Origin: Minisyncoccota bacterium | GTDB taxonomy: Bacteria; Patescibacteriota; Microgenomatia; PFEM01; JAFGMK01 | Direction: 5' to 3' | Assembly: GCA_016927565.1 (NCBI GenBank) | Contig: JAFGMK010000024.1 | Coordinates: 6,105-70,104, forward strand | Length of the DNA stretch: 64,000 nt | Shown: positions 1-64,000 of the stretch, piece after piece | Layout: every line of letters begins with the position of its first letter | How positions within the stretch are numbered: the first letter of the stretch is position 1 | Notes under the pieces: model-generated | The model's database searches: none | The model's input: the letters and a program-made list of their open reading frames with translations, nothing else | What the model was told of the DNA's origin: nothing | Program-made: the position numbers and the translations under genes

Positions 1-292
1 AAAGCTAAACCAACATCCCAATCACCCTTCTTAGCTCCTCCGGCAAAAACCTGAAGATCTTTGGCTTTAACCTCGAAACCGGCTTTTTTCAAAGCTTCAA
101 AAAAAGGCTGTTCCTGCTCTATATCAGCCTGAATCACATAAGCAATCGCCCGCACCAAATCCCGACCGTTGACAACATCTTTTAAAACCTGGCCAAAATT
201 AACATAGGCTCCATAAAGATTTTTAGCCGAATGATAGAGGTTTGAAACATCAACAAAAACCCCTATCCGCTGTCTGAGATTTTGCTCTTTCA
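1..292 (-). CDS. NYN (LabA-like) domain protein, N-terminal part only; gene runs off the window start
   Basis: Minus-strand ATG at 290-292. My own translation of the reverse complement: MKEQNLRQRIGVFVDVSNLYHSAKNLYGAYVNFGQVLKDVVNGRDLVRAIAYVIQAD...FEVKAKDLQVF. This matches the NYN/LabA-like N-terminus (GVFVD.SNL...L...AYV). It is absent from the ORF track because it is truncated by the window edge. Confidence 0.55.
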
Positions 293-334
293 TGGGTCAA
301 TTATATCATTGTCAAGCTAAAAGAAGCAAAAAAT

Positions 335-1618
335 TCACTCTTCCCCTCCAGTTATTCTCTCTTGGGCCAGAGCTTCTTCAACAACCCCTCTTTTATCGGG
401 ATAATCAACCAGAACGCAAACCGGATAACAACCTTCATTGGCAATCGGTACCAAAACCTGCTCAGGCATCAATCCCCCATTTAAAAAACCTTCCTCTTTC
501 CAAATATAAGAAAGACCGAACACAAGACCCCTTTTAGGAATCAAAATAAGATTCAAGTTCAGACTTTTTTCAGGTTGATGTTTGCTAAACTTTGCTAACA
601 ACAGTTCATCATGGCCCGGACCCAGGGAAAAAAGCACTTCCCAAAGGGCTAATCGCGGCTGATCGACTGACGGATAAGTCGTTCTCAATGAATCCAAAAC
701 CGTTAAGCCCGAATCATCTCCGGCCACCAGCCCCAATTGAGGAAAACCCGGCTCAGTCAAAGCTTTGCCTTTTAGCAGCTTAGGAAAACTTAAATCTACC
801 CGATGTTTAACTACCGAATTGTCCGCTCCCGGCCCCGGCCAGTTTAGTAAAAAAGGCCGGGACAAAGAAACCGGCCGGGAAGATTGGACAGCGGCAGTTT
901 TTGGACCGTCCATCGGCCGGCTCGCTTCGCCGGCTATCAAACACCGATCTGGAAGTGTCAACTGGCTAACAAGAGAATAATAATCGGGGAAATTTATTTC
1001 ATCATCAGGCCCCTCAGCCCAATGGGTCAAAATCGCCCGGCCCAGATTCCTCCAGTCTTGCCAAAACCGGGAAAGGGAATAAAAACCTTTTTCCCTCCCC
1101 TCGCCTCTCTGCCAAAGCTGAGAAAGAGAAAAAAACCCTCCTGGCATTTCCCGGCCTTCCTGTAAAAATTGACAGGCAGCCTTCAAAAGACGATCGGTCC
1201 AGCGAGTTAAAACCGAAAATTGCTCTCCCTTCCATTGAGCCTTAAAGGACCAGGGTTCGGTAGTAAAATTAAAATCCGGCGGAGAAAAATATCTGTCAAA
1301 AACACTTTTTTCTGAAAAAGAATGAGTGAGGTTTTCTTGCAGAATTTGAGCTATCTGTTCGCTCCCGCCTCCTGCTGCCGCCGCTCTCCACAAACGCCTG
1401 AATGTAAAAAATTCCGTTTCTGTCACATGAGTTATTGCCATTAATTCGGTCATTAACGCCGACTCAGCCAGAGGATCGCCTCGCCGTTCGTCAAACGAAT
1501 CAGCCACAAACGATGCCTCAGAAAGATTTTGCGCGGAAACCTCAATCGTTATTACTTTCCCATAAAAATCAGTCAACCGGGTCTTAACTGGTTCGATTTT
1601 TAATTCTTTTTCAGCCAT
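335..1618 (-). CDS. hypothetical protein (427 aa), no recognisable motif
   Basis: Long uninterrupted ORF in a gene-dense minus-strand run, located upstream of the NYN gene in the direction of transcription. No family could be assigned from the sequence. Confidence 0.5.
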   Translation of the reverse strand: MAEKELKIEPVKTRLTDFYGKVITIEVSAQNLSEASFVADSFDERRGDPLAESALMTELMAITHVTETEFFTFRRLWRAAAAGGGSEQIAQILQENLTHSFSEKSVFDRYFSPPDFNFTTEPWSFKAQWKGEQFSVLTRWTDRLLKAACQFLQEGREMPGGFFSLSQLWQRGEGREKGFYSLSRFWQDWRNLGRAILTHWAEGPDDEINFPDYYSLVSQLTLPDRCLIAGEASRPMDGPKTAAVQSSRPVSLSRPFLLNWPGPGADNSVVKHRVDLSFPKLLKGKALTEPGFPQLGLVAGDDSGLTVLDSLRTTYPSVDQPRLALWEVLFSLGPGHDELLLAKFSKHQPEKSLNLNLILIPKRGLVFGLSYIWKEEGFLNGGLMPEQVLVPIANEGCYPVCVLVDYPDKRGVVEEALAQERITGGEE

Positions 1619-1680
1619 AGCGGCAAATGGAAAATCAAAAACGAAGGCAATAAAAAGCCAAAAACTAATTAATAAATTAG

Positions 1681-2484
1681 CTAACTTTTCTCAAGTTCAC
1701 TATCGATAATTGATTTAAAGCTTTGATAGGGTTGAGCGCCAACCAGCATCTGGCCATTGATAAAAAAGGTTGGCGTTCCGCTAACCCCCATCTCCCGGCC
1801 CAGCGATGCCTCTTCGCTTTCTTTGGCGCTGAAATCCTTCTCAAGACAACGATCGAACTCAGACCGGTTCAAATCCACCCCTTGACTTAAGACCTGAAGC
1901 GCGGCTTTATTTCCCACTTCATCCTGATTGGCATAAACCACTTTTTTCATCTCCCAACCCTTGCCCTGTTCGGCCGCACACCAGATTATCTTCATTGCCT
2001 CCATACCGGCACCATGACCGGGAAAATAATGAAAAACCAGCCTCACTAAACCCTTTTCAAGATATTCCTTTTCAATCTGAGGCAAGGGCGCTTCCCAACC
2101 GGGAATTCTTGATTTAAGGCTTTCAATTACTTGCTGATTTCCCCCTGCCGCTGCAGCACAGTAAGGACAAGAAGGATCAGAGAATTCAACAATAACCACT
2201 CCCGCCTCGGCACTGCCTTTAACTATTGCCGACTCCTCGATCTTAATTCGAGACTGGACCCCTAAACTGTCTTCTTCTCCCTGCTCCGGCTGACTTGACC
2301 CCGGGGTCGAGGTCGGTCTGGCCGCGAGATCAACTGCCGGTTCTTGATTTTGACCGGTTTCGGAATTCCTGAACTTGGTATATAAAGAGCCGCCCCAAAA
2401 AGCGGCCAGCAGCAAAAGGAAAATCAAAACCGGCGTCGCCAGCTTTGATATATTTCCGGATTCTTCTTTATTTTCCTTAAGCAT
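1681..2484 (-). CDS. DsbA-like thiol:disulfide oxidoreductase (membrane-anchored)
   Basis: N-terminal TM helix and a Pro/Ser-rich linker, then a thioredoxin fold with CPYC (FSDPSCPYCAAAAGG) and a C-terminal GTPTFFINGQ motif typical of the DsbA family. Confidence 0.8.
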   Translation of the reverse strand: MLKENKEESGNISKLATPVLIFLLLLAAFWGGSLYTKFRNSETGQNQEPAVDLAARPTSTPGSSQPEQGEEDSLGVQSRIKIEESAIVKGSAEAGVVIVEFSDPSCPYCAAAAGGNQQVIESLKSRIPGWEAPLPQIEKEYLEKGLVRLVFHYFPGHGAGMEAMKIIWCAAEQGKGWEMKKVVYANQDEVGNKAALQVLSQGVDLNRSEFDRCLEKDFSAKESEEASLGREMGVSGTPTFFINGQMLVGAQPYQSFKSIIDSELEKS

Positions 2485-2589
2485 TAATTTTTCCGCCTTT
2501 AAACCAATTAATAAAACGTTTTTTTGATTGCTTAATCAAGGGAACACTTGGCCTTATTTTCTATTGAATCCGTATTTCTCCGGTGGTTA

Positions 2590-2781
2590 TTACTTTTCTT
2601 CCCAACTGATCGCCTTCACCGGACAAGAATCAATCGCACTCTGAATAACAGCCTGGTCATCTCCTGCCGGATCAATCGGCTTTGATTTGCCTTTTTCATC
2701 CATTTCAAAGCTCTCGGGAGCCAAAGCAACACAAGCTCCGCAACCGATACAGGTTTTTTTGTCAACCTTAACTTTTTTCAT
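2590..2781 (-). CDS. 4Fe-4S ferredoxin (small, single-domain)
   Basis: 63 aa. CIGCGAC motif plus a distal CP (DSCPVKAI), as in Thermotoga/Pyrococcus-type ferredoxins. Confidence 0.8.
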   Translation of the reverse strand: MKKVKVDKKTCIGCGACVALAPESFEMDEKGKSKPIDPAGDDQAVIQSAIDSCPVKAISWEEK

Positions 2782-2821
2782 ATGCGGGTATCATACTAAA
2801 ACCAACGGGATTAATCAAGTT

Positions 2822-4114
2822 TCAACTTCCCCGTATTTTCATTGCCCCAACCACTCTTTCCAGCGCTAGAGCGTAAGCCGCCATCCGGGGAGTAACCTTA
2901 AGAGTTTGATAATTCTGCCAAAAATCAAGAAAGGCCCTGACCATGATCTTTTTTAATTTAGCTAAAACCTCTGCCTTCTCCCAATAATATCCCTGTAAAT
3001 TCTGCACCCATTCAAAATAAGAAACCGTCACCCCGCCGCAATTGGCCAAAACATCAGGAATCACCAGAATCTTTCTTTGGTGTAAAACCTCATCCGCCTC
3101 AGGCGTCGTCGGGCCATTGGCCATTTCAAGCACTACTTTGGCTTTTATTCTGGCAGCGTTATTTTTAGTGATCACATTCTCCAAAGCCGCCGGCACCAAA
3201 ACATAACAATCAGTTTTCAATAACTGATCATTGGTAATTGTTTTTGTTCCCGGGAAACCAACTACCGACCCTGTCTTCTTCTTCCACCTCATCACCCTCT
3301 CCACCTCTAAATATCTCCCTCTTCCGTTTTCCGGCTTCTGTTTTCCGATTATTCCTCCTCTTGAGTCTGAAAGTGATACAATCTTAAAACCTGCTTTTTG
3401 AGCCAATCTGGCAAAATGATAGCCAACATTCCCAAAGCCCTGCACGGCAATTTTTAATTTTTCTTTTCTGATTTTTAATTTTTGGGCCAGTGAAGCAAGA
3501 ATATACACCCCGCCCAAACCGGTCGCCTCTTCTCTTCCCTGGCTTCCTCCCAAAACCAAAGGCTTTCCGGTAAATGACGCTAAAGGATTTGCTCCCAAAT
3601 TTCCCCATCTCCGCATCTTGCGTTTGGCGTTTTGCCTTTTTATATACTCATCGGCCATCCAGGCCATAATTTGACTGTTAGTATTCACATCCGGTGCCGG
3701 AATATCTGTCCAGGGTCCGATAAATGGCGACAATTTTCTCACGTAAGCTCTTGATAAACGTTCCAACTCTCCCGGACTTAGCTTTTTCGGATCGCAAATT
3801 ATCCCTCCCTTAGCCCCTCCGTAAGGAATACCGGCTATCGCACATTTCCAAGTCATCCACATTGAAAGTGCTTTCACTTCTGATTCGTTAACTTGAGGAT
3901 GAAATCTTATCCCGCCCTTATATGGTCCACGGGCACTGTTATGCTGACTCCGGAAAGCCCTAAAAACTTTAATTTTACCATTATCTAATTTTAATTTTAT
4001 ATCAAACTTATGAAGTGTTTCTGGTAACTTTAGTTGTTCAATTATTTCTTTATTCAAATCTAATAATTCAGCTATCTGATTTAACTGGAAAACAGCATTT
4101 TTATAAGGATTCAT
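2822..4114 (-). CDS. gdhA: glutamate dehydrogenase (Glu/Leu/Phe/Val dehydrogenase family)
   Basis: GGAKGGI substrate-binding motif, KGGIRFHP, and a Rossmann GFGNVG motif; 430 aa. Confidence 0.9.
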   Translation of the reverse strand: MNPYKNAVFQLNQIAELLDLNKEIIEQLKLPETLHKFDIKLKLDNGKIKVFRAFRSQHNSARGPYKGGIRFHPQVNESEVKALSMWMTWKCAIAGIPYGGAKGGIICDPKKLSPGELERLSRAYVRKLSPFIGPWTDIPAPDVNTNSQIMAWMADEYIKRQNAKRKMRRWGNLGANPLASFTGKPLVLGGSQGREEATGLGGVYILASLAQKLKIRKEKLKIAVQGFGNVGYHFARLAQKAGFKIVSLSDSRGGIIGKQKPENGRGRYLEVERVMRWKKKTGSVVGFPGTKTITNDQLLKTDCYVLVPAALENVITKNNAARIKAKVVLEMANGPTTPEADEVLHQRKILVIPDVLANCGGVTVSYFEWVQNLQGYYWEKAEVLAKLKKIMVRAFLDFWQNYQTLKVTPRMAAYALALERVVGAMKIRGS

Positions 4115-4121
4115 TTAAAAA

Positions 4122-5087
4122 TCAAGCTCCTCTTTGCAAAGGAGCCTGCTCTTTTCTCAAATATTGATAAGCCGAGGCCGCCGCCACCGCACCCATTGCC
4201 TGAACGGTAACTACTTGCTGAAAAGTCGGCCGAAAATCTGTTAAATCGCCAGCGGCAAAAATACCGGCGACATTTGTTCTCATTTGCTGATCGACTTTGA
4301 CAAAGCCGGCCTCATTCAAAGCCACCTTAATTATTTTGGCCAGACTGGTTCCCGGAATTCCTCCAATCTCAATAAAAACTCCATCCAGGGTTAACTCACG
4401 ACTATCCTCGTGGGGACGATCAAGCATTACTTTTCTGACCACCTTATCACCTTCAATTTTCAGAACATTGGTATTATAGATCGTTTTTATCCTGGGATTA
4501 GCGATCGCCTGCTCGACCCAAATCGGCTCCGCCCTCAACTTGTCTTTCCGATAAATCAAATAAACTTTTCGGGCAAACTCAGCTGTATGAACCGCTCCGG
4601 AAACCGCTCCGTCTGACCCCCCCACCAAGGCAACCGTCTTGCCTTTAAAAAAAGGGGCATCGCAAGTGGTACAGTAGCTTACTCCCCGTCCCAAAAATTC
4701 CTCTTCTCCGGGAATTCCAAGTTTCCGGCGCGTGGTTCCGGTTGCCAAGATTAATGTTTTGCCCAAATAGCTTTTCCCCAAATCGGTCGTGACTTGGAAA
4801 AAACCCTCGGCTGTCTTTTTGATATCCTCAGCCGGATCATAAAAAACTTCGGCTCCTAACCTTTCAACCTGAACCTCCATCTTCTGCATTAATTCCAATC
4901 CGGAAATGGAAACAAAACCCGGATAATTTTCGACTTTATGAGCCAATCCAATAGTTCCTCCGGCCTGCTTACCTAAAACCAGGTTTCTCATTTTGTAACG
5001 ACTGGCATAAATCGAAGCGGTCAATCCTGCCGGGCCAGAACCGATAATAATCAGATCATAAACAAATTTAGAAGTGCTTTTTTTCAT
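4122..5087 (-). CDS. trxB: thioredoxin-disulfide reductase-like flavoprotein
   Basis: FAD motif IIGSGPAGLTA, redox-active CTTCD pair, second dinucleotide motif ALVGGSDGAV, and a C-terminal GIFAAGD motif. Confidence 0.8.
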   Translation of the reverse strand: MKKSTSKFVYDLIIIGSGPAGLTASIYASRYKMRNLVLGKQAGGTIGLAHKVENYPGFVSISGLELMQKMEVQVERLGAEVFYDPAEDIKKTAEGFFQVTTDLGKSYLGKTLILATGTTRRKLGIPGEEEFLGRGVSYCTTCDAPFFKGKTVALVGGSDGAVSGAVHTAEFARKVYLIYRKDKLRAEPIWVEQAIANPRIKTIYNTNVLKIEGDKVVRKVMLDRPHEDSRELTLDGVFIEIGGIPGTSLAKIIKVALNEAGFVKVDQQMRTNVAGIFAAGDLTDFRPTFQQVVTVQAMGAVAAASAYQYLRKEQAPLQRGA

Positions 5088-5404
5088 TAAATCGCTTCTT
5101 CTATCAACTTCCTATACCCTTCTTTTCCGGGAAAACCCACCGATCGCTTTATCTCCTCACCTTGTTTAAAAATCAGCACTGTCGGAATACTCATCACCTG
5201 ATGCTTCTTGGCTATCTCCGGATTCTGATCAATATCCAGCTTTCCTACTTTGAGTTTACCTTCGTATTCTTTGGCCAGCTCCTCAATTACCGGCCCAGCC
5301 ATTTGGCAGGGGCCGCACCAAACCGCAAAAAAATCAACCAGAACCGGCAAATCAGCCTCTTCAACTTCTTTATTAAAATTTTCGTCATTTAAAATTAACA
5401 TCAC
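5087..5404 (-). CDS. trxA: thioredoxin
   Basis: WCGPCQ active site; 105 aa. Its stop overlaps the trxB start by 1 nt (TAATG), consistent with translational coupling. Confidence 0.9.
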   Translation of the reverse strand: MMLILNDENFNKEVEEADLPVLVDFFAVWCGPCQMAGPVIEELAKEYEGKLKVGKLDIDQNPEIAKKHQVMSIPTVLIFKQGEEIKRSVGFPGKEGYRKLIEEAI

Positions 5405-5538
5405 AAACCTCCTTTCACGACTATCTTAGTTTTTACCATCTTCTTTGGCTGTAATCAAGCCTACAAATGTTTATCCCCTAAAGTGAAAATCAAAAAAACG
5501 AAGATACCGGCTTCAGCTTTTAGCCTTTGGCCTTCTAA

Positions 5539-6078
5539 TCAAATTAACATCCAGGAAAAAAGAAGGAAAAAAAGAACCATTCCCAAATAGTAAAAGGCTT
5601 CTATTTTGGAAGAGCGTTTAATCCGCACCTGCCAAAACCAATTAGCCAGACTACTTCCATTGGCCAAAAGCATTCCTTGATTAATCAAAGAGTATAAAAG
5701 CATCGCCATCACCAACCCTTTGCCAAAAAGGGAATTAGTTGAGGAAACGGCAAAAAAAGATACCGCCAGCAGAGTGGCCTGAAAAACAACTGAATGGCCA
5801 ACCAATCTTTTCCTTTCACCGCAAGTATCAGTTAATAAGGCAAATGCTTCTTTAAAACGACGCTGTGTAGTTAACTGCCTGAATCTAACAGCCGTTTCTC
5901 CTTCAGGATTTTGCCAAAGAAGATAGGTTACATGATCAAGATTGTATATTAACAATCCCAAAAAACCACCCAGCCATAAAAATACTAATTGCCAATGAAA
6001 CTGCCAGCGAAGCAGAGTAATCAGGCAAAGATAACCAATCAGAAAAGCAGAATAAACCGGCGCATTCTTTTTAAACAT
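5539..6078 (-). CDS. hypothetical integral membrane protein
   Basis: Multiple hydrophobic helices. No conserved motif recognised. Confidence 0.5.
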   Translation of the reverse strand: MFKKNAPVYSAFLIGYLCLITLLRWQFHWQLVFLWLGGFLGLLIYNLDHVTYLLWQNPEGETAVRFRQLTTQRRFKEAFALLTDTCGERKRLVGHSVVFQATLLAVSFFAVSSTNSLFGKGLVMAMLLYSLINQGMLLANGSSLANWFWQVRIKRSSKIEAFYYLGMVLFFLLFSWMLI

Positions 6079-6302
6079 TTTTCTTTCGTTCTCTTTTTTT
6101 ATTTTTACAACATTTATTGCCTTCTGTCCAGCCCCTTAACACCTCCGGAGTATCTGTCTATTCCACTCCCGGGGTAAAGATTTTATTCTTTGATCGGGGA
6201 TTTTTTTAATCTCCGTTGCCCGCGGGTATAAGCAGCCTTGTGTAACCCCTCTGGCTTGACGCTTATACCGAGGCTGATTTTACAAAACTTTAACGCCGTC
6301 CG

Positions 6303-6365
6303 CTTGAGTCTAACCTTACTGAAAACTAGTCAATCAGGCACAAAGAAACTGAGTTTTCTGAGTGG
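6303..6365. repeat. 63-bp conserved intergenic element, copy 1
   Basis: cttgagtctaaccttactgaaaactagtcaatcaggcacaaagaaactgagttttctgagtgg. About 87% identical to copy 2, with the last 27 nt identical. Confidence 0.8.
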
Positions 6366-6408
6366 ATAAAAACAAATCAACGCTTCAAACTTAAAGAAGT
6401 CAAATTAA

Positions 6409-7383
6409 TCAAACAGCCGACAATTTGTCAAGCAAAGATCGTCCCCGGTCATGTTCCAGAATAAAACAGTGCCCGGTGATCGCCTCCGGCGGAATAAAGC
6501 CCAAAACCATCCGCCCGTCTTCAAGAAGACCTTCGTCAGGCGCTTTTATTAATTCTCTGACCGGTAAATGAATCTTAAAAAGACAGTTGCCAAAAAATCT
6601 TCCCCTCCTCCTTTTAAGATAATCCGGGGTGGTCATTCCCATTCCCAAGTCAAAAGGACTGGACTGCCTAAATTCCCCTGAAGTATACCTGGAACACAAA
6701 AGACCGATCGGCGAAACCGGCGCCTGCCTTATTAGCCATGCCAAGCCAACTTCCGGCTCAAATCTCCTTGCCAGACAGCCTCCGACTTTCCAGTGGAAAT
6801 CAATCGTTCGATAAGCCAAATTCTCAATCTTAAGATATTTTTCTAAACCGCCGGGTATTAAACCATATTTTCTGATGAGTTCTGCTTTTTCGTCAGTTTG
6901 CTCCAGCCACTCACCCCGATAAACCGTCTCCGACCCGTCACCCGAACTGATTCCCGCCAATGCTTTTTCCCAGGCATCCTGTCTTTCGGAAAACCGGCCA
7001 AAAATATGCTTCACTCCCCGCCAATCCCCGGCATGAATTGTTAATAATTCCGGATATTGAAGCTGGATTCTTCTTTGATCTTTTTCATCTATCTTGGCCT
7101 CCGCCAACCATCTGTCTAAAAATATCTGCGCCCGAACTGCCACTCCAATTTGTTGCACCGTCATCGGAAAACTCAAAATGAGCCGCGCCGCCTCGGCTGC
7201 CAAATCCCTTATCTGTCCCTCATCTTCTCCGAGATACATCTTCTCAACAATCTGCCGGACCATTCTCCATCTATCGGCTAGGGAAATTGTTTCTTCTTTA
7301 CCCCATCGTTTCAGCCGCTGTGCTTCAGTTGCGGCCAGTTTATAATTTGTCTCCCAAACTTCCGGTCCGTCTTTTATCTTCAT
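6409..7383 (-). CDS. hypothetical protein (324 aa)
   Basis: Uninterrupted ORF bracketed by the two 63-bp repeats. No motif recognised. Confidence 0.5.
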   Translation of the reverse strand: MKIKDGPEVWETNYKLAATEAQRLKRWGKEETISLADRWRMVRQIVEKMYLGEDEGQIRDLAAEAARLILSFPMTVQQIGVAVRAQIFLDRWLAEAKIDEKDQRRIQLQYPELLTIHAGDWRGVKHIFGRFSERQDAWEKALAGISSGDGSETVYRGEWLEQTDEKAELIRKYGLIPGGLEKYLKIENLAYRTIDFHWKVGGCLARRFEPEVGLAWLIRQAPVSPIGLLCSRYTSGEFRQSSPFDLGMGMTTPDYLKRRRGRFFGNCLFKIHLPVRELIKAPDEGLLEDGRMVLGFIPPEAITGHCFILEHDRGRSLLDKLSAV

Positions 7384-7526
7384 GTTCCCCAGCTTCCTTT
7401 TAAAAAAAACATATCAAGCGGCTTTCCGCTCTCCTGCCCCCACAAGACCGCCCTTTGTAACTTTTCGTTCGAAATTTAAGTCAAACTGACTGCGGGTATT
7501 ATTTTAAAGAAACGGAGTTCTCTCTG

Positions 7527-7589
7527 CTTGAGATTAACCTTACGAAAAACTAGTCATTTAGGCACAAAGAAACTGAGTTTTCTGAGCAG
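7527..7589. repeat. 63-bp conserved intergenic element, copy 2
   Basis: cttgagattaaccttacgaaaaactagtcatttaggcacaaagaaactgagttttctgagcag. Same orientation as copy 1. Confidence 0.8.
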
Positions 7590-7621
7590 ATTTCTTGAAG
7601 TGGAGAAAAAGAAAGCTCAAA

Positions 7622-9520
7622 CTAACCCCAAAGTTCCCTCGTCAATTCAACATTTCTCGGATGAGTCAGAGTCGCCAGAGTTTCATCATCAAGATCATGA
7701 AGCCTTTGCCTAATAAAGGAGCTGTGAACATCCGACAAGGAGCCCATTAAAAAAACAGCCTGAACGCCATTATCAAAAACCCGGCCCATAACCGGAATCG
7801 CTTGATAAGCAGTTCCCAGCTCGCCCATTTGCAAATTTAAAACTGTCCGGATTCCATTTAGAAATTCGTGCCCTTGCGGTTCTGTTTCTTCGGTATAAAT
7901 GCCCCTAGCCCGATCAAGAGCATCAGTTCCCGTCAACCGACCCAAAGAAACAGTCAGACCCCGATCTTTAAATGCCTGACAATGAGCCAACAGCTTATCA
8001 GCTGTTGGCCTGCCGGCATCCCTGGCAGAATACAAAAAAATTCCCGCCTGACCCCTTGTCGCCTGGTGAACCATCTCCCGCCTGATTGCCGCCTTCCGCT
8101 CCAGATGCCTTTTTTCCGGATTGCCCCGATTAACACTAATCCCTACATAAACCGCGCCACCTCCAAACAGACTAGGAAACTGTCGCCCTGCTACCTCCCT
8201 TGCCGCTTCTTCATGGCCAACATGAATCGGCCCAAATTGTCCATGAAAATCAAGCACAGAAACCCCATTTCTGACTGTCCCTACACTGCGGGGTCGTTTA
8301 GTCCTTATCTCATGATCGTCAATCTGACGATTGTGTTTTCTCCAAACCGAATTATCCATCCCTAAAAACCGATAATAAGCCTCACTCCATTCAAAGGTGT
8401 GTAAACCTCGTAAGCGCATCTCTAAAATAAATTGGCCAATTAAAGAATGAGTAAACCCGGATAATTCCCCATCAACACCGCGGACATGAGAATTAAGTTT
8501 TTTAAAACCCCAACCTGCAAATGATTCCACTCCTCTCCCGGGAGAAAACTTAGGAACCAATAATTCCGACGGGGTAAAAGAAGCGCATAAACCCAAAAGA
8601 CTTTCCCTAGACAAAGCCAAAAGACGACGCCTAACCAAAGAACACATTTCTTGAGCCAACATCGCCCGATCAGTCACTGCCAGATTATTTTCCCCTCCCC
8701 TGTCAAGCCTCTCTCCCAAAGCTAAGGCTATTAACGGGATAATATCAGCCACCGAGGTTGATCTCAACGCCCCAACCTCCGAAGAACTTTCAAGAAAAAT
8801 GCCAAAAGTTTCGCTTGCTTTTGCTGCCGCCTGAGCAATCAAAACAAAATCTTGTTTTCGAGAGCCTTCCTCTCTTCCCAACTCTTGAGCACAAGCAGTC
8901 GAAAAATGTTCCAATTGAGCCACGCCATTCCAAGGACTATGCCAAGAAACATCTCTGCCAATCTGTTCCAAAGCCTCAATCCTTCTAAACTCTTCACTTC
9001 CCCAAACTTCACCCCGATCACTTAAATCATGATAAGCTGAATCCGCTAACGAAGAAGGTCCCGATCGAAATCCCTCCAGAGGCTTTATCTCTCCTCCTCT
9101 TAAAAACAAACCGGGGACAAGAACTGGATCAAGAAAGGCTAATCCAGCCAAAGACTGGAACCAACCGGCGATCGTCTCCGCTCTGACTCCCTGATCTAGC
9201 CAAACCCTAACATGCTCCCTGAAAGTCCTTGGTCCAACCGGATCCTTTCGGTTATAACCCATCGAAAAATGGGCAGCCGAACGATGAAGCCTCTCAAAAA
9301 CATTTACATCCGCACGAGAACTAAAAGCCAATGATCTAGTCAATAAACCAAAACCATCGGCCAGTTGAACCGTCAATGTCTGCTCCGGTGATTGTTCAAC
9401 TGCGATTACATACTCAGCAATCCGGCCTAGCCAAGTAGGACTTCTTAAAGCTTCAGGAGAAGCATTCAGGTCGCGAGCGTATCTTGCCAAAAGCAGGTTA
9501 TAACTTTCCGGCCTAGCCAT
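7622..9520 (-). CDS. hypothetical protein (632 aa)
   Basis: Long ORF. The C-terminal region has His-rich segments (LDFHGQFGPIHVGHEE). A sugar-active hydrolase or deacetylase fold is only a weak guess. Confidence 0.5.
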   Translation of the reverse strand: MARPESYNLLLARYARDLNASPEALRSPTWLGRIAEYVIAVEQSPEQTLTVQLADGFGLLTRSLAFSSRADVNVFERLHRSAAHFSMGYNRKDPVGPRTFREHVRVWLDQGVRAETIAGWFQSLAGLAFLDPVLVPGLFLRGGEIKPLEGFRSGPSSLADSAYHDLSDRGEVWGSEEFRRIEALEQIGRDVSWHSPWNGVAQLEHFSTACAQELGREEGSRKQDFVLIAQAAAKASETFGIFLESSSEVGALRSTSVADIIPLIALALGERLDRGGENNLAVTDRAMLAQEMCSLVRRRLLALSRESLLGLCASFTPSELLVPKFSPGRGVESFAGWGFKKLNSHVRGVDGELSGFTHSLIGQFILEMRLRGLHTFEWSEAYYRFLGMDNSVWRKHNRQIDDHEIRTKRPRSVGTVRNGVSVLDFHGQFGPIHVGHEEAAREVAGRQFPSLFGGGAVYVGISVNRGNPEKRHLERKAAIRREMVHQATRGQAGIFLYSARDAGRPTADKLLAHCQAFKDRGLTVSLGRLTGTDALDRARGIYTEETEPQGHEFLNGIRTVLNLQMGELGTAYQAIPVMGRVFDNGVQAVFLMGSLSDVHSSFIRQRLHDLDDETLATLTHPRNVELTRELWG

Positions 9521-9570
9521 AAAAACAAAAAGGGAGCAGTTTTTAATTCCCTTTGGCGAAGTAAACCAAG

Positions 9571-10941
9571 CTAAGAATTGGCAGCGATAAATTTATAGCC
9601 TCTTCCCCTCAAAGTCACAATTCTACTCGCCGAGCCAACCTTAATCAGTCTCTTTCTTAGCTTACTAATTAACTGATCAATCGCCCAATCAGAATATTTA
9701 TCATACGAATCCTCTCCCCAAAGCACCTCGCCTAAGTTATCTCTTGTTTTTAAAACGCCCGGAGCTTTTAGAAAGAACATTAAAACATTGTATTCCTGAG
9801 TAGTGAATTTCTCTTCAACCGGCTGGCCCCGAAAAAGAATAGCCCCTCGCTCGGGACTGTAAGTTAAGTCCTGCGACGAGCCGGCTGTCATCACCACCTC
9901 TTTCTTACCTAGACAGACTTGCTCAAAAACCTCTCCATAGAGCCGCCATCGGCCATCCTCGGCTTTATAAATCAAACCAAGCTTACTTAAGAGATGATTC
10001 TCCAGGGAGGTTTCTTCTTCAACCCTATCCCCAGCAGCAATCCTTCTCAAAAGCGATCTTGCCTCATCAGAAAGCACTTCTAGAACACCCCCAGAAACCG
10101 CATTCAGCTCATAATGAGCCAAAATTTGTTTTTTAAGTTTGTCCAAGCCTACCTTTTTTCCATTAAACAGGGCAATTGTCCGAGCCGCCACCACAATCGA
10201 ATAAGGATGAGGCCCGCAACTCGCCTTGATCAAATTCTTTTCTTTGTCAGAAAACTTTCTCTTAAAACGAGAGGTAATCCTATCGATTAAATAATCAATC
10301 TCTTTTCTAAAAATCGGGATGTATAAAACATTCTGCAATAAAAGCTCATTAAGATCCTTATACCGGGCAATTTTATCCAAGTCGACAATCTCCTCCCGAT
10401 TTAAAAAAACAAAGTGAACTAACGGGGCAAATTTAAGCCATAGAAATTTTAAATTGTTATAAAAAACTCCATCAGCAAAGTCTAATTCATCAAACTCCCC
10501 CAGAAAAAAAACAATCTCTAAACCGCAATCAGCCACTTTTTTTACCAGTTCATTTACTTTTGACAGAAGCCGAGCGTAACTTAACTTATCTCCTTCAAAA
10601 ACTTTTAGATCCTTCTCAGAAATTACCCCACGGCACTCTTCTCTCGTCAGACAGGCATCAACCAAGCTTTTTCCAACTAACCTAAAATATCCCCGAGCCG
10701 ACTCTTCAATTAATTCTAACGGCTCAATATAAACCAATAAATAATCATTAAAATTAGAAATAATTTTAGGAAAAAGATTAATATTTTCGATAACAAATTT
10801 TGTCACAACTCTCCGGCCTGCCATTGGCACCCAAATCATTGTTACGCTTTCGCCTCTTTTAATCGGTTCGAAAACTAACTTGACTAAATCCTCAATCGTT
10901 TCTTTGCCCAGCGGGTAAAAAAACTTAGACTGCTGAACCAT
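9571..10941 (-). CDS. putative regulator: N-terminal ATPase-like domain fused to a C-terminal OmpR/PhoB-type winged-helix DNA-binding domain
   Basis: The C-terminus (TTQEYNVLMFFLKAPGVLKTRDNLGEVLWG...IDQLISKLRKRL...IVTLRGRGYKF) matches the OmpR trans_reg_C pattern (W-x-G ... TVRG.GY). The N-terminal part has a Walker-B-like IVFFLGEFDELD but no clean P-loop. Confidence 0.55.
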   Translation of the reverse strand: MVQQSKFFYPLGKETIEDLVKLVFEPIKRGESVTMIWVPMAGRRVVTKFVIENINLFPKIISNFNDYLLVYIEPLELIEESARGYFRLVGKSLVDACLTREECRGVISEKDLKVFEGDKLSYARLLSKVNELVKKVADCGLEIVFFLGEFDELDFADGVFYNNLKFLWLKFAPLVHFVFLNREEIVDLDKIARYKDLNELLLQNVLYIPIFRKEIDYLIDRITSRFKRKFSDKEKNLIKASCGPHPYSIVVAARTIALFNGKKVGLDKLKKQILAHYELNAVSGGVLEVLSDEARSLLRRIAAGDRVEEETSLENHLLSKLGLIYKAEDGRWRLYGEVFEQVCLGKKEVVMTAGSSQDLTYSPERGAILFRGQPVEEKFTTQEYNVLMFFLKAPGVLKTRDNLGEVLWGEDSYDKYSDWAIDQLISKLRKRLIKVGSASRIVTLRGRGYKFIAANS

Positions 10942-11644
10942 GCTCTATCTCTCCAGTCAGATAAAAATCAGAATTCACTCAGATAATATCAAACATTTTT
11001 TTAAAATGCAATGAGAAAAAAATAGTCTTATAACAATAATTTTGAGGATCCTTAAGTAAGCCATTTTTTTTGATTTAAACCAAGTGTAAAACTGGGTTTC
11101 CTAAAAAAGCCCAAAAGATGAACCGGCTTATAACCATAAAACCCGCTTATTCTTATCTGAGTTTTAACCTTTAACTTTTTAGTTCGCCTTTGACAATCTC
11201 GGCACAGAAAGAGAACTTTTAGATCACAGAAAAAACTGTACTTTCGATATACCGGAATAACCTTAAAAGACTCTCGGAAATTAGTGAGTCGGCCTGCTGC
11301 CGTTATTCTACAAATCGCCCCCCAGGCAATCTTTTGCCAAAAGGCTACTGGCCAGTCTTAAATCACCTTCCCCCTTTTTTTCTCTCTCCTCAGCTCCTTC
11401 AAATTCCACAAAAACAATCAATGACAGAATTTAGCTAAAGCTTCTGCCGAGCCCAAGTCTACTCCAGAACCTTCCGGAACAGGATCACTTTTAATCCCTC
11501 AATATAAATGAAGCGCTTTTGGTTATCAGTCACCAAAAAGGACTCCCCTGGTCAAGGCCACCCTTTCACCCAACTCCGGCAATCTCTCTAGCTTCTTTAA
11601 TCGATAACGTCGTGTAATTCATACTTAAATAGTATTTAGAAAGT

Positions 11645-11938
11645 TCAAACTTTGTTAAAGTTAACGTTTTTTTTCAACTCCTTCAGCTTCCACATAAAGA
11701 GCCGGCCCCGGGATTTAACCTTATCCGCCCCTTTAACAAAATTTAAAGCCTCCTCAAGCAAACCGCGGGGAGTTTCCTTAGCCAATTTAATATAAAGCGC
11801 TTTATGTTTAAGATCATTCAAGGCCTCAGCTAAACGATAACCATAATCCTGAAATTCCTTAGAAATGTACTTTTTTTTATCCCAATCAAAATCCTTTAAG
11901 ATATCATTCAGAGAAAACATGCCTTTTTTAGAGCTCAT
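11645..11938 (-). CDS. hypothetical small basic protein (97 aa)
   Basis: ORF only. Lys-rich. No motif recognised. Confidence 0.35.
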   Translation of the reverse strand: MSSKKGMFSLNDILKDFDWDKKKYISKEFQDYGYRLAEALNDLKHKALYIKLAKETPRGLLEEALNFVKGADKVKSRGRLFMWKLKELKKNVNFNKV

Positions 11939-11995
11939 ACGTAACTCTCAATTGATCTAATTAACTTGAATTAAATCAAGTCAATCCTTAAAGTT

Positions 11996-13225
11996 TTACC
12001 TTCCCAAAATTCTCCTTTTAACCTTCTGCCACCAGGGTTCTTCCTCCTGAGATATAATCAAGCCCCGCATTAAAACCCCGACAACTCCAAGCGCAAAAAT
12101 CCAGAACCAAGCCACTTCAAAAAGAAAGAGCAAGCTTAAAAGCAGACAAGCCAGCATTCCGAAAAAATGAATTATAAACTCTCTTTCCACCATAAACTCC
12201 AACCGCCGCATTTCCCGGGCTTTCTCATAAAAAGCGCTATCAAACGGCGTCGTCACCAAACCGGCAGTAAAATCATAAACCGAATCAACCAGGAATAAAC
12301 CAAAAGGATTAGACAGAAAAGCTCTTAGCAAGATATTAAAACTATTAATCAGCGTTCCTAAATAAAGAATTGACTTACCCTTTTTGTCAATCCATCGGCC
12401 CACAAACCAAAACAGAGCCACCGAAACCAGGGCGGCCAATGATTTGATCAATCCTAAAGTTTCATAGCTCTCAACCAGTAAAAAAATAAATAAGGGCCAA
12501 GCCAAACCCAAAACCGCCGTTTCCAGTTCTCCCCCCGCAAACGAAAGCCAAAACCGACTCCGGTCCTTCCTGAATAAATGACCTTTTATTTTTTTGAAAG
12601 ACAACCTCATTCCTTTGGCATTAATCGTGTCAAAAAAAAGCGGCAAACCGGAAATGGCTATCAAAACTAAAGCAAGGGCGAAAAGAGGCCGGAAACCCAG
12701 AGAAGCAATGATTACTCCTCCGGCCAAAGGACCGGCCAGACCAGTGATTTTGTTAACAATCTGCAACTGAGAAACCTCCCGCCCGTATTTACCGTCCATA
12801 TTTTCAGCAATGGTAAAGGCATAATGAAAAGGCAGCCAGGTTGCCGTCACCGTCAAGCCCCAAAGAAAAGTTGCCGGCCACAAAAAAACAGGCTGAGCTT
12901 CAGCTTGAAGGAAAAGGAAAATAAAACCGGCGCGTGCCAGGCTACCCAAAAAACTCAACCAGTCAATCCCCCATTTTCTCACCAGCCAGGCAACCGGATA
13001 ATCGGAAACAATCACCCAAAAATGATAAAGGGCAAAAAAAAGAAAAACATAAACAATATGGCCGGTCAATTTTAAAATATAGAGAGGAATAAAAAGACCG
13101 ATCAGACTCATTCCCAGAGAGCGGAAAGCGCTGCTCAAATAAAGACCGGCATATCCGCTCAGACAAGGCCTACTCCTAAAAAAATCCAAACTGAAACCGT
13201 TGATTTTTTCGGGATAATAAGACAT
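11996..13225 (-). CDS. multi-pass membrane transporter, MFS-like
   Basis: About 12 predicted hydrophobic helices with a central cytoplasmic loop rich in basic residues. Assigned from topology, not from a signature motif. Confidence 0.5.
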   Translation of the reverse strand: MSYYPEKINGFSLDFFRSRPCLSGYAGLYLSSAFRSLGMSLIGLFIPLYILKLTGHIVYVFLFFALYHFWVIVSDYPVAWLVRKWGIDWLSFLGSLARAGFIFLFLQAEAQPVFLWPATFLWGLTVTATWLPFHYAFTIAENMDGKYGREVSQLQIVNKITGLAGPLAGGVIIASLGFRPLFALALVLIAISGLPLFFDTINAKGMRLSFKKIKGHLFRKDRSRFWLSFAGGELETAVLGLAWPLFIFLLVESYETLGLIKSLAALVSVALFWFVGRWIDKKGKSILYLGTLINSFNILLRAFLSNPFGLFLVDSVYDFTAGLVTTPFDSAFYEKAREMRRLEFMVEREFIIHFFGMLACLLLSLLFLFEVAWFWIFALGVVGVLMRGLIISQEEEPWWQKVKRRILGR

Positions 13226-13304
13226 AGAAAAAATTCAAAACGTCAAGAATAAAACGCAAATCCGAAAGTGGAATCCAGCTGTTATCCGGCTTTGAATATC
13301 AAGC

Positions 13305-13904
13305 TTAATTAAATTGATTCATGGCTGATTCAACCCCCCCCTCCAAAGCCAATTGAACCGCCCCCGCTGCCGTTTTGATCAGCCGTCTTAACTCGTCCTG
13401 CTCTGTGATTAAAAAATCGCTCAAGACAAAAGCGGTCATTTCGTCATGGGAATCATATTTGATAGCCGTCTTTCCCCCTCCTTTGACGGAACCGGCACGG
13501 TAACGGCCAATTCCCAAACGGAAACGGACAAAATCAATCGTTTTCAAGTGATCAATCACTGATAAAACGCCTTTATGACCAGCCGAACCGCGGCTTCTGA
13601 CAATCCTGATTCTCCCCAAGGGCAAATCGACATCATCGTGTAAAAGATAAAAATCTTCAGCTTTAACCCGGTAAAACTCGGCCAGCTTTTTCACCGCCAA
13701 ACCTGACTCATTCATGAAGACTGCCGGCTTAACCAGGATTGCTTCCTGATCAGGCAAAAAAGAAACAGAACACGAAAACTTTTTTTTAATTCTGAAAGAA
13801 ACCCGTTTTTGCCGAGCCAATCGGTCAAGCACCATAAAACCCAAGTTGTGGCGGGACCGCTCATATTTTCTGCCCGGGTTGCCGAGACCGACAATAAGTT
13901 TCAT
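13305..13904 (-). CDS. pth: peptidyl-tRNA hydrolase
   Basis: MKLIVGLGNPGRKYERSRHNLGFMVLDRLA is the canonical Pth N-terminus; 199 aa. Confidence 0.9.
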   Translation of the reverse strand: MKLIVGLGNPGRKYERSRHNLGFMVLDRLARQKRVSFRIKKKFSCSVSFLPDQEAILVKPAVFMNESGLAVKKLAEFYRVKAEDFYLLHDDVDLPLGRIRIVRSRGSAGHKGVLSVIDHLKTIDFVRFRLGIGRYRAGSVKGGGKTAIKYDSHDEMTAFVLSDFLITEQDELRRLIKTAAGAVQLALEGGVESAMNQFN

Positions 13905-14101
13905 AATTCGACTGACAATAAATAATTGTAAATTTTATACTGCAATTTTGGAATTTGCCTTTTAGATTTTAATTTTACAAAATCCTCCGGCAACAACTAT
14001 TAATAATCAGTTTAAAAGGACCTCTCCGACCGATACCGATCTCAAGCAGTTTCCCTCTTAACCGATTCTGCTTTGTCGCCCTCGGGATTTTTATTTGGCG
14101 C

Positions 14102-14467
14102 CTATTTTATTTTCCCCAACTGCTTCTCGGCAAAATCGCCAATTACCGGCAATTTGAATTTCTCTCCCTGATAGGCCTTATAAATTAAAACCAGCCAAAG
14201 GACAAAGCTAACAATGCCCAGAATTGGCGTCAGCAACCATCCCAGAAAGGGAAATATTGCAATAATTGTCAGAGCTCCAAAAACCAAAATCGATTGCATC
14301 GCATGGAAACGAACATAGGCATCTTTTTCCAGGATTAAAAACAAAATACCCGTTGCCCAGCCAAGGGCGTAGGAAAGAGCGGCTGTCGTATTCTTAGGCA
14401 AGCCGGTCCCTTTTTTCAATTTTTGTTTTTCTTCTTCAGCCATAATCTCACCTCCCCTCATTATCAA
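14102..14467 (-). CDS. small membrane protein, DUF4870-like
   Basis: LSYALGWATGILFL, then two more TM helices; 121 aa. A Met 8 codons inside the ORF (MAEEEK) could be the true start. Confidence 0.45.
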   Translation of the reverse strand: MIMRGGEIMAEEEKQKLKKGTGLPKNTTAALSYALGWATGILFLILEKDAYVRFHAMQSILVFGALTIIAIFPFLGWLLTPILGIVSFVLWLVLIYKAYQGEKFKLPVIGDFAEKQLGKIK

Positions 14468-14517
14468 TCTTTAAGAAAATAAGTCCTGACTAAAATTAAC
14501 ATTAGCAGGCAAAAGAA

Positions 14518-15876
14518 TCAACCGGAGAAAAGGCTCATTTGTTTTCTCCCCAAAGCTGTTTTTTTTGCCTCACTCCAAATTTTGACCTTGCCGAATTCGC
14601 CGTCAAAACCGGGATCAATAAAAACCTCTCCTTCGCGCACTTTTTTAATACCCATCGCTATTTTTTCCCCGCTTGTTCCGGCAATTTCTTTCACCGGTAT
14701 TTTTAAAAGAACATCCAGCTCATTGTCAAAATCAGCGATTAAACGCTCGTACTCTCTTTGGACAACCTGGCTGGCAATGCCGCTCTCCAAAACCTCCGCC
14801 AGAATCTCCGGCAAGGGAACCATCATTACATAGGGCGGGCGGCTGCCCCCCCTGATCCAATTCAGTCCGGTTTTGCCTATCGCTTTCCGATCCATATCCA
14901 TCTGATCCTGGTCAGCTAATTGCCGAACCCGATCCATCACCCCTACCGTTAACTTCCGGCCGCAAACCGGACAGATCACGCCCCGCCTTTTTGTTTCCTC
15001 GGGTGGTTGTTTAATACCACAATGTCGATGGCCAGTCCAATGGTATTTACCTTCCTGGGGGTAAAATTCAACCGTATAACCAATCTCAAATCGTCCCGCC
15101 GGATTATTTCTAATTGCCCCGGCAATATCAGAATATGTGAGCCGGGAAAGAGGAAATGATCCCTGCTTGCCGTCGTGCGCATTGATTATTGCAGATCGCG
15201 TTTTAAAAACCGTTACCTCTCTGCCCAATTTAGTCAAACTATGAGCATCAGAAAAAGAAAGTATGGCCCGATTCTTTAATTCTCCTACCGGCCAGTTCAT
15301 TGCCGGATCAGATGACAAGCCTGTTTCGATGCCGTAAATATATTGAGCCGAACTGCCAAAACACTCCCGGATCGAATCAAAACCAGACCTGGAACCATAA
15401 AGAGAGAACCAGGGCGTCCAGATATGACAGGGAATCACCAGGCAGCTCTTATCAATCGCCAAGACCAAATCAACTAAGTTCTGGGCCGACAAGCCGACAA
15501 TTGGCCGACCGTCACTTGATAAGTTCGCCCCCTGCTTCTTCAAAACTTTAATAATTTTTTCAGCAGTTTGAAAACCGGGAACCAAAACCAGATTATGAAT
15601 TCGCCGGGTTCTGCCTCCCTGAGAATAAATACTGGCAATTTCAGTAGCTAAAAGAAAAAGAATCTCAGGCTCTTGATCAAAGCTAAAAAGACCTCCCTCT
15701 GCAGGTTTCAAATTCTCTTTAAGTTCTTTCAACCACGAAGGATGAGTCCAGTCAGCCGTTCCCACCAGATCAATTCCTTTTCTTTTTGCCCAAAAAGCAA
15801 TTTCCGGAACTATCATTTTCGGCGATACCGCGCGGGAATAACGACTATGTAGGTGCAAATCAGCTACTAACTCCAT
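14518..15876 (-). CDS. endonuclease Q-like PHP-domain nuclease with zinc ribbon
   Basis: DLHLHSRYSRAVS, PCHIWTPWFSLY, SDAHS, CPVCGRKLTVGVMDRV and RPPYVMMVPLPEILA align block-for-block with Pyrococcus EndoQ (DLHIHSHYSKAVS / PAHAFTPWTSLY / SDAHS / CPKCGG..GVRDRI / RPPYVRLAPLAEIIA). Confidence 0.8.
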   Translation of the reverse strand: MELVADLHLHSRYSRAVSPKMIVPEIAFWAKRKGIDLVGTADWTHPSWLKELKENLKPAEGGLFSFDQEPEILFLLATEIASIYSQGGRTRRIHNLVLVPGFQTAEKIIKVLKKQGANLSSDGRPIVGLSAQNLVDLVLAIDKSCLVIPCHIWTPWFSLYGSRSGFDSIRECFGSSAQYIYGIETGLSSDPAMNWPVGELKNRAILSFSDAHSLTKLGREVTVFKTRSAIINAHDGKQGSFPLSRLTYSDIAGAIRNNPAGRFEIGYTVEFYPQEGKYHWTGHRHCGIKQPPEETKRRGVICPVCGRKLTVGVMDRVRQLADQDQMDMDRKAIGKTGLNWIRGGSRPPYVMMVPLPEILAEVLESGIASQVVQREYERLIADFDNELDVLLKIPVKEIAGTSGEKIAMGIKKVREGEVFIDPGFDGEFGKVKIWSEAKKTALGRKQMSLFSG

Positions 15877-15884
15877 CTTCTTAC

Positions 15885-16868
15885 TTACGGATGAGCCAGT
15901 TCAAACAAAACTATCGCCAGATAGAAACCAATCAAAAAAGCCCCCTCCCACCGCTCCAATTTCCTTTTAGTCCTGACAAAAAAGTAAAAAAGGCCAAAAA
16001 CCACCACATAAGCCATTGTCGCCAAAAGATAGTCCCCGAAAGCCCGAACCCGAAAAGGAGCAATTAACGCCGTCGTCCCAATCACCAAAGTTCCATTGGC
16101 AACTATTGAACCCAGAAGATCGCCCAATGCCATTTGCGGCTTCTGAGCCTTAATCGCTTTAATTTCAAAAACCAGCTCCGGCAAAGAAGTCCCCACCGCC
16201 ACAATAATCAAACCAATCAAAAGAACCGGCAAATTAAGCTCAAGCGCCAAAGTCTTAGCTGTTTTAACCAACATATCAGCTGAAAAAAGCAAAAGAGCCG
16301 CCCCAAAAAAGATCCAGGCAATTTCTTTCACCTGCCGGGTTGAAGGACCAACTTTTAACCGCCGAAGAATCTTTCTCACCCAACCCTGCTTCTTCCCTCT
16401 TCCTTCTGCTACCTGACTGACCCTTTCTGACAAAACAGAAAAATTATAAAAGCCATAAAGAATCAGCAGAATTATCCCGTCAATTCGGGAAAGCTTCCGG
16501 TCAAATAGCAAAAGCATCGGCGCCGACCCGGCCAAAAAAGCGTAAAAAACATCCCTTTTTAAAAAAAGCCCCTCGATTGACAAGCCTCCTCCTAACACCG
16601 CCGCCCCTCCGATAACCAGAGAAAGATCAGCGATATTAGAACCAATCACATTCCCTAAAGAAAGCGCCGGCGTCCCTTCTAAAGCACTGCTGATCCCAAT
16701 AAAAAGTTCAGGCAAGCTTGTTGCCAAAGCCAGAATGAAAGCAGTAATAAAGAATTCACCTAACCAGGTCGATTCAGCCAGCTTCTTTAAATTAATAATC
16801 AAAATATCCGTCGCTTTGATTAAAAAGAAGCAAAAAACAAAGATTAAAAAAACATTAAGCAAGATCAT
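15885..16868 (-). CDS. Ca2+/Na+ antiporter (CaCA family, YrbG-like)
   Basis: Two alpha-repeat motifs, GNVIGSNIADLSLVIG and GDLLGSIVANGTLVIG; 10 TM topology. Confidence 0.8.
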   Translation of the reverse strand: MILLNVFLIFVFCFFLIKATDILIINLKKLAESTWLGEFFITAFILALATSLPELFIGISSALEGTPALSLGNVIGSNIADLSLVIGGAAVLGGGLSIEGLFLKRDVFYAFLAGSAPMLLLFDRKLSRIDGIILLILYGFYNFSVLSERVSQVAEGRGKKQGWVRKILRRLKVGPSTRQVKEIAWIFFGAALLLFSADMLVKTAKTLALELNLPVLLIGLIIVAVGTSLPELVFEIKAIKAQKPQMALGDLLGSIVANGTLVIGTTALIAPFRVRAFGDYLLATMAYVVVFGLFYFFVRTKRKLERWEGAFLIGFYLAIVLFELAHP

Positions 16869-16877
16869 TAAAGTCCA

Positions 16878-19424
16878 TTATATTTTTTTATTCCGACTAA
16901 TAAAGACCCATTTAACCAGCTCTATCCCCGCCGTATTAACTAAACCCAAAGCCAAAACAATCAGCCAAAAAAACCAGCCCATTTCCTGAGTTTTCAAAAT
17001 CGTCGCCAAAAACGGATGATAAATACCAGCCAAAAGAAGGATAAATCCAATCAGGACCGAAACAATCAGAAAAGAGTTTGAAAAAAGGTTTTCCTGCCAA
17101 AGATTCTGTCTCAGAGTTTTACAGGAAAAGACATAAAAGAGCGAGTTAATTGCTAAGCCGGCAAAAATCACCGTTCTTATCAAATCCATCTCTAAACCCG
17201 TCTTCAAAAGAAGCAGATAAACTCCGAAAAGTAAAAGATCGGTCACCAGACCGATAATAAAAACAATCGTTTTAATTTCCTGATCGAGAATCGGCGCTTT
17301 TTTTAACCGCGGCGGATCTCTCATCAGTTCCGGATCGTTCGGCTCAAAAGCCAAAGCCAGACCCGGCAAGCCATCTTCAACCAGGTTAACCCACAAAATC
17401 TGCGCCGGTAAAAGCGGAGTCGGCAGACCCAAAAGAAGGCTTCCGCCGATTAATATCACTTCGGTAAAACTATCCGCCAGGAGATATAAAACTACTTTTT
17501 TTATGTTTTCAAAAATCCCCCGGCCTTCTTCCACCGCCGCCACAATTGTTTTAAAATTCGAATCCAGCAAAACCATATCTGCCGTTTCCTTAGCCACTTC
17601 CGAAGCCTCGCCGACAACCACTCCGATATCAGCTTTCTTTAAAGCCAGCGCATCGTTCACACCATCTCCCATCATTGCTACTGAATGGCCCTGATCCTGA
17701 AGAACCTCAACAATTTTAATTTTTTGTTCCGGAGTAGTTCGGGCAAAAAGAACCGTTTCTTCCACTCTTTTATTCAGTTCCTCGGCGGAAATCCCTTCCA
17801 GTTCCCAACCTTCCATAATTTGACCGGTCTTAAGGCGGCTACCGGAAACTTTAAGTTTATCAAGAACCGCCACCGCTGTATGACGATAATCGCCGGTAAT
17901 TACCTTCACCCTAATCCCCGCCTGCCGGCAAAGCCTCAAACTTTCCTCCACTTCCGCCCGCACCGGATCCTCAAATAATAAAAAACCCAGCCATTTTAAA
18001 TTCAGTTTCTGCCAATTGCCATTAAGCCGGCCGTCATATTTCCCGAAGCCATGTTTTAATCGGGAAAAGCCGGTTTTTAACTTGTTTAAACCGCCTGCCG
18101 TCCAGGCAAAGGCAACCACCCGCAGGCCTTTTTTGGTCACTTTATCCAACCTGCTCCGCCAGATTTTTTTTTGTTCCGAGGTCAAAGTTGACAATTCCAT
18201 TACCATCTCCGGCGCCCCTGAGAGAAAAAATTCTCCCCCCTTTTGGTCGGCTGAACCGACTAAAACCGCAATAAATTTTTTTTGCGAAGAGAAAGGCATT
18301 TCTGCCAGACGGGGGTGGCGACGAATCAGACCCTCCACTTCGGCAAGTTCATTTCTTGCCCAAGCCATCATTGCCAACTCCAAAGGATTAGTCATATTAT
18401 TAGCCAAAACTGCCGCTTTTAAAATTTTCTCTCTGGTTTCCTTATTTCCGTCATCATCAGTTTGACAACCGATAACCTTCATCTTCCCTTCAGTCAAAGT
18501 ACCAGTTTTATCCGCGGCGATGACATCAACCGAACCCAGAGTTTCAGCCGCCAGCAATTTTCTGACTAATCCTTTTCTTTTTAAAATGCGTCCCATTCCC
18601 AGAGTTAGAATTACAGTCAGAGAAACCGCCAAGCCTTCAGGAATCGCCGCCACCGCTACCGCTACTGAAAGGGTAAACATCTCGATAAAACCTCTTCCCG
18701 TCCAAATTCCTTCTAAAAAAATAATCAAACAAATCAGGGAAAAAATAATCGCCAAAACCTTTGAAAGCTGGCTTATTTGTTTTTTAAGGGGCGTTTCTTC
18801 AGCTACCGTTTGGCTCAGCTTAGTTGCAATCCGGCCCACTCTGGTTTCCGCCCCTGTTTTAACTGCCAGCATTTTCCCCCGGCCCGAAGCTACCACTGTC
18901 CCCATAAAAACATCGGCCTTGTTCTTCTTTAAAACCGGCTTGCTTTCGCCGGTTAAAATCGCCTCATTGCTATGAAAGTCAACCGCCTCAATCAGCCGGC
19001 CGTCGGCCGGAATCTTGTCACCCGTCAAAAGAACAACTAAATCACCGGGAACGATTCTCTCAACCTCGATTTGAACTTCTTTGCCCTCCCTGATTACCCG
19101 CGCTTGCGGAACTAAAATTTCTTTCAAAGCCAGGAGCGATTTTTCCGCTTTGTACTCCTGAATAAAACCAAGCACCGTATTAATCCCTACGGCTAAAAAA
19201 ATAACGATTGAATCGGTCCACTCTTTCAAAAAGAGAGTAACCAGTCCTGCCAGAAACAGAATGTAGATTAGGGGTGATTTAAACTGGGCCAAAAACAGCT
19301 TTGGCCAAAAAAGCTCTTCTTTTCGATTGATTTCATTGGGTCCAAACTTCAAAAGTCTTTTTTCCGATTCCGAAGAGGTTAAACCGAACTCGGGATTCCG
19401 ATCTGTCTTTTTAGTCTTAACCAT
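16878..19424 (-). CDS. P-type cation-transporting ATPase (type IIA, Ca2+-ATPase-like)
   Basis: DKTGTLT phosphorylation motif, TGES, MMGDGVNDALALKKADIGVVVG hinge, and TM segments at both ends; 848 aa. Confidence 0.9.
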   Translation of the reverse strand: MVKTKKTDRNPEFGLTSSESEKRLLKFGPNEINRKEELFWPKLFLAQFKSPLIYILFLAGLVTLFLKEWTDSIVIFLAVGINTVLGFIQEYKAEKSLLALKEILVPQARVIREGKEVQIEVERIVPGDLVVLLTGDKIPADGRLIEAVDFHSNEAILTGESKPVLKKNKADVFMGTVVASGRGKMLAVKTGAETRVGRIATKLSQTVAEETPLKKQISQLSKVLAIIFSLICLIIFLEGIWTGRGFIEMFTLSVAVAVAAIPEGLAVSLTVILTLGMGRILKRKGLVRKLLAAETLGSVDVIAADKTGTLTEGKMKVIGCQTDDDGNKETREKILKAAVLANNMTNPLELAMMAWARNELAEVEGLIRRHPRLAEMPFSSQKKFIAVLVGSADQKGGEFFLSGAPEMVMELSTLTSEQKKIWRSRLDKVTKKGLRVVAFAWTAGGLNKLKTGFSRLKHGFGKYDGRLNGNWQKLNLKWLGFLLFEDPVRAEVEESLRLCRQAGIRVKVITGDYRHTAVAVLDKLKVSGSRLKTGQIMEGWELEGISAEELNKRVEETVLFARTTPEQKIKIVEVLQDQGHSVAMMGDGVNDALALKKADIGVVVGEASEVAKETADMVLLDSNFKTIVAAVEEGRGIFENIKKVVLYLLADSFTEVILIGGSLLLGLPTPLLPAQILWVNLVEDGLPGLALAFEPNDPELMRDPPRLKKAPILDQEIKTIVFIIGLVTDLLLFGVYLLLLKTGLEMDLIRTVIFAGLAINSLFYVFSCKTLRQNLWQENLFSNSFLIVSVLIGFILLLAGIYHPFLATILKTQEMGWFFWLIVLALGLVNTAGIELVKWVFISRNKKI

Positions 19425-19580
19425 TCGGGTGAAATTAAAAAATAACTATTTTCAGTATACCCAATCAGCCTCAAGAAAAACAGCCCAAACCCAAATCAGT
19501 ATTTATCTAAACCAGCCAAAATTATCCACTGAAACTCCACAACTGTTTGGATTTAACGGACAAACTTTATCCCAAAAAAA

Positions 19581-21368
19581 CTACTTCTGAAGCCGATAAA
19601 GTTTTTTAATCTCTGCCAGAGTAGTGACCTGAGAGACTGATTTGTCATCCCGGAAGCGAAGCCATCTGGGAAAACGGAGAGCATAACCGCTGGTATGAAT
19701 TGGTGACTTGGTAATGTTATCTGCCTCGATTTCCACCAAAATTTCAGGCGCGCACCAAACATCAGGCCAAAGATTTTTATCAACTTGATAATTGATCGGC
19801 TTTTCTTTCACCGCCGCCTTTTCGCCCCGACGCCTCATTTCCTGCCATTGCTCATCCGAAGGACCGGTTCCTACTTTAGTCAGGCTGGTAATCAATCCGC
19901 TCGAGATCTTTTGGCAAATACCGACCAAGATCATTCCGATTCCAAAATCAGCCCGTTTACCCCGGCCCCGATAAAAACCCATCACCACTCCGTCAATCGT
20001 ATCCGCCAAACCGCCTCCTTTTTTCCCTTTTTCTTGCTTAAACTTCACCCAGGTATAACCCCGTCGGCCCGGATCATAAGCTGCTTGCCACTTCTTAACT
20101 ACTGCCCCCTCCAAACCGGCTTTAAGCTGCTGCTGGTGAAAACTTTTCAAATCAACCGGGTCATTGGTTATTATTTGCGGCGCCAAAAGAAAAGTTCGAT
20201 TTTTCCCCTCCACAATTGACTCTAAAATCTTTCTTCTCTGAGCAAAAGGAGCCTTTAAAAGATTCTGACCATCTTTATAAAGGACATCAAAGCAAAAATA
20301 ACGCATGGGAATCTTCCTGATTGTCTGTTTAATAGCGTGCTTGCGCTTTCTTTTAATCGTTTCCTGAAAAGGTAAAAGTTTACCGCTACCCGGATCATAA
20401 CCGATGGCTTCCCCATCCAAAATCACCTCTTGGGCTTTTAATTCTTCAAAACTGGCCAAAGCAAGATCAGGAAACATCCCCGCCACATTTTCCAGGTTGC
20501 GAGTAAAAATCCGGACAAATCCTTTTGTTTCCTCAGAGAACAAACCTTGATCACGAACTGATTTCTCTTGTTTTTGACGGCTAAAATGAATTTCCAATCG
20601 CGTTCCGTCCCATTTGGGCTCGACCGCAACCCGATCCTTTGACCCGGGCCGGCACATATGTTTAATCATTTCCCCTGCATCCGGCAATCGCTGGCAAAGC
20701 GCTAGAACCACCGGCGTTCCTAAGGAAATCCCGACCTCGCCCAAGCCGGCCAAACCATCAAGCTTAGCTACCTGAGCAATGAAGCCGACATCAGCCCGAA
20801 CATTATAAGCCGCTTCAATTTTTGGTTTAAGGTTTTTATTTCCGGCTAAGAACCAGCTTAAAGAATCTAAAATCGTCTGGTCTGAAAAACCCAGGCGCAA
20901 CTTACCCAAGGTAATTCGGACAATATACTTAGCACTCTGCCCATCCAGCTTTTTTAAAACAGCAACCAGGCCGCTTACCTTCCTTTCCACCGATCCCTGA
21001 CCGTGATCTTGAGCAATTCTTAACAATGAATTAAACACTTGATCAACCGTCAGCGACTGGCCAGCCGCTTTTTTATCCAACTCAAAAGCAATGCTGCCCA
21101 AGTCGCCTAATCGGCCATAAACTTTTCCCACCTGACTTTCTTTCTGATGATAGGCCCGGCCTAAAATCCTAATCATCAGTTTTTCAGCCAAATTAAACTC
21201 AATTCCCAGATGGCGGGGACCCAGCCTTCCCAAGGCCAGATAGCAGATTTTATCAATTTCATCAGGCCGGGCTTCTTTAAAAAGCCGGGCCAAAATAACC
21301 GTTTTTTCGTTCCTGGAAGCAGTATTTTCCAATTTCGAAAAATAGTCAGCTAAGCGGGAGAAATTCAT
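19581..21368 (-). CDS. ATP-dependent DNA ligase
   Basis: KWDGTRLEIH (KxDG adenylation motif) plus downstream ligase motifs. The ORF track extends to 21449, but the likely start is MNFSRL (ATG 21366-21368), overlapping the upstream ORF stop as TAATG. Confidence 0.8.
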   Translation of the reverse strand: MNFSRLADYFSKLENTASRNEKTVILARLFKEARPDEIDKICYLALGRLGPRHLGIEFNLAEKLMIRILGRAYHQKESQVGKVYGRLGDLGSIAFELDKKAAGQSLTVDQVFNSLLRIAQDHGQGSVERKVSGLVAVLKKLDGQSAKYIVRITLGKLRLGFSDQTILDSLSWFLAGNKNLKPKIEAAYNVRADVGFIAQVAKLDGLAGLGEVGISLGTPVVLALCQRLPDAGEMIKHMCRPGSKDRVAVEPKWDGTRLEIHFSRQKQEKSVRDQGLFSEETKGFVRIFTRNLENVAGMFPDLALASFEELKAQEVILDGEAIGYDPGSGKLLPFQETIKRKRKHAIKQTIRKIPMRYFCFDVLYKDGQNLLKAPFAQRRKILESIVEGKNRTFLLAPQIITNDPVDLKSFHQQQLKAGLEGAVVKKWQAAYDPGRRGYTWVKFKQEKGKKGGGLADTIDGVVMGFYRGRGKRADFGIGMILVGICQKISSGLITSLTKVGTGPSDEQWQEMRRRGEKAAVKEKPINYQVDKNLWPDVWCAPEILVEIEADNITKSPIHTSGYALRFPRWLRFRDDKSVSQVTTLAEIKKLYRLQK

Positions 21369-21562
21369 TAAAAAATATTCTGGGAGAAAAAAAGAAAAGT
21401 AAAAACAACCACTCCGATGAACAGGAACCCAAAAACAATCGAAAGCCAACCCATTCTTTCACTTTTTAAAATTTTATTCAGACCTTCGCCAATTAAAGTT
21501 AAACCAAAAAGCGTCGGCAAGATTAGAAACATATAAAGAAACTGAGGGTCCTTGGTATTCAT
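21368..21562 (-). CDS. small 2-TM membrane protein (64 aa), possibly translationally coupled to the ligase
   Basis: Two hydrophobic helices. Its stop shares 1 nt with the ligase start. No homology recognisable. Confidence 0.35.
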   Translation of the reverse strand: MNTKDPQFLYMFLILPTLFGLTLIGEGLNKILKSERMGWLSIVFGFLFIGVVVFTFLFFSQNIF

Positions 21563-21569
21563 TGATCCC

Positions 21570-22679
21570 CTATTGTTTCATAATATAAACAGCCCCTTTA
21601 GTTTTGCCCCTCTTCTTCACAATACCCTTTTTGACAAAATAGTTCAAATCTCTCAAAAGAGTGTCCTCGCTGTATTCGGGAATCAGTTTTTTGGCCTGAC
21701 TGGTTTTTAGACGTTGATTTTCTTCCAAGTACTCCATCAAACGGATTTGGCGTTCATTTAAAGGAATCTGGCGGCCCAAACGGCTTTTTACCTTGGCATC
21801 CAGAGAAAGCCTTCTTACTCTTTCCTTAACCTGAGTCAGTTCAATCGCCATTACCTCACAAAAGTATTCGAGCCAGGGGGTCAAATCGCGTTTTTCCAGC
21901 TCTTCACTCTGAGCCGAAACTTTAAAAAGAGCCTGATAATAGCTGGCCGCGTCCCGGTCAAAGTATTCCTCCAAAGCAAAAAAACGCTTGATATCATATC
22001 TTTCCGCGAAAAGAACCAGCGTGGCAAAAGCTCGGGCTGTTCGACCGTTTCCCTCGACAAAGGGGTGAATTGCCGCCAAAACATAATGGGCCACTCCGGC
22101 TCGCAGAACCGGATGAATCTCGCAGGCAGTTTTTAAATTGATCCAATGGACAAAATCTTCAACCAGGTAAGGCACCTCGACAGCCGGCGGCGGCCGAAAG
22201 AAAACCTCACCGGTACTGGTCTCTCTCAAAATTACCTGAGTAATCCGATATTGTCCTTGCTGCTCAAGAGAAATAATCCGCTCGCAAACCAAAGCGTGGA
22301 TTTTTTTAATCATTTTTTGGGTATAACGCCATCGGATTTTTCTCTCTTTTTCCGCTGGCTTATTCCTAGAGGTTTTTTCCTTGAATTTAGCCAGCTCATC
22401 AATAAAGTGGATAACCCGCCGATAATTAATCACTTCCTGGACATCCCGCTCCCGCGCCACCACCTGCTCCCCCTCTAAAACCTTAATTGCCTGATTAAGG
22501 TTTAAAGCATTGCCTTCGAGATGAGTTCCGTAATGGACTGTCCGATTAAGAGCTTCTTTTCTAAACTTCATCAGATAGGCCGGAATTAAAGGAGCGTTTA
22601 GAATTACTTCCCGCGCAGCCTCAATTAGACCGATATTTTTTAAAATCTTGTTTGTAATCGTAAATTGCGGCTGATACAC
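21570..22679 (-). CDS. Fic family protein (AMPylation-type Fic motif) with a C-terminal winged-helix-like extension
   Basis: HPFVEGNGRTARAF matches the Fic motif HxFx(D/E)GNGRxxR. An N-terminal THLEGN segment resembles, but does not exactly fit, the (S/T)xxxE(G/N) inhibitory motif. Confidence 0.85.
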   Translation of the reverse strand: MYQPQFTITNKILKNIGLIEAAREVILNAPLIPAYLMKFRKEALNRTVHYGTHLEGNALNLNQAIKVLEGEQVVARERDVQEVINYRRVIHFIDELAKFKEKTSRNKPAEKERKIRWRYTQKMIKKIHALVCERIISLEQQGQYRITQVILRETSTGEVFFRPPPAVEVPYLVEDFVHWINLKTACEIHPVLRAGVAHYVLAAIHPFVEGNGRTARAFATLVLFAERYDIKRFFALEEYFDRDAASYYQALFKVSAQSEELEKRDLTPWLEYFCEVMAIELTQVKERVRRLSLDAKVKSRLGRQIPLNERQIRLMEYLEENQRLKTSQAKKLIPEYSEDTLLRDLNYFVKKGIVKKRGKTKGAVYIMKQ

Positions 22680-22773
22680 GAAAAATTAAAAATTCAAAAT
22701 TAAAATTTTTAAATCCTTAGGCTTAAACCTAACTAATTATTGCATAATTTCCGCAAGAGAACAAGAGAAAAAT

Positions 22774-22974
22774 TCATTTCCTGGCTAATAGCCTTGGTTT
22801 AGATAAATCCCAAATCTCATCCACCGTCACCAAAGCCGCTCCCTTATGAGCTAAACCCTCATTCTCCTGATCTTCATCCACCCTTTTCTTCGAGCTAATT
22901 TTTAGACCAGCCACCTGAACCGCCTCGTTCAAATTAATTTTAGAATAAGAAAATCTATTATTAATCCAATCCAA
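22774..22974 (-). CDS. small ORF downstream of recF (66 aa)
   Basis: Overlaps the recF 3' end by 14 nt. The position is reminiscent of DUF721/DciA-like genes, but no motif support. Confidence 0.25.
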   Translation of the reverse strand: MDWINNRFSYSKINLNEAVQVAGLKISSKKRVDEDQENEGLAHKGAALVTVDEIWDLSKPRLLARK

Positions 22975-24025
22975 TAATTTCGATCCCTTTCAAAAACTCT
23001 GGATTAACTAAACTTGCTTCTGTCATCGTCATGATTGTCTGCTGTTTAGGAATTACCTCCAAAAGATGCCGGCGGTTTTTTTGATCCAGTTCCGAAAAAA
23101 TGTCATCCAGCAGTAAAACTGGCCGCTGGCCGGTAATTTTAGCAACAAACTCAAGCTCTGCTAATTTTAGGCTGAAAACTGCCAATCGCTGCTCTCCCCT
23201 GGATCCGTAAATCGATAAGTCCCGGCTTTTAAATTTGTCATTTTTAATTTCTAATTTAGAATTTATTTTAAAATCATCCCGATGAGGACCAACTAAAGTT
23301 TTGGCCGCAAAAACTTCCTCAGTCGCATACCTTGTCAGTCTCTCCGGAGAAATCAGACTCTGATCATATTCAATCTCCAAATCACCAAAATAATCCGGCT
23401 GAGCATTAACAAACCTGATAAACTCGGCTCTTTCCGCATTCAACAACTGACCATTCTCAATCAACAAGCGATCCCAGAAAAAAAGGGCTGACCGATTAGC
23501 TCTGCCCTCCCTAATTTGCTCCAACACCCGATTTCTTTGCCTAAGGCCTTTTTGATAAGAAAGAGAGGCTCGACGGTATTCCCGATTTACCAACTCCAAA
23601 ACCGAGTCTAAATAATCCCGCCTAACAGCAGGACTGCCAATCACAATCTCCAAATCTTCCGGCCGGAAAAGGACAGTTTTCAAAATTCCGGCAAAATCCA
23701 TTGCCCTTTTTTTCACCCCGTTAACCAGGTATTGCTTGCGCGGCGCTCTGATTCCGCCCACCTCTCCCCGAGTAAGAACAATTTCTAATTTTTCTTCGTC
23801 TGACAATCGACAGCTATTCACTGACAATTCCTCCTGATAACTGATCATCTCCTCGTCCCTTCCGCCTCGAAATGAGCGTCCCCGGGAAAGAATCCAAATT
23901 GCCTCCATCAAGTTAGTTTTTCCAGTAGCGTTTCGCCCCACTACTAAACTCATCCGCGAGCCGAATTTCAGCTCCTTCAGGGTAAAATTGCGAAAATTCT
24001 TTAAATTCAGAGTTTTTAAAAGCAT
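22961..24025 (-). CDS. recF: DNA replication and repair protein RecF
   Basis: Walker A GRNATGKTNLMEAI near the N-terminus, an SMC-like signature region, and Walker B LLLDDIFSELD; 354 aa. Confidence 0.85.
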   Translation of the reverse strand: MLLKTLNLKNFRNFTLKELKFGSRMSLVVGRNATGKTNLMEAIWILSRGRSFRGGRDEEMISYQEELSVNSCRLSDEEKLEIVLTRGEVGGIRAPRKQYLVNGVKKRAMDFAGILKTVLFRPEDLEIVIGSPAVRRDYLDSVLELVNREYRRASLSYQKGLRQRNRVLEQIREGRANRSALFFWDRLLIENGQLLNAERAEFIRFVNAQPDYFGDLEIEYDQSLISPERLTRYATEEVFAAKTLVGPHRDDFKINSKLEIKNDKFKSRDLSIYGSRGEQRLAVFSLKLAELEFVAKITGQRPVLLLDDIFSELDQKNRRHLLEVIPKQQTIMTMTEASLVNPEFLKGIEIIGLD

Positions 24026-24028
24026 CTG

Positions 24029-24988
24029 CTAATTTTTAGAAATCGACATCTGAGGAGGAATGTTTATAAGCGAATGAGCATGGAAACTCTTTTCAAACGA
24101 GTAGGTCGGTTGTGTTGGAGAAGTCCATGTCCCGGCAGTAGCAAAATAACCAGAAAGCCCCCATTCATCATCAGGCCGGTAATAAAGAATCGGCGCAAAC
24201 AATACCGCTCCCGTAGCCTGAGTATAACCGACCGTTTTAACCACCACCTCCCGGCCATCATCCCGTTTAAAAGGAAGATTAAGCCTTAGATACACCACCG
24301 TATGAACCGGATCCGGGTTTCTTCGAACAGAATAAAGTAAAACATCTCTTTCCATTAAAAGGGCATACTTCTTGACCGGGCTCAATCGGCCGACATCTTG
24401 CCAACCACAACTCCTACCATTATTAGAAAGCCAATCACTAACCCCAACAGCATTCAGCTCTCTTCCGCCAGACTGAACTGGTTGGCCCCTGTCATCCAAC
24501 CGACGGGTAATAAACCGGGTTCCCAAGGCCGTCTGAACAAAGTCAACTCCGTAAATAGCGCAAAGATTAAAGCCCTGCTTCTCATCATCATACCTATCGT
24601 TCCCTGGAGGGTTTAAAAGAGTTAGACTCTTTCTTAAAATCGCCTGAGGCGAAAACAAACGAGTTAAGCCATGTTTTTGCCTGAGAGCCTCAATTGGAAG
24701 GCTGAGACGAGCGGAAACCTGTGATATCTCTTCAGGCGATTCAGTTTTAGCAATTCCGAACGGCCCCCTTCTTTTAAGATCAGCCTCAAGCCTTTTTCGC
24801 TCCGGATCATCAAGATCAAAGGGGGTCAAAACCGGCTTCCTCTCTCCCACCGACTCCTGCCAACCCAGATTTTCTATTCCCTTCCGAACCTTACCCTTCC
24901 CCAAGGTATGATCAGTTCCTAAATTAAACAATCCGTCTAAAAACTGCCGGCGGGTTAATTGATTCGCGATACCTTCAGGCATAATCAA
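24029..24988 (-). CDS. hypothetical protein (319 aa)
   Basis: N-terminal TRRQFL. Internal GFNLCAIYG. No confident family. Confidence 0.5.
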   Translation of the reverse strand: MIMPEGIANQLTRRQFLDGLFNLGTDHTLGKGKVRKGIENLGWQESVGERKPVLTPFDLDDPERKRLEADLKRRGPFGIAKTESPEEISQVSARLSLPIEALRQKHGLTRLFSPQAILRKSLTLLNPPGNDRYDDEKQGFNLCAIYGVDFVQTALGTRFITRRLDDRGQPVQSGGRELNAVGVSDWLSNNGRSCGWQDVGRLSPVKKYALLMERDVLLYSVRRNPDPVHTVVYLRLNLPFKRDDGREVVVKTVGYTQATGAVLFAPILYYRPDDEWGLSGYFATAGTWTSPTQPTYSFEKSFHAHSLINIPPQMSISKN

Positions 24989-25028
24989 AGCCCTTTCTTT
25001 TAGTCATTTATCTAATTATAATACAACC

Positions 25029-25808
25029 ATGCTTGAAAAAAGAGGTAAATACCTTCAGGTTGCTCTTAACAGCACTCTTGACGAAGCCAGAAAAATTATC
25101 AACCAGCTCCCTCTCAGCGACCGAATTCTGATCGAAGCCGGCACTCCCCTGCTTAAAACCTATGGCCAACAAGGCCTCCTAAAAATTAAAGGCTGGTGGC
25201 AAGAAAAGCTTTTCGGCTATCCATCCCTTACTCCCGGCACTTTCCCTAAAAATCCGTTCGAGATCGGCCAACTGATTAAAACCGCCAGCCAAAACCCTAA
25301 ACTGACTCCCTTTCAAAAGGCCAAGACCACCTTCGTCCCCTATCTTATTGCCGATTACAAAGCTATGGATCGGGGTGCTACCGAAGTTTCTATTGCCAGC
25401 CGGGCCGGCGCTAATGCCATTACTGTCTTAGGCCAAGCCCCGACAGAAACAATCGACGCTCTGCTTAAATCTTGCGAAAGATGCGGTTTGGATCCGATTA
25501 TCGACATGATGAACGTCCAAAGACCCTATCAAGTTTTAAGAAAACTCAAAAAACTTCCGCCAATCGTCATGCTTCACCGCGGCGTTGACGAAACTGAGAC
25601 AGGCCAAACCCGTTTCCCGATTCATTTAATCAACCAGATTAAAGGAGCTTTTGATGTAATGATTGCTATCGGCGGTGGCGACACCCTCCGCGAGGTCCAG
25701 TCAGCTATTTTCAATGGTGCTGACATTGTCATGGTTTGGAAGGAGTTTTATCAAATTCAAGACAATACTACCGAACTGGCCGCCGGCTTCTTAAAAGAGA
25801 TTAAATAA
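25029..25808 (+). CDS. 3-hexulose-6-phosphate synthase-like (OMP decarboxylase/KGPDC superfamily)
   Basis: LQVALN...IEAGTPLLK...IADYKAMDRG...GANAITVL...IGGGD parallels HxlA (LQLALD / VEIGTPVIK / ADMKTMDAA / GADIVTIL / AGGI). Confidence 0.7.
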   Translation: MLEKRGKYLQVALNSTLDEARKIINQLPLSDRILIEAGTPLLKTYGQQGLLKIKGWWQEKLFGYPSLTPGTFPKNPFEIGQLIKTASQNPKLTPFQKAKTTFVPYLIADYKAMDRGATEVSIASRAGANAITVLGQAPTETIDALLKSCERCGLDPIIDMMNVQRPYQVLRKLKKLPPIVMLHRGVDETETGQTRFPIHLINQIKGAFDVMIAIGGGDTLREVQSAIFNGADIVMVWKEFYQIQDNTTELAAGFLKEIK

Positions 25809-26561
25809 TTATTTTCCAATCAACCTCTTAAAACCTTCAAGAACTTCCACCGGCAAGGCAAAAACGACCGTGTTGGCCGGATTAGCCGTTGTTCCTTCAA
25901 TCGTCTGCAGGGTCCGCAAGGAGATTGCTCCGGATTTAGCCAGGTTATCAGCCGCCGACTGTAAATTCTTTGAGGCTTCAAGTTCACCATTGGCTCGGAT
26001 AATTGCTGCCCGCCTTTCCCGTTCGGCTTCAGCTTGTTTGGCCATTGCCCGCTTCATATCCGCCGGCAACTCAATATCCTGGATTTTAATCGAGGTCACA
26101 TTGATTCCCCAAGCGTTAGTTTCCTCGTCAACCAGTTTCTTAATCTCCTCGGAAATTTTCAGTCTTTCTGCCAGCAAGCTGTCCAGCTCAACCCCGCCGA
26201 TTACATCCCGCAATGCCGCTTGAGCATACTGAGAAACAGCATAGGAATAATTTTGAATTTTTAAAACTGCATCCTCTACCCGTTCGACATGGAAATAAAC
26301 CACCGCATTGATTCCAACCGGAACATTATCTTGAGTAATTACTTCCTGCTGAGGAATATCCACTGTCGTAATCCGAATATCAACCTTAATCAACCGCTGC
26401 AGCACCGGAATGATGAAGTTCAAACCCGGATCCAGAGTATTAGAATATTTTCCCAAAGTTAGAACGATTCCCCGCTCATACTGGTCAACCACCCTGACAA
26501 AGCGGATTGCCGCAATTCCAATTAAAACCAAAAAAACAAAAAAAACACTGCCAAAAAACAT
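25809..26561 (-). CDS. SPFH/band-7 (stomatin/HflC-like) membrane protein
   Basis: N-terminal TM, then a band-7 core (TQDNVPVGINAVVYFHV) and a coiled-coil/Ala-rich C-terminal region. Confidence 0.8.
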   Translation of the reverse strand: MFFGSVFFVFLVLIGIAAIRFVRVVDQYERGIVLTLGKYSNTLDPGLNFIIPVLQRLIKVDIRITTVDIPQQEVITQDNVPVGINAVVYFHVERVEDAVLKIQNYSYAVSQYAQAALRDVIGGVELDSLLAERLKISEEIKKLVDEETNAWGINVTSIKIQDIELPADMKRAMAKQAEAERERRAAIIRANGELEASKNLQSAADNLAKSGAISLRTLQTIEGTTANPANTVVFALPVEVLEGFKRLIGK

Positions 26562-26617
26562 CTTTCACCTCCTTTTGCTAAAGGATAACAAAATCCAAAC
26601 CAACTAACAAGAACCCC

Positions 26618-26655
26618 ACGATCCGGGATCGTTTTCCTACCTACGATCCGGTAAA
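26618..26655. repeat. GATCCGGGATC palindromic element (degenerate copy E)
   Basis: cacgatccgggatcgttttcctacctacgatccgg, in the SPFH-fpg intergenic region. Confidence 0.45.
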
Positions 26656-26712
26656 ACTATCTTTTCCCATCCTGATTCTCCGTCGTTCCTCTATCAGAAG
26701 GGATAACCAGAA

Positions 26713-27669
26713 TCAATTTTGGCACCGCGGGCAATAAAAAGTTCCCCGGCCGCCGATTTTGATTCTTCTGATTTTCCCGGAGCAGGAAAAACACTTTTTC
26801 CCGTCACGCTTATAGACTAAAAAATGCTTCTGATAAGCCCCTTTTTGACCTAAAGCATCAAGGTAATGTTGATCTGATGCTCCTCTATATTTGATTCCAG
26901 CCCGCAAAACCTTATGAATCGATTGATATACGCTTTTAACTTCTTTCTCCTTAAGACCGCAAGCTGGTCGTCGGGGATCAATTTTGGCTAAAAATAAACT
27001 GTCATTAGCATAAATATTGCCAATCCCGGAGATCTTTTTCTGATTTAAAAGAGCCAGCTTAACCGGCCGCCGGGTTGAGGCTAAATACCTTTTGAAATAG
27101 GAAAAGGTCAAATCATCCAGCGGTTCAGGTCCAAATTCAGCCATAATTTTCTCCAATTCTTCCCTGCCTTTAACCAGCTTAATCCACCCGAACTTTCGCA
27201 AATCACAAAAACGGAGCTCTAAATTATTCTCTTCCCCAGATTTCCACACCGGGAAAGTCAAACCGCCGCCGGCAATCTGTCTGCCACTCCTGAAGTATTT
27301 TTTTTCGAGCCCAATTACCACTCGTTGATATTCGTCCCCGGGATCACCTGGCTTTCTCACTAAAAGCCGGCCGGTCATTTTAAGATGAATCAGCAGGCAC
27401 GCCTGCCAAACACTTTTTTCCTTCTCAGAAAAGTTAAGTTGCCGTCGGCGCTCTTTTTGTTGTTCCCGAGGCGCTTTAAGAAAAACCTGCATTAATTTCG
27501 CCCGTCTCTTAATTTCGGCAATTTCTAAACCGATAACCTCTCCTTTAACCACTTTCAGCGACGGTAAAATTTGCTTGGGAGAATCCGCTAAAATATCAAC
27601 AATCCGATAACCTATCACTAATTTTTCCAGGCCTTTTTTTATTGTTTCCACCTCGGGCAATTCCGGCAT
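26713..27669 (-). CDS. mutM: formamidopyrimidine-DNA glycosylase (Fpg/Nei family)
   Basis: MPELPEVE N-terminus (catalytic Pro2/Glu3) and a C-terminal zinc finger (CFSC...CPRCQ). Longer than typical (318 aa), with internal inserts. Confidence 0.8.
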   Translation of the reverse strand: MPELPEVETIKKGLEKLVIGYRIVDILADSPKQILPSLKVVKGEVIGLEIAEIKRRAKLMQVFLKAPREQQKERRRQLNFSEKEKSVWQACLLIHLKMTGRLLVRKPGDPGDEYQRVVIGLEKKYFRSGRQIAGGGLTFPVWKSGEENNLELRFCDLRKFGWIKLVKGREELEKIMAEFGPEPLDDLTFSYFKRYLASTRRPVKLALLNQKKISGIGNIYANDSLFLAKIDPRRPACGLKEKEVKSVYQSIHKVLRAGIKYRGASDQHYLDALGQKGAYQKHFLVYKRDGKKCFSCSGKIRRIKIGGRGTFYCPRCQN

Positions 27670-27738
27670 AAGCCTCCTTTTTGACTCTTTCCATTATACC
27701 AATTATGATTTAGGAACAAGAAGCAATTTTAACTGACT

Positions 27739-28530
27739 ATGACCAATCTCGGTATTGTTTTATTTCTCTCTCTCTTGGGTAGCGTTTTCGCTTTAACCGG
27801 CGGGATTATTTTCCTATATGTAAAATCCTGGTCTCTGGTCTTAACCCGCTATTCGGTTTCCTTCGCCGCCGGCGTACTCCTGACTGTTGCTTTAATCGGC
27901 CTGCTTCCTGAAGCAGTGGAAATGATCGGCGAAAACGCTTTTTTAGTCGTTTTGTCAGCTTTCTTAAGCGCTTATTTGTTTGAAAACTTCGCCTGCAATC
28001 TTCATCACCACGACCACAACTGCGATCAGCCTGCCAATAAATCCTCAGGATCAACCGGTCTAATCATAATTGGCGACACCATTCATAATTTTATTGACGG
28101 CGTTGCCATCGCGGCCGCCTATCTTACCGATCCCGGTTTGGGTTGGATAACAACAATCTCAACTTTTTTACACGAAATCCCCCATGAAATCGGCGATTTC
28201 GGCATCTTATTAAAAAAAGGTTGGCCGCCGAAAAAAATTGTCATCGTTAATATCCTTTCCGCTTTATTTACTTTGATCGGCACTTTTTCGGTAGTATTCG
28301 TTTCTCAAAATGAAAACTTTATCGGGATTCTCCTCGCCTCCGCCGCAGGAATGTTTTTATATCTCGGAGCCAGCGATTTCCTTCCTCATGCCCACGAAGA
28401 CCTTTCCCGTAAGAAAGCGCTTTTGGCACTCCTGGCCGGAGTCGGCATCATGCTCGGCACTTTTAAAATCATTCCCCACTCCCACGAACATGACTCTCAT
28501 CACCATCAAGATCAGCCAGAAAAAAATTAA
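27739..28530 (+). CDS. zupT: ZIP family metal (zinc) transporter
   Basis: HEIPHEIGDF signature and a His-rich loop (HHHDHNCDQ); 8 TM. Confidence 0.8.
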   Translation: MTNLGIVLFLSLLGSVFALTGGIIFLYVKSWSLVLTRYSVSFAAGVLLTVALIGLLPEAVEMIGENAFLVVLSAFLSAYLFENFACNLHHHDHNCDQPANKSSGSTGLIIIGDTIHNFIDGVAIAAAYLTDPGLGWITTISTFLHEIPHEIGDFGILLKKGWPPKKIVIVNILSALFTLIGTFSVVFVSQNENFIGILLASAAGMFLYLGASDFLPHAHEDLSRKKALLALLAGVGIMLGTFKIIPHSHEHDSHHHQDQPEKN

Positions 28531-29705
28531 CTTTCCCCGATTGAAACTACTTCTGAAACAAATTCCAAAATTTCCCTTTTAAACCGTTCTTGGGAATATT
28601 TTTCTGCCTGTTGCCAGCAGTCTCTAAATTTAATTTTACGATATATCGAGATATCGAATTTTTTTAAAACCTTAATTAAACTATTGACAGTCAGTTCTTC
28701 AAAAAACAAGCCCGTCTTACCTTCAACTACTGTTTCCCTAACTCCACCGGAGCGGTAAGCAATCACCGGCCGGCCGGCCGCCATTGCCTCAACCGGAGTA
28801 ATCCCAAAATCCTCCTGATCAGCACAAAAAATATAAGCCCGGCAATTAGCATAAAGATCAGCCAATTCCCGATCGTTCACTTCGTCGACAAATTCGACTG
28901 TCGGCCCGGCCAGTTTTTTCAATTCTTCTCCATAACCGGCAAAGCTTGATCCAAAAACTTTCAAAGGCAAATTCAGTCGATTACATGCCCGCACTGCTAA
29001 ATCGATCCTTTTTGCCCGAGCCAACCGTCCTCCGGCTAAATAGTAAACCCCTTCCTTTTCGCCTCCCTGCTTCCTATTCTTAAATCTTTGAATATCCACC
29101 GGAGGATAAATCACTACCGAATCCCGGCGATAAAACTTTTTAATTCTCCCGGCCACTTCCCGGGAATTAGCTATAAAATGACTGACTTTTTGAGCTGATT
29201 CAAAGTCTGTCAATCTTAAAAAATGATTGATAAAATTCCCGGCCGATCTTCCCCACCAATGCTTCTGCCAATTACGGGCAGTCGGATATCCGTATAAATA
29301 CCGCGGCGGCGTATGGCAATAACAAAGATGAATTGCTTTTGAAGCGGTCTTAATGGTATTGGGAGTATAAGCTCCGGTTGCGGAAACGATTATCAGATCA
29401 AAACCGGATAAATTAAGCTTCCTCAAAGCCGTCGGCGCCAGCAATCGAAATGGACTAATCAGGAATTTTTTAAAAGGCACCTTTTGCAAAAAGGAAGTTC
29501 TGATTGGCCATTCTTTAACTTTTGTCTGATGAGGCCCGAAATTTCCGGGTAAAAAAAAACTGGTATAAATTGGTGCCCGGGGAAAGAGCTGGTGGAAGGC
29601 TTCTAAAACCCTTTCCGCCCCCCCATAACCAGCCAGATAATCATGCACCAGGGCAATTTTCAAACCGGAAAATTTTTTATTTTTTGGCTTTTGGTTTTTT
29701 TTCAT
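28527..29705 (-). CDS. glycosyltransferase family 4
   Basis: EDFGITPVEAMAAGRPVIA (EX7E region) and an N-terminal GGAERV-type motif. Confidence 0.8.
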   Translation of the reverse strand: MKKNQKPKNKKFSGLKIALVHDYLAGYGGAERVLEAFHQLFPRAPIYTSFFLPGNFGPHQTKVKEWPIRTSFLQKVPFKKFLISPFRLLAPTALRKLNLSGFDLIIVSATGAYTPNTIKTASKAIHLCYCHTPPRYLYGYPTARNWQKHWWGRSAGNFINHFLRLTDFESAQKVSHFIANSREVAGRIKKFYRRDSVVIYPPVDIQRFKNRKQGGEKEGVYYLAGGRLARAKRIDLAVRACNRLNLPLKVFGSSFAGYGEELKKLAGPTVEFVDEVNDRELADLYANCRAYIFCADQEDFGITPVEAMAAGRPVIAYRSGGVRETVVEGKTGLFFEELTVNSLIKVLKKFDISIYRKIKFRDCWQQAEKYSQERFKREILEFVSEVVSIGES

Positions 29706-30688
29706 ACCAGCTTCAACTGTCTTCGAATCTGTTCTTTTTCCCCCTCTCTTTCCGAATCCGGCAAGTCACCCGGCAGCTTGTTCATCAAACTCTTAAATCC
29801 CAGTTTCTTAAACAAAGTGAGGGCCTTTTCCCGGTCATAATCAGCCAAGCGGCATTTTTTTAAAATCAGTTTCACCGGCGCCTTAATCGTAATCCGAGCC
29901 AGCTTTTGCGAAAGCAGGGCTGACTCCTTCCCCTCCTTTAGTTTCCGCGCTACCGAAACTGGCAATTTATCCAAATTAAGGTATATATTTTCCAGCGACC
30001 CGAACGACTCAAGCAATCGAACGGCTGTTTTTGGGCCAATCCCGGGAACACCCGGATAATTATCTGAAGAATCACCCATCAAAGCTTTATAATCTACAAT
30101 CTGATCCGGCCAAACCCCAAGTGATTCTTTTACTCCTTCAGCATCAAATAACCGCGCCTCAGAAAACCCCTTGATTGGCGCGTAAACAAGGGTTGAATCG
30201 TTTATTAGTTGAAAAATGTCCCGATCGGCCGTCACAATAATCGTTTCTATTCTGGATTTCGCTCCAGAAGAGGACCTACGCCCACTTCCGGATTGTTTTG
30301 TCGTTTTGCGCTTAAGAACCCTGGCCTGAAAAGCCAAAGTTCCAATTATATCGTCAGCCTCGAACCCGTTTTTTTCAAAAACAGGAAGCGCCAAGGCCGA
30401 CAAAACCTCTCTGATTATTTCAATTTGGTCTTTTAAAGCCTCATCCATTTTCGGCCGCTGGATCTGGTAACCAATAAACTCCCGGTGCCTGAAAGTCGGC
30501 TCCGGCCGATCAAAAGTAACTGCTAAATAAAACGGACCAAGATCCTCAATTACCCGAAGAAGCATCCGGGTAAAACCATAGACAGCATTAACCAGCTGTC
30601 CATGGCGATTAGTAAGACTTTTCGGAAGCGCGTGATAAGCCCGATGAAGAATGGCATGGCCATCAATCAAAACCAGTCTTTTTTTCAT
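29702..30688 (-). CDS. 5'-3' exonuclease (FEN/Pol I N-terminal domain only)
   Basis: MKKRLVLIDGHAILHRAYHAL start, acidic metal-binding clusters, and a helix-hairpin-helix (GVPGIGPKTA). No polymerase domain follows. Confidence 0.85.
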   Translation of the reverse strand: MKKRLVLIDGHAILHRAYHALPKSLTNRHGQLVNAVYGFTRMLLRVIEDLGPFYLAVTFDRPEPTFRHREFIGYQIQRPKMDEALKDQIEIIREVLSALALPVFEKNGFEADDIIGTLAFQARVLKRKTTKQSGSGRRSSSGAKSRIETIIVTADRDIFQLINDSTLVYAPIKGFSEARLFDAEGVKESLGVWPDQIVDYKALMGDSSDNYPGVPGIGPKTAVRLLESFGSLENIYLNLDKLPVSVARKLKEGKESALLSQKLARITIKAPVKLILKKCRLADYDREKALTLFKKLGFKSLMNKLPGDLPDSEREGEKEQIRRQLKLV

Positions 30689-30707
30689 ATCTTCATTCTA
30701 ACACGCC

Positions 30708-31448
30708 TCAATCGTCTCCGGAACCTGAAGCGACCACTGTCTCGGCTCTTAAAAAGGCCTGCCAAAACTGAAAAGATTCTTGAGATGATAGCGACCGATG
30801 ATCAGTTATCCTTCTTAATCTTATCTCTGCAGCCAGCTTCTTTCTTTCTGACAAGGAAGCACCCCGAGTTTCTTCCTGCATCTTTCTTATCTCTGCGGAA
30901 GCTTCAGGAGGAGTAATCAGCCGATCCTTAGAATAAAACAGGCCTAACTGGCCATCACGAGTAAAATGAGCAGTAACAACTCCCCCGTCACCAAGATATC
31001 TTTCTACCACCAATTCTCCGTTGACATACACCGTTTTTTTCCCTTTTTCTTCTGAAAAAGGCGCCAGAACTGCCGCCAATAACGGATTACTGTTCCTTCT
31101 TTTTGACTCTCTTCTCAACTGACCCAATCTTTCAGGACTTTCAAAAACTTTAATCTGCCATTTTTCTCCCGCCAATTTTAAATTCACTTCCGATCTTAAA
31201 CAGCTCCGTCCCCGGCAACCGATTTTCGGATCAGCCGACAGGGCCGTTTCTATTTTTTTCCCCACCTCATCTGAAGGAAAGACAAATTCCGGGGCTAAAG
31301 CCAATCTCTCCCCAAAAACAATTGCCGGTTCAGAGAAGATTACTAAATAAATACCCCGATCTCTTGCCGCCACTTCTCCAATAAGCTGATCAGGACTTTC
31401 AGTCATTTTATTCCTCAATCGGATTTCTGCCCAATATAACAGACCCAA
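30708..31448 (-). CDS. hypothetical protein (246 aa)
   Basis: ORF only. A single HFTR (HxTx-like) motif. No confident family. Confidence 0.45.
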   Translation of the reverse strand: MGLLYWAEIRLRNKMTESPDQLIGEVAARDRGIYLVIFSEPAIVFGERLALAPEFVFPSDEVGKKIETALSADPKIGCRGRSCLRSEVNLKLAGEKWQIKVFESPERLGQLRRESKRRNSNPLLAAVLAPFSEEKGKKTVYVNGELVVERYLGDGGVVTAHFTRDGQLGLFYSKDRLITPPEASAEIRKMQEETRGASLSERKKLAAEIRLRRITDHRSLSSQESFQFWQAFLRAETVVASGSGDD

Positions 31449-31505
31449 AGAATGGAACCGTCATTAAAGTTTCACAAATACGACAAGTCTGTTTTACGAA
31501 CATTG

Positions 31506-32123
31506 TTACTTACTCTGGCCAATTACTACCCGAAGTCTCGAAGCCGGTATCTCTTCGGTATGATAATGCGACGGATTCGGCTGCCAGGTATTCCCCGTAA
31601 AATGCGGGAACCTGGGGTCAGTTTTATCAGGCTGGCGCCGGTAATCAACTCTTTTAGCGGCAATCGTCCGACTATAAGGACAAAGAATGAGTTTTACTAC
31701 CGGATCAGCTTCCTTCCCGATCTTTGAAACTTCAACCACCCTCTCCCTTCTTAAAGTATCTGGTTGGTCCAATTCCCCCAGGACTACCTCAACCTCTGTC
31801 GCCATCGCCTGAGCCGTCGGCTTGGCTGGTTTACCAAGACACCCCACCAATGCCATCTCAATCCGCCGATGATCCGAATCAACTGCATTTTTTAAATCTT
31901 CCGGCTGGCCCACCCTTATTACTCGTTCAACCTGATCTAACAAATAACCAGCCATCCCTTCCTCAACCGGTTCGGCCCGCATTCTATCTGCCAGCTCCTT
32001 ATCTTCAGGCCCGATCCGCCGCAAAAGTCTTTCATATTCGCGGCTAGATCTTTTTACTTGCATCCAGGGAAAAAAAACTCCAGTTCCTTTCAATCTATGA
32101 AAAGCTTCCCCGATTGCTTCCAT
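31506..32123 (-). CDS. hypothetical protein (205 aa)
   Basis: ORF only. Preferred over the overlapping 91-aa plus-strand ORF because of strand context and length. Confidence 0.45.
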   Translation of the reverse strand: MEAIGEAFHRLKGTGVFFPWMQVKRSSREYERLLRRIGPEDKELADRMRAEPVEEGMAGYLLDQVERVIRVGQPEDLKNAVDSDHRRIEMALVGCLGKPAKPTAQAMATEVEVVLGELDQPDTLRRERVVEVSKIGKEADPVVKLILCPYSRTIAAKRVDYRRQPDKTDPRFPHFTGNTWQPNPSHYHTEEIPASRLRVVIGQSK

Positions 32124-32133
32124 ATTGTCGAAA

Positions 32134-34080
32134 TTAGTTACTCTTCTTAATTTTAGCCTTTTCCGGCTTCATTATTTTCTCAAATTCTTCTTCCTCAAGC
32201 GTTTCTTTTTTCAGAAGCGCCTCAGCCACTTTATCCAGCTTTTCCCGATTCTGTTTAACAATCTCCAGAGCTTTTTGATAACAATCGCTGATAATTTTCC
32301 TGATCTCCTTATCAACCCCCGCCTGCATCTCAGACGAAAGATGAACCGGTTCAATCCAAGAACGGCCCCACTCGCTGATGTCAATCTGCGGTCCCAAATA
32401 AATCGGTCCCAGCGCGCTCATTCCCAAATTAACCACCATTTGCCGAGCTATGCTGGTAGCTTTATCAATATCCGAGGCCCCTCCGGCTGTAAATTCTTTA
32501 AAAACCACTTCCTCTGCCGCCCGGCCACCCAACAAAGAAGCCACTGTTTCTAAAAGATGAGACTGGGTTTCGTTGTAGCGATCTTTTTTCGGCGGAATCA
32601 TCGTAAAACCCATTGCAATTCCCCGCGAAACGATACTGATCCGATGAACCGGGTCCATATGCGGCAAATTGTAAGTCACCACTGCGTGACCACCCTCATG
32701 ATAAGCCGTCATCTTCCGATCATCCTCCGATTGCAATCTTTTTTTCTCCGGTCCTAACTTGACCTTCAATGCCGCCTCTTCGATATCCTTCATCTCAATC
32801 GCCTTGCGGGCTTCTCTGGCAGCGGAAATAGCCGCTTCATTAAGCATGTTCTCCAAATCAGCCCCGGAAAAACCGACTGTCCTTTTAGCCACTCTTTCCC
32901 AATCCAATCCCTGGACAAAAGGTTTGCCCCGGGCATGAATTCCCAAAATCGCCTGCCGATCTTCAATATCCGGCATATCTAAAACCACCCGGCGGTCAAA
33001 TCGCCCCGGCCGCAAGAGAGCCGGATCAAGCAAATCGCCCCGATTAGTCGCCGCCAAGACAATCACATTGTCATTCGGATTAAAACCGTCCATCTCTACC
33101 AGAATCTGATTTAGGGTTTGTTCCCGCTCATCATGGCCGCCGGCAAAACCGGTTCCCCGTTGGCGACCAATAGCGTCAATTTCATCAATGAAAATAATTG
33201 CAGGAGAAGCCTTTTTTGCATTATTGAACAAATCTCTTACTCGGCTAGCTCCCACCCCAACCAACATCTCCATAAATTCCGAACCTGCCATGGAGAAAAA
33301 AGGCACTCCGGCTTCCCCTGCCACTGCTTTTGCCAATAAAGTCTTACCAGTCCCGCTTGGGCCGACCAAAATTACCCCTTTGGGGGTTCTGGCTCCCAAA
33401 GCTCGATATTTACCCGGCCGCTTCAAAAAATCAACAACTTCTTCAAGTTCTTTTTTAGCTTCTTCGACTCCGGCCACATCTTTAAAAGAAACCGATTGCT
33501 TGCCTTTGGCAAAAAGTTTGGCTTTAGAACGGCCAAAGGAAAAGATGCCCTCCTGGGCTCCCCGAGCTTGTCTGAAAAGCCAGAGAAAAAAAACTGCCAT
33601 CAAGGCCAAAGGCAAAAAGGTACCCAGAATTTCAAGCCAAATCTTGGAAAGTGAAGTATCTTTAATTACCACTCCGACCGCATCAGGATCGATGCCAGCA
33701 TCACGGAATAATTCAGTCAAAGATTGACCCGGTTCTTTCCGGGAAAAAGCAATTTTTTTCTCCCCGTAATCCACTAATAAACGGTCATCCTCAACCGCCA
33801 CCTCTTTTACTTTCTCTGATTTAATATCCGTAATTAACTGCGAAAGGGAAATCTCATCTTCAACCGGCACTGAGGCAAAAGAAAAGAGAAAAGAGGCTCC
33901 GGTGAAAATGATAAAAAGCCAAAGGAAAATCTTTTTCAGGTTTAGCCGGATCTTTACTTCCAGCTGCTTCGGTTTTTTCCTGTTAGCTAAGTTTTTTTTT
34001 GGTTGTTTCACTTTTGGTGCCTCTTTCAACTGGGGTAAAAAAAGCGTTTTTTGATTTTTCATATGGGAGAATTCTAGCAC
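32134..34080 (-). CDS. ftsH: ATP-dependent zinc metalloprotease FtsH
   Basis: N-terminal TM pair, AAA Walker A GPSGTGKT, Walker [13 protein letters not shown] region, and the M41 HEGGHA zinc site. Confidence 0.95.
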
Positions 34081-34103
34081 AGATATTAGCTAAACTAAAG
34101 CAG

Positions 34104-35132
34104 TTAAGCCAATCCCATTGCTTTTTTAACCTCTTTTAAGGTTTTCTGTGCCTCGGCCTGAGCAGTTTGGCTGCCTTTTTTAATAATTTCCTCGATTGCC
34201 TCCGGTTGAGATTCGTATTTCCTTCTTCTGGCCCGAATAGGGTCTAAGAACAAGTTCAAGGCCTTGACTAATTTTTCCTTTACCTCAACATCGCCGACCT
34301 GACCTTTCTGATACCTCTGTTTAAGCCTTTCAACTTCTTCCTGATTGTTGTTAAAGGCCTCGTGATAAACAAAAACCGGATTTCCCTCAACGTGGCCCGG
34401 ATCAGTTGGATGAACACGAGTCGGATCAGTGTACATTGCCATTACTTTCCGCCTGACCTCATTAGCATTATCGGAAAGATAAATGCAGTTTCCTACTGAT
34501 TTGCTCATTTTGGTTTGACCGTCAGTCCCCGGTAAAGTCGGCACCTCTCCAATCAAGGCTTCAGGAAAGGGAAAAATTTCACCGTAAAGCAAATTAAAAC
34601 GCTTGGCAATTACCCGCGTAAGTTCAATGTGACTTTCCTGATCTTTGCCCACAGGAACCAAATTTCCCTTAACCATTAAAATATCAGCTGCTTGCAAAAC
34701 CGGATAAGTTAAGAGGCCGAGGGACGGACTCTGAATCTTTAGATCATGCATTACCTCTTTTAAAGTCGGCACCCGCTGACAGCGAGGTACTGAAACCAGC
34801 ATCGAAAATAAAAGTGCCAGATAAGCTACTTCCGGTACGAGTGACTGCTGGTAAATAACCGCCTTTCCGGGATCAATGCCGACCGAAAGATAATCTAAAA
34901 CCAAATCGTGAATATTTTGCTTAACCTTGGCGATTTTCTCCTTCTCAATTCGAGTTGTAAGAACATGAAGATCGGCAATAATAAAAAAGCATTCATATCG
35001 ATCTTGAAGCCTAACCCGATTAGCCAGAGTGCCGACATAATGGCCCAAATGAAGTTTCCCGGTTGGCCGGTCGCCGGTAAGAATTCTTTTTTTAGCTTTC
35101 ATCTTTTCTCCTTTTCTTTTCAATTCTAACAT
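34104..35132 (-). CDS. trpS: tryptophanyl-tRNA synthetase
   Basis: TGDRPTGKLHLGHYVG (HIGH-type motif) and KMSKS. The start is probably the internal Met (MKAKKRIL) near 35102. Confidence 0.9.
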   Translation of the reverse strand: MLELKRKGEKMKAKKRILTGDRPTGKLHLGHYVGTLANRVRLQDRYECFFIIADLHVLTTRIEKEKIAKVKQNIHDLVLDYLSVGIDPGKAVIYQQSLVPEVAYLALLFSMLVSVPRCQRVPTLKEVMHDLKIQSPSLGLLTYPVLQAADILMVKGNLVPVGKDQESHIELTRVIAKRFNLLYGEIFPFPEALIGEVPTLPGTDGQTKMSKSVGNCIYLSDNANEVRRKVMAMYTDPTRVHPTDPGHVEGNPVFVYHEAFNNNQEEVERLKQRYQKGQVGDVEVKEKLVKALNLFLDPIRARRRKYESQPEAIEEIIKKGSQTAQAEAQKTLKEVKKAMGLA

Positions 35133-35147
35133 GTTTATTCGCTGATT

Positions 35148-36053
35148 TTAGCCGCCAATCCTGACTCCCAGGCATTGTTCGCATCCGACTCTGAATTGGT
35201 CATAAATCATTCCCAAACCAGACAGAGAAAGGATTTCCTGTTGACGAGCAGTTAATTGGGGCCGCCTCATCTCAGACACATAACCGCGCCCCTTCTTCAC
35301 TCCCTGAATGAATCGATCCGGCGGATTATCAAAAAAAACAACATTTGATCCCGATTCCCCAAAAACAGGCCCCTGACTCCAATCAGTCAAACCAGGATGA
35401 TAAACCAGTTCTTCGCTCCCAATTGCAGCAAACAAACGGGCTATTACCTCTCCAGGATCATTATACCTGATTGTTTCTGGAACATAGGGAATTACCGGAA
35501 TGCCTTTCTGATCCGCCCGCCTTTTAATCGCCACTGTTTGATAATAAGCCTGAATTAATCTTTCTTCCGAAACGGAGCCCCACAAACGCTGCCAAGAATC
35601 AAGCGTTTCCTCCGGCCGCCGCAAAATTGTCACCACTTGCAGCTTGTCTTTTGGATACCCCCGCCTTAATAAAAGATCAACCGGATCAAAATATTCAATG
35701 TCAGTTTCAACTCCCAAAGTCTCCTTAGAAAAAGCCAGTGAATTTTCTTTAATGACCCACTTTACCCGGCCGCCCTCCAGAGACGCCCGGCCCATTGACT
35801 TAAATGGCTGCATATAGGAAAAATGGCCCGTCAGCGCCAAAACATTACTCAGGGCTGTTGTTCCACTTCGGCAAGGGCCCACCACCACCACCAGCAAAGG
35901 CACCTCTCCATCAGGAAGAAAAACATTTTCTAAAAGAGGTTCGTAATTTGTTAAATAGTCATTCGAACAACAACCCTTCAGAATTGAAGCCAGACCAAAC
36001 TTCACTCTGATCCCCGTTTGGTTCAGAGCCTCCAACAACTTCCGATCTTTCAA
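35148..36053 (-). CDS. sulfotransferase-family-like protein
   Basis: LLVVVVGPCRSGTTAL resembles the 5'-PSB P-loop (PKSGTTW) of PAPS sulfotransferases. The rest is unassigned. Confidence 0.45.
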   Translation of the reverse strand: MKDRKLLEALNQTGIRVKFGLASILKGCCSNDYLTNYEPLLENVFLPDGEVPLLVVVVGPCRSGTTALSNVLALTGHFSYMQPFKSMGRASLEGGRVKWVIKENSLAFSKETLGVETDIEYFDPVDLLLRRGYPKDKLQVVTILRRPEETLDSWQRLWGSVSEERLIQAYYQTVAIKRRADQKGIPVIPYVPETIRYNDPGEVIARLFAAIGSEELVYHPGLTDWSQGPVFGESGSNVVFFDNPPDRFIQGVKKGRGYVSEMRRPQLTARQQEILSLSGLGMIYDQFRVGCEQCLGVRIGG

Positions 36054-36095
36054 CTTCTCGTCTTTCTCTTCCGGTCATATTTTCTTCCTTCTTTT

Positions 36096-36121
36096 ATTTC
36101 GATATATCAATATATCGAAAT
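36096..36121. promoter_or_regulatory. perfect 26-bp palindrome (12-bp arms, 2-bp spacer): candidate operator in a divergent promoter region
   Basis: ATTTCGATATAT-CA-ATATATCGAAAT. It lies between the sulfotransferase-like gene (start 36053, minus) and the nitroreductase gene (start 36411, plus). Confidence 0.5.
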
Positions 36122-36211
36122 CCTAGTGGAAACTATTCACTCACGCACACATTGCGATTCCCCCGCGGGTCCAGCGATATCTGATCTTTCTCCGGCGCCG
36201 TCAGCTTGAAA

Positions 36212-36268
36212 AAAGCCCGCTGCCACTAAAAAACCCGCTGTCAGCGGGTTTCTAGTTTCTTTTTATTC
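36212..36268 (+). terminator. GC-rich hairpin followed by a T-tract (intrinsic-terminator-like) with an alternative upstream pairing partner
   Basis: AACCCGCTG-T-CAGCGGGTT followed by TCTAGTTTCTTTTTATT. An upstream AGCCCGCTGCC could pair with the same 3' arm instead. Confidence 0.45.
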
Positions 36269-36410
36269 AAATTTTATCCATGACCAAACCGCCGACAGCT
36301 TATCTGGTATCGGCGGACCACCAAGCAGAATCTTGCTTAAAGTGAGTCATAATGAACTTATCTTAGCAAATTCTTTGAAAAAGTCAATCCTATTGGCTAT
36401 GATATGATTA

Positions 36411-37139
36411 ATGAAGAAGCTAATTTTAATCTTTCTTGTCATGGGCTTAGCTTCAATTTTGATTAGTTTTTTAAGCTTGCTGCCATTTCCCCGGAAGAGA
36501 ACCATGGTTCCGATTCGCCAAAATCCTAAAGGGCAAACAATTAGCCTCCCTCTCCCCCAACTTGATAGCAGCGTCAGTTTAGAAGAAGCAATCTCTAAAA
36601 GAAGGTCAAAAAGAAACTTCAAAAACGACCGCCTGACTCTTCAACAAGTTAGCCAAATTCTCTGGGCAGCCCAGGGAATAACGGACCAGAAAAATAACCT
36701 TCGCACCGCTCCCTCAGCCGGCGCCCTCTATCCTCTTGATCTTTACCTTGTTGTCGGTGAAGAAAAAGTCACCGGACTAACCGCCGGTGTTTACCACTAT
36801 CTCTCTCAAATACACGAGCTAGAAAGAATCCTTGAAAAAGATCTCCGGGATTCACTCATGAAGGCTTCTTTATTTCAAGTTTATGTTAAAAAAGCCCCGA
36901 TCATTCTAATAATCACCGTTGAATACGAAAGAACCACTCAAAAATACGGCAAACGCGGGGTTCAATATGCCCATATGGAAGCCGGCCACGTCGGCCAAAA
37001 TGTCGCTCTCCAGGTCACCAGTTTAGACCTGGGAACGGTGACGGTCGGCGCTTTCGAGCCGGAAAAAATCAAAAAAATTCTCAACCTACCGACCAACTAC
37101 CAACCTCTCTATGTCATGCCCATCGGCCAAACAGAATAG
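36411..37139 (+). CDS. nitroreductase-family (SagB-type) oxidoreductase with N-terminal signal/TM
   Basis: RRSKRNFKNDRLTLQQVSQILWAAQG and a later YAHMEAGHVGQN motif are typical of the nitroreductase/SagB fold. Confidence 0.7.
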   Translation: MKKLILIFLVMGLASILISFLSLLPFPRKRTMVPIRQNPKGQTISLPLPQLDSSVSLEEAISKRRSKRNFKNDRLTLQQVSQILWAAQGITDQKNNLRTAPSAGALYPLDLYLVVGEEKVTGLTAGVYHYLSQIHELERILEKDLRDSLMKASLFQVYVKKAPIILIITVEYERTTQKYGKRGVQYAHMEAGHVGQNVALQVTSLDLGTVTVGAFEPEKIKKILNLPTNYQPLYVMPIGQTE

Positions 37140-37165
37140 AAAAGCCTCCTAAAAAGATTGTTACG

Positions 37166-37232
37166 AAAACAAAGATAACGATCGCGGCGGCGGAATCGGG
37201 GAAACTCCGGAATGTCAAAGAAATTGGGTAAA
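37166..37232. repeat. GATCCCGGATC-family element, internally deleted copy D
   Basis: aaaacaaagataacgatcgcggcggcggaatcggggaaactccggaatgtcaaagaaa. It shares both flanks (aaaacaaagataacgatc / ctccgga.tgt.aaagaaa) with copy A. Confidence 0.6.
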
Positions 37233-37289
37233 TTACCATGAAACTCATAATTGATTAAGCTCAAAATGTTTGCTAGAATAACCTTAACT

Positions 37290-37362
37290 TGCGGGGTAGT
37301 GTACGGCGGCACGTGAGGCTCATAATCTCACAGACCGGGTTCAACTCCCGGCCCCGCAACCA
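37290..37362 (+). tRNA. tRNA with anticodon CAT (Met or Ile-lysidine type); CCA encoded
   Basis: Hand-folded. Acceptor stem TGCGGGG/CCCCGCA, U8, D-stem GTGT/GCAC, anticodon stem TGAGG/TCTCA with loop CTCATAA, T-stem CCGGG/CCCGG with loop TTCAACT, discriminator A, then CCA. It lacks the three G-C pairs of an initiator. Confidence 0.65.
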
Positions 37363-37405
37363 AACAAAGAGAGCCTCTCCGGCTCTTTTTTGTTTGGTTT
37401 GTGTG
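37363..37405 (+). terminator. intrinsic terminator after the tRNA
   Basis: AACCAAACAAAGAGAGCC-TCTCC-GGCTCTTTTTTGTTTGGTTTG: a long hairpin followed by a T-run. Confidence 0.6.
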
Positions 37406-37430
37406 ATCTTGTGAACCGGCAAAACAAAGA

Positions 37431-37509
37431 TAACGATCCCGGATCATCTGCAGATTTCTTTTCCGGGATCGGGAAAGCTCCGGATTGTTAAAGAAAGTAA
37501 ATCGTTGCC
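37431..37509. repeat. GATCCCGGATC-family hairpin element, full copy A
   Basis: aaagataaCGATCCCGGAtcatctgcagatttcttTCCGGGATCGggaaagctccggattgttaaagaaag. A 10-bp perfect stem, a 17-nt loop, and a trailing CCGGATT. Confidence 0.7.
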
Positions 37510-37563
37510 AATAGCAGTTTTTTCTTGTTCAAACCACTTTTGCCTGATATAATTTCTTCACCG

Positions 37564-37635
37564 GCTAGGGTAGCTCAGGGGTAGAGCAATCGTTTCATAA
37601 GCGATGGGTCGCCGGTTCAAATCCGGCCCCTAGCA
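37564..37635 (+). tRNA. tRNA with anticodon CAT (Met/Ile2 type); no encoded CCA
   Basis: GCTAGGG-TA-GCTC-AGGGGTA-GAGC-A-ATCGT-TTCATAA-GCGAT-GGGTC-GCCGG-TTCAAAT-CCGGC-CCCTAGC-A. A canonical 72-nt cloverleaf. G1-C72 paired and no GGG/CCC in the anticodon stem, so an elongator type. Confidence 0.8.
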
Positions 37636-37647
37636 CAATAATTACTT

Positions 37648-38046
37648 TTACCAGCCAAAAACCTCCAGCCACTTTTGCCAATTTGGAGTTGGCAACAAGG
37701 CTTCTTCTTCTTGAGTTTGGCCTAGGTCGGGCGGCAAGACAACCACAACCTCACCCTCTTTAGCCATATTAAGTTTGTCTCTCGCCTGTTTTTCAATAAA
37801 AGCCTCAGACTCGACATGTTCTCTTTTCTGAAGCAACTCTTCCTGTTCTGCCTGCAGCCTGGCAAGCTCTTCCTGAGCCCGGCCTACTTCCTTTTCCGCC
37901 CGAAAGAGACGAAAAATATTCCGCAGCAAACCTGAGATCATTAACAAGCCCAAAAATGAAGCCAGAATTAAGCCTAATCTTTTTTTTAAAAAAGACCTTT
38001 TTTGAGGCATAATCACTCCCCCTAAGCATCCTAGCCCGCCGGCCAT
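37648..38046 (-). CDS. FtsB/DivIC-like septum-formation initiator
   Basis: N-terminal TM, a coiled-coil segment (RAEKEVGRAQEELARLQAEQEELLQKRE), then ARDKLNMAKEGEVVVV, which is typical of the FtsB/DivIC C-terminus. Confidence 0.55.
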   Translation of the reverse strand: MAGGLGCLGGVIMPQKRSFLKKRLGLILASFLGLLMISGLLRNIFRLFRAEKEVGRAQEELARLQAEQEELLQKREHVESEAFIEKQARDKLNMAKEGEVVVVLPPDLGQTQEEEALLPTPNWQKWLEVFGW

Positions 38047-38201
38047 ACCGAAGTCAATCCGACTTAACTGTTCAGACCCTGGGAAAGCTTTGCTTGTCTA
38101 CGCCGAACCACACACTTTAAGGTAAAATAAAAGACACTTCGCAGGAGTGATTTCACTTTTTTTCTCTCCCAAGTCTGAACTCTTATAACCCAACCCCACT
38201 C

Positions 38202-38230
38202 TTGACAATAGGATCTCTGACTGCTATTAT
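38202..38230 (+). promoter_or_regulatory. sigma70-like promoter for the recombinase gene, followed by tandem TTATAGGATA boxes
   Basis: TTGACA (38202-38207), a 17-nt spacer, TATTAT (38225-38230). Then ttTTATAGGATAtctTTATAGGATAcc and a GAGGAAA RBS 7 nt before the ATG at 38284. Confidence 0.5.
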
Positions 38231-38283
38231 AGGGCAGTTTTATAGGATATCTTTATAGGATACCTTCCCGAGGAAATTTTCAA

Positions 38284-39150
38284 ATGAATAGCAATCTTGA
38301 CTCGCTTGAGACTGCCCACAAAAGGCTGGTTAACCATCTAAAAAACAAGGGCCGCGCTCAGGCAACTATCCTTGCCTACCGGAAGGATATTGAACAGTTA
38401 GTCGCTTTTCTAAAAGACAAAGGCATTAGTCAGACAACTTCAGTTACTTCCGACCACATTGAAGAATTCAAAAAAAGTCTGATGGAAAAAAAATACACTG
38501 CCAAGTCGGTTTCAAGAAAGCTCAATGCCATTAAAACTTTCTTTAAATTCCTGGAAGAAGAAGGCGTCCTGCTCTTAAACCCGGCCACAGCCGTTGCCCA
38601 CCCGAAATACAAAATTAAGGCACCGCGGATTCTTTCCCAGATGGAATACCGGGCCATCCGAGACGCCGCCAGGGAAGACACTCGTATTTCCACAATAATT
38701 GAACTTTTACTTCAAACCGGAATGAGAATCGGCGAATTAGCCCGGCTGGAAACCGGCGATGCTAATGAAAAAACCTTAACCATCCGAGGCTATGAATCTC
38801 ATAAACAAAGAGACATTCCGCTGAACCGATCGGCCCGAAAAGCCCTGGAAGCCTACCTTGAAACCAGACCCAAAGTCCGCACCCGATCGTTATTTGTCAC
38901 CAAAAACGGCCGGCCGTTTTTAGTCAGAAACATCAGAAGCGCAATTGAACGCTATTTCCGTATCGCCGGTTTAGAAAATGCCAAAGTTAACGATCTCAGA
39001 CATACCTTTATTGCCCACCAATTAGGTGCCGGCAACTCCGTTGTCCTGATTCAAAAATTAGTTGGACACAAAAGACTTTCCACTACTGAAAGATATTTGG
39101 AATTCGTCGAAAGCACCTCTTCTGAAGAAGTTAAGATCAAAGAATTGTAG
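38284..39150 (+). CDS. tyrosine recombinase, XerC/XerD family
   Basis: An N-terminal SAM-like core-binding domain. The catalytic region shows R...HTFIAHQLGAGNSVVLIQKLVGHKRLSTTERY (R-H-R-Y tetrad with the terminal Tyr). Confidence 0.85.
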   Translation: MNSNLDSLETAHKRLVNHLKNKGRAQATILAYRKDIEQLVAFLKDKGISQTTSVTSDHIEEFKKSLMEKKYTAKSVSRKLNAIKTFFKFLEEEGVLLLNPATAVAHPKYKIKAPRILSQMEYRAIRDAAREDTRISTIIELLLQTGMRIGELARLETGDANEKTLTIRGYESHKQRDIPLNRSARKALEAYLETRPKVRTRSLFVTKNGRPFLVRNIRSAIERYFRIAGLENAKVNDLRHTFIAHQLGAGNSVVLIQKLVGHKRLSTTERYLEFVESTSSEEVKIKEL

Positions 39151-39194
39151 CTAAATCAAAATCTCCGAAGCCTAACCTTATCCAAAATACCCTG

Positions 39195-39266
39195 TGCGCC
39201 TGCTTGGATTCGAACCAAGAACCCTCGACTTATAAGATCGATGCTCTACCGTTGAGCTACAGGCGC
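39195..39266 (-). tRNA. tRNA-Ile with anticodon UAU (reads AUA)
   Basis: Minus-strand fold: GCGCCTG-TA-GCTC-AACGGTA-GAGC-A-TCGAT-CTTATAA-GTCGA-GGGTT-CTTGG-TTCGAAT-CCAAG-CAGGCGC-A. Anticodon loop C-T-[TAT]-A-A. No encoded CCA. Confidence 0.8.
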
Positions 39267-39295
39267 AAAGCAATTAGCGATTTCGGAACAATCAA

Positions 39296-41629
39296 TTATA
39301 ACTTGGCCCGCTGGGCAATTTCTGATTCCACTAACTGCCTGTCCTGACCGTATTTCAACCGGGAAAGATTCCTTACCATTTCCCCTACCCTGGGATCTTT
39401 CATCTTTTCCAAAGCAGCCATGTCCCGATAAAGATCAACTGAAAAAGGCGGCACCGGCTCATTCCTGACAATCGTTTTCATATAAATGTGGTAGCGCTCG
39501 ATATTCAGAAGATCGTCTTCAGCAAAAGTGGGCTGGAATTCATGAGTTAAATAAGAAGCATCATTCACTCCCACCCGAAAAGACATAATCGTTCCCACAT
39601 TTCCGAAAATGGCATTTTTAACCTCCTCATCCATCTGCCCGATAAATTGATTGGCAACGGTTAAATTCAGCCGGTATTTCCGGGCTTCTGAGAGAATCTG
39701 GGCAAAATCCGGAGTGGCAAAGTTTTGAAATTCATCAACATAAAGATAAAAATCGCGCCGCTGGTCCTCAGGAATATCCGCCCGGCTCATCGCCGCCATT
39801 AACAATTTCGGCACAAAAACCAAACCCAAAAAAGAACTGTTCTCTTCGCCGATCTTCCCTTTAGCCAAATTAATTATCAAAATCTTCCCTTCGTCCATTG
39901 CCCGCCGGAAATCAAAAGAAGACTTTGATTGGCCGATAATATTCCGCATTGTTTTATTGGTAACAAAGCGGCCGAATTTAGATACGATGTAGTCAAGCAC
40001 TTCGCTTTTATGAAAGTCTGAAGTCTGGGCAATCTGGTCGGTCCAGTAACGTTTAACCATCGGGTCTTTAACCTTAGGCAAAAGCTCCTGAACATATTTA
40101 GCATCAGTCAGGCAACGGACAATTTCGACGAAGCTGCTTCCCTCCTCACACATGACTGTCAACATGGCATTCCTGATCGCATGCTCAAACCGGGGACCGA
40201 TAATGCCGGTTTTATAAGGGTCATAAAGTTTGTACATTAAATTTATAATCGCCCCGGTAACAAAATGCTTTTGCTCTTCATTCTGAACTTCAAGCAAGTT
40301 AAAACCCATCGGCCTTTCGGTATCCGAGGGGTCAAAGTAAATTACATCCTCGGCTCTTTCCGGCGGAATAAATTCAAGCAGACTTTCCGCCAGATCATGA
40401 GGATCAATTAAGCAAATTCCTTTCCCGGCCCGAATGTCTTGAAGAATCATATCTTTTAAAAGCTCGGTTTTGCCGACCCCGGTTTTACCAATCACATAAA
40501 CATGGCGGCGGCGGTCCTTATCGCTCAGATAGACCGGCCGGCTCATTCCCCGGTAAGTCGATTTGCCGACATAAAGACCGCTCTTGGGAATCTGAACCGG
40601 CGCCGGTGCTGTTTTGGCATAAAGCCAGTGAATGTGAGGCGTTTCGACTGTTTTATTGGGAAAGTGAAAAATGGTTGCCAGCTCTTCTGAAGAAAGAATT
40701 GAGTGGCCCATTCCCATATAGACCAGCGGCATATAGCGATAAATAAAATCAATCATAAATAATTTTTTAAACCAGATCTTACTGGTTTTAAGCCCGTTCA
40801 GATTAGAGGAAAACTGCTCAAAAGAAGACTTGATGTTTTCCAGATGAGCTTCAGCCTGTTCCTCGGTGGTTGAAGAAACCACAATCCGAATCAAAGTCTC
40901 AAAACCGGGCTTACTGGTTTTACTTTCGATTGCTTCCAAAGTTTTAGCATCGACTTTAAAAGAAGCTTTTTCAACATCTGCCTCTTCCTTTTTTGTTTTG
41001 GAGATAAATGACTTGCCCGCACTCTGCCAACTGCTTCCGGCCGGAACTACATTAATTTGAATTACCGCCCCTTCTCCTTCACTCATCTTCGCCAGTGAAG
41101 TAGTAATCAGGGAAAGCGGGTCAGTTGCTAATTCTCGGTAAGACTTAAGAGGATAATAAGAATCTTTACTCAACTGAAGCTGGGCAAAGGCAACCTTCCC
41201 TTCCTGAGAAAAAATATTGTATTCAGAAACTTTCTTAAGTTCGGCAGACGGATAAGCCCCGTAAATTTGCTTTTCAATAAAATCCTGAAGATCCTTAGGA
41301 ACCGAAATGTAAAAGCGGATATCTTCGGGCCGGGCAACAATTTCAAAACAAAGGTGATTGGGAGGCTTAAGGTTTAAAAAATCGCTGCTTGTTTTAATTG
41401 AATTCAAAGACGCAAAAAACTGTTCGGCAGTATCGATTTTAGTTTCATTATTAAAAGGAACTGCCACCTGCAAAAGAACCGACTGAAGAGATCTTTCTTC
41501 CCGCTTCTGATTTCTTTTCGTCAGCAGGAAAAAATAAAGCCCAATCACCAATCCCAAAAATAAAAAGACCAGAACACCGATGACGGCAAGGAAAAGACCC
41601 AGATTGCCCGTAAGGGCTTCCATATTCAT
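39296..41629 (-). CDS. membrane-anchored P-loop NTPase of the FtsK/HerA/VirB4-TraG type (conjugation/type-IV-secretion-like ATPase)
   Basis: A single N-terminal TM helix, then about 340 aa of unknown domain, then Walker A YVIGKTGVGKT followed by ICLIDPHDL (like the HerA/TraD -DPKGE- segment) and Walker B LYVDEFQNF; 777 aa. Confidence 0.55.
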   Translation of the reverse strand: MNMEALTGNLGLFLAVIGVLVFLFLGLVIGLYFFLLTKRNQKREERSLQSVLLQVAVPFNNETKIDTAEQFFASLNSIKTSSDFLNLKPPNHLCFEIVARPEDIRFYISVPKDLQDFIEKQIYGAYPSAELKKVSEYNIFSQEGKVAFAQLQLSKDSYYPLKSYRELATDPLSLITTSLAKMSEGEGAVIQINVVPAGSSWQSAGKSFISKTKKEEADVEKASFKVDAKTLEAIESKTSKPGFETLIRIVVSSTTEEQAEAHLENIKSSFEQFSSNLNGLKTSKIWFKKLFMIDFIYRYMPLVYMGMGHSILSSEELATIFHFPNKTVETPHIHWLYAKTAPAPVQIPKSGLYVGKSTYRGMSRPVYLSDKDRRRHVYVIGKTGVGKTELLKDMILQDIRAGKGICLIDPHDLAESLLEFIPPERAEDVIYFDPSDTERPMGFNLLEVQNEEQKHFVTGAIINLMYKLYDPYKTGIIGPRFEHAIRNAMLTVMCEEGSSFVEIVRCLTDAKYVQELLPKVKDPMVKRYWTDQIAQTSDFHKSEVLDYIVSKFGRFVTNKTMRNIIGQSKSSFDFRRAMDEGKILIINLAKGKIGEENSSFLGLVFVPKLLMAAMSRADIPEDQRRDFYLYVDEFQNFATPDFAQILSEARKYRLNLTVANQFIGQMDEEVKNAIFGNVGTIMSFRVGVNDASYLTHEFQPTFAEDDLLNIERYHIYMKTIVRNEPVPPFSVDLYRDMAALEKMKDPRVGEMVRNLSRLKYGQDRQLVESEIAQRAKL

Positions 41630-41640
41630 AATAACTTATC

Positions 41641-42186
41641 TCAATTCTCGTAATCTTCTGCCGAGGAGTTCGTTGCCATCCCCGGCTTATTTTTGTAAAC
41701 TTGATTTTGATCGGCCCGGACCGCTTGGACTCGAGGTTGATTTTTAGTCTTTTTTTGTTTCGGGGGTTTTCTGTTAAAAACACCCCCCATCAACCTAATC
41801 AGACGGATACACCATTCCGCCAGCCAGCGGATAGAATCAACCATTTTATGAGTCGTTCCTTCTCTGATTTCCTCTTCGGTCAAAGGCAAAACAATTCCTG
41901 TCGCGTCATCACCGGAATTGCTGACTAAAACCTGGCCCGTTTGATCATCCGTCACCGACTGAGTAAGCCGGGTCGCCGCCCCGGGAACCGGCTGGGCCAT
42001 CTCAATTTCTCTGGGAATTTCCGGAATATCAAGCCTCTCAACTACCGGAAATTGATTCAGCCCCTTGCCGAAAACTCCTTCCACAACCTTTTGCCTCTCT
42101 TCAAGTGAAACTGGTTTTGTTTCTTTTTCTTTGTCTGTCAACGTCACAGTAAAATGAAGAACCTGATCCTGATTGTTCTTCTCCAA
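41641..42186 (-). CDS. hypothetical protein (181 aa), with an acidic N-terminus and a basic KKTKNQ tail
   Basis: ORF only. Transcribed first in the same minus-strand run, with its stop 12 nt from the ATPase start. Confidence 0.45.
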   Translation of the reverse strand: MEKNNQDQVLHFTVTLTDKEKETKPVSLEERQKVVEGVFGKGLNQFPVVERLDIPEIPREIEMAQPVPGAATRLTQSVTDDQTGQVLVSNSGDDATGIVLPLTEEEIREGTTHKMVDSIRWLAEWCIRLIRLMGGVFNRKPPKQKKTKNQPRVQAVRADQNQVYKNKPGMATNSSAEDYEN

Positions 42187-42424
42187 TTTCCCATTATATT
42201 AAACGGATAGAAGAATCACAATGAGGAACAATAAAAAAAATCAGTTTTGGTCTTGCAATTTTTCCAGAAGTTTTTTGGCGGAGGTAAATTTGCGAAACCG
42301 ATGGCGTCCTGAAACTGAACGACTCGGCTCTTTTTTTTCCCACCAAAAGGAAGTTCCGTTTTTAACCCCGTTTTTACCAGCCATACAAATAATTCTTAAT
42401 AGACTATTAAACGATAGTCAAGTA

Positions 42425-43216
42425 TCAAATAAAATCCCCGCCCACTCCCCGCAATTTAGTTTTTGGGATCATTTCTGAAATCATTTTTTTAAAAGCTTTC
42501 AACTGGGAAACAGCAAAAGGCTCTATTTCATTGAATCCAGGGTCAAGGCAGTTTTTGGGTTGAAAAGACTGAAGAACCCAGGAGAAATCTCTAATTTTCC
42601 GACCGCAACCGGCAAACAGGTTTTTTAAATCCCGAGCCATTGTCAGCAAAACCTTTTCATCATGGATGGTCGGTACTATGGTTGTCCGGAATTCAAACGG
42701 CAAGCCAGAGTCTATTATCAACCGCATAGATTCCTTAATTCCAGCGGCTAACGATCCCGGATCGTCTGCAGATTTCGATCCTGGATCGGATTGCCCCCCG
42801 GATTTAATTCCAACTACATTTTCATAATCCGAAAATGTAGTCTTATAATCCATCGCCCAAAAATCTACCAGTTTTGCCTCAAGCAATTTTTTGATGACCT
42901 CAGGCCGACTACCGTTAGTTTCTATCATTATCTTAAAACCCAAAGCTTTAACCTTAGTTGAAAACCCCAAAAGGTCTGGCTGGAGAGTCGGTTCACCACC
43001 GGTAACCGCCACACCATCAATCCATTTGCTCCGCCGCTTCAAATCCGTCAAAACAATCTTCTCGCTGTGATGTTTCAGCTTTTTACTATTGATTTTCACC
43101 AGGTCGCGATTGTGGCAAAACGGACAGGCAAAATTGCAGCCCGGGACAAAGATCACTGAAGCAATCTTGGTCGGCCACTCGATCAGAGAGGTTTTTAAAT
43201 AACCGGCAATTTTCAT
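42425..43216 (-). CDS. nrdG: anaerobic ribonucleotide reductase activating protein (radical SAM, NrdG/PflA family) carrying a 20-codon in-frame insertion
   Basis: CNFACPFCHN radical-SAM cluster motif near the N-terminus. An internal GIK-SGGQSDPGSKSADDPGSLAAG-IKESM segment is encoded by a copy of the GATCCCGGATC repeat element. Confidence 0.8.
   Translation of the reverse strand: MKIAGYLKTSLIEWPTKIASVIFVPGCNFACPFCHNRDLVKINSKKLKHHSEKIVLTDLKRRSKWIDGVAVTGGEPTLQPDLLGFSTKVKALGFKIMIETNGSRPEVIKKLLEAKLVDFWAMDYKTTFSDYENVVGIKSGGQSDPGSKSADDPGSLAAGIKESMRLIIDSGLPFEFRTTIVPTIHDEKVLLTMARDLKNLFAGCGRKIRDFSWVLQSFQPKNCLDPGFNEIEPFAVSQLKAFKKMISEMIPKTKLRGVGGDFI
42748..42808. repeat. GATCCCGGATC-family element, copy B, inside the nrdG coding sequence and flanked by an 8-bp direct repeat TTAATTCC
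   Basis: ctaaCGATCCCGGATCGtctgcagatttCGATCCTGGATCGgattgccccccggattt. TTAATTCC occurs at 42736-42743 and 42804-42811. Confidence 0.7.
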
Positions 43217-43223
43217 AAAAACT

Positions 43224-43275
43224 AATCGATCCCGGATCCTCAGGTATTTCTAATCCGGGATCTTAAATCCCCAGA
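43224..43275. repeat. GATCCCGGATC-family element, copy C
   Basis: ctaatcGATCCCGGATcctcaggtatttctaATCCGGGATCttaaatcccc, in the nrdG-nrdH intergenic region. Confidence 0.65.
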
Positions 43276-43301
43276 TTAATTTTGGACTCTATGCCTTAAT
43301 T

Positions 43302-43562
43302 TTAAAGCTTATCAAGAATCGCCGACTCTTTCGGCACTTTTCCTCGCCATTCGGCCGCTATCTTGCCTTTATCATCAACCAGAATCATCGTCGGTGTCGC
43401 CATTACCTGATAAAAAGCCCCCTCGGCCATTCCCTCAATTTTATCAACATCAAACCATTCAATTTGAATCCTGACCTGGCTTTTATTTTCCAAATCCCTG
43501 CCCAATTTTTTAGCCGGAGGACATTTAGGACAATTATTTCTGGTAAAAATTTTTAAGATCAT
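43302..43562 (-). CDS. nrdH: NrdH/glutaredoxin-like small redoxin
   Basis: 86 aa. A thioredoxin fold with CPKCP redox motif. Located between nrdD and nrdG. Confidence 0.65.
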   Translation of the reverse strand: MILKIFTRNNCPKCPPAKKLGRDLENKSQVRIQIEWFDVDKIEGMAEGAFYQVMATPTMILVDDKGKIAAEWRGKVPKESAILDKL

Positions 43563-43579
43563 AAAAAATCCTTTTTTTC

Positions 43580-45733
43580 TTAAAACCGACCCTCATTTTT
43601 GTGACGATCGTTAAGCTCTCCTATCTTACCCTTATTCCAGCGGCTGATACGGGAATAAAAACCGGTCACTCGCGTCACCCCGTCAACTTCTTCCGAGCCG
43701 CACTTAGGACAAGCATCATGAAGGCCCCGTGTTGTCGCCAGACAACAATCACAAATTGTAAATTCCGGCGAAAAGGCAATCAGACCGTTCTGGGTTTGTT
43801 CAAAGGTTTTTTTGACAAAACTCGCAATCGAAACCGGATCCGGGTTCTGTTCCCCCAACCAGAGATGACTAATGGCTCCGGCATCAATTAAAGGATGAAA
43901 AAGGCCTTCTTTGGTCACTCTTTCAATCGGATCAATATTTTCGGAAATATTCAATTGGGTCGAGTTGGTATAGTAAATATAATCATCTTCCCATCGTCCC
44001 TTAATCACTTTCCGTGATTGATCAGGATAAAAACGCTTATCCAGTTTGGCAAAGCGATAAGTCAGTCCTTCAGCCGGAGTCTGTTCCAAAACATAATCCA
44101 TCTTATCCCGCCGGCTCATTTCTTTGGCCTTCTTATTGATGGCCGCCACAATCTTCAAACCCAATTTTAAAGCCTCGTTACTTTCATGCAGCTGTTGTCC
44201 CAGACAATACTCAACTGTTTCATTCACGCCGAAAATACCTACCAGAAACTTGGCTTTTTTAAAGCGGTAATACATTTCAGGATCATCCTTTTGCCGGGTT
44301 GTCAGCGAGCCGAGAGGACCCTGAAGCCCCATCTCAAGAAGTCGTTTAATAAACCGTCTTTTCTGTTGATGGGCTTTGGCTAAAAGTTCCATTCCCTTGT
44401 CAATTTCTTTAAACAGTTTTTCCGATTTACCCTTAGCTTTGTAAGCCATCCGAGGCAGATTCAAGGAAACGTTTTGCATTGCTGAATGGCGCATCTGCCA
44501 GGGTTTTTTGGCTTCCTCGAGATCTTTTTTATTCAGATTGAAAGAAAGCCGGCAGCACTCGGAAATCCGGGCTGTTTTTCCCCGATCCAAAACAAAATAA
44601 GTGTTGCCTCTTTCAGCTGCCACCCGCGAAGCCAGCCGGAGAAACTCCTTATGACCCGGAGTGGCCCAAAATTTTTCCGTAATGTGCAAATTCGGCTTCG
44701 GCCAGAAAAAGGGCCGGCCGGCCCCGTCTCCCTCCAGGTAAATTTCAAAAATGGCTCTTAAGAAATCCTGTGATTCTTTCTCGTAGTCCTGATAATTTTT
44801 GCCGGTATAAACTCCTCCGGGGCCAATGGCCGGAGTTTTGGCAAAATGATCCGGTACTTCCCAGTAAAGGTTAATATCTGAAAAAATTGCTTGCCCCCCC
44901 CGAGCTACATTCTGCATATTAAACTCAAATAAAAGCATTTGAGCCAGCTGCCTTATCTCGGCAAAGGGCATTCCCACCAAATAAGGCGCCATAAAAAGAT
45001 TGACCGCATCAAAACCAATTGCCCCGGCAAAATGAACCTGGAGCATCGCTGCCAGCTTAATAATCTGCAGTATTAAAACCTGAGCATGCTTTGCCGGTTT
45101 GGCCACTGCCAATGACGAGGCAATGTCTAAACCATACTTCTTAACATATTCAATCGATTGACCACAGCAATAAGGCCGATCAATGAAATCGAGATCATGA
45201 AGATGTAAATCCCCCCGAGCATGAGCCTCAGCCACTTCTTGAGAAAAAACTCGACGGAGAGCGTATTCTTTTTTGATATTTCGAGCCAAAGAGAGATTGG
45301 TAGCTTCGGTATTATGAGGAACATTGGCATTAATCCGATTTTGTTCCGTCAACATTTTATGGACATCATAAATCGGGACTCCTAAACGAACGTGCTTATA
45401 GTAATATTTTTCCAAGCCTCGAGATAATAATTCAGCATTAGTCATCTCCCGAATTAAATTGGTAGAAACATGTTTAACTTTGGAGTCAACGATTTGTTTT
45501 TCCACTTCCCGGGCAATCCTCATTGCCAGATATTCATCCATCCCGGTTTCAATAATCAGCCTTTTGGCAATTTGGGTCACATCCCATTTTTTTAAAGCCT
45601 CATCAGAAGTAGAAACAAAAAACATCACATCAGTGGCCTGATGTTTTTGGGCATTAGCCAGGTATTTAGCCTGCTTTCTGGTTAAGCCGCTGCCGTTTTT
45701 GCCATTTTGATATTTATCTATTTCGCTAGGCAT
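43580..45733 (-). CDS. nrdD: anaerobic ribonucleoside-triphosphate reductase (class III large subunit), with an N-terminal ATP-cone-like region
   Basis: HLHDLDF motif, a C-terminal zinc ribbon (CDCC...CPKC), and the glycyl-radical motif TRVTGFY; 717 aa. Confidence 0.85.
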   Translation of the reverse strand: MPSEIDKYQNGKNGSGLTRKQAKYLANAQKHQATDVMFFVSTSDEALKKWDVTQIAKRLIIETGMDEYLAMRIAREVEKQIVDSKVKHVSTNLIREMTNAELLSRGLEKYYYKHVRLGVPIYDVHKMLTEQNRINANVPHNTEATNLSLARNIKKEYALRRVFSQEVAEAHARGDLHLHDLDFIDRPYCCGQSIEYVKKYGLDIASSLAVAKPAKHAQVLILQIIKLAAMLQVHFAGAIGFDAVNLFMAPYLVGMPFAEIRQLAQMLLFEFNMQNVARGGQAIFSDINLYWEVPDHFAKTPAIGPGGVYTGKNYQDYEKESQDFLRAIFEIYLEGDGAGRPFFWPKPNLHITEKFWATPGHKEFLRLASRVAAERGNTYFVLDRGKTARISECCRLSFNLNKKDLEEAKKPWQMRHSAMQNVSLNLPRMAYKAKGKSEKLFKEIDKGMELLAKAHQQKRRFIKRLLEMGLQGPLGSLTTRQKDDPEMYYRFKKAKFLVGIFGVNETVEYCLGQQLHESNEALKLGLKIVAAINKKAKEMSRRDKMDYVLEQTPAEGLTYRFAKLDKRFYPDQSRKVIKGRWEDDYIYYTNSTQLNISENIDPIERVTKEGLFHPLIDAGAISHLWLGEQNPDPVSIASFVKKTFEQTQNGLIAFSPEFTICDCCLATTRGLHDACPKCGSEEVDGVTRVTGFYSRISRWNKGKIGELNDRHKNEGRF

Positions 45734-45774
45734 ATTTTGGTTTGGACAGGGTCTGAGCCCTCATCATTTCCCAA

Positions 45775-47745
45775 TCAAATATTTTTATTTCGATGCCGGT
45801 CCCTGAGTTCCGCCTTCTTGCCCCGCCCCCATGAACTGGTAAAGGTATAATAGCCGGTAATCCTCGTAATTCCATCTACCTTTCTGGAATGACAATAAGG
45901 ACAACTCCCCAATAATCCCCGAGCTAAACGCCGGCACTTTAAGCACAAGGTAAATTCGGGTGAAAGGGCAACTTGGGTATTTTGGGTCCGGTTAAAAGTC
46001 TTTTTAATTAACCGGCCGACAGAAGCAGGACTCGGCTCGCGCTCCCCTAACCAAAGATGGGTAATATTACCGCCTTCAATTAGAGGATGGAAAAGGCCTT
46101 CCTTTTCAATTCTGTCTAAGGGATCAATCTCGGCATCAACATCTAAATGAGTTGAGTTGGTATAATAAACTGAACCGGATTCAGGATCACCGTGAACAAT
46201 CTTAAGGGCTTGTTTGGGAAACCGGCTCAAATCAAGCCGGGCAAAACGATAGCAGGTTGACTCAGCCGGATCCTGTTCAAGAATGATTTTTAACCGGCTT
46301 TTTTTGCTTTCCTGATCGCAAAGATATTTCATGAAAGCCACTATTTTCAGACCAAATTTCAGCGCCTGATCGCTCTCATGCATCTTCTGGCCCAAATGCG
46401 CCCGAACACAGTCGCCCACCCCCAAGACACCGACCAAATAGGCCATTTTGGTAAAACGCAAATATGATTCTTTTTCACCCTCCTGTTTAACCGTCAACAA
46501 TCCCAAAGGGCCGGTTTCTCGCCGATCCAAGAGTTTTTTTAAGAAGGCTCCTTTTTGTTTATGAGCCTCGAAAACCAGTTGCATCCTTTTTCTGATCAAT
46601 TCAAAAAGCTTTTTTTCATTTCCTTTGGCCTGATAAGCAATCCTAGGCAAATTAAGAGAAATATAAGGAGCTGCGGAAAAACGCATCCGCCAAGGTTTTT
46701 TAGTGTCTTTTAAATCCTCACTGGAAAGAGTGAAAGAGACCCGGCAGCATTCAGAAATCTTGGCAGTTTTTCCCCGATCCAGCATAAAGTAAGGATTACC
46801 TGTTTTGGTCGCCACTTCGCAAACATGATTCAAAAACCGACTATGCCCCGGAGTGGCCCAAAACTTGTCGGTAATATGGAGATTGGGCTTGGGCCAAAAA
46901 AAAGGCGAACCCTGGCTGTCGCCTTTTTTATAAACGGAAAAGATTTGCCAAACAAAGCTCTGAGCTTCTTTTTCATAATCACCATAAACCTTGCCGGTAT
47001 ATTGACCCCGGGGACCAATAGCCGGAACCTTTTCAAAATGAGCCGGCACCTCCCAATAAAGATTGAGATCAGAAAAAATCGGCTGACCGCCATGAGGTCC
47101 GATAGTTTGATTAAATTGATGAATCAACTTTTGCGCCGCCTGATAGATTTCACTATCGGAGAGGCCTGTCAAATAAGGCGCCAAAAATAAATTAACCGCG
47201 TCCCAGCCGATCGCCCCGCCAAAATTAGCCCTGAGAGCCAAAGAAAACCGGTAAAGATGATCCAAAGCTGAGTCAATGTGAGCGGCCGGCCTGGTCGCCG
47301 CAAAACTGGCATAACGGTTAAGACCGTATTTTTTAACATACTCAACGCTCTGGCCGGAACAATAAGGCCGGTCAATAAAACCTAATTTATGAAGATGCAA
47401 ATCTCCCCGCCGGTGAGCCCGAGCCACTGATTTAGAATAAACCTTATTTAGGGCATACTCTTTTTTAACAAACTCGGACAGAGTAAAACTTGTTCCCTCA
47501 GGAGTGTTGGGCATATTGGCATCGCTCCGGCTACCTTCTTTCGCGATGACAGTCTCAATCTCCTCTAAAGAAAGAGAGACTCTTCCGTCTTCACCTGTAT
47601 CCTCAAAATGGAAAAGGCCATTCCCGTTACTGTTTTGGGAATGATTGTCTTTTTTCTGAACTTTAGGACCGGGTAATATCCGGGCCAATTGCCGGGAAAT
47701 TCCCAAAGAAAAATCGGTCACATCAAGTCGTTTTTTTTGAACCAT
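45775..47745 (-). CDS. nrdD: second class III ribonucleotide reductase paralog (no ATP-cone)
   Basis: HLHKLGF, a zinc ribbon (CLKC...CPYC), and the Gly-radical motif TRITGYY; 656 aa. Collinear with the upstream copy across most of its length. Confidence 0.8.
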   Translation of the reverse strand: MVQKKRLDVTDFSLGISRQLARILPGPKVQKKDNHSQNSNGNGLFHFEDTGEDGRVSLSLEEIETVIAKEGSRSDANMPNTPEGTSFTLSEFVKKEYALNKVYSKSVARAHRRGDLHLHKLGFIDRPYCSGQSVEYVKKYGLNRYASFAATRPAAHIDSALDHLYRFSLALRANFGGAIGWDAVNLFLAPYLTGLSDSEIYQAAQKLIHQFNQTIGPHGGQPIFSDLNLYWEVPAHFEKVPAIGPRGQYTGKVYGDYEKEAQSFVWQIFSVYKKGDSQGSPFFWPKPNLHITDKFWATPGHSRFLNHVCEVATKTGNPYFMLDRGKTAKISECCRVSFTLSSEDLKDTKKPWRMRFSAAPYISLNLPRIAYQAKGNEKKLFELIRKRMQLVFEAHKQKGAFLKKLLDRRETGPLGLLTVKQEGEKESYLRFTKMAYLVGVLGVGDCVRAHLGQKMHESDQALKFGLKIVAFMKYLCDQESKKSRLKIILEQDPAESTCYRFARLDLSRFPKQALKIVHGDPESGSVYYTNSTHLDVDAEIDPLDRIEKEGLFHPLIEGGNITHLWLGEREPSPASVGRLIKKTFNRTQNTQVALSPEFTLCLKCRRLARGLLGSCPYCHSRKVDGITRITGYYTFTSSWGRGKKAELRDRHRNKNI

Positions 47746-48013
47746 AATCTCTTCCTATAGAACCGAACCAACAAATTTCAAACAAAAAGTCTCAGGTTTT
47801 TTTAGAAAGTGGTTTTGCCCGCCTTTTCCGAAAGTTAAAAACCTCTAAACCGGATTTTGTTTATAGATTACCCAGTTTAGTTTATGAGCTGAGTTATCAT
47901 ATCAATTGTTAAAGAAAGCCTGTCAAGCAGAAATAAATGAATCAGAAGATATCAGAAACCGGAAATTAAAAATGAAAAACGGGTTTCAAAAAAGGGGCAA
48001 ATCTAAACAAAGG

Positions 48014-48685
48014 CTATCTGTTTTTTCTTTCCCTGATTTGTTTTAAACCCTCACGGGAACAGGTCAGGATTTGATCAATGATAGCTTCTTGCCCTTCGGC
48101 TTTTGTCTTGATGGCAGACAAAACTTCCTCATGTTTCAAACAGGCTATCTCCAGCCTTTCCAAAAAAGCTAGGGTTTCAATTCCATCCTCGCTTGCTTCT
48201 TTCTCCTGAGCAATCGCTTGCTCTAAATACTTTTCTGCCTTAGTCGCGGTAGTTATCCCCAATTCAGGCTTGCCTCCCTCCACTAAAACTTCCGCCGCTC
48301 CAATTCTTTTATCAGCATAATGAAGTAATCTCTCTGCCTTTTTTAACCGGTTAGTCGTTAAAAAAAGCTGGATCCGATCACGAATCATCTTCAAAAGATA
48401 GAGAGGATGATCAGGCAGAATTCCCGGATAGGGCAGATAATAATCAACCGCATTCTCTGCTTCAACCAATCGAACTGCCCCAGTCGCCTCATCATCAACA
48501 ACGTCAAGGAGAATCGGCAAAGGATCCTCGAAATTTGATTCTGAAGAACCAGAAGCAACATTCCCTGACTGGGCCAGCGTCTTAGAAGAAGTTTTAAAAA
48601 GAGAAACTGATAAAATCGCCAAGCCGAAAAATAGAGTCAAACTGATAAGCAAGAATCTTTTCATAAGCAGCTTGCATTTTATCAC
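48014..48685 (-). CDS. hypothetical secreted protein (signal peptide plus coiled-coil-rich body)
   Basis: N-terminal hydrophobic signal-like segment. No motif recognised. Confidence 0.45.
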   Translation of the reverse strand: MIKCKLLMKRFLLISLTLFFGLAILSVSLFKTSSKTLAQSGNVASGSSESNFEDPLPILLDVVDDEATGAVRLVEAENAVDYYLPYPGILPDHPLYLLKMIRDRIQLFLTTNRLKKAERLLHYADKRIGAAEVLVEGGKPELGITTATKAEKYLEQAIAQEKEASEDGIETLAFLERLEIACLKHEEVLSAIKTKAEGQEAIIDQILTCSREGLKQIRERKNR

Positions 48686-48707
48686 TCTTCGTCAACCAAA
48701 GACAAGT

Positions 48708-49433
48708 TTAGCGAAATAATATTATCGGCCAACTCCAGAAAACATGGAGAAGAATCGGCCCTATCACGCTTTCGGTCCGGCTGAAAACAAAACCCGCTCC
48801 TAAACTGTAAACAAAAACGATTATCCCATAAGATAGAATCTGCCAAGGATCATACCGGAGTACAAAGATCGTGATTGGCAAGTGAATCAGTACAAAAAGA
48901 AATGACACGACAAAATTAGTCCGCCACTCGTTTTTCCAAAACTGATTGAGACGATTAAAAATAAAACTCCTAAAAACCAATTCTTCGCAAAGGGCAGTAA
49001 TTCCCGAAGTCAAAAGAACAAAACCCAATCCCCAACCCTGATAAGGCAATTCTGGCAAATCCAGCCCCTGGTATTTAACGATGTTGGTTAAAATTCCCTC
49101 GAGGGCAAAAACAAATCCCAAACCGATTCCCCAGTAAAGATTCTTAAAAAGTTTTTCTGTTGATAAGGCTAAAGAAGAAAGCGGTTTTTTTTCAAGCTTT
49201 TTAACCACCCAAAAAAGCGATCCCAGCCAAACCAAAGGTTTTAAAAAGAGTTCATCAATCGCTTCCGGCAGGATTATCAAGTAACGATACAAGCCCCAAA
49301 CAAGCAACAAAAAGATAAAATAGCTGAAAACCAACCGCAAAGCCTTAATTCTCTTTAAGCTAACTGCCTCAAAAGAATCTCCGTCCTTTAAGATAGTAAT
49401 GCCAAAAAGTTTGTTAAAAAGAGATTCTCTCAT
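48708..49433 (-). CDS. CPBP (CAAX/Abi) family intramembrane metalloprotease
   Basis: CEELVFRSF (EExxxR motif 1) and a later FxxxH/HL motif within a multi-TM body. Confidence 0.7.
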   Translation of the reverse strand: MRESLFNKLFGITILKDGDSFEAVSLKRIKALRLVFSYFIFLLLVWGLYRYLIILPEAIDELFLKPLVWLGSLFWVVKKLEKKPLSSLALSTEKLFKNLYWGIGLGFVFALEGILTNIVKYQGLDLPELPYQGWGLGFVLLTSGITALCEELVFRSFIFNRLNQFWKNEWRTNFVVSFLFVLIHLPITIFVLRYDPWQILSYGIIVFVYSLGAGFVFSRTESVIGPILLHVFWSWPIILFR

Positions 49434-49490
49434 TGTTCACATAATAACAAATTAGCCGGCGGTTTTAAACCCTTCTTTGTTATAATACTT

Positions 49491-51749
49491 TTGATGAAAA
49501 CTGAAAAGAAGGCCAGACCGGCTGAAAAAAGCACCCTCCGGTCCAAGAAAAAACGTAAAACTCGCCAATTTCCAAAAACCAAAAAGAAGCGCTTAATAAA
49601 AAAAGGGAGATTTTATATTATTCTTCTTCTCCTGCTTTCGATTTTCAGCTTTTGGCTTTTCATTTTAAAAGACCTTCCCTCCCCAACCAAACTTGAAAAT
49701 TACGACTTTCCCGTCTCAACCCAAATCTTTGACTCAAAAAAAAGGCTTCTTTATGAAATCTATGCCGAAAAAAAAAGGACCCCAATCAAAATTGAAAACA
49801 TTCCTGATCATCTCAAATGGGCCACCATTGCTTCCGAAGATAAAGATTTTTATCATCACCGGGGCTTTGCCTTCCGGGGAATTATTAGGGGTTTTTATAA
49901 TACCATTTTCAAAAAGAGCCTCCAAGGCGGCTCTACTATTACTCAGCAATTAATCAAAAATGCCCTCCTGACTCAAGAACGGACCATTCAAAGAAAGATT
50001 CGGGAGGCAATCCTGGCCTGGCTCACAGAAATTATCTATTCTAAAGACCAAATTTTAGAGATGTATTTCAACCAGGTTCCTTACGGCGGAACTGCCTGGG
50101 GGATCGAAACTGCCGCTCAAACCTACTTCAATAAAAGTACCCCCGATTTAACTCTGGCTGAGTCAGCTCTTTTAGCCGGACTACCAGCCTCTCCGACCCG
50201 TTTTTCTCCTTTTGGCGCTCACCCCGACTTAGCCATAAACCGCCAGAAAAGAGTTCTTCAAAGAATGGTTGAGGACGGCCACATTTCTTTGGAGGATGCC
50301 CAAGAGGCAGAAAAAGAAGCTCTGAACTTTGCTCCCATGGAAATTAGCATCAAAGCTCCTCATTTCGTTCTCTGGATCAAAGAAAAACTAGTCGAGCAAT
50401 ACGGCGAAAGACTGGTTGAGCAAGGCGGTTTAAGAATTACTACCACCCTTGATCTTGACCTGCAAGAAAAAGCCCAGCAAATCATCCATGCCGAGATTGA
50501 TAAACTTGAAAATCTCAAAGTGGCTAACGGCGCCGGCCTGATAACTGCTCCAGAAACCGGAGCAATTTTGGCGCTTATAGGCTCTCACGATTATTTTGAT
50601 CTTAAAAATGACGGCAATGTCAACGTTGTCCTCCGGCCAAGGCAGCCCGGTTCAGCCATCAAACCTTTAAACTACGCTTTAGCTTTTGAAAACAAAACTC
50701 TTACTCCGGCCTCAGTGATTAACGATATTCCGACTTGTTTCAAAGTTGCCGGCCAAAAGTCCTACTGTCCGGTCAATTATGACGGCCAGTTTCACGGCCC
50801 GGTTCAAACCAGATTTGCCCTCGGCAATTCTTATAACATTCCCGCGGTTAAAACGCTGGTTTTAAACGGACTTGAAGAATTCATCAACTTTGCCAAGAAA
50901 ATGGGGATCACCAGCTTTACCGAGCCGAAAAACTACGGCCTTTCCCTTACTCTGGGCGGCGGCGAGGTTACAATGTATGATTTGACAACTGCTTTTTCTG
51001 CCTTCGCCAATAACGGGATCAGACAAAACCTCTATGCCATTGAAAAAGTCGAAAACTGGCAGGGGAAAGTCCTATATCAACATCAGGAGTCACCCGGAGC
51101 CAGAGTTATCTCGCCGGAGACAGCTTACCTGATCAGCCATATCCTTTCAGATAACAACGCCCGCACCGCCGCCTTTGGCAGCCATTCACAATTGCTTATC
51201 AAAGATCATCCTGAAGTAGCAGTCAAAACCGGAACCACTAATGAAAAAAAGGATAATTGGGCAATCGGCTTCACTCCGGACTTTTCGGTCAGCGTTTGGG
51301 TAGGTAACAACGACAACACTCCCATGAGCCAGATCGCCTCGGGCACCACAGGCGCCTCATCAATTTGGAATCAGATCATGAGTCTCGTACTTAAAGATAA
51401 AAAGTCGCATTGGCCGCCAAAACCGGAAGGAATAGTTGGAATTCAGATTTGTGCTGTTTCCGGTCTTAAACCGGCTTCGAATGACAGCTGTCCGGTCCGA
51501 TTCGAATACTTCGATAAAGACACTCTGCCTGAAGAAATCGAAAATTTAGAAAGAGGCATTGCCGTTGACAAAACCAGCGGCCAACTGGCAAATAGCGACA
51601 CCTTGCCGGAAAATATCGAAATCCAGAATCATCGGGTAGTTTGGGACAAGCTGGGCACCCCCTATTGTTTGGACTGCTCTTTTCCCACCCAAGCCCAAAT
51701 TCTGGACTCCAGCCGGGTCCTCAGAAATTTTCCCCAACCAACACCCTGA
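49491..51749 (+). CDS. class A penicillin-binding protein (glycosyltransferase GT51 plus transpeptidase)
   Basis: GT51 motifs (EDKDFYHHRGF, GGSTITQQLIKN, RKIREA), transpeptidase SxxK (GSAIKP), SYN and KTGT. Confidence 0.9.
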   Translation: MMKTEKKARPAEKSTLRSKKKRKTRQFPKTKKKRLIKKGRFYIILLLLLSIFSFWLFILKDLPSPTKLENYDFPVSTQIFDSKKRLLYEIYAEKKRTPIKIENIPDHLKWATIASEDKDFYHHRGFAFRGIIRGFYNTIFKKSLQGGSTITQQLIKNALLTQERTIQRKIREAILAWLTEIIYSKDQILEMYFNQVPYGGTAWGIETAAQTYFNKSTPDLTLAESALLAGLPASPTRFSPFGAHPDLAINRQKRVLQRMVEDGHISLEDAQEAEKEALNFAPMEISIKAPHFVLWIKEKLVEQYGERLVEQGGLRITTTLDLDLQEKAQQIIHAEIDKLENLKVANGAGLITAPETGAILALIGSHDYFDLKNDGNVNVVLRPRQPGSAIKPLNYALAFENKTLTPASVINDIPTCFKVAGQKSYCPVNYDGQFHGPVQTRFALGNSYNIPAVKTLVLNGLEEFINFAKKMGITSFTEPKNYGLSLTLGGGEVTMYDLTTAFSAFANNGIRQNLYAIEKVENWQGKVLYQHQESPGARVISPETAYLISHILSDNNARTAAFGSHSQLLIKDHPEVAVKTGTTNEKKDNWAIGFTPDFSVSVWVGNNDNTPMSQIASGTTGASSIWNQIMSLVLKDKKSHWPPKPEGIVGIQICAVSGLKPASNDSCPVRFEYFDKDTLPEEIENLERGIAVDKTSGQLANSDTLPENIEIQNHRVVWDKLGTPYCLDCSFPTQAQILDSSRVLRNFPQPTP

Positions 51750-51852
51750 TTCAATTTATCTTTGGTCAAAATTACTGGCAAATCACCTTAACTAGTTTTT
51801 TCTATTTTCCCCTCTTTAATAAAGCTCGATGATCAGCTAAAATCCAAAAATA

Positions 51853-54258
51853 ATGGCGACTAAAAGGACAGGGTTCGGCGCTTTTACTGAACTCGCCAAA
51901 ACTACTGAAAAATTCCGCCGCGGAATCGGTCTTTTTCTGGAATCCATCGGCCGGCCAATCCTTTGGCTTCTTTTGAAATTGTTTTTTGTTCTCAGCCGGT
52001 TTTTAAAATTATTCCTTGAATTTAAGAAGTTTCTCTTCCGATCCCCTTTAAAAAGGACAGTTAAAAAACGAAAAAACAAACAATCGACTCTGAAAACAAC
52101 CGGGAAACAACTTTTCAGAAGCGGCCGATGGTTAAGCCTGCTTTTGAACTTATTTTTCGGTCTGGCTGTCATTACTTATCTAACTGTCCTCAAAGACCTC
52201 CCTCATCCGGATCGTCTCATTACCCGACCTCAGGCTGTTTCCACTAAAATCTATGACCGCCGCGGCCAATTGCTTTACAAAATCTATCGCAATCAAAATC
52301 GGACTCTGATCAAAATTGAAGACATCCCTCCTTTCTTAATCCAGGCAACTGTCGCCATCGAAGACGCCGAGTTTTACCATCATTACGGCTTCTCTTTAAA
52401 AGGCATCTCCCGCTCCTTAATAAAAAATTTCTCTCAGGGCAAGCTTCAAGGCGGCTCAACCATTACCCAACAACTGGTTAAAAACGCTCTTTTGAGTCCG
52501 GAAAAAACTATCCTTAGAAAATTCAGAGAACTTTTTCTTTCAATTCAAACTGAACTCCGCTTCAACAAAAAAGAGATTCTTCAAATGTATTTTAATGAAG
52601 TTGCTTACGGCGGAGCGGCTTACGGGATTGAAGAAGCCGCCTGGAAGTATTTTAACAAATCAGCTCTTAACCTCAACCTGCCGGAAGCGGCTCTTTTAGC
52701 CGGCCTTCCCGCTTCACCGACCCTTTATTCCCCTTTTGGAGCTTATCCGGATTTGGCCAAAAAAAGGCAGAGCCTGGTTTTGGAAAGAATGGCTTCCGAA
52801 AAATTTATCACCCCTGAAGAGGCTGAAAAAGCCAAGATCGCTCCGCTCTCTTTTGCTCCTCAGGAAACCAACATCAAAGCTCCCCATTTCGTAATGTTTG
52901 CTAAAGATCTTCTGGCCAAAAAATTCGGTGGCCAAATTGTCGAAGAAGGCGGATTGGAAGTAATCACCAGTCTGGATCTTGCTGTTCAAAATCTGGCTCA
53001 AAACATTGTTCAGGAAGAGCTAAAAAACTTAGAAAAATTAAATGTCCAGAACGGGGCAGTGCTAGTCACCAAACCCAAAACGGGCGAAATCCTGGCCATG
53101 GTCGGCTCCCGGAATTATTTTGCCACCGACCAAGACGGCAATGTCAACGTTACTCTTTGCGCCCGCCAACCGGGCTCAGCAATCAAACCGATTAACTATG
53201 CAGTAGCGCTTAAAATGGGCTACACTCCGGCTACCATTCTCTCAGATACCCCAATCACCTACAAAATTCCCGGGCAGCCTCCCTATTCGCCAAAGAATTA
53301 CGACAATCGTTTCCACGGGCAAGTTCCACTCAGAACCGCTCTGGCGTCTTCATATAATGTTCCTGCCGTCAAGATACTCTCTTCCTATGGAGTTGAAAAA
53401 ATGATTTCTCTGGGCCAAGATCTGGGCATTTCCACTTGGAATAACCCGAATCGTTTTGGCCTGGCATTAACCTTAGGAGGCGGCGAAGTAAGAATGATTG
53501 ACCTGGCCGTTGTTTACGCTACCTTTGCCAACCTGGGCCAAAGAGTTGATCTTCAGCCTTTTTTGTCAATCGAAAATTACCAAGGTAAAATATACCACGA
53601 TTTCGATTGCGGCCGCCATTCAAACGAATTCCCTAAAGGAACCGCCGCCGAAGCTTTTTCAAGCTCCGGTTGTTCGTCAAAAACTGCTCTTGATCCGGAG
53701 GTTGCCTACCTCTTAAACCATATCTTAAGCGATAATGAGGCCCGCACCCCTGCTTTCGGCCCTCACTCTCAATTGGTAATTCCGGAAAAAACAGTCGCGG
53801 TTAAAACCGGCACCACTAACGAATTAAGAGATAATTGGACAATCGGCTATACTCCCGACTTCCTGGTTGCCGTTTGGGTCGGCAACAACGACAATTCTCC
53901 GATGCACCGAATTGCTTCGGGTCTGACCGGCGCCTCTTCAATTTGGCATAAAATTATGATCAATCTTCTTAATGATCTTCCCGATCAGCCCTTTCCCCGA
54001 CCGGAAGGGATTATTCAAAAGGAAATTTGCTCCCTGACCGGCACTCTTCCCTGCCAAGACTGCCCAACCAAAGAAGAAATCTTTATCAGCGGAACCGAGC
54101 CCAAGAATCACTGCTCGTCCCGGGAAGAAAAAAGAAGTGAAAAGGAACGCGAAAAGATCCTGGGCACGGAAGATAACTTTCAAGAAATCAAGCCTGCCAC
54201 TACTTCTTATAGGATAGAAAAAAACGGCAAAGTTATCTGGGAGAAAATCAGGAAATAG
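51853..54258 (+). CDS. second class A penicillin-binding protein (paralog)
   Basis: The same motif set: EDAEFYHHYGF, GGSTITQQLVKN, GSAIKP, SYN, KTGT; 801 aa with a Lys/Glu-rich C-terminal tail. Confidence 0.9.
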   Translation: MATKRTGFGAFTELAKTTEKFRRGIGLFLESIGRPILWLLLKLFFVLSRFLKLFLEFKKFLFRSPLKRTVKKRKNKQSTLKTTGKQLFRSGRWLSLLLNLFFGLAVITYLTVLKDLPHPDRLITRPQAVSTKIYDRRGQLLYKIYRNQNRTLIKIEDIPPFLIQATVAIEDAEFYHHYGFSLKGISRSLIKNFSQGKLQGGSTITQQLVKNALLSPEKTILRKFRELFLSIQTELRFNKKEILQMYFNEVAYGGAAYGIEEAAWKYFNKSALNLNLPEAALLAGLPASPTLYSPFGAYPDLAKKRQSLVLERMASEKFITPEEAEKAKIAPLSFAPQETNIKAPHFVMFAKDLLAKKFGGQIVEEGGLEVITSLDLAVQNLAQNIVQEELKNLEKLNVQNGAVLVTKPKTGEILAMVGSRNYFATDQDGNVNVTLCARQPGSAIKPINYAVALKMGYTPATILSDTPITYKIPGQPPYSPKNYDNRFHGQVPLRTALASSYNVPAVKILSSYGVEKMISLGQDLGISTWNNPNRFGLALTLGGGEVRMIDLAVVYATFANLGQRVDLQPFLSIENYQGKIYHDFDCGRHSNEFPKGTAAEAFSSSGCSSKTALDPEVAYLLNHILSDNEARTPAFGPHSQLVIPEKTVAVKTGTTNELRDNWTIGYTPDFLVAVWVGNNDNSPMHRIASGLTGASSIWHKIMINLLNDLPDQPFPRPEGIIQKEICSLTGTLPCQDCPTKEEIFISGTEPKNHCSSREEKRSEKEREKILGTEDNFQEIKPATTSYRIEKNGKVIWEKIRK

Positions 54259-54487
54259 GCGGTCGGGAAATTATCACTTCAGAACCAAAAACCTGTTCTA
54301 ACCAAACAGGCAATTCTGTCTGCAAGTAAAAAAATAAACTGGCGATCACTGTTGCCAGAAAAAGAATCACTATTAACCAACGGCCGTCAAAGCGATCTCT
54401 AACCCTCTCTTTTATTCTTTCTTCTTCTTTTTTAGAAGGCTTCTTAAGCATTCTGAGAGACTTAATCTGACCAGCAGGAATAACCAT
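54248..54487 (-). CDS. small single-TM protein (79 aa)
   Basis: ORF only. Overlaps the PBP stop by 11 nt. Confidence 0.3.
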   Translation of the reverse strand: MVIPAGQIKSLRMLKKPSKKEEERIKERVRDRFDGRWLIVILFLATVIASLFFYLQTELPVWLEQVFGSEVIISRPPIS

Positions 54488-54548
54488 TTTTAAAAAAGAA
54501 AATCATGAGGCTAAAAAGTGTTCAAAAAATTTATTTTAAATCATAAAA

Positions 54549-55520
54549 CTAGCTTTTCCCGATTGGCCTTTTTATCCATTTCTGAGCTTCTCTTAGGGTA
54601 AGAAGTCCGGTTTTCGCACCCATTTTTGTTACCACCGATGCCCCGTTGGCTACCCCCAGTTTTAAGGCCTTTGAAAGCGGCCAGCCCATCATCAAACCAG
54701 CGACAAAACCGACCCCGAAGCCGTCACCGGCGCCGGTGGTATCTTTAGCTTTGATTTTAAAAGCCGGAGTGGTTAGCCATTGATCGTCCCGGGTAAAAAG
54801 CTGAGCCCCTTTTTGGGCCTGAGTCACTACCCCGACCTCTTTAACCAAAGCACAGGTTTTTGGCAACAGCCGCTTATCGGTCATTTCCAAACCCGTTAAT
54901 CGAGCCGCCTCTTCTTGATTGATAATTACCACCTCAGCCCGGTTAAGAAGAGGGATCAGCTCTTTTCTTTGAGCCAGTTCTTTCCGGCCGGGATTAATCG
55001 CCGTTTGAATTCCGTATCGGCCGGCATGGTCAAGAACCTTCTTTAAAAAAGCCAGATTTCCCTCGAGCGAAGAGATATAAAACCAGCTTGCCTTCAGTTT
55101 AGAAAAGTCGATTAAATCAATTTCCAATCTTGTTCCGCCGCGATAAACCAGGATGCTTCGACCGCCATCCGGTCCTTGCAAGATAGTTGAATAATCGGTT
55201 TCATCCCCTTTTACCTGAATCAAAAGATTCCGGCTAACTCCTTCTTGGCGTAACTGAGTCCGGACAATTTGACCGGCCAAATCCCGGCCGCAACGAGCCA
55301 AAACACCGGCTCTTAACCCCAACCGCGAGAAACCGACCGCGGTATTAGTCCCTCCCCCGCCCGATTGAATTAAAAGCCGGGAAACTTCAGACTTCGCCCC
55401 ATAGGGAGCTATCAGTGCCCGACCGGTAAAAACCTTCGGAGTCTTTAAAAGCTTCAGTTCCTTTGACTCTAAAAAAACATCTAAAGTGGCTGAACCAATT
55501 GAGATAACATCAAACCTCAT
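54549..55520 (-). CDS. PfkB-family carbohydrate kinase (ribokinase-like)
   Basis: N-terminal GG di-glycine motif and C-terminal DTTGAGDGF. Confidence 0.8.
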   Translation of the reverse strand: MRFDVISIGSATLDVFLESKELKLLKTPKVFTGRALIAPYGAKSEVSRLLIQSGGGGTNTAVGFSRLGLRAGVLARCGRDLAGQIVRTQLRQEGVSRNLLIQVKGDETDYSTILQGPDGGRSILVYRGGTRLEIDLIDFSKLKASWFYISSLEGNLAFLKKVLDHAGRYGIQTAINPGRKELAQRKELIPLLNRAEVVIINQEEAARLTGLEMTDKRLLPKTCALVKEVGVVTQAQKGAQLFTRDDQWLTTPAFKIKAKDTTGAGDGFGVGFVAGLMMGWPLSKALKLGVANGASVVTKMGAKTGLLTLREAQKWIKRPIGKS

Positions 55521-55525
55521 TTTTT

Positions 55526-56404
55526 TTAGAGCCTTTCAATCTCGACCGCCTTTCCTTCTGAACCAAAAAGTTTAATTTTTTCCTCAACCACCTTTTGGAT
55601 GGAGGCAATCACCGGCGGCATTAACTGATAAACCTTAACGGCATCCGAACCCTTCAAAACATTTTCCAAAGTTTGCCGATAAGCTATCCGCAAATCGGTA
55701 TTAACATTAATTTTTACGATTCCTAAGCCGATCGCTTCTTTCAGTTGTTCCTGATTGATTCCTGATCCTCCGTGTAAACTCATCAGGCAAGGGAGTAATT
55801 CAGCCAATCGTCTGAGCCGCAAAAGATCAATTTCTTCGGCAGTTCGGTAAACTCCGTGAAGATTCCCGATTGAAACTGCCAGAATGTCAGCCTTAACCTG
55901 AGTTAATAAACCGGCTGCCTTATCTGGATCGGTTAGCTCTCCTTTAGCCAGAACTTCCTCTGCTGTTTCCTCCTGCTTCTCGGAAACGCCTTGAATTTTT
56001 TCAAACTCAACTTCAATCAAAACTCCTTTCTGATGGGCCAATTCAACCATCTGAAGCGAGGCACGAAGGTTTTCCTCAAAACCCAGATCCGAGCCGTCAA
56101 AATGAACCATATCAAAGCCGAGTTCAATCGCTTTTTTAACATTCTCGATTTCTTTGCCGTGATCAAGATTAGTAAAAATCGGCAAGCCGGTCTCAGATGA
56201 CAAATTCTTAACCACACTCAGGAAATTTCTAAAACCAAAATATTCAATCTCCCCTTGAGAAGCCTCTATAATCAACGGACTCTGAGTTATCTGAGCCGCC
56301 GCCACGATCCCCTTAACCATCTCCAGATTAACGGCATTGAAGGCACCAATCGCAAAGCCCTCTCGTGATGCCTTAGTCAACCAGCCTTTCAAGGAAGAAT
56401 CCAT
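55526..56404 (-). CDS. fba: class II fructose/tagatose-bisphosphate aldolase
   Basis: LDHG...HFDGS, LHGGSGI, and an overall TIM-barrel class II aldolase pattern. Confidence 0.85.
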   Translation of the reverse strand: MDSSLKGWLTKASREGFAIGAFNAVNLEMVKGIVAAAQITQSPLIIEASQGEIEYFGFRNFLSVVKNLSSETGLPIFTNLDHGKEIENVKKAIELGFDMVHFDGSDLGFEENLRASLQMVELAHQKGVLIEVEFEKIQGVSEKQEETAEEVLAKGELTDPDKAAGLLTQVKADILAVSIGNLHGVYRTAEEIDLLRLRRLAELLPCLMSLHGGSGINQEQLKEAIGLGIVKINVNTDLRIAYRQTLENVLKGSDAVKVYQLMPPVIASIQKVVEEKIKLFGSEGKAVEIERL

Positions 56405-56409
56405 GTTTT

Positions 56410-57114
56410 TTATTCGCCCCGCTTAATCACCGATTCCTTCCGTTTTGCCTCAGACAAACCGTCAAGAATCTCCACTGCCTTTGAAGTTCCAATTTGCCGG
56501 GCCCCAGCCTCAATAAAAGCAATCGCCTCCCGGCAAGTTCCGATTCCGCCGGCAACTTTGATTTTAGCCTGATCCCCGATTGCGCTCCTGATTAAAACTA
56601 CATCCCTAAGACGGGCACCCCGAGGTCCCATCCCTGAACAGGTTTTAACAAAATCAGCTCCCGATCTTACCACTAATTCCGCCGCCTTTTTAATCTCTGC
56701 TTCATTTAAAAAACCGGTTTCAATAATAAACTTAATGATTGTTTTTTCCCTGATATTCCTCACGGCTTCAACTATCGCTCTCATTTCTGCCAGAACCAGC
56801 TTATCCCAACCGGCTTTAAACCAGCCGACATTCATGGAAACATCCAGCTCGTCAGCTCTCTTCTTGGCCGCTTCAACCGAAGCAAAAACCTTAACGGCTT
56901 GAATTTCCTGTCCCAAGGGAAAACCGATCACCGTCCCCACGACCCCCTCCTCTCCCAATAATTCTTTTGCCAGGGGAACATAACAAGGATTAACAAAAGC
57001 GCTATGGAAGCCATAAGCCTTAACCTGCTGACAAAGGAATCTAATCGACTTCTCAGTCGCATCGGCCCGATGATTGGCAAAATCTAAATAACCGGCAAGT
57101 TTTTGCTTATCCAT
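56410..57114 (-). CDS. deoC: deoxyribose-phosphate aldolase
   Basis: KFIIETG and FVKTCSGMG (Schiff-base Lys region) are typical of DeoC. Confidence 0.8.
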   Translation of the reverse strand: MDKQKLAGYLDFANHRADATEKSIRFLCQQVKAYGFHSAFVNPCYVPLAKELLGEEGVVGTVIGFPLGQEIQAVKVFASVEAAKKRADELDVSMNVGWFKAGWDKLVLAEMRAIVEAVRNIREKTIIKFIIETGFLNEAEIKKAAELVVRSGADFVKTCSGMGPRGARLRDVVLIRSAIGDQAKIKVAGGIGTCREAIAFIEAGARQIGTSKAVEILDGLSEAKRKESVIKRGE

Positions 57115-57130
57115 TTTTAATTAAAAATTA

Positions 57131-58144
57131 CTAAACCGCATGCTGGCCAATCAAAATTGCCCCTTCAATCAAACGGCAACAGTAGCCCCATTCATTATCA
57201 TACCAAGCGCCAATCTGAACCAGATCCTGGCTGATAACTTGAGTCATCAAACCATCAACGATTGCCGAATGAGAATCGCCAATAATGTCTGAAGAAACCA
57301 GCGGCTCACCCGAAAACCTGACAATGCCGGCCATTTTACCTAGCGAGGCTTCCCGTAAAACCCGATTTACCGCCCGGGAATTAGTTGGTTTGACAAATTT
57401 AAAAGTGATATCCGAATAAGACCCTCCCAGCACCGGAACGCGGATGGCCGTAGCGGTAAACTTAGTTCTCAGACCGGGCAGAACTCTCACAACCGCCTCA
57501 GCCGCACCGCTGGAAGTAGGAACAATATTAACCAGAGCTGAGCGGCTTCGCCGCAGATCCTGATGAGAACCGTCAACCAGTTGCTGATCAGCCGTAACGG
57601 CATGAACCGTAGTCATCCGGCCATCTTCCACTTTAAAATTTTTAATAATTACCCGGGCAATTGGCGCCGCACAATTAGTTGTACAGGAACCACAGCTGAT
57701 CACCTTTTCCTGCCGATATTTATCTAAATTGACTCCCTTAATAAAAATCGGAATTTTTCTATCTTTTGGATTAGCTGAAACGATTACTCGCTTAGCCCCG
57801 CTGTTCAGATGTTTGCTCGCGTTTTCTAAATCACGAAAAACTCCGGTTGATTCGATCACGACATCAACTCCGAAACGATTCCAGGGAATTTTCGCCGGAT
57901 CGCGCTGAAACAGCACCGGAATTCGATTTCCCTCAACAATCAGATCAGTTTCATCCCAGGTAATCTCGCCTCCAAAAGAACCATAAACTGAGTCATGCTT
58001 TAAAAGATGACCCCAACTAGCTACCGGCATTGAGCCCGAAGTGTTGACGGCTACTAACTTTATTTGATCGGCAAAGTACTTTTGAACTACCCGAAAGGCC
58101 ACCCGCCCGATCCGACCGAAGCCATTAATCGCCAATCTGACCAT
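57131..58144 (-). CDS. gap: glyceraldehyde-3-phosphate dehydrogenase
   Basis: INGFGRIGR NAD motif and the SCTTNC catalytic Cys motif. Confidence 0.95.
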   Translation of the reverse strand: MVRLAINGFGRIGRVAFRVVQKYFADQIKLVAVNTSGSMPVASWGHLLKHDSVYGSFGGEITWDETDLIVEGNRIPVLFQRDPAKIPWNRFGVDVVIESTGVFRDLENASKHLNSGAKRVIVSANPKDRKIPIFIKGVNLDKYRQEKVISCGSCTTNCAAPIARVIIKNFKVEDGRMTTVHAVTADQQLVDGSHQDLRRSRSALVNIVPTSSGAAEAVVRVLPGLRTKFTATAIRVPVLGGSYSDITFKFVKPTNSRAVNRVLREASLGKMAGIVRFSGEPLVSSDIIGDSHSAIVDGLMTQVISQDLVQIGAWYDNEWGYCCRLIEGAILIGQHAV

Positions 58145-58212
58145 AAAATCCTCCTCAGTTAAAAGCTTATAAAGTTAAAAAGGTGCCTGAAATTATAATC
58201 TTCTCCGACTTC

Positions 58213-59289
58213 CTAAATTTCAGCATTTCTATTTTTCCTGCCTCTTATTGCTTCAATTCCGGGCAAAGTGCCACGCTGAGCCAAAAAATCAAGCATTGCC
58301 CCTCCGCCTGAACAAACATAATCTACTTTATCAACCAGACCCAGCTTGGTCAAGGCCGCCTCAGTATCACCACCGCCGATAATCGAAAAGGCCCGGGAAT
58401 CAACAATTGCCCGGGCTACTACTGCCGTTCCCTTCCGGTAACAGGGCGTTTCATAAGCTCCCATTGGCCCGCTCCAGATTACCGTTCCGGCCCCTTTTAT
58501 AATTTGGGCAAACTCTTGAGCAGAATCCGGAGTGATATCTTCGCCATTTTTAGTTAAATTGGCTTTAACTTTGTGATGAGTGGCTAATTCCACAATTCCG
58601 TTTAATTCAACTAGTTCTCCCCCGACTAAAATGGCGTCAGCCCAGCCCAAGAGAATCTGGCCGGCAACTGCTTTGCTTTTTTTCCGACCGCCCAAAACAA
58701 CCACCACCGGCCGCCGGGGATTTTTAAAAGTTTGGCCTAAAATCCGGGCTTCTTTCAAAAAATTGAAGCCCAGAGCCGCCGGCAGAAACTGAGGCACCCC
58801 CACGATTGAGCTGTGTTCCCGATGAGAAACCGCGAAAGCCTCATTAACAAAAACATCGGCCAGGCCGGCCAAACTGCCGGCAAACGAGCGGGTATTTTTT
58901 TCTTCTTCCGGGTAAAACCGCAAGTTTTCCAAAATCAAAATCTCGCCCGGTTTCAAACCGGCCGCCTTTTTTTCGGCCTTTTTTCCCAAAACAAAGGGGG
59001 AAAAGCTCCATTTGATCTTTGCCGGCAAAAGCTTTGAAAAAGCTCGCGCCACCGGTCTGAGACTAAGAGCGGCAACTCTTTTTCCTCCCGGCCGGCCCAG
59101 GTGAGCCATAATAATCAACTTGCTTTTCTTTTTTATAAGCCAGTTAACTGTTTTTAAAACCTGCCTCAGACGAGTGTCGTCAGCCACCAAAACCTGCTCC
59201 TCTTTGACAATCAGGGGAACATCAAAATCAGCCCGAAGCAAAACTCTTTTATCGGTTATTTTTAAATCGGCAATTGAAGGCAATTCCAT
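58213..59289 (-). CDS. pgk: phosphoglycerate kinase
   Basis: RADFDVPL N-terminus, MAHLGRPGG, and GGGDT-like C-terminal motifs. Confidence 0.85.
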   Translation of the reverse strand: MELPSIADLKITDKRVLLRADFDVPLIVKEEQVLVADDTRLRQVLKTVNWLIKKKSKLIIMAHLGRPGGKRVAALSLRPVARAFSKLLPAKIKWSFSPFVLGKKAEKKAAGLKPGEILILENLRFYPEEEKNTRSFAGSLAGLADVFVNEAFAVSHREHSSIVGVPQFLPAALGFNFLKEARILGQTFKNPRRPVVVVLGGRKKSKAVAGQILLGWADAILVGGELVELNGIVELATHHKVKANLTKNGEDITPDSAQEFAQIIKGAGTVIWSGPMGAYETPCYRKGTAVVARAIVDSRAFSIIGGGDTEAALTKLGLVDKVDYVCSGGGAMLDFLAQRGTLPGIEAIRGRKNRNAEI

Positions 59290-59310
59290 AGTCAGCTAAA
59301 ACCTGCCGGG

Positions 59311-59880
59311 CTATTCATACTCAGTAAAAATCTCTTTTTTTTCTTTCTTTTCTTTTCGAATTCGTCTCACGATTTCTTTGACCATTTTAACCGGATCGGT
59401 TTCAAAAAAAACTTTCCCTTTCCCTTTTTTGGCTACCTCAAGAATATGACTTATCTCGTCTGCTATTCCGCCCGATCCTTCTAAAACACCGGCAATTTCG
59501 TTTTCTTCAAAAGCACAGGTAAATTCGTTCAAAGTGCCAATCCGGCCGGAAATCACAATGGTCGCATCGCAGCTTCTCACCATTAACAGATTGCGGCCGG
59601 TATAACCCGATTTAGTGTAAACTACATAATCGAAGTGTTTGCTTTCCGGCAGCCGGAAACGACCGACATGTTCTTGTTCTGATCCGGCCGGTGAAAAACC
59701 AACTACGATTCCTCCGGCTTTTTTAGCTGCCTTGGCAGCTTCAAAAGAAACACCCACCGTTGCTCCGGTTACTAAAACATGGCCTAATTTCGCCACCTCC
59801 CGGCCAATTACCTGAGCCAAATCCTTAGCCTTTTGGCTATGACCGGCGGCAGCTCCGGAAATACAGATTTTATAGCTCAT
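59311..59880 (-). CDS. LOG/TIGR00725-family Rossmann-fold protein
   Basis: GATVGV...SGRIGTLNEF pattern (PGGxGTxxE). Inserted between pgk and tpi. Confidence 0.55.
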   Translation of the reverse strand: MSYKICISGAAAGHSQKAKDLAQVIGREVAKLGHVLVTGATVGVSFEAAKAAKKAGGIVVGFSPAGSEQEHVGRFRLPESKHFDYVVYTKSGYTGRNLLMVRSCDATIVISGRIGTLNEFTCAFEENEIAGVLEGSGGIADEISHILEVAKKGKGKVFFETDPVKMVKEIVRRIRKEKKEKKEIFTEYE

Positions 59881-59900
59881 AATAAAATTAAAAAATAAAA

Positions 59901-60551
59901 CTATCCAAATGCTTGCGCCAGCTCTGCTAATTCTTTTTGCGGGTTTCGGGCTAAAACTACATCAGTGGCGACTAAAATCCCCTTCGCTCCCAGCCTGAGA
60001 CTTAATTTAACATCTTCCGGGGAGTGAATTCCAGCCCCAACCACAACCGGTAGCCGGGAAAATTTTAAAACAAAGTTTCTGATTGTCTCCGGTTTGGCAC
60101 TGGCCACCGAAACCTCACAACTGCCGATTAATTCTGCCGGCTCGTAAGCCAGAAAGTCGGGTTGAAACTTGACCAATTTCTGTCCCTCATCAATTGACTG
60201 ACAGCAAAGCAAACTTTTCAAGTTCAGATCCTTAAGCCGCCTGACAATCTTACCCACCGCTTCCGGAGATCGTCTTTTTTCCGAATGATTAAGAATGGCT
60301 CCTTTTGCCCCGGAATCTTTAATCGCTTCCGGCAAAATCCAACCGGTATGAGAACCATAGTTTATCTCATCCACATCTTGAGCCCAAACCGGCAAAGAAA
60401 CAGCCCGACTAAGCCTAAAAATGTCACTTGCCTGAGCCACTAGAATAACCGTCTCTCCTGTTTTTTTTGAAACCTTCTCGCAAATTTCAGCCAACTTTGA
60501 AGCTTTGGCTCCGGTTCCCTGTTGATAGGTCTTAAAATTAACAAAAATCAT
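59901..60551 (-). CDS. tpiA: triosephosphate isomerase, archaeal type
   Basis: MIFVNFKTY, GSHTGWILPEA, LNHSEKR and EPAELIG align with Pyrococcus TIM (INFKTY / GSHTGHVLPEA / LNHSENR / EPPELIG). The likely start is the internal Met; the ORF track extends to 60614. Confidence 0.8.
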   Translation of the reverse strand: MIFVNFKTYQQGTGAKASKLAEICEKVSKKTGETVILVAQASDIFRLSRAVSLPVWAQDVDEINYGSHTGWILPEAIKDSGAKGAILNHSEKRRSPEAVGKIVRRLKDLNLKSLLCCQSIDEGQKLVKFQPDFLAYEPAELIGSCEVSVASAKPETIRNFVLKFSRLPVVVGAGIHSPEDVKLSLRLGAKGILVATDVVLARNPQKELAELAQAFG

Positions 60552-60765
60552 CTCTACTCCTCGAGCCGGGCGTAGAGACCGAAAATCGCCAAAACCGCCG
60601 CCACTAATAACCACTGAGTCGAAGCCAAAATCAGATCAGCGAAAATAAACCCCCAAGTCGCGGCAAAGACACTAAAAGCTGAAGCGAGCATTAAAAACAA
60701 AGAAATCTGATGCCATTGTTGTTTTTCAAAATTCATCTCTTTCACCCCCCTCATAATGCAAGAAG

Positions 60766-61257
60766 CTAAAATGTTCCTTCCAAAACTTTTTTTTCCGGCC
60801 GATCATCGTCTTCCGCCTCCAGAGTAATCAGAACTTTAAGCGAAGCAGCCTCAACTGTTTTCCCGGAAAAATCTAAAAGCCAACCGCCTTTTTTCTGCGC
60901 TAACTGCCCCAGTAAGACCATTTCTCCTTCCCGATTCAGCCAGGCTTGGTAAAAATGCCCCGGTTCAAGATCGGGCAAATCAGCCAAAATGGAATATTCT
61001 GTCCCGCTTTCCCGGCTCTGCCAGGTAACCAGTCCTTTCACCTTCCCGCTTTCAGGCTCAAAAAGGCCGAAATTATTTCCTTCTTCGGGAATCTCAATCC
61101 CTAACTGAGATTCGAGCTGTCGTTCTTCTTCCGGCAGAAGCGGGAGGCTGCCGTCCGGAGCCGCCGGCGCTTCGGTCTGATAGCGACGGAGAAAAAAGAA
61201 ACCCGCCACTGTCAAAGCAACCAGCCCAAAAATAACCAGTAATCCCCTACTCCTCAT
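60766..61257 (-). CDS. hypothetical exported protein (163 aa)
   Basis: N-terminal TM/signal segment. No motif. Confidence 0.4.
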   Translation of the reverse strand: MRSRGLLVIFGLVALTVAGFFFLRRYQTEAPAAPDGSLPLLPEEERQLESQLGIEIPEEGNNFGLFEPESGKVKGLVTWQSRESGTEYSILADLPDLEPGHFYQAWLNREGEMVLLGQLAQKKGGWLLDFSGKTVEAASLKVLITLEAEDDDRPEKKVLEGTF

Positions 61258-61303
61258 CGTGAACCTTTATATTCATGCAAACAGCGCGCCAACTCAGACA
61301 ATT

Positions 61304-62149
61304 TTAATAAAACTCTCCGGTTAACTTATCCCAATCAAAATTTCTTAATGATTGCCTGACAAGCGGCTTTTTCCGGATTTGGTCAAGCCGACTCTCAAAA
61401 CTGGGTTTCTTCTGTTGATAAAAAATCCCAATCGGAATCCGGCCGTTTTTAGCCAGACAAGCTCTTATTGCCCCGCCTCTTTTTAAATAGGGCCGGGCCA
61501 ATTTTTTAATCCGCTGGCGATAATAATCAAACGTCTGATCTTTGTTAAAAACAACACAGGGCTGTAAAACTTCAACCACTGCCAATCCCCGATGTTTAAT
61601 TGCCGCTTTTAAAATCTCCTGCAAGTGAGGAACATCTCCGCTGAAACCCCGGGAAACAAAGGTGGCCCCCGAAGCCAAAGCCAGCAATGCCGGGTCCAGC
61701 GCTTCAACTTTTTTACCCTCCGGAGTCGATTTTGACTGATAACCTAAAGAAGAGGTAGGCGATGCCTGACCGGTTGTTAAAGAATAAGAACTGTTATTGT
61801 GGATTAAAACCACCAAATCATGATTCCGCCGACAAGCATGGACAAAATGATTGCCCCCCTCACCCAAACAATCACCATCACCAGTGGAAACAATTACCTG
61901 AAGCCGGTGATTAGCCAGTTTAATCCCGACTGCAATCGGAATCGGACGGCCATGTAACCCTTCAAAAGAGGAAATTTTAGTAAAATTATTCATGTGGCCA
62001 TGACAGCCGATTCCGGCTACGAGAACCGTTTCCCCCGGATCGGCCCTTAAATCAACCAGGGTTTGTTTTAAAGCCTGCCACAAACCAAAATTGCCGCACC
62101 CGGGACACCAATTGGGAGTAACTTTTGTTTCGTAATCTTTAACAGTCAT
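61304..62149 (-). CDS. porB: 2-oxoacid (pyruvate):ferredoxin oxidoreductase, beta (TPP-binding) subunit
   Basis: NWCPGCGNFG and a GDG...N TPP-binding motif. Confidence 0.9.
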   Translation of the reverse strand: MTVKDYETKVTPNWCPGCGNFGLWQALKQTLVDLRADPGETVLVAGIGCHGHMNNFTKISSFEGLHGRPIPIAVGIKLANHRLQVIVSTGDGDCLGEGGNHFVHACRRNHDLVVLIHNNSSYSLTTGQASPTSSLGYQSKSTPEGKKVEALDPALLALASGATFVSRGFSGDVPHLQEILKAAIKHRGLAVVEVLQPCVVFNKDQTFDYYRQRIKKLARPYLKRGGAIRACLAKNGRIPIGIFYQQKKPSFESRLDQIRKKPLVRQSLRNFDWDKLTGEFY

Positions 62150-62165
62150 CTGTATTCTTGGTTTT

Positions 62166-63884
62166 TCAGATTATACTTCTAATTTTTTTGACGATCTCCT
62201 CCGGATAAAACTGCCGACCGTCATATTTTAACAATTTATTCTTAATTTCAATTCCGGTTTGCATCTTAAGCCACTGGCCTAACTGACCCTGGTAGTTATT
62301 TTCAATCAGCAGAGTTTTTTTAGCTTTGGCCAAAATCCGGCTGACCGACTGAGCCGGAAAAGGCCGCAACCAATTCAGGTACAGAAAGTTGGCCTTTAAT
62401 TCTTTGATTGCCTCAAGAATCGGCCCTTTAGTTGAGCCCCAGCCAACTAAGGTCACTTCCGCCTGAGCCGGCCCGTAAAGACTGGGGGCGGGAATTAATT
62501 GAGAAAGACCGGCTGTTTTTTTCATTCTTTTTTCCAGCTGATCATTCCGGTTTTTAATTGATTCTTCAGATAAACCAAACTCGTTATGTTCGTCGGAGTT
62601 AACCTTAACGATCCGGCCTTCCCGGGGAAAACCCCGGCGAGAAATACCATCGTCGGCCAAACGATAACGCGGGAAGATCTCCCTTTCTGATTTTTTATTT
62701 GCCGCCGGACTGAAACTTGAAAGGGCCATCTTCCCCCTTTTAATATCCACTCTGCCAAAAGCCAACCTGGGGATTGTTCGGTGAGCCTCGCAGATAAACT
62801 TGTCAACTAAAACCACCACCGGTGTTTGATAAGTCTCAGCCAGGTTAAAAGCTTCGGCAGTCAGATAAAAACACTCCTCGGCGTCGCCCGGTGCCAGGAG
62901 AATCCGCGGATATTCACCCTGAGCGGCCGTGAGAGCATATAAAAGATCCTCCTGAGCTGTCCACGTCGGTATTCCGGTTGCTGGTCCGGCTCTCTGCCCA
63001 AAAATAACTACTAGCGGAGTTTCCGTGATTCCCGCCAGCGATAAACTCTCGCTCATTAAAGCAAAACCCCCACCCGAGGTTGCCACCAGAGAACGGACTC
63101 CGGCAAAAGCAGCTCCGATAGCCGAAGAAATTCCGGCAATCTCATCCTCAGGCTGAAAATAAATTATCCCTGCTTCTTTCTCGAACCGGGCAAGAAAATG
63201 CAGAATCGACGAAATCGGTGTCATCGGATAAATCGAGGCCAATTTGACTCCGGCAGCAATACTTCCCAAAGCAATCGCCTCGTTTCCGCCAATCAGCATC
63301 CTGGGCAAACTCTTTTTGGCTCCTAAAAAATCTCCCAAAGGCAAAAATTTACTTTTAGCAAACTCATAGCCGAGCTCTGCCGCCCGATGATTGCCGGCGA
63401 TTATTTCCTTTTTTTTGCTGGCAAAGACATCTGTCAGAACCGATTTTAAAATCTTTAAATTTCCTCCGGTCAAATAGGCTACCGCTCCCAGGGCCACGGT
63501 GTTTGCCATCAGCCGATGACCGGCTGTTTGAGCCAATTTCAAAAGAGGCACCGGCCAAAACTTAACTCCTCGAATTGATTCCGGCTGAAAACTATCCGGA
63601 TCAAAAATAACCCCGGCTCCCGGATTAAGCTCGTCCCGATGAAGAGTAACCGTTTCCTGATTTAAGGCGATCAAGAGATCAACATGATTGCCGGTGCAAA
63701 AAACCTCTTCAGCGGAAACAGTCGCGTAAAAAGTGTTATGGCCGCCCCGGACTAAAGACGGATATTCAACAAAATCAAAAGTCCAATAACCGGACCGGGC
63801 CGCAAATTTCGTAAAGATTTGGCCTGAAGACATGATTCCCTCGCCTGCCTGACCGCCAATTTTGAAGTGAAAAGAATTCTTCAT
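62166..63884 (-). CDS. porA: 2-oxoacid:ferredoxin oxidoreductase, alpha subunit (fused gamma-alpha type)
   Basis: 572 aa with the KorA/PorA pattern (N-terminal gamma-like domain plus pyrimidine-binding alpha domain). Its start abuts porB. Confidence 0.85.
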   Translation of the reverse strand: MKNSFHFKIGGQAGEGIMSSGQIFTKFAARSGYWTFDFVEYPSLVRGGHNTFYATVSAEEVFCTGNHVDLLIALNQETVTLHRDELNPGAGVIFDPDSFQPESIRGVKFWPVPLLKLAQTAGHRLMANTVALGAVAYLTGGNLKILKSVLTDVFASKKKEIIAGNHRAAELGYEFAKSKFLPLGDFLGAKKSLPRMLIGGNEAIALGSIAAGVKLASIYPMTPISSILHFLARFEKEAGIIYFQPEDEIAGISSAIGAAFAGVRSLVATSGGGFALMSESLSLAGITETPLVVIFGQRAGPATGIPTWTAQEDLLYALTAAQGEYPRILLAPGDAEECFYLTAEAFNLAETYQTPVVVLVDKFICEAHRTIPRLAFGRVDIKRGKMALSSFSPAANKKSEREIFPRYRLADDGISRRGFPREGRIVKVNSDEHNEFGLSEESIKNRNDQLEKRMKKTAGLSQLIPAPSLYGPAQAEVTLVGWGSTKGPILEAIKELKANFLYLNWLRPFPAQSVSRILAKAKKTLLIENNYQGQLGQWLKMQTGIEIKNKLLKYDGRQFYPEEIVKKIRSII

Positions 63885-64000
63885 TAACTTTCTATATTAG
63901 AAAATTTTATCAAGAAAGAAAAGGGGCTAAAACACACCAAAAACATAGACAGGTCTCCTTCGGGGTAAATTTACTTCTCATTCCCCTGATAATTCCTGAT

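Follow-up and report, generated by a model that had tools for sequence, protein, structure and literature searches.

A duplicated 69-bp element in Patescibacteria as a candidate activator region of a promoter without a -35 box

A probable duplicated promoter region

Two direct repeat copies, R1 and R2 (Table 1), were identified in the window, that is, the whole 64-kb stretch of DNA analyzed in this study. Comparison of the sequences suggests that the repeat is probably where an activator or other operator-binding protein acts on a promoter without a -35 box, and that the two copies drive the genes of a 324-aa and a 179-aa protein. The 69-bp repeat would work as double-stranded DNA and supply the regulatory upstream part of a promoter that is shared by a clade of Patescibacteria. 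The class of the element is ordinary, namely, a duplicated promoter dependent on a transcription factor: a -10-like hexamer is found at a fixed distance, tandem units recurring about every 11 bp replace the -35 box, and a winged-helix regulator is encoded nearby, the last feature being an association.

Table 1. Coordinates of the repeat copies, their predicted promoter elements, and the surrounding genes in the window
Feature	Position	Strand	Remarks
Repeat copy R1	6299..6367	-	Proposed to regulate the 179-aa membrane-protein gene from the upstream half of its promoter
Repeat copy R2	7523..7591	-	Same element as R1, upstream of the 324-aa gene
R1 distal site CTCAGAAAACTCAG	6349..6362	-	Two CTCAG with a 9-bp period; identical in R1, R2, and L005
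R2 distal site CTCAGAAAACTCAG	7573..7586	-	
R1 tandem 11-bp units 1 and 2 (TGACTAGTTTT, CAGTAAGGTTA)	6311..6332	-	Candidate winged-helix sites
R2 tandem 11-bp units 1 and 2 (TGACTAGTTTT, TCGTAAGGTTA)	7535..7556	-	
R1 unit 3 (GACTCAAGCGG, with CTCAAGC)	6300..6310	-	At the -35 position, without a TTGACA-like hexamer
R2 unit 3 (ATCTCAAGCAG)	7524..7534	-	
R1 predicted -10 TAAAAT	6277..6282	-	17 nt past unit 3, outside the repeat
R2 predicted -10 TAAAAT	7501..7506	-	Outside the repeat
R1 5'-UTR hairpin (GGTATAAGC...GCTTATACC around the GGTTA motif)	6225..6269	-	Family-wide RNA-type stem
R2 5'-UTR terminator-like hairpin GAGCGGAAAGCCGCTT	7416..7431	-	T8 follows 6 nt later
179-aa membrane-protein gene	5539..6078	-	Downstream of R1; orthologs adjoin trxA-trxB in relatives
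324-aa gene	6409..7383	-	Downstream of R2; small family with an ADP-ribosyltransferase-like fold
632-aa gene	7622..9520	-	Upstream of R2
456-aa regulator	9571..10941	-	C-terminal PhoB/OmpR-type winged-helix DNA-binding domain (aa 356-452); candidate binder
5.5-kb segment	6079..11644	.	Regulator, 632-aa gene, R2, 324-aa gene, R1, and 703 nt of non-coding DNA

Extent and placement of the two copies

The two copies align without gaps over 69 nt with 60 identical positions (87%), the gene-sense strand of both being the minus strand. A preliminary description of this DNA reported a 63-nt near-identical direct repeat in one orientation, whose final 27 nt are shared. The repeat is real (55 of 63 positions are identical over that shorter span), the common orientation was borne out, and the 27-nt core AGGCACAAAGAAACTGAGTTTTCTGAG is indeed identical in both copies. 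This core has exactly two occurrences in 64 kb, even with three mismatches allowed, the chance expectation from 100 shuffles being zero, and profile nhmmer also finds the element twice. With only two non-palindromic copies in 64 kb, the element does not fit the high-copy palindromic units of the REP/BIME type. On the minus strand, R2 and R1 lie 30 and 41 nt, respectively, past the stop codon of the preceding gene, and the next start codon is found 139 nt downstream of R2 and 220 nt downstream of R1.

The similarity between R1 and R2 stops abruptly at the borders of the 69 nt. In a register-matched comparison, the upstream flanks agree at 8 of 33 positions and the spacers on the other side at 5 of 16, followed by TAAAAT (6/6) and then by segments with 15/40 and 7/37 matches; the identity of spacer and flanks is thus at the random level. 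The similarity of the two intergenic regions beyond the 69 nt is not significant either, as 30 of 300 shuffles score equally high. The nine differences between the copies (C/T, T/A, C/T, T/G, G/A, A/T, C/T, T/C, and G/A) are situated in columns that carry less information in the other lineages (0.72 versus 1.09 bits, p=0.04). They are not confined to template adenines as in the template and variable repeats of diversity-generating retroelements (DGR), both copies are intergenic, and there is no reverse transcriptase among the neighboring genes. The repeat does not stem from paralogy of the flanking genes, since the 324-aa, 632-aa, and 179-aa proteins are unrelated.

Conservation in other lineages

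Seven more copies were recovered from six other lineages of Patescibacteria, resulting in a family of nine members. One of them, L005, from JGI sample 3300031566, was found by nhmmer and the others by a pattern scan of metagenomes. The cores of these copies show 52-75% identity, and the genomes carrying them hold single copies, in promoter context. In all nine cases a gene on the same strand lies about 90-200 nt downstream. The common layout, read on the gene-sense strand, begins with CTCAG-N4-CTCAG, followed after approximately 17 nt by two tandem 11-bp units (nnYTAGGTTT) and further by a third unit with CTCAAGC, a non-conserved spacer with the fixed length of 17 nt, TAAAAT or TATTAT, a hairpin in the 5'-UTR, and the gene. 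The invariance of CTCAGAAAACTCAG and CTCAAGC was imposed by the search pattern in six loci and is an independent observation only in the window copies and L005. The two tandem 11-bp units, the fixed 17-nt spacer, and the register of TAAAAT/TATTAT, although outside the search pattern, are conserved too.

The genomic position of the module bearing the element differs between lineages, and in L005 an IS30-like element is located 18 nt upstream of the repeat element. One candidate from the metagenome scan, L015, was rejected as a GC-rich chance match, and a scan of genome contigs with a 20-mer from the core produced four chance matches with unrelated flanks (in Deinococcus, Legionella, and an unrelated metagenome-assembled genome). 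The element had no matches in scans of viral contigs, and a literature search with the motif string and for promoter motifs of Patescibacteria found nothing relevant.

Proposed promoter anatomy

Units 1 and 2 are identical at about 6 of 11 positions, and unit 3 ends one base inside the promoter-proximal edge of the repeat. In eight of the nine family members, TAAAAT or TATTAT is found in the same register, 17 nt after unit 3; in L019 the -10 hexamer is 3 nt nearer, or, alternatively, a weaker TATGCT occupies the usual register. A test of whether the two half-sites change in concert within genomes did not reach significance (p=0.105). The period of the distal CTCAG pair is 9 bp, which does not fit the 11-bp spacing of the units.

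There is no TTGACA-like -35 box in the forward promoter. At the same time, promoters of the divergent genes in L013, L016, and L019 abut the element and, as read by eye, have the form TTGAAG, TTGTAG, or TTGAAC, 17 nt, and TATAAT or TAAAAT, indicating that -35 boxes of the sigma-70 type are in use here. As canonical -35 boxes are used elsewhere and are absent from the forward promoter, the latter should need an activator. We suggest that unit 3 with its CTCAAGC takes the place of the -35 box, with the -10 hexamer TAAAAT exactly 17 non-conserved bases further on and a predicted transcription start about 7 nt after it, and that the control would be activation rather than repression. In some loci, weak -10-like hexamers are seen upstream of the element, making transcription through it possible.

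A shared promoter or operator for both genes, one of the readings in the preliminary description, is therefore the one that we favor, with a different anatomy. The window copies do contain the hexamers named there (TTGACT/ATGACT and TAGACT/TAATCT, spaced by 15 nt), as well as the AGAAA-N6-TTTCT dyad, but neither is conserved in the seven homologous copies; in L005 the counterparts of the hexamers are AGCACT and TACCGC. Nor is the -10 hexamer within the repeat, as was supposed: the conserved -10-like TAAAAT lies beyond its edge (Table 1). GGCAC on the plus strand was also considered as a sigma-54 element and dismissed, since its distance to a GC dinucleotide, judged by eye, is unsuitable, and the family does not conserve the motif.

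Candidate regulator and putative target genes

The best candidate for the activator is the 456-aa winged-helix protein encoded near the repeat, which would bind the element. It contains no receiver domain, the N-terminal region comprising about 355 aa, and its best matches among solved structures are the DNA-binding domains of PhoB (1qqi and 1gxp). Among orthologs of the regulator, the region of the recognition helix is 73-77% identical, versus 36-41% in the N-terminal part. Homologs of the regulator flank the element in all four loci with sufficient flanking sequence, that is, in the window, L014 (44% identity), L005 (32%), and L012 (partial, at the locus edge), and no other DNA-binding protein co-occurs with the element consistently. 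The earlier proposal that the adjacent winged-helix regulator binds the repeat is supported by this co-occurrence, which is an association only. A structure model of the regulator from the single sequence was unusable (pLDDT 38).

Winged-helix proteins of the PhoB/OmpR type bind head-to-tail to direct repeats about 11 bp apart. In pho boxes, 11-bp direct repeats stand in for the -35 box, and PhoB binds them as a tandem dimer. As a putative operator, the element is similar to the Escherichia coli pho box and other activator sites of the OmpR/PhoB family in having tandem repeats with an 11-bp period at the place of the -35 box, a normal -10 hexamer, and no TTGACA-like -35 hexamer, and the DNA-binding domain of PhoB is the one most similar to that of the neighboring regulator. 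In contrast to PhoB, the regulator has the long N-terminal region instead of a receiver domain; the element differs from the pho box in the extra distal CTCAG-N4-CTCAG about 80-90 bp upstream and in the unrelated sequence of its half-sites. Another possible parallel is provided by the SARP/AfsR-type activators of Streptomyces. Their sites are heptameric direct repeats with 11-bp spacing overlapping the -35 box, and their N-terminal winged helix is followed by the bacterial transcriptional activator domain (BTAD). Both systems combine an OmpR-type winged helix and a large non-receiver domain with 11-bp-spaced direct repeats near the -10 hexamer. However, the winged helix of the 456-aa regulator is C-terminal, and Pfam finds in it neither a BTAD nor an NB-ARC domain, the latter being an NTPase module of proteins like AfsR.

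The gene between the copies was regarded as an orphan in the preliminary description. This is not so: an exhaustive HMMER search found 20 homologous clusters with 27-42% identity to the 324-aa protein, for which a word-indexed search had returned only the protein itself. Where family members with an intact motif have EDE, the 324-aa protein of the window has EDG. In the 632-aa protein, the C-terminal half shows a weak signature of nucleotidyltransferases (HxGH), and in L019 a homolog of this half is encoded immediately upstream of the element. Three related lineages have orthologs of the genes flanking the 5.5-kb segment but lack the whole segment between them, and the three proteins encoded in it had no match among the anti-phage defense models of PADLOC. 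In the canonical loci, the first gene downstream of the element encodes a conserved Cys-rich Zn-ribbon protein; there is no Zn-ribbon gene in the window. Since the promoter region exists twice in the genome, one regulator would control both the ADP-ribosyltransferase-like gene (from R2) and the 179-aa membrane-protein gene (from R1), and the control from R1 possibly extends to trxA-trxB.

5'-UTR hairpins and RNA structure

Downstream of the repeat, the 5'-UTR domain of each lineage folds by itself into a long stem around a GGUUA-loop hairpin (z-scores from -2.1 to -7.5). The arms of the stem differ between lineages and remain complementary due to compensatory changes. In the R2 5'-UTR this family hairpin is degenerate, and a terminator-like hairpin is situated between the predicted transcription start and the 324-aa gene, which counts against the promoter reading.

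For the 69-nt element itself, RNAalifold leaves the sense strand unpaired and gives the antisense strand -2.2 kcal/mol, the z-scores of single-sequence folds are about zero, and so is that of the DNA fold. With no consensus structure from RNAalifold on either strand and such z-scores, the suggestion that the repeat belongs to a family of small conserved RNAs did not hold. Rfam 15 gave no match at the gathering score or at E<=10 in the region of the window, and none at E<=1 in six homologous loci. Two structures were tried and rejected. The terminal stem of the window copies, with a compensatory change of C-G to T-A, is not kept in the nine-member family, where 41-67% of cells are paired, no better than in controls. 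The central hairpin (ACTA/TAGT and similar, by eye) is better explained by the two 11-bp direct repeats, and RNAalifold finds no pairs there. The locus resembles the Rfam leader RNAs in that its 5'-UTR hairpin, located shortly upstream of the start codon, has undergone compensatory changes, and differs from them in the absence of conserved structure in the 69-nt repeat and of Rfam 15 matches for either part.

Alternative explanations

The convincing hairpin adjacent on the 3' side, the constant position of the element before a gene on the same strand, the -10-like hexamers upstream of it in some loci, and the terminator-like hairpin in the R2 5'-UTR, as found in attenuators, would all suit a situation where the 69 nt are transcribed as the 5' domain of a cis-regulatory leader RNA, about 190 nt long, that acts like a riboswitch or binds a protein and has the hairpin as its 3' domain. 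Such a leader would sense a ligand or a protein and control the operon of the Zn-ribbon and membrane proteins, and would have been recruited twice here, to the ADP-ribosyltransferase-like gene and to the membrane-protein/thioredoxin operon. We consider this unlikely, and equally unlikely that the 69-nt element and the GGUUA-loop hairpin together form an undescribed class of cis-regulatory RNAs of about 190 nt specific for Patescibacteria. Against it, RNAalifold predicts no sense-strand pairing within the 69 nt, the terminal stem is not kept in the family, and Rfam has no match; furthermore, tandem direct repeats, a fixed-length spacer of unrelated sequence, and TAWWAT are features of promoters, not of RNAs. 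Moreover, the IS30-like element 18 nt upstream leaves no space for a native upstream promoter in L005. If the element is a control region of a promoter, it might still be bound by another protein, such as a nucleoid protein, an alternative sigma factor recognizing CTCAAGC, or the small Zn-ribbon protein whose gene lies downstream in most lineages, or it might be the operator of a repressor rather than an activator site; we regard these variants as unlikely too. Their promoter anatomy would be identical to that in the preferred explanation. The CTCAG pair with its 9-bp period and CTCAAGC bear no resemblance to the 11-bp units, which makes several binders plausible, and the Zn-ribbon protein, being encoded by the first downstream gene of the canonical loci, could be autoregulatory. 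On the other hand, both window copies are still under constraint without a Zn-ribbon gene there, only the winged-helix regulator co-occurs consistently among DNA-binding proteins, and the missing -35 box favors activation over repression.

Direct repeats bracketing a single sparsely distributed gene, within a 5.5-kb segment absent from three related lineages, could also be a trace of DNA rearrangement. In the simplest form of this idea, the repeat itself would be functionless, a neutral trace left when a recent local duplication or recombination event introduced the 324-aa gene. This is highly improbable and effectively refuted: right at the borders, the 87% identity gives way to random agreement, yet TAAAAT, 17 nt away, keeps its register, the differences between R1 and R2 avoid the columns conserved in the family, and homologous copies with diverged cores exist in other lineages. 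As the flanks on both sides are at random identity, the duplication cannot be recent, and this possibility, also raised in the preliminary description, does not agree with single copies being conserved elsewhere in promoter context. Still more remote is the idea that the repeats are sites of site-specific recombination or ends of a mobile element (attC-like, IS200/IS605-type, MITE, or attL/attR), the 324-aa gene being an excisable cassette. The short complementary ends of the window copies with one compensatory change and the different genomic positions of the module in different lineages agree with it, and a sparsely distributed gene followed by a direct-orientation repeat of 60-70 bp is reminiscent of integron cassettes and attC sites. 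In contrast to attC, the element has no conserved inverted core sites, hairpin, adjacent integrase, or array. Of the core pair (RYYYAAC ... GTTRRRY), there is only one GTTAGAC-like box, in R1, not kept in R2; no integrase domain was found in the neighboring genes, and there are only two copies. Furthermore, no target-site duplication was seen by eye, the copies are direct rather than inverted, and the 324-aa protein is ADP-ribosyltransferase-like, has no transposase domain, and is not a recombinase. The only tyrosine recombinase among the 31 scanned proteins of the window is encoded at 38284-39147, more than 30 kb away, and the occurrence of single copies before genes in other genomes also speaks against a mobile-element end.

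Biological significance

To our knowledge, almost nothing is known about the regulation of transcription in Patescibacteria (Candidate Phyla Radiation), because nearly all of them are uncultivated. The locus described here offers a rare testable pair of a regulator and its target, consisting of a receiver-less PhoB-like winged-helix protein and a putative operator/promoter, conserved over about 110 bp in a defined layout and followed by a conserved 5'-UTR hairpin. The presumed regulon seems to connect the thioredoxin neighborhood with a small Zn-ribbon protein, small membrane proteins, and an ADP-ribosyltransferase-like protein. If the regulator indeed binds the element, the motif could be used to trace this regulon across metagenomes.

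Conservation of the Repeat Element

The two copies of the repeat, R1 before the 179-aa gene and R2 before the 324-aa gene, are identical at 60 of 69 positions without gaps. The 63-bp direct repeat of the preliminary description is thus borne out (55/63 identical over that span), its true extent being somewhat longer. The 27-nt core occurs exactly twice in the 64 kb with three mismatches tolerated, against a chance expectation of none.

R1 and R2 were compared segment by segment, in the same register, on the sense strand. Identity is 8/33 upstream of the repeat and 5/16 directly after the 69-nt core, 6/6 in the hexamer TAAAAT, located 17 nt beyond unit 3 (the last of three 11-bp segments of the element), and 15/40, then 7/37, past this hexamer. 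Downstream of the core, a local alignment of the two copies' flanks scored no better than shuffled sequence. The nine differences between R1 and R2 fall in columns that vary in other copies as well (0.72 versus 1.09 bits, one-sided p = 0.04). A recent local duplication, considered earlier, is not borne out: the flanks are random and saturated with change, while the core and TAAAAT are preserved in register, a pattern that points to selection and not to recent copying. The element is real and under selection.

Further copies in related genomes, a check proposed earlier, were found in the related L005, whose TrxB is 73% identical (two-sequence nhmmer profile, E = 4e-7), and in six metagenome loci. 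The latter come from a scan of the JGI metagenome collection for CTCAGAAAACTCAG-N38-42-CTCAAGC, two blocks common to R1, R2, and L005. Nine loci were returned; L011 duplicates the L005 contig, L013 and L018 do not differ within the element, and L015 was rejected as a GC-rich chance match, leaving L012, L013/L018, L014, L016, L017, and L019, where the invariance of CTCAGAAAACTCAG and CTCAAGC is imposed by the search pattern. An IS30-like insertion sequence (L005, 2318-3438; HTH_38 and rve transposase, 32-nt terminal inverted repeats) is inserted 18 nt from the upstream edge of the L005 element, which lies outside its inverted repeat.

Features of the window, genes and element copies in order of transcription, and sense-strand layout of the element
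Feature	Position or sequence	Strand	Remarks
Regulator gene (456 aa)	9571-10941	minus	
632-aa gene	7622-9520	minus	
R2	7523-7591	minus	
R2 terminator-like hairpin	7416-7431		followed by T8
324-aa gene	6409-7383	minus	
R1	6299-6367	minus	
R1 5'-UTR hairpin	6225-6269	minus	ends a few nt before start codon
179-aa membrane protein gene	5539-6078	minus	
trxA, trxB, gdh		minus	
Distal site	CTCAG-N4-CTCAG	sense	
Distal site to unit 1	16-17 nt	sense	weak conservation
Unit 1	nnACTAGGTTT	sense	
Unit 2	nAGTAAGGTTT	sense	~6/11 identity with unit 1, offset 11 nt
Unit 3	nnCTCAAGCRG	sense	
Spacer	17 nt	sense	after unit 3; fixed length, unrelated sequence
Predicted -10 hexamer	TAAAAT (3 copies) or TATTAT (6 copies)	sense	same register in 8/9 copies
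tRNA gene	37290-37362		
tRNA gene	37564-37636		
tRNA-Ile gene	39194-39266	minus	UAU anticodon (TAT in DNA), ARAGORN prediction
28-nt direct repeat	37431-37458, 42749-42776		96% identical, 5318 nt apart
Third partial copy	43227-43262		
Tyrosine recombinase gene	38284-39147		
Diverged direct-repeat pair	49749-53215		constant spacing 2524 nt
Diverged direct-repeat pair	44650-47235		constant spacing 2192 nt

Proposed Promoter Architecture and the Predicted Regulator

The layout was read from alignments A5 and A6 and a column analysis; the units, their spacing, and the hexamer were all absent from the search pattern. The exception in register is L019, where the hexamer is 3 nt closer, or a weaker TATGCT holds the usual position. 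AAGCRG occupies the -35 position of the forward promoter, and no canonical -35 box is present, as is typical of activator-dependent promoters. Canonical -35 boxes are in use in these organisms, since opposite-strand promoters of the form TTGAAG/TTGTAG/TTGAAC-17-TATAAT/TAAAAT precede the divergent genes of L013, L016, and L019 (read by eye). With -35 boxes directly adjoining the CTCAG pair, these promoters suggest that both directions share one control region at these three loci. The divergent genes, 45-55 nt upstream of the element, start 10-13 nt past the near-consensus promoters and would give mRNAs with very short leaders or none. The TTGACT/TAGACT hexamers and the dyad noted previously exist in the window sequence, but the hexamers lie inside units 1-3 and are not conserved (AGCACT and TACCGC in L005), nor is the dyad in the copies of other lineages.

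The 456-aa regulator contains a Trans_reg_C domain (residues 378-451). Among solved structures the protein best matches DNA-binding domains of PhoB, one of them in complex with DNA (1gxp), in agreement with NCBIfam; no receiver domain was detected. Wherever the flank was long enough, in four loci, its homologues adjoin the element: the window, L014 (44% identity, full length), L005 (32%, E = 1e-65), and L012 (a C-terminal fragment at the locus edge). In L019, a related winged-helix protein is encoded 5 kb away. The recognition-helix region SYDKYSDWAIDQLISKLRKRLI is 73-77% identical in orthologues, whereas the N-terminal 355 residues reach 36-41%. Domains of the PhoB type occupy direct repeats of 11-bp period in head-to-tail fashion, these repeats taking the place of the -35 box. 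We infer that the 456-aa regulator would bind units 1-3. Within genomes, the half-sites showed no significant concerted change (p = 0.105).

The Predicted Structured 5' UTR

In the 69-nt part, RNAalifold found no pairs on the sense strand and a negligible structure (-2.2 kcal/mol) on the antisense strand, and single-sequence folds were no better than shuffles. A terminal stem with one compensatory change between R1 and R2 was dropped, as it is not kept across the family. Past the -10 hexamer, a long stem, which stops a few nt short of the start codon, surrounds a small hairpin whose loop is GGUUA (or GAUUA), and each sequence folds this way alone (R1, L005, L013, L014, L016, L017, and L019; z-scores -2.1 to -7.5); in L012 the minimum-energy fold differs, yet the stem arms still pair as a duplex. 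The arms vary by lineage with complementarity kept (GAAAGGCTTAAAGAG/CTCTTTAGGCCTTTC, GAAAGATCTGGGGA/TCCCCAGGTCTTTC, GGTATAAGC/GCTTATACC). The small hairpin is GGC-GGUUA-GCC, with AGC-GAUUA-GCU in L016 and GAGC-GGUUA-GCUC in L019; it is degenerate in both window copies, and the R2 UTR has lost the family hairpin and carries a terminator-like one. The 5'-UTR hairpin matches no Rfam family; it may represent a cis-regulatory RNA motif of Patescibacteria not described so far. The switch from unstructured to structured sequence coincides with the predicted transcription start, as would be expected of a promoter with a structured 5' UTR downstream of it.

Genomic Context

All genes of the region are on the minus strand. 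The comparison loci are those of the closest TrxB homologues, at most 74% identical. In L008/L009, L021/L022, and L020, orthologues of the window 97-aa (76%) and 179-aa (54%) genes are only 12-169 nt apart; relative to these three lineages, window positions 6079-11644 are therefore a 5.5-kb insertion. It carries the regulator, the 632-aa gene, R2, the 324-aa gene, R1, and 703 nt of non-coding DNA (10942-11644, no ORF of at least 40 aa). The gene that follows the element in most lineages encodes a conserved 65-78-aa Zn-ribbon protein (PLQRWLL..RCVGCGR...C.C). Next comes, in L012, L013/L018, L014, L016, and L017, a gene for a 35-52-aa membrane protein, and then MamF/MmsF-like, PCMT, Pth, and MFS genes. 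Neither small protein has a Pfam or NCBIfam match, and the window lacks both genes. In L005 the gene after the element is that of a 69-aa membrane protein, a homologue of which is encoded directly upstream of the 179-aa gene in L007. Judging from this arrangement, R1 looks like the lineage's own and R2 like an added copy.

Word-indexed protein search matched the 324-aa and 632-aa proteins only to themselves, annotated as hypothetical proteins of a Candidatus Pacebacteria metagenome-assembled genome. The 324-aa gene is not the orphan it had been supposed to be: exhaustive HMMER search yielded 20 remote homologous clusters. Its AlphaFold model, with the homologue alignment as input, is confident (pLDDT 88, pTM 0.88), and the best Foldseek matches are the mono-ADP-ribosyltransferase toxins Scabin, ScARP, cholera toxin A1, pierisin, and TreX, with probabilities up to 0.97, yet E-values of only ~0.1-0.7. 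The family alignment contains the three R-S-E mono-ADP-ribosyltransferase motifs, [YF]R[G], ISTTT, and EDE[RH]T. In the window protein, GMGMTT and EDG stand in place of ISTTT and EDE; the catalytic glutamate may thus be lost and the protein inactive. A weak NMN/NaMN-adenylyltransferase-like (HxGH nucleotidyltransferase) signature spans approximately residues 425-536 of the 632-aa protein, in its C-terminal half; a homologue of this protein (31% identical) lies directly upstream of the element in L019 (142-993). The NAD-making domain and the adjacent NAD-using ADP-ribosyltransferase-like gene may form a functional pair.

Elsewhere in the window, the tyrosine recombinase gene lies with tRNA genes between two 28-nt repeats, which resemble the ends of an integrated element next to tRNA-Met. 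Two diverged direct-repeat pairs (72-83% identical) probably mark tandem paralogous genes.

Interpretation of the Element

We favor, with some confidence, the interpretation that the repeat is the activator/operator part of a conserved promoter, present in duplicate, on which the neighboring PhoB-like regulator probably acts. That another protein binds it, or that control is of another mode, is unlikely. It is similarly doubtful that the element is part of a leader RNA: conserved structure does occur, but past the -10 hexamer. Neutral duplication is very improbable beside the unpreserved flanks, and so is a recombination or mobile-element site, suggested by paired direct repeats. The value of the element is as an entry point into gene regulation of an uncultivated phylum.

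Follow-up and report, generated by a model that had tools for sequence, protein, structure and literature searches.

The closest described counterparts of the hairpins analyzed here are the REP/REPIN-RAYT systems of Enterobacteria, Pseudomonas and Neisseria, with PDB entry 4ER8 representing the TnpA-REP protein of E. coli (Bertels & Rainey, PMC3337134; bioRxiv 10.1101/2021.07.10.451892). For the proteobacterial systems it has been argued that they are replicators inherited vertically and over long periods (bioRxiv 10.1101/2021.07.10.451892). Our hairpins share with them short imperfect palindromes that are mostly extragenic and multi-copy and that form hairpins as doublets, as well as a HUH/Tyr gene situated between inverted repeat copies, with a separate palindrome for each transposase clade. 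Differences are the host, which is CPR/Patescibacteria and not Proteobacteria, an apparent lack of a conserved 5' GTAG and the presence of in-frame genic copies.

Three other groups of elements invite comparison. The IS200/IS605 elements (IS608 TnpA; single-strand "peel and paste") belong to the same Pfam Y1_Tnp superfamily and recognize hairpins, and by analogy no target duplication would be expected here either; unlike our hairpins, which are dispersed and gene-free and whose transposase genes have inverted flanks, they transpose entire, gene included, and both of their end hairpins belong to one strand. The Rickettsia palindromic elements (RPEs) are 100-150 bp long, are not known outside Rickettsia and insert in frame into genes, where they are tolerated as an extra surface peptide; they have no known cognate transposase. 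Although unrelated in sequence, our repeats resemble them in their in-frame copies, in nrdG, in a Wzy_C protein (locus L049) and in a tail-fibre-like protein (locus L082). Correia/NEMIS, ERIC, BOX and other MITE-like repeats are likewise small, non-coding, dispersed, hairpin-forming and often co-transcribed with their neighbours, but they have terminal inverted repeats with target duplications (TA for Correia) or are modular, and have no link to a Y1 enzyme.

The DNA under study is a stretch of 64 kb, referred to as the window. We conclude, with a probability of roughly 80%, that its hairpins are REP elements of the doublet (REPIN-like) type and that their cognate enzyme belongs to a RAYT-type HUH/tyrosine (Y1) clade widespread in CPR/Patescibacteria. 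Among the points that speak against this assignment are the size of the doublets, 35-45 nt as compared with about 100 bp for typical REPINs, and the position of one copy within a gene, where REPs are not usually found.

An initial annotation had proposed a REP/MITE-like family of five hairpin repeats, and all five could be located (Table 1): four hairpin copies (26618, B, N and G) and one decayed copy (A) make up a single family. The core 9-mer GATCCCGGA occurs seven times in the window against 0.62 expected, at least seven being reached in none of 100 shuffles, and CGATCCCGGATC with up to two mismatches occurs 19 times against 4.1 expected. A single extra arm in a Trp/Tyr-tRNA synthetase gene (34866-34874) is no more than chance would give. 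The window is 91% coding, and its non-coding 9% houses three of the four significant copies as well as the relic A; the family, a short imperfect palindrome with these five copies in 64 kb, is predominantly extragenic, with one genic copy in frame. Spacings between the copies are irregular (10.5, 0.26, 5.3 and 0.48 kb) and no cas gene was present among the Pfam-scanned ORFs around them, in agreement with the earlier view that this is no CRISPR array. None of the window copies matched any Rfam covariance model at E values up to 1.

Table 1 Repeat copies and the gene housing copy N, in window coordinates.
Feature	Coordinates	Strand	Description
Copy 26618	26615..26658	-	Canonical layout TTTTACCGGATCG-TAGGTAGGAAAA-CGATCCCGGATCG
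Copy A (decayed)	37166..37232	-	Recognized by alignment to B; hairpin core replaced by GCGGCGGCGGA
Copy B	37421..37500	-	Core 37432-37475: CGATCCCGGATC, 16-nt loop, TCCGGGATCGG; then CCGGATT module
nrdG-like gene	42425..43216	-	Host of copy N; radical SAM; anaerobic ribonucleotide reductase activase
Copy N	42748..42792	-	13-mers CGATCCCGGATCG and CGATCCTGGATCG, 11 nt between; within nrdG-like gene
Copy G	43223..43267	-	Model R1: 25.5 bits, E 1.9e-5, minus strand

Family membership was assessed with a covariance model, R1, built from 21 RAYT-flanking repeats of other metagenomes and including no window sequence. R1 recovered copy 26618 as the top match in the window (38 bits, E 2.3e-9, minus strand), followed by N (33.8 bits, E 4.7e-8, on the plus strand and 29.3 bits on the minus strand), G (E 1.9e-5) and B (15.8 bits, E 0.02, on the plus strand and 13.8 bits on the minus strand); the strand of B is ambiguous because its core is nearly palindromic. 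There was no other significant match in the 64 kb, including the 47 kb beyond the stretch covered by the initial annotation. Copy 26618 had been called degenerate, but it is the window copy closest to the canonical RAYT-flanking repeat, and its layout is nearly the same as that of the repeat downstream of the RAYT genes at loci L125 and L129. Its loop carries CGTAGG, as do several RAYT-flanking repeats (L125, L127, L141), while this motif is absent from B, N and G. REPs of the E. coli and Pseudomonas type have a conserved GTAG next to the palindrome.

Copies B, G and N can each be folded on either strand. B (37434-37471) and G (43227-43263) give the perfect 10-bp stem that had been predicted for the family, the stem of G having -22.5 kcal/mol on the minus strand, whereas N (42752-42788) gives a 12-bp stem with one mismatch and A shows no stable fold (z-scores -0.4 and +0.3). 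As in a REPIN, where two inverted REPs form a hairpin, B, N and G each consist of two 13-mers that lie 11-16 nt apart and pair over 10-12 bp; B and N also have the loop TCTGCAGATTTC in common. Copy A has no R1 match and is counted as a member solely because it aligns to B. In that alignment A and B have their outer flanks, AAAACAAAGATAACGATC and CTCCGGAwTGTyAAAGAAA, in common, with an 18-nt gap in A over the hairpin, which shows that both derive from a single unit some 80 nt long. These shared flanks had been noticed before and taken as possible element ends; since N, G and 26618 are without them, they do not mark the ends of the family.

With respect to the neighbouring genes, copy 26618 is bounded by the fpg stop (26713) and by the start of a Band7/SPFH gene (26561). 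A lies between a nitroreductase gene (stop 37139) and the promoter preceding tRNA-fMet (37290-37362), and B between the tRNA-fMet terminator (37366-37390) and the promoter preceding tRNA-Met (37564-37636). Copy G occupies the 85-nt gap between a thioredoxin-like gene (43302-43562) and nrdG, its hairpin ending 10 nt before the nrdG ATG (43216).

The copy reported inside nrdG is indeed there and is read in frame. The gene remains intact, its product matching Pfam Radical_SAM and Fer4_12, and the insert is translated as SDPGSKSADDPGS at residues 143-155. In an alignment the insert falls in a length-variable loop of the NrdG-like family, and in an AlphaFold model this loop is coil, the pLDDT dropping under 50 over residues 140-147. 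The segment is repeat-derived and, according to the model, forms a disordered loop in an enzyme that tolerates it. The NrdG-like protein is 100% identical to a protein from a Candidatus Pacebacteria MAG, the next homologue having 56% identity; among the fetched loci there was no DNA related to the source genome.

The link to a transposase comes from other CPR/Patescibacteria genomes, where CGATCCNGGATCG with an upstream partial arm lies on both sides of a Y1 gene. At locus L018, a 213-aa ORF is flanked on either side by hairpins whose arms are those of the window copies; it matches Pfam Y1_Tnp at 29.3 bits (cut-off 23), and its HUH and Tyr motifs read NHFHISV and SRYHHLNPV. Across 44 sequences H82, H84 and Y142 are invariant; the motifs are NHFH and RYxHLNP. 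The only NCBIfam match of the proteins, which measure 212-225 aa, is NF047646, REP-associated tyrosine transposase, at 42-58 bits, and since this is below the equivalog cut-off of 80 bits they are probably a distinct clade and not orthologues of characterized RAYTs; the only PDB match is 4ER8 (E 7e-4), aligned across both the HUH and the Tyr motif.

In 76 of 80 metagenomic homologue loci the two flanks share a palindromic word, 9 nt or longer and usually inverted. CGATCCNGGATCG was found at 14 of the 31 loci with 46-63% identity to the L018 protein, so that besides L018 there are 14 metagenomic loci where the repeat type of the window flanks a RAYT gene, and at none of the 49 loci with 45% identity or less, which bear other palindromes such as CACATACCCGGTATGTG and CAAGCCAGGCTTG. 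The type of flanking palindrome tracks transposase identity. On the negative side, the only RAYT-like protein annotated as Pacebacteria (P0197) is accompanied by a differing REP, ATACACCCCWGGGGTGTAT, and a tblastn search found no RAYT gene in the 64-kb window. Viral contigs gave no REP match and only relatives of 25-26% identity. The upstream repeat of the RAYT loci overlaps a TTGACA-like -35 hexamer, by which RAYT may regulate its own gene there.

The association with an enzyme matching an IS200-family domain (Y1_Tnp) raises the question whether the hairpins are decayed ends of IS200/IS605-type elements, left and right hairpins remaining after loss of tnpA and tnpB, instead of REPs on which a RAYT present in one copy acts in trans. 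Such elements do end in subterminal hairpins, and many contigs of JAADGY01 break near the repeat, as happens at multi-copy IS elements. We nevertheless consider this origin unlikely: the flanks of the transposase gene are mutually inverted, as in RAYTs, while IS200/IS605 elements have both end hairpins on one strand; among curated models and structures only those of RAYT are matched, and not IS200 TnpA; no tnpB was seen beside the transposase genes; and solo hairpins without any transposase remnant are found in the window and at about 25 other loci.

The repeats are dispersed elsewhere too, at seven loci in JAADGY01, five in JAHJSD01 and five in CAZWLF01, mostly intergenic and with no transposase gene nearby. 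Only 2 of 26 hairpins in other genomes lie in long Pfam-supported ORFs. The sole near-identical set of contigs (L117-L119) showed no polymorphism. In 41 flanking repeats, 95.5% of the cells of the 13-mer dyad are paired and 23 are changed on both sides, and for the long hairpin 81% are paired with 28 double changes, neither being matched in 500 shuffles. Both the dyad of the 13-mer and the long hairpin are thus maintained by compensatory changes.

A paired structure could also be kept for its function in RNA, the copies being host regulatory hairpins (intrinsic terminators, attenuators or mRNA-stabilizing stem-loops) that were never mobile and are alike through function alone. Most copies do lie directly 3' of genes or between cistrons, their minus-strand stems are stable (-19.5 to -29.6 kcal/mol), and T-rich tails follow B and G on the minus strand (GTTATCTTTGTTTT, ATTAGTTTTT). 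An intrinsic terminator has a G+C-rich stem and a loop of 3-8 nt followed by a T-run, and our copies, with loops of 11-16 nt and no clean T-runs, are omitted by a terminator scan, whereas real terminators nearby, such as that at 37366-37390, are unrelated in sequence. One copy lies inside coding sequence. Together with the 13-mer in distant genomes, where it flanks and co-varies with a transposase in a manner not predicted by a common terminator function, this makes a purely regulatory origin distinctly improbable. A REP with a regulatory side-effect would be compatible with the main explanation as well.

The MITE-style ends suggested earlier would call for a classical MITE that descends from an IS with a DDE transposase, its arms being terminal inverted repeats and its insertion leaving target-site duplications. 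The 8-bp TTAATTCC is present on both sides of N (42737-42744 and 42806-42813), and CAAAGA/AAAGA surrounds A and B. However, the two TTAATTCC repeats encode G-I-K twice, each aligned with xVK in insert-free homologues, e.g. FTNVKCKMSNVKSSM, and judging from this alignment the seeming duplication probably reflects protein sequence that is ancestral. No repeat flanks G or 26618, the boundaries deduced from N disagree with those from A and B, and the flanks of A and B are alike by common descent. Y1/HUH transposases make no target duplications, and a Y1 transposase is associated with the element but nowhere a DDE one, so that we regard a DDE-derived MITE as very improbable. Least credible of all is that the 13-mer CGATCCNGGATCG is an operator at which a dimeric regulator of the nrdG and tRNA-Met genes binds double-stranded DNA, for despite the near-perfect dyad with its compensatory changes, the copies upstream of nrdG and of a tRNA promoter and the overlap with the -35-like hexamer at RAYT loci, the contexts are unrelated between genomes, copies also lie 3' of genes and inside ORFs, and the transposase is the sole protein consistently linked to the repeat.

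For the REP reading, the earlier REP-like label being upheld by the palindromes that flank RAYT-type genes in other CPR genomes and by the recovery of window copies with a model made from those flanks, we propose the following mechanism. The recognized unit would be the dyad-symmetric 13-mer CGATCCNGGATCG; a second copy about 11 nt upstream, full or partial (CCSGGATCG), pairs with it over 8-12 bp to give a hairpin. If E. coli TnpA-REP and IS200/IS605 are a guide, RAYT would bind the hairpin in single-stranded DNA, cut beside it and copy or move it without target duplications, its gene staying single between two inverted REPs. The window copies would then be dispersed, non-autonomous products, presumably mobilized by a RAYT encoded elsewhere in the source genome. 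Since transcription would turn all copies into stable RNA hairpins, secondary effects are likely and may extend to expression; G and 26618 lie between cistrons and, like the REPs of E. coli, may shield the upstream mRNA or attenuate read-through, and N would give NrdG a flexible "DPGS...DPGS" loop. The copies are imperfect, B scoring only 15.8 bits and A going undetected, and they may therefore have been left behind by a system that has ceased to be active.

A wider reading, which we put forward tentatively and at slightly less than even odds, is that of an undescribed REP-RAYT system spread widely among streamlined CPR/Patescibacteria genomes, perhaps a REP-associated RAYT group that is new and distinct from Groups 2 and 3 of Proteobacteria. 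Its 13-nt dyad would co-evolve base by base with the transposase, and its REPs would have been fixed repeatedly in frame as "DPGS...DPGS" loops in the manner of the Rickettsia elements, giving a route by which proteins gain new segments, here in an anaerobic ribonucleotide reductase activase.

Work on REP/REPIN-RAYT has so far been done almost wholly in Proteobacteria, and in the literature searched REP-RAYT was not reported from CPR/Patescibacteria; the hairpins would thus be an already known type of repeat in a lineage without such reports. For annotation of the window the message is modest, namely that the hairpins are repeats; they are neither riboswitches nor what is left of a CRISPR array, nor do they regulate particular genes. 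The nrdG insert is a clean case in which a repeat has become a loop of a protein. CPR genomes are put at about 1 Mb in size, and finding the same two-part layout there is relevant to the persistence of such elements in genomes with hardly any free space. Together the 80 loci form a natural series of transposase/palindrome pairs that can be used to study how Y1 transposases read hairpins, and if an undescribed CPR system with a co-evolving dyad is indeed present, these metagenomic loci would amount to a natural table of the recognition code of a Y1 transposase.

The initial annotation had placed five repeat sequences in this part of the contig, and their positions were confirmed on the window sequence. 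The core GATCCCGGA occurs seven times on the two strands against an expectation of 0.62, a count reached by none of 100 dinucleotide-preserving shuffles, and the 12-mer CGATCCCGGATC is present 19 times in the window with at most two mismatches, compared with 4.1 expected. Copies B, N and G are full hairpins that fold on either strand (-19.5 to -29.6 kcal/mol), while the 26618 copy combines a full arm with a partial one. Copy A has about 62 positions in common with copy B, both outer flanks included, and its hairpin region has an 18-nt gap and substitutions relative to B and has lost the ability to fold. One extra single arm is within chance expectation. The copies are dispersed, mainly extragenic and occasionally in frame, and no Rfam family matches any of the hairpin copies.

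Positions of the repeat copies and of other features in the window; scores are those of R1, a covariance model of repeats flanking RAYT genes
Feature	Position	Strand	Remarks
26618 copy, R1 match	26615-26658	-	38.0 bits, E 2.3e-9; between fpg and Band7/SPFH gene
Extra single arm	34866-34874		inside Trp/Tyr-tRNA synthetase gene
Copy A	37166-37232		between nitroreductase gene and tRNA-fMet promoter
Copy B, R1 match	37432-37475	+	15.8 bits, E 0.02; between tRNA-fMet terminator and promoter of second tRNA-Met
Copy B, hairpin	37434-37471		10-bp perfect stem
Copy N, R1 match	42750-42792	+	33.8 bits, E 4.7e-8; inside nrdG
Copy N, R1 match	42748-42790	-	29.3 bits, E 1.2e-6
Copy N, hairpin	42752-42788		12-bp stem, one mismatch
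Copy G, R1 match	43223-43265	-	25.5 bits, E 1.9e-5; between thioredoxin-like gene and nrdG; ends 10 nt before nrdG start codon
Copy G, hairpin	43227-43263		10-bp perfect stem
Stretch between copy G hairpin and nrdG start codon	43217-43227		~10 nt (ATTAGTTTTT)
Tyrosine recombinase/integrase gene	38284-39150
tRNA-Ile, anticodon TAT (UAU)	39194-39266	-
TraG/VirD4-like coupling-protein gene	39296-41629
NrdD tandem paralogues	43580-45733; 45775-47745	-	full Pfam NRDD matches
Class A penicillin-binding-protein tandem paralogues	49491-51749; 51853-54258	+	Transgly + Transpeptidase
69-nt repeat	6299-6367; 7523-7591		copies 87% identical
Pfam-less genes upstream of the 69-nt repeats	6409-7383; 7622-9520	-

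At locus L018 of another genome, a 213-aa ORF has such a hairpin on either side. It matches Pfam Y1_Tnp (IS200-like) at 29.3 bits, with a cut-off of 23, and contains an HUH motif (NHFHISV) and a tyrosine motif (SRYHHLNPV). The sole NCBIfam match of this transposase family, which has 176 detectable members, is NF047646, REP-associated tyrosine transposase (RAYT), at 42-58 bits for five members, which is under the equivalog cut-off of 80; among solved structures the family profile matches only 4ER8, E. coli TnpA-REP (E 7e-4), with both motifs aligned. Within the RAYT superfamily these RAYT-like proteins form a distant clade, and the named members are chiefly from Gottesman-, Roizman-, Levy- and Pacebacteria and the “Patescibacteria group”, with a few from Omnitrophota and Elusimicrobia.

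The association between repeat and enzyme was analyzed at 80 metagenomic loci encoding homologues by comparing the 150 nt upstream with the 150 nt downstream of the gene. At 76 of them the two flanks have a word of 9 nt or more in common, which is almost always palindromic and mostly inverted between the flanks. CGATCCNGGATCG is present at 14 of the 31 loci whose protein is 46-63% identical to that of L018, and the rest of these loci mostly carry dyad-preserving point variants (CAATCCGGGATTG, CACTCCGGGAGTG, CGAGCCAGGCTCG, CGATTCCGAATCG, CAATACCGTATTG); it is found at none of the 49 loci with 45% identity or less, whose palindromes are unrelated (for example CACATACCCGGTATGTG and CAAGCCAGGCTTG). 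The palindrome tracks the protein, and repeat and enzyme co-vary. The canonical repeat reads (T)TTACCGGATCG, about 11 nt, CGATCCSGGATCG. In a set of 41 flanking repeats, pairing reaches 95.5% in the dyad within the 13-mer, where 23 changes are double-sided, and 81% in the longer hairpin that the 13-mer forms with the upstream arm, where 28 are. These counts are descriptive and not probabilities, since both flanks of a locus have related sequences. For both structures none of 500 column shuffles reached the observed covariation score, which collapsed when the register was slid.

The model R1 was trained on 21 RAYT-flanking repeats of other metagenomes, including no sequence from the window, and the whole window was scanned with filters off. 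It recovered the 26618 copy and copies B, N and G (see table), and gave no other match at E < 0.1 in the window. The 26618 copy, initially described as degenerate, has the top score and is instead the most canonical of the window copies; its minus strand, TTTTACCGGATCGTAGGTAGGAAAACGATCCCGGATCG, is near-identical to the repeat that follows the RAYT genes at two other loci (L125 and L129). Copies B, N and G have the canonical layout with the upstream arm lengthened into a second full 13-mer, making them REPIN-like doublets, and carry an additional module, AATCCGGRG, at a distance of 5-7 nt. The family is real, and in other genomes this repeat flanks a RAYT-like gene; we consider it likely, with a probability of roughly 0.8, that the window copies are REP-type repeats belonging to a RAYT clade of CPR bacteria. 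An orientation bias relative to replication, with all copies on the G-rich minus strand, was also considered and dropped, since N and B are nearly strand-symmetric in their R1 scores.

The pattern CGATCCCGGATC-N8-20-TCCKGGATC, searched with one genome per species, was found at 115 loci or more. Among the matches listed the majority are chance matches that occur singly in genomes of high G+C, while several mid-G+C MAGs have multiple copies on different contigs, including JAHJSD01 (Patescibacteria; at least 5 loci and at least 6 copies), CAZWLF01 (at least 5), JAADGY01 (at least 7) and a Gottesmanbacteria MAG. Their arms and immediate flanks are identical to those in the window and their loops are related (GTTTTnAGATTTTC versus GTCTGCAGATTTC in the window). 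The copies are mainly intergenic, frequently directly 3' of a gene, and two lie in frame within long ORFs, one for a Wzy_C protein (TDPGSEQPCSDPGS) and the other for a tail-fibre-like protein (SDPGSPEDFDPGS), and again encode DPGS. Several loci with the CPR-type REP come from MAGs titled “uncultured Gammaproteobacteria”, namely L018 (CAYHKY01), L042/L062/L089/L109/L114 (CAZWLF01), L001/L014 (CAZGOA01) and L082 (CAZTEW01); since the L018 transposase shares 97% identity with P0123, annotated Patescibacteria, these labels are doubtful. Viral vehicles are unsupported, as viral contigs gave no REP match and only transposase relatives of 25-26% identity.

At loci L120-L142 the coding strand has TTGACA or TTGACG in the spacer of the upstream REP, at a distance from the RAYT-like gene that is plausible for a -35 element, and the transposase promoter seems to lie within the gene's own REP. 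The overlap of the upstream repeat with this -35-like sequence hints at autoregulation at the RAYT genes and would fit a reading of the repeats as operator sites, which we disfavour because the contexts of the copies are unrelated. The inverted flanks and the existence of solo copies make decayed ends of IS200/IS605 elements less likely.

Copy N lies in frame in an intact nrdG ORF, whose product is 100% identical to NCBI protein MBN1263663.1 of the Candidatus Pacebacteria MAG from which the window comes, and is translated as SDPGSKSADDPGS (residues 143-155). Because the arms are palindromic, both of them yield D-P-G-S. Alignment with 23 NrdG homologues places this segment in a loop of highly variable length, about 16 residues shorter in the shortest homologues. 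In the AlphaFold model (mean pLDDT 85) residues 136-155 are coil between helices 128-135 and 156-170, with pLDDT < 50 at residues 140-147. The 8-bp direct repeat TTAATTCC on either side of copy N, encoding G-I-K twice, looked at first sight like a convincing target-site duplication. Both G-I-K motifs, however, align to ancestral xVK motifs of insert-free homologues (e.g. FTNVKCKMSNVKSSM), and the repeat is therefore not counted as made by insertion. Target duplications were also sought at the other copies, whose flanking repeats are inconsistent or missing. A DDE-type MITE is disfavoured by this absence of consistent duplications, so that of the original REP/MITE-like designation only the REP part stands, carried by the R1 matches and the RAYT-flanking repeat. 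Other CPR NrdG homologues (P0079, P0111, P0007 and P0120 in our alignment) have unrelated inserts of low complexity both in this loop and in another one, for example FPARRSPPNRRGEGGSLRQKRRRLKPA and ...ACLPAGRGFGPL..., and these may represent other repeat families captured in frame.

By analogy with TnpA-REP and IS200/IS605, a RAYT would bind the REP hairpin in single-stranded DNA and mobilise it without target duplication, the source genome probably has or had a RAYT gene outside the window, and the intercistronic copies G and 26618 may form RNA stem-loops that stabilise or attenuate transcripts (PMC3337134; bioRxiv 10.1101/2021.07.10.451892). Pure terminators or regulatory hairpins fail as an explanation, since a terminator scan did not support the hairpins, loop size and T-runs do not fit, and the transposase linkage would be left unexplained. 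No RAYT gene was found within the 64-kb window, and none of the RAYT hits could be tied to the accession of its NrdG protein. The sole RAYT-like gene annotated Pacebacteria, encoding P0197 (L116), was considered as cognate enzyme and rejected because its REP, ATACACCCCWGGGGTGTAT, is unrelated. Copy B being weak and copy A decayed, the local repeat population may be a relict. The nearest NrdG homologue is 56% identical and none of the fetched loci is closely related to the window; three loci that are 99.9% identical to one another (L117-L119) showed no repeat polymorphism.

No Shine-Dalgarno-like sequence is visible for nrdG, the expected position being occupied by the 3' arm of the copy G hairpin. 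The NrdD (anaerobic ribonucleotide reductase) paralogues share DNA segments that lie 2192 nt apart and have 72-83% identity, and only the promoter-distal one has an N-terminal ATP-cone match, scoring below the Pfam cut-off. Repeats of 70-75% identity spaced 2524-2578 nt are explained by the penicillin-binding-protein paralogues. The 69-nt sequence, a second repeat or shared 3' element unrelated to the hairpin family, lies directly downstream of the stop codon of each Pfam-less gene. A tRNA-Ile(UAU) is uncommon in bacteria, where AUA is mostly read by a lysidine-modified CAU tRNA; since it lies between the integrase and TraG/VirD4-like genes, this stretch may belong to an integrated element. 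The window (G+C about 44%, 91% coding) has a GC skew of -0.08 to -0.30 in all 2-kb bins and 50 of its 56 genes on the minus strand, and appears to lie within one replichore with co-oriented genes.

In the literature searched we found no paper connecting RAYT or REPIN with CPR/Patescibacteria, and strings of the repeat sequence matched cloning primers only. What is of interest here is a REP-RAYT system in very compact genomes, together with a REP that nrdG has captured in frame, in an RPE-like manner.

Follow-up and report, generated by a model that had tools for sequence, protein, structure and literature searches.

The locus studied here raises the question of how a bacterium whose DNA encodes an isoleucine tRNA with a UAU anticodon reads the codon AUA, keeps it apart from the methionine codon AUG, and whether such a tRNA stands in for the usual bacterial AUA reader or works beside it. 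TilS and lysidine are regarded as an essential, stable bacterial trait, and UAU tRNA-Ile as a curiosity of a handful of genera. TilS was found in 98.18% of 1093 bacteria and was termed "evolutionarily stable" (PMC6063277). Nine tilS-less species in three clades had been recorded by 2013 (PMC3575796); UAU tRNA-Ile was counted in 19 species of tRNADB-CE in 2014 (PMC4013482) and, in the tRNAscan-SE 2.0 survey of 2021, in 17 genomes of Bifidobacterium, Mycoplasma, and Neorickettsia (PMC8450103). A 2026 preprint describes the bacterial UAU tRNA-Ile as "rare cases". Taniguchi et al. also reported 371 unique tDNA-Ile(TAT) of unknown origin in metagenomes (PMC3575796).

The gene lies at 39195-39266, on the minus strand, in a 64-kb stretch of DNA that was analysed as a whole and is referred to here as the window. 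Comparison of sequences makes it quite likely that a Microgenomates-group CPR bacterium uses the product of this gene as its isoleucine tRNA for AUA, by the mechanism proposed below and as a trait shared by a whole clade.

Identification of a tRNA-Ile(UAU) gene

An initial annotation, made from the letters of the window, had placed a tRNA-Ile with a UAU anticodon, a canonical fold, and the anticodon loop C-U-UAU-A-A at these positions without giving the strand. ARAGORN, run on the 64-kb window, returns a minus-strand tRNA-Ile(tat) at 39194-39266, and Rfam RF00005 matches 39195-39266(-) over all 71 model positions with 74.2 bits (E 2e-14; the gathering score is 29 bits), confirming the gene and assigning it to the minus strand. 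The tRNA is 72 nt long to the discriminator A73 and its RNA reads GCGCCUG-UA-GCUC-AACGGUA-GAGC-A-UCGAU-CUUAUAA-GUCGA-GGGUU-CUUGG-UUCGAAU-CCAAG-CAGGCGC-A. The anticodon TAT falls at window positions 39234-39232. ARAGORN and Rfam give the loop named in the initial annotation, a 7-nt loop of C32-U33-U34-A35-U36-A37-A38 in which U34-A35-U36 is accompanied by U33 and A37. Folded as a single sequence, the RNA forms a cloverleaf of -30.1 kcal/mol (z = -4.0) that none of 200 shuffles equals. Rfam, ARAGORN, and the covariation described below all point to a canonical class I tRNA cloverleaf, and the fold first claimed for the gene stands.

A perfect TATAAT box, recognized by reading the sequence, lies on the minus strand at 39295..39300, 28 nt upstream of the 5' end of the tRNA, and shares bases with the stop codon of the VirD4-like gene that precedes the tRNA. 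A consensus promoter scan did not flag this box, and a good -35 is absent. It is a possible but weak candidate for the tRNA's own promoter; minus-strand transcription could begin there or run on from the VirD4-like gene. With no CCA encoded (C-A-G stands directly 3' of A73), the trimmed transcript would receive it post-transcriptionally.

Genomic setting

The window's ORFs are what the chromosome of a small anaerobic bacterium would ordinarily carry, encoding FtsH, TrpRS, DivIC, peptidyl-tRNA hydrolase, ATP-dependent DNA ligase, glycolytic enzymes, two PBP1A, two NrdD with an activase, 2-oxoacid:ferredoxin oxidoreductase, a Xer-type recombinase, and a VirD4/TraG-like ATPase. GC content is even, at 42-46%, with no break around tRNA-Ile(UAU). 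The window's FtsH is 100% identical to MBN1263655.1, a protein of a Candidatus Pacebacteria MAG, and the next-best among its 120 best matches are named Woesebacteria, Shapirobacteria, and Patescibacteria group. The Shapirobacteria relatives belong to the Patescibacteria/Microgenomates group in NCBI taxonomy. These names assign the window to a CPR bacterium of the Microgenomates group.

Immediately upstream of the tRNA lies the VirD4/TraG-like coupling ATPase gene (39296..41629, minus strand), which is syntenic also in relatives L002, L004, and L007. On the other side, a Xer-type tyrosine recombinase gene (38284..39150, plus strand; Pfam PF00589 and PF02899) sits between the tRNA and two Met tRNAs with CAU anticodons, its end 44 bp from the tRNA 3' end. 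The tryptophanyl-tRNA synthetase gene (TrpRS; 34104..35132, minus strand) is syntenic with the tRNA cluster in 53 related loci. The initiator, CAU, and UAU tRNAs are contiguous in most relatives; in the window, the recombinase and DivIC genes separate the Met tRNAs from an inverted tRNA-Ile(UAU), and this arrangement is a derived local rearrangement.

AUA codons and isoleucine identity

Use of AUA had been named at the outset as a check on the tRNA, and it came out in the gene's favour. The codon makes up 140 of 19,155 codons in 54 window ORFs (7.3 per 1000), or 11% of Ile codons, and is found in 44 of the 54 genes. Eighteen AUA sites in glutamate dehydrogenase (GDH), class II aldolase, and 5'-3' exonuclease were read against solved homologues. 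Eight are matched by Ile in one homologue or more, sites in the GDH motif GGIR and the exonuclease motif EADDI among them; four face Val or Leu, six are at variable positions, and none faces Met. When 54 TrpRS orthologues from the clade are compared, AUA codons stand opposite I in 40%, L in 18%, V in 16%, and M in 4%, a profile that resembles the columns of AUU and AUC (I 47-50%, M 3%) and is unlike those of AUG (M 39%). Read from these columns, AUA is a standard Ile codon in the window's organism, in need of a reader.

The tRNA itself carries A73, U12-A23, C4-G69, A37, and A38, along with C5-G68. A73 and U12-A23 are invariant across 24 aligned members of its family, A37 and A38 are conserved too, while C4-G69 splits about evenly between C-G and U-A, and the E. 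coli IleRS element C29-G41 is reversed to G29-C41; all of these are scored against the E. coli IleRS set, which may not be the rules of a CPR IleRS. Together with AUA at Ile-type positions, the elements that are present support the isoleucine identity first assigned to the gene.

We propose that IleRS would charge the tRNA with isoleucine, going by A73, U12-A23, C4-G69, A37, and A38. U34 would pair with the third-position A of AUA, and a separate GAU tRNA elsewhere in the genome would read AUU and AUC. A37 probably carries t6A, as in other ANN-reading tRNAs. By analogy with Mycoplasma mobile, AUG may be spared because U34 is unmodified or carries a special modification, IleRS is adapted, and the ribosome discriminates. 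A weak U31-G39 pair closes the anticodon stem in 18 of the 24 aligned tRNAs and, speculatively, might weaken binding to the near-cognate AUG.

Conservation of the UAU tRNA among relatives

A comparison with relatives had also been suggested, and it supports the gene at two scales. One genome per GTDB species was scanned with the anticodon-arm pattern AGCATCGATCTYATAAGTCGAGG, in which Y admits CAU or UAU. Six loci match, and all six have T34 even though C was allowed. Their UAU tRNAs differ from that of the window by paired changes in the acceptor and T stems. Two of the six are named Candidatus Shapirobacteria and four 'uncultured Gammaproteobacteria'. The latter are MAGs titled 'uncultured Gammaproteobacteria bacterium' (L002, L005, L006, and L007; CAZTEW01, CAZCYZ01, CAZKWZ01, and CAYUZS01). 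Because they share synteny with the window (TrpRS, the VirD4-like gene, and the Met tRNAs), the label is doubtful, and the titles are likely taxonomic mislabels in public records.

JGI metagenome contigs were probed with the D-arm of the clade's conserved initiator-like tRNA, which yielded at least 120 loci. Among the matches listed, ARAGORN places a tRNA(UAU) in 63 of 120 loci, the median distance to the initiator being 405 nt; where the listed loci extend at least 2.5 kb on both sides, it is present in 17 of 21, with none nearby in the other four. The 63 listed tRNAs comprise 54 unique sequences, 61 of the 63 carry the loop CUUAUAA, and the usual order in the metagenome loci listed is initiator tRNA, tRNA(CAU), tRNA(UAU). 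TrpRS of related loci is 37.5-72.6% identical to that of the window, and since identity falls as low as 37.5%, the clade is deep. An alignment of 24 diverse UAU tRNAs of the window's family (family 1) was analysed with RNAalifold, which recovered the cloverleaf with compensatory changes in 15 of 21 pairs. Given this covariation and the invariant positions, we take chance, a pseudogene, and recent import to be excluded for the family. Judged by sequence comparison, this deep clade has inherited tRNA-Ile(UAU) and kept it under selection, as the rule and not the exception. The description of UAU as a rare route in bacteria, with which the initial annotation began, holds for bacteria at large (PMC8450103; PMC6063277) but fails inside this lineage.

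A second, unrelated UAU tRNA family, with the D-arm GUCGUU..GGAC, a 4-nt variable loop, and U12-G23, occurs 1.5-2.5 kb from the initiator in distant sub-lineages whose TrpRS, where found, is ~38% identical to the window's (L029 5190+, L042 8213-, L059 5074+, L060 8453+, L067 559-, L085 2578-, L094 4785-, and L106 3679-). As 12 of 21 pairs covary, this family too is functional. The two unrelated bodies suggest that the AUA reader was replaced or invented twice in the clade.

Some related loci hold other tRNA-derived sequences. Conserved tRNA-like elements lie between tRNA-Met and tRNA-Ile(UAU) in L076 (one copy, 1206-1280(-)) and L086 (two in tandem, 5231-5305(-) and 5309-5383(-)). Their 5' half is that of tRNA-Ile(UAU). 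In place of the anticodon arm they have a closed hairpin, TCCGAC-GTAC-GTCGGA, that lacks an anticodon loop, and their 3' acceptor strand has degenerated. At L092 334(-), a chimeric tRNA joins the tRNA-Met 5' acceptor strand (GGCAGGG) to a tRNA-Ile(UAU) body with the 3' strand unpaired; either recombination between adjacent tRNA genes produced it or it is an artefact of their assembly.

The neighbouring CAU tRNAs

Two CAT tRNAs had been noticed nearby, and ARAGORN, which gives a total of three tRNAs for the window, and Rfam locate both on the plus strand, at 37290-37362 and 37564-37636. The first is initiator-like and encodes CCA. Its acceptor stem 2-7/66-71 is, we take it, identical to that of E. 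coli tRNA-fMet, and the gene is ~95-100% conserved even between lineages of the clade with TrpRS only 38% identical; it is on account of this stem and this near-invariance that we read it as the initiator. It recurs at L004 4935-5007, L005 5342-5411, L007 2279-2349, and the at least 120 metagenome loci. A bacterial initiator tRNA is expected to have a C1xA72 mismatch, three consecutive G-C pairs in the anticodon stem, and A11-U24. This one has a U1-A72 pair, U11-A24, a very short D-loop, and an anticodon stem of UGAGG/UCUCA with one G-C (30-40) among 29-41, 30-40, and 31-39, and by its sequence is thus an initiator atypical for bacteria.

The second CAU tRNA (37564..37636, plus strand) belongs to the clade's single non-initiator CAU family, which in the loci listed comprises 79 unique sequences, mostly GGCAGGG.../...CCCUGCU-A. 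The family has A4-U69 and mostly C3-G70, with U3-A70 in the window copy. In E. coli, C3-G70 is a MetRS element and C4-G69 an IleRS/TilS element. By parsimony, and from the mostly conserved C3-G70 of its family, the second CAU tRNA is best read as the elongator tRNA-Met. No CAU tRNA with the body of the UAU tRNA was found in the related loci listed, where CAU tRNAs reach at most 76% identity to that body, and no third CAU tRNA at any of ~127 related loci. The simplest reading of the sequences is a cluster of fMet, Met, and Ile(UAU). The nearby CAT tRNAs are no evidence for the earlier suggestion that both systems may be carried, as one has an initiator stem, the other belongs to a single elongator-Met-like family, and in no related locus listed does a CAU tRNA share the UAU body.

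Upstream of each of the two CAU tRNA genes, by ~100-120 nt, stands one copy of a 22-nt direct repeat (AAAACAAAGATAACGATCGCGG, 95% identical) at 37166-37187 and 37421-37442, which may be a shared regulatory element. Each gene also has a TG-extended -10-like box 9-10 nt upstream.

Probable replacement of the lysidine system

Neither a TilS family match nor the SGGxDS PP-loop motif occurs among the ORFs of the 64-kb window. The related loci, 735 kb in total, contain 1,121 ORFs of 100 aa or more, and none of these showed a TilS match or a PP-loop either. In many bacteria tilS-hpt lies upstream of ftsH. The corresponding slot in the window holds TrpRS and a 301-aa ORF without a PP-loop, not tilS, and none of the 120 best FtsH homologues contains a TilS domain. 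In tilS-less bacteria an adapted IleRS is expected, either with a Trp-to-Arg/Lys change in its Zn-binding domain or of type 2. An IleRS gene was found in neither the window nor the related loci; ORFs of 756-787 aa with KMSKS in related loci were considered as IleRS and rejected, being ValRS. The UAU tRNA is deeply conserved, stands beside two Met tRNAs, and has no Ile2-like CAU gene near it, and these points favour replacement of the lysidine system. From the 64-kb window and 735 kb of related loci, we judge that there is somewhat better than an even chance that the UAU tRNA replaces, and does not supplement, tRNA-Ile2(CAU) and TilS.

The UAU tRNA could instead be a redundant decoder in an organism that has kept TilS and tRNA-Ile2(CAU), so that LAU and UAU tRNAs both read AUA, as has been proposed for Lactobacillus casei, Cyanothece, and Ferrimonas. 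In that case Ile2(CAU) would be the second CAU tRNA (37564-37636) or would lie beyond the window, which covers 64 kb of the genome. The former carries U12-A23, C29-G41, and A73, and its comparison with annotated E. coli tRNAs is ambiguous, the matches being prophage- or plasmid-borne and labelled Met or Ile by PGAP depending on the record. Bacteria with both systems are documented (PMC3575796), as is TilS in ~98% of those surveyed (PMC6063277). Yet in a streamlined CPR genome an initiator, one CAU, and one UAU tRNA are most simply fMet, Met, and Ile; the CAU family has A4-U69 and mostly the MetRS-type C3-G70, not the C4-G69 Ile/TilS element; and the ~127 related loci offer neither a third CAU tRNA nor a PP-loop gene. 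We consider redundancy unlikely, though a serious alternative to replacement. Far less credible, and to us barely conceivable, is that the gene is no isoleucine tRNA, being derived from tRNA-Arg(UCU) or tRNA-Met with AUA recoded, or is dead. Its best full-length E. coli match is annotated as a tRNA-Arg (75% identity, E 0.1), its anticodon arm UCGAU-CUUAUAA-GUCGA presumably resembles that of E. coli argU, and C29-G41 is absent. However, the AUA codon columns are Ile-like, neither Met- nor Arg-like, the D-loop has U20 in place of the A20 required by ArgRS, position 35 is A and not C, and a dead gene would be at odds with strong covariation and invariant loop nucleotides across 50+ variants.

An auxiliary tRNA brought by a mobile element or phage, outside the core decoding set, is the other reading prompted by the surroundings of the gene: the recombinase gene near its 3' end, the VirD4-like T4SS ATPase gene abutting its 5' side, and two large viral contigs in which a UAU tRNA with the same anticodon arm sits inside tRNA arrays. 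In L002, moreover, part of the 3' half of tRNA-Ile(UAU) is repeated (93-132; 40 nt, 85% identical) ~40 nt downstream of the intact gene, a pattern as left by integration into a tRNA 3' end. We nevertheless hold import to be highly improbable. The marks of a mobile tRNA (att repeats, a composition break, patchy distribution) are not seen for tRNA-Ile(UAU): window 36000-42000 contains no att-like repeat of it, GC runs through the region without a break, and synteny of the tRNA with TrpRS, the Met tRNAs, and the VirD4-like gene extends to relatives with as little as 38% TrpRS identity. The recombinase has the SAM_1 architecture of Xer type, and T4SS genes are ordinary chromosomal genes in Patescibacteria (PMC12102498).

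The two viral contigs, from IMG/VR, are 128 kb and 92 kb long. Their tRNA(UAU) lie at L130 3559-3645(-), a copy 87 nt long, and L131 11080-11153(-), in arrays with Leu, Met, and Ser and with Arg and Leu tRNAs, respectively. By their sequences, these contigs may belong to phages that infect CPR bacteria and provide an AUA reader.

Comparison with known systems

The tRNA proposed here to replace tRNA-Ile2(CAU) does the same job, that of a dedicated AUA reader, and shares with it A73, U12-A23, C4-G69, and, in the window copy, C5-G68. It differs at position 34, which is encoded as U, so lysidine is neither needed nor possible. In M. mobile, U34 is unmodified, Arg865 of IleRS recognizes UAU, and the ribosome rejects AUG (PMC3575796). 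The likeness to its tRNA-Ile2(UAU) is that a genome-encoded UAU reads AUA in a small genome, with U33, A37, and A38 common to both, and that the UAU tRNA stands in for tRNA-Ile2(CAU), as it appears to do here. M. mobile is one species of Tenericutes, whereas here the phylum is CPR, and more than 50 sequence variants of the tRNA are spread over a deep clade. Of the features that define the M. mobile mechanism (unmodified U34, IleRS Arg865, ribosomal discrimination, no tilS), the comparison here covers the tRNA gene alone.

In Bifidobacterium and Neorickettsia, too, UAU replaces the CAU/lysidine tRNA as a lineage trait (PMC3575796; PMC8450103). These genera rely on a horizontally acquired eukaryote-type (type-2) IleRS, and the likeness to the present case is in the tRNA only. 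Lactobacillus casei, Cyanothece PCC 7424, and Ferrimonas balearica have both tilS and tRNA-Ile(UAU) (PMC3575796); the UAU tRNA is shared with them, but neither tilS nor an Ile2-type CAU tRNA was seen in the window and related loci. Among archaea, Nanoarchaeum equitans and Korarchaeum cryptofilum carry a UAU tRNA in place of the TiaS modified-cytidine system (PMC8450103) and are likewise ultra-small and host-dependent, though they represent another domain, with other tRNA and synthetase families. Nanoarchaeum belongs to DPANN, the ultra-small archaeal group that papers on Patescibacteria pair with CPR. In the open-access literature searched, we found no paper linking lysidine or tilS with Patescibacteria or the candidate phyla radiation, the matches for tilS and Patescibacteria being off-topic. 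As far as we can tell, the kind of system is known, and its occurrence in a CPR lineage and on this scale is undescribed.

What the analysis adds is a solid extension of a known mechanism to a further lineage, not a new mechanism. In its broadest form, which we put forward tentatively and would give a little less than an even chance, a deep Microgenomates branch (Pacebacteria, Shapirobacteria, and Woesebacteria-like) gave up TilS and lysidine for UAU tRNAs, with two unrelated bodies by sub-lineage, beside an atypical initiator tRNA (U1-A72, no triple G-C). If so, AUA/AUG discrimination would be handled differently there, via a new U34 modification, a new IleRS adaptation, or an unusual CPR ribosome. 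Routine use of UAU in CPR would explain some, at least, of the hundreds of orphan metagenomic tDNA-Ile(TAT), and it is plausible that this clade is the source of many of the 371. It would also provide an independent, ancient, and species-rich natural experiment on the separation of AUA(Ile) from AUG(Met) without a modified cytidine. For genome annotation, isotype calling of CAU and UAU tRNAs would be affected. Since tilS is among the standard bacterial marker genes for completeness and phylogeny, such routine use would bear on its value as a marker as well.

Other features of the window

Beyond the tRNA cluster, the window holds tandem NrdD paralogues at 43580-45733(-) and 45775-47745(-) with an NrdG-like radical SAM activase at 42425-43216(-), and tandem class A penicillin-binding protein paralogues at 49491-51749(+) and 51853-54258(+). 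Duplication of NrdD and of the penicillin-binding protein is unusual for a streamlined CPR genome. Several close FtsH homologues of ~1040-1070 aa (P0003, P0006, P0097, P0099, P0108, and P0115) contain the intein/LAGLIDADG-type domains PF14528 and PF14890, so that FtsH with an intein is present in the clade of the window. Other FtsH homologues, 68-78% identical to that of the window, are named Bathyarchaeia, Marinimicrobia, and Nevskiaceae, labels that are likely taxonomic mislabels.

Follow-up and report, generated by a model that had tools for sequence, protein, structure and literature searches.

The closest described relatives of the ATPase reported here come from two families of T4SS motors. 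Coupling proteins (T4CPs: VirD4/TraG/TraD, TrwB of R388, DotL) possess a RecA-like nucleotide-binding domain (NBD) in which a helical insert separates Walker A from Walker B and which also carries the IDPxGD, ARK and Q motifs. They are anchored in the membrane by two N-terminal transmembrane (TM) helices and are borne by plasmids or ICEs. VirB4 proteins (TrwK of R388; the VirB3-VirB4 fusions) place an N-terminal domain (NTD) ahead of the motor, and the fusions also carry an N-terminal membrane helix. Motors of the VirB4/HerA superfamily with VirB4-like NTD pieces are also found outside canonical T4SS, as in crenarchaeal Ced DNA import, where CedB and CedD are homologous to parts of the VirB4 NTD and DNA is imported in genomes lacking virB4 (PMC11868833). 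Finally, a coupling-type motor can be paired with a small soluble protein, as with Cag-beta and CagZ (8DOL) or TraD and TraM.

Patescibacteria are ultra-small, rely on host cells and account for a large part of bacterial diversity. They have a separate monophyletic VirB4, accompanied by TrsD and PrgI/VirB3, and their chromosomal T4SS, whose genes lie near dnaA, is essential in the only species tested, Southlakia epibionticum. Its coupling ATPase has thus far been unassigned, the essential S. epibionticum T4SS cluster described by Wang et al. being without a recognisable coupling protein. T4CP homologues have been counted in 2,918 of 3,035 Patescibacterial genomes and VirB4 in 2,417, with 148 of 5,713 T4CP homologues located near virB4 (Quinonero-Coronel et al. 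2025, PMC12102498). In the same survey the T4CP homologue is regarded as non-essential because of SEML1_0293, and this dispensable homologue led to the suggestion that T4CPs have been exapted for other functions.

The 64-kb stretch of DNA analysed here (the window) encodes a 777-aa ATPase preceded by a small ORF (Table 1). This ATPase belongs to the T4SS ATPase superfamily and combines a coupling-protein-like motor with a VirB4-like front half, the motor being so classified from its sequence and the front half from its predicted structure. The initial annotation had recognised the ATPase with its single N-terminal TM helix, its Walker motifs and the small upstream ORF, and had noted a resemblance to both coupling and VirB4-type ATPases. 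ORF, motif and hydropathy analysis confirmed the former, and the latter holds for both families, each in its own half of the protein. An identical NCBI protein (P0001) from a 'Candidatus Pacebacteria' MAG is annotated as 775 aa, starting from the second ATG. As judged from sequence comparison, the gene is real and strongly conserved rather than a chance ORF, because 5,961 clusters at 50% identity match it at E<=1e-30. In an alignment of 73 sequences, G381, G386 and K387 of Walker A and D632, E633, F634, Q635 and N636 of the Walker B region are invariant. The TM helix is the sole hydrophobic segment and is followed by KRNQKREER, for which the positive-inside rule predicts an N-out/C-in topology with the remainder of the protein in the cytoplasm. 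The AF2 model of the full-length protein has a pLDDT of 87.

Table 1. Features of the two-gene locus and its immediate flank (positions in the window; residues of the 777-aa ATPase)
Feature	Position	Strand	Basis or remark
Xer-like tyrosine recombinase gene	38284..39150	+	adjoins FtsB/DivIC
tRNA-Ile(UAU) (DNA anticodon TAT)	39194..39266	-	co-oriented, 29 nt past ATPase stop
ATPase gene, DUF8128/T4CP-like, 777 aa	39296..41629	-	ORF; 100% identity to P0001
T4CP-type NBD, residues 350-777	39299..40582	-	PF12696, PF02534, PF10412; PDB profile; Foldseek
Walker B FYLYVDEF, residues 627-634	39728..39751	-	sequence motif
Walker A GKTGVGKT, residues 381-388	40466..40489	-	sequence motif
N-domain, residues 42-345, PF26449/DUF8128	40595..41506	-	precomputed Pfam match, AF2, Foldseek
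Single N-terminal TM helix, residues 8-37	41519..41608	-	hydropathy, translation; AF2 helix 3-39
Partner gene, 181 aa as longest ORF, TTG start	41641..42186	-	ORF
Promoter-like site TTGTGA-17-TATAAT, 10/12 matches	42193..42221	-	consensus match only

The motor half shares with T4CPs the RecA-like NBD and the full set of motifs named above. Its all-alpha-domain-like helical insert (residues ~445-620 in the AF2 model) corresponds to that between the T4CP Walker motifs. The Pfam families TraG-D_C (PF12696), T4SS-DNA_transf (PF02534) and TrwB_AAD_bind (PF10412) all match, narrowly above their gathering scores (25.6 versus 22, 22.9 versus 20.1 and 22.4 versus 20.5, respectively). NCBIfam models for TraD (2e-13) and CD1115 VirD4-like proteins (7e-12) match as well, with the curated cut-offs missed widely (TraD, 49.7 of 366 bits; CD1115, 44.9 of 250; TrbC, 36.3 of 800). 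When the family profile was compared with the PDB, the best solved structures were the T4CPs TrwB (6e-8) and DotL (3e-6), and TrwK was not among the matches. Foldseek aligned the motor with TrwB, including TrwB-deltaN70, over ~430 columns at TMt values of 0.60-0.68, and Cag-beta was also among the structural matches.

By contrast, the front half points to VirB4. The initial annotation had left the N-terminal domain as one of unknown type, which no longer applies: the precomputed PF26449 (DUF8128) match is present on P0001 and on every homologue listed, and the fold can be placed by structure prediction. The AF2 model of the N-domain alone (pLDDT 88.5, pTM 0.89) was searched against the PDB with Foldseek, and each of the top 14 matches belonged to TrwK/VirB4, with E values of 9e-9 to 4e-6 and TMq of 0.46-0.52, the first other match following at E 8e-4. 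The ~300-aa N-domain is thus predicted to be a VirB4-NTD-like alpha/beta fold, for which TrwK/VirB4 is the only match in the PDB. Such a domain before the motor, together with one TM helix rather than two, departs from the architecture of canonical T4CPs.

The small upstream gene was called an orphan partner in the initial annotation, a description that did not survive comparison across loci. The partner ORF ends 11 nt ahead of the ATPase start codon, and a small ORF ends at or beside the ATPase start in 80 of 87 loci, often with an overlap of 1-4 nt. The partner itself has homologues in 23 loci, and nearly all the remaining loci carry a gene in the corresponding position. These upstream partners fall into three sequence types without detectable homology to one another, and hhalign gave no indication of a common origin (probabilities of at most 0.3%). 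The window partner had no Pfam, NCBIfam or PADLOC match, and no Pfam match was obtained for five partners searched; the conserved core of the partner is marked by the motifs IPxEIE, GQVL, LPLTEEE and SIRWLAEWxxRL. Its TTG start is doubtful: the -10 box of a promoter-like site stops 6 nt short of the TTG, and close relatives encode proteins of 111-128 aa, so that translation probably begins further downstream and yields a shorter protein. The promoter-like site itself is a candidate for the operon promoter.

The virB3-like position of the small gene raises the possibility that the ATPase is a divergent VirB4 paralogue, serving assembly or pilus biogenesis, in which the N-terminal helix stands in place of a fused VirB3. 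The order of TM helix, NTD and NBD and the ~780-aa size are as in VirB3-VirB4 fusions, and TrwK/VirB4 is the best structural match not only of the N-domain but also of the full-length model (Foldseek E 1e-16). However, the motor sequence fits T4CP models far better than VirB4 models: TIGR00929, whose cutoff is 643 bits, reached 15.1, and no PF03135 or AAA_10 match was detected in the ATPase. VirB3 is a membrane protein, whereas the partner appears soluble, no TM segment being found in any of the three partner types, so that an identification of the partner as VirB3 is not supported. The N-terminal helix of the ATPase itself may or may not be VirB3-like. Given in addition that Patescibacteria already have their own VirB4, we consider a VirB4 paralogue improbable.

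In the window the gene order reads two PBP1a genes, an Rce1-like gene, DUF5667, RNR, partner, ATPase, tRNA-Ile(UAU), Xer-type recombinase, FtsB/DivIC, tRNA-Met, TrpRS and FtsH. The initial annotation had taken the juxtaposition of the 181-aa protein, the ATPase, a tRNA and an integrase as resembling the edge of a mobile or secretion-related module. An edge or remnant of an integrative or conjugative element, or a defence island at a tRNA beside an integrase, could also account for the cargo that some relatives carry between tRNA-Ile and Xer, which varies (a TIR protein; MgsA and ThyX), and for the match of PADLOC mad8 to the NBD (5.5e-16, 57 bits). However, the recombinase is Xer-like and lies by FtsB/DivIC, and the ATPase sits on the conserved side of this variable spot (only 43 nt wide in the window), flanked by housekeeping genes whose order is syntenic across Microgenomates (loci L001-L006 and many GTDB loci). 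GC content is flat (0.42-0.46) with no compositional break, and within the 64-kb window we detected no tRNA repeat, even partial, and no relaxase, and none of the other ORFs was recognised as a T4SS gene or as a further ATPase of the VirB4/VirD4/FtsK kind. The mad8 match is limited to the shared NBD, with no other mad genes present and with housekeeping genes as neighbours. We reject a mobile-element edge because of the synteny, the flat composition and the missing tRNA repeats, and we give next to no credence to an element remnant or a defence system at this site. The tRNA-Ile(UAU) gene is a conserved neighbour of the ATPase in Microgenomates; it is reported as context, with no functional link shown.

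Sequence conservation leads to the same conclusion. Among Microgenomates, identities of the ATPase are 62-80%, equal to those of FtsH and above those of Xer, TrpRS and PBP1a. Because of this FtsH-level conservation, the synteny with housekeeping genes, the flat composition and the lack of a tRNA repeat, the locus is best explained as a vertically inherited core chromosomal two-gene operon of Patescibacteria and not as mobile DNA. This sets it apart from the T4CPs of plasmids and ICEs, as does the lack of nearby relaxase or T4SS genes.

The same neighbours could instead suggest an FtsK-like translocase for division or chromosome dimer resolution, working with the adjacent Xer and FtsB: these two genes lie directly downstream throughout Microgenomates, and the ATPase is a member of the FtsK-HerA superfamily. 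The initial annotation had set such a housekeeping ATPase, an FtsK orthologue with conserved division genes around it, against its own reading. The gene was not recognised as an FtsK orthologue, yet it is core chromosomal. FtsK_SpoIIIE (PF01580) scored 13.4 bits, under its cutoff of 24, and no other FtsK domain (4-TM, alpha or gamma) was present in the ATPase. The association with Xer does not extend beyond Microgenomates and Dojkabacteria, and S. epibionticum encodes, besides its counterpart of the present ATPase, SEML1_0096 as a canonical FtsK that is likewise essential (PMC10633639). An FtsK-like role is thus largely refuted and very improbable.

The DUF8128 plus coupling-type ATPase family occurs in essentially all Patescibacteria classes sampled. 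At least 600 pattern-matched stretches exist in GTDB species genomes; of the 600 listed, 599 contain a relative, and the 80 loci retained represent Microgenomates, Dojka-, WWE3, Sacchari-, Berkel-, Doudna-, Magasanik-, Uhr- and Peregrinibacteria. Neighbours related to DNA metabolism recur in three classes, as RNR and Xer, as gyrB/gyrA, and as DnaX, respectively. Saccharibacteria members share the order IF3-YifB...small ORF-ATPase-two genes-gyrB-gyrA, which is the order of SEML1_0137-0146 in S. epibionticum. On the basis of gene order, length and annotation pattern, SEML1_0141 and SEML1_0142 are the probable Saccharibacteria counterparts of the partner and the ATPase.

Both counterparts are essential in the published Tn-seq of the one species tested. 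SEML1_0142, an 'ATP-binding protein' of 1019 aa without a Pfam hit, was called ES/ES/ES, while SEML1_0141 (139 aa, separated by a 12-nt gap) went from 9 insertions in the input to 0 (PMC10633639 Tables S1, S2). An essential S. epibionticum counterpart is a further point against a mobile or defence origin. The window protein agrees with the PMC12102498 survey in being a VirD4-like homologue far from virB4. However, the published non-essential T4CP SEML1_0293 is a different paralogue from SEML1_0142, and the DUF8128 lineage corresponds, by synteny, to the essential pair. The literature we searched contained no specific description of DUF8128 or of an essential Saccharibacterial coupling protein, nor any discussion of the VirB4/VirD4 architecture of the family, its partner or its probable essentiality. 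DUF8128 thus represents an overlooked paralogue lineage and a genetically tractable candidate, either for the missing motor of the Patescibacterial T4SS or for a separate essential translocase.

Direct support exists for the gene pair, its motifs and its family membership, for the similarities in fold, the synteny and the distribution across the phylum, and for the orthology by position to SEML1_0141/0142. Beyond these, we tentatively favour a model in which the hybrid VirB4-NTD/T4CP motor serves the chromosomal Patescibacterial T4SS as its missing ATPase, whether for coupling or for energising. We regard this reading as quite possible. In this model, the single N-terminal helix would anchor the ATPase, with everything else in the cytoplasm, and the motor would most likely form a ring-shaped hexamer at the inner membrane face. 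ATP hydrolysis would power the passage of a macromolecule, presumably a protein or DNA, into a channel in the membrane. The partner, small, soluble and in part disordered, would most likely bind the motor as an adaptor or regulator, by analogy to CagZ with Cag-beta and TraM with TraD, even though the partners described here have no detectable similarity to CagZ or TraM. As the coupling or energising ATPase, the motor would cooperate with the T4SS encoded elsewhere near dnaA, and this role is favoured because the essential S. epibionticum T4SS cluster has no recognised coupling protein of its own. By contrast, the lack of T4SS genes in the window, the small number of homologues near virB4 and the presence of T4CP homologues in more genomes than VirB4 argue against T4SS coupling, as does the single TM helix with an additional 300-aa domain, which no canonical T4CP has. 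The genome counts leave at least ~500 assemblies with a T4CP homologue and no detected VirB4, a figure that takes in all T4CP-like paralogues as well as incomplete MAGs. A chromosome-related role would fit the DNA-metabolism neighbours of the three classes equally well.

These observations bear on a second possibility, namely that the operon is a minimal membrane motor of its own, acting on DNA or nucleoprotein independently of any T4SS, for example in DNA or nucleotide acquisition or in chromosome processing, by analogy with the archaeal Ced ATPases. The initial annotation had proposed a novel stand-alone translocase; its observation that no other T4SS component lies in the window stands, whereas novelty is reduced, such proteins being on record as T4CP homologues in existing annotation and having been counted in PMC12102498. 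Along with the numerical excess of T4CP homologues over VirB4, their near-complete lack of virB4 linkage and the DNA-related neighbours, a T4SS-independent motor would be consistent with weak NCBIfam CedB and CedD matches, and with the dispensability of ComEC-dependent competence in S. epibionticum, for which another uptake route has been postulated. However, the CedB/CedD matches (E ~1e-3) are confined to the P-loop region, and the Ced proteins differ in being archaeal, in having the NTD split over two proteins and in lacking a T4CP-type motor signature. No channel-forming partner is evident either, the partner having no TM segment and the ATPase a single TM helix. The neighbour themes moreover vary by class and could reflect chance in small genomes rich in information genes. 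A T4SS-independent motor is a plausible alternative, though less probable than T4SS coupling.

A broader version of such independence, to which we assign a rather low probability, is that the DUF8128 lineage represents a third deep branch of T4SS ATPases in which a VirB4-type N-domain and a VirD4-type motor are both retained, either as a relic of the common ancestor of VirB4 and VirD4 or through an ancient fusion. With its fast-evolving small partner, it would then constitute a translocation device that is found in Patescibacteria alone, is essential and works without the T4SS. If true, it could possibly provide the route by which these epibionts take up host macromolecules such as DNA or nucleotides. 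The lineage also adds a data point on the divergence of the two T4SS ATPase families.

The membrane-anchored ATPase and upstream ORF, placed beside a tRNA and a recombinase by the initial annotation, were correctly observed, with ORFs, motifs and neighbours all found. The ATPase carries a Walker A motif (GKTGVGKT, residues 381-388), a Walker B motif (FYLYVDEF, residues 627-634) and a single hydrophobic segment spanning residues 8-37, with KRNQKREER after it. A tyrosine recombinase lies past tRNA-Ile on the opposite strand. An identical protein has been deposited from a 'Candidatus Pacebacteria' MAG under the name 'type IV secretory system conjugative DNA transfer family protein'. The start of the partner is doubtful because a TATAAT-like box sits 6 nt ahead of its TTG codon and because its counterparts in close relatives are 111-128 aa in length; judged from these features, the actual protein probably starts further downstream than the 181-aa ORF and has a shorter N-terminus.

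Coordinates of the gene pair, the adjacent tRNA gene and other features of the window
Feature	Position	Strand	Remark
ATPase ORF, 777 aa	39296..41629	minus	
Partner ORF, 181 aa, TTG start	41641..42186	minus	11-nt gap before ATPase ORF
tRNA-Ile, anticodon TAT (UAU)	39194..39266	minus	29 nt downstream of ATPase, same strand
Tandem NrdD-like anaerobic ribonucleotide reductase genes (717, 656 aa), NrdG-type radical-SAM activase, thioredoxin-like gene	42425..47745	minus	
632-aa ORF	7622..9520	minus	without Pfam match at 1e-5; near residue 440, a GPIHVGH motif of HxGH-like nucleotidyltransferase kind
ATP-dependent (archaeal/eukaryotic-type) DNA ligase adjoining Fic-domain protein	19581..21449 and 21570..22679	minus	

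The same annotation had likened this arrangement to the edge of a mobile or secretion-related module. Neighbourhood analysis showed that the gene order recurs in four relatives on long contigs, running from two PBP1a genes, Rce1-like, DUF5667, ribonucleotide reductase and the small ORF to the ATPase, and then through tRNA-Ile(TAT), an opposite-strand Xer-type recombinase, DivIC/FtsB, tRNA-Met genes and TrpRS to FtsH; every one of these genes was confirmed in the window. XerC, XerD and XerA models give the recombinase its best scores, GC content is flat over the window, and no tRNA-Ile fragment of at least 14 nt recurs within it. The ORFs of the window include no further P-loop translocase and no T4SS-like gene. 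ATPase identity within Microgenomates is 62-80%, equal to FtsH and above Xer, TrpRS and PBP1a at the same loci. The synteny with housekeeping genes, Xer-like recombinase, flat GC, missing tRNA repeat, lack of other T4SS-like genes and FtsH-like conservation contradict the mobile-element reading, which we reject. A mobile or defence element is scarcely credible, the PADLOC match in favour of defence being limited to the nucleotide-binding domain (NBD). In L001 and L005, a class I/II-type ribonucleotide reductase stands where the window has NrdD-like genes.

The tRNA-Ile(TAT) gene is kept right after the ATPase gene at most Microgenomates loci, including L001, L003, L005 and L006. A UAU-anticodon tRNA-Ile is unusual in bacteria, in which AUA is mostly decoded by a lysidine-modified CAU tRNA. 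Variable cargo separates tRNA-Ile from Xer in two relatives (L001/L002, 10.5-16.8 kb; L006, 10.5-14.0 kb), comprising an MgsA-like AAA protein, several hypothetical proteins and ThyX in one and a TIR-domain protein and a hydrolase in another; the gap is only 43 nt in the window. Insertions possibly favour this junction as a hot spot, but the ATPase lies on its conserved side.

By sequence, the C-terminal half of the ATPase falls to coupling-protein families in Pfam (TraG-D_C, T4SS-DNA_transf and TrwB_AAD_bind, each barely over its gathering score), with FtsK_SpoIIIE far under its cutoff. The best NCBIfam models were TraD (2e-13) and the CD1115 VirD4-like family (7e-12), VirB4_CagE reaching 15 bits only, and all three widely missed their equivalog cut-offs. 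A 73-member family profile searched against solved structures found TrwB (6e-8) and DotL (3e-6) as closest, and neither VirB4 nor FtsK. The N-terminal region matches PF26449 in every homologue and is called DUF8128 in gene tables.

Structure prediction (AlphaFold2 on the 73-sequence alignment) gave a confident full-length model (pLDDT 87.1) with a long N-terminal helix, an alpha/beta N-domain (~50-340) and a RecA-like domain with a helical insert (~445-620). Its first Foldseek match in the PDB was full-length TrwK, the VirB4 of the R388 T4SS (E 1e-16, 820-898 columns), followed by TrwB (E 1e-12, ~430 columns, TM-score on TrwB 0.60-0.68) and then by HerA and Cag-beta. When the N-domain was modelled separately (residues 42-345; pLDDT 88.5, pTM 0.89), TrwK/VirB4 chains took the top 14 places among its PDB matches (E 9e-9 to 4e-6, TMq about 0.5), ahead of an unrelated oxidase (E 8e-4). 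The models suggest a VirB4-like N-domain and a TrwB-like motor. A VirB4 paralogue, as the N-domain matches might be read, is improbable alongside the coupling-protein matches of the C-terminal half.

Searching 1.84 billion cluster representatives with the ATPase returned 5,961 clusters at E<=1e-30, and in a GTDB scan (one genome per species) a relative was present in 599 of 600 pattern-matched stretches among the matches listed. The 80 kept loci belong to Microgenomates lineages, Dojkabacteria, WWE3, Saccharibacteria, Peregrinibacteria, and Berkel-, Doudna-, Magasanik-, Uhr-, Portnoy- and Staskawiczbacteria. Contigs whose titles name Bathyarchaeia, 'uncultured Gammaproteobacteria', Limisphaerales or Methylomirabilota (L007, L008, L009, L032, L050 and others) show typical Patescibacterial synteny, so that mislabelling or misbinning is likely.

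A small ORF ends at or beside the ATPase start in 80 of 87 loci, frequently overlapping it by 1-4 nt. An HMM seeded on the window's partner recovered 23 of these ORFs, all from Microgenomates, sharing the motifs LPLTEEE and SIRWLAEWxxRL. Parcubacteria-type loci have a different conserved protein (WLKxIPGVNRFFLEQEAKIKTDKI) and Saccharibacteria a third, type C (DLIEKEWV...DPY...YIKKRF). In all three, a low-complexity N-terminal part precedes a short helical C-terminal one; among them there was no profile-profile similarity, Pfam domain or TM segment. Because three mutually dissimilar types fill the same upstream slot, position is conserved and sequence is not, a pattern that fits a lineage-specific adaptor or regulator; divergent sequence at a conserved position without a TM segment does not fit a VirB3 homologue. 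At the Parcubacteria-type loci L087 and L088, a conserved hypothetical protein of ~210-224 aa directly follows the ATPase (9670..10302 and 9589..10263, respectively), then dnaX, with CorA and CysRS upstream.

Experimental data are available for Southlakia epibionticum (Se), which has two T4CP-like genes (Wang et al. 2023, PMC10633639). SEML1_0293 (921 aa, strong PF10412 match) was called non-essential (NE/NE/NE). SEML1_0142 (1019 aa, 'ATP-binding protein', no Pfam match, P-loop at residues 381-800), marked as belonging to a core family enriched in Patescibacteria, was called essential (ES/ES/ES); SEML1_0141 (139 aa), 12 nt ahead of it, went from 9 insertions in the input to none. Two minus-strand genes, gyrB and gyrA follow SEML1_0142, with IF-3 and YifB upstream (PMC10633639). 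Saccharibacterial DUF8128 members (945-1080 aa, PF26449 only, named 'ATP-binding protein') align with the window ATPase over full length at 43% identity. Their genes are immediately preceded by a type-C partner, and gyrB/gyrA lie 1.4-3.9 kb further downstream. One complete genome reads L20-L35-IF3-YifB...partner-ATPase-two minus-strand genes-gyrB-gyrA, the order of SEML1_0137-0146. From this shared order, rather than direct alignment, we take SEML1_0141/0142 to be counterparts of the gene pair in the window. The published description of the Se T4CP homologue as non-essential (Quinonero-Coronel et al. 2025, PMC12102498) therefore concerns the other paralogue. Se also encodes a canonical FtsK, SEML1_0096, which is essential (PMC10633639) and argues against FtsK replacement; an FtsK-like role is highly improbable.

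By homology with TrwB and VirB4, and with catalytic residues invariant in the family, the protein would act as a membrane-anchored ring ATPase. Because the essential Se T4SS cluster has no recognisable coupling protein (Wang et al. 2023, PMC10633639), the ATPase, whose Se counterpart is essential, is the obvious candidate, and we tentatively favour it as the missing T4CP-type motor of the Patescibacterial T4SS, with a VirB4-like docking domain. However, it is not linked to virB4, T4CP homologues occur more widely than VirB4 (2,918 versus 2,417 of 3,035 genomes), and its neighbours in three classes belong to DNA metabolism. For these three reasons, the main rival is a T4SS-independent translocase, which we regard as plausible but less likely and which would resemble the Ced ATPases; these contain VirB4-NTD-like pieces and bring in DNA without virB4 (PMC11868833).

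The family is not categorically new, being annotated in databases and having members counted in a published survey. No paper found describes DUF8128 as VirB4-NTD-like, reports the hybrid architecture or the conserved small-partner operon, or assigns the essential SEML1_0141/0142 pair to the DUF8128 lineage. Longer relatives also occur. The last ~200 aa of long-form Saccharibacterial orthologues (L055, L072, L079, L085) form a low-complexity tail with conserved SFLDEWLAKR and terminal IxIDxxGxxH motifs, absent in the window ATPase. DUF8128 homologues P0134 and P0136 (1700-2000 aa) carry C-terminal extensions of ~900-1200 aa beyond the same motor domain. In ~1440-aa proteins from the representative search (P0186, P0192), this motor domain (about 50% identity over residues 311-775) is C-terminal, with TPR repeats where DUF8128 would stand.
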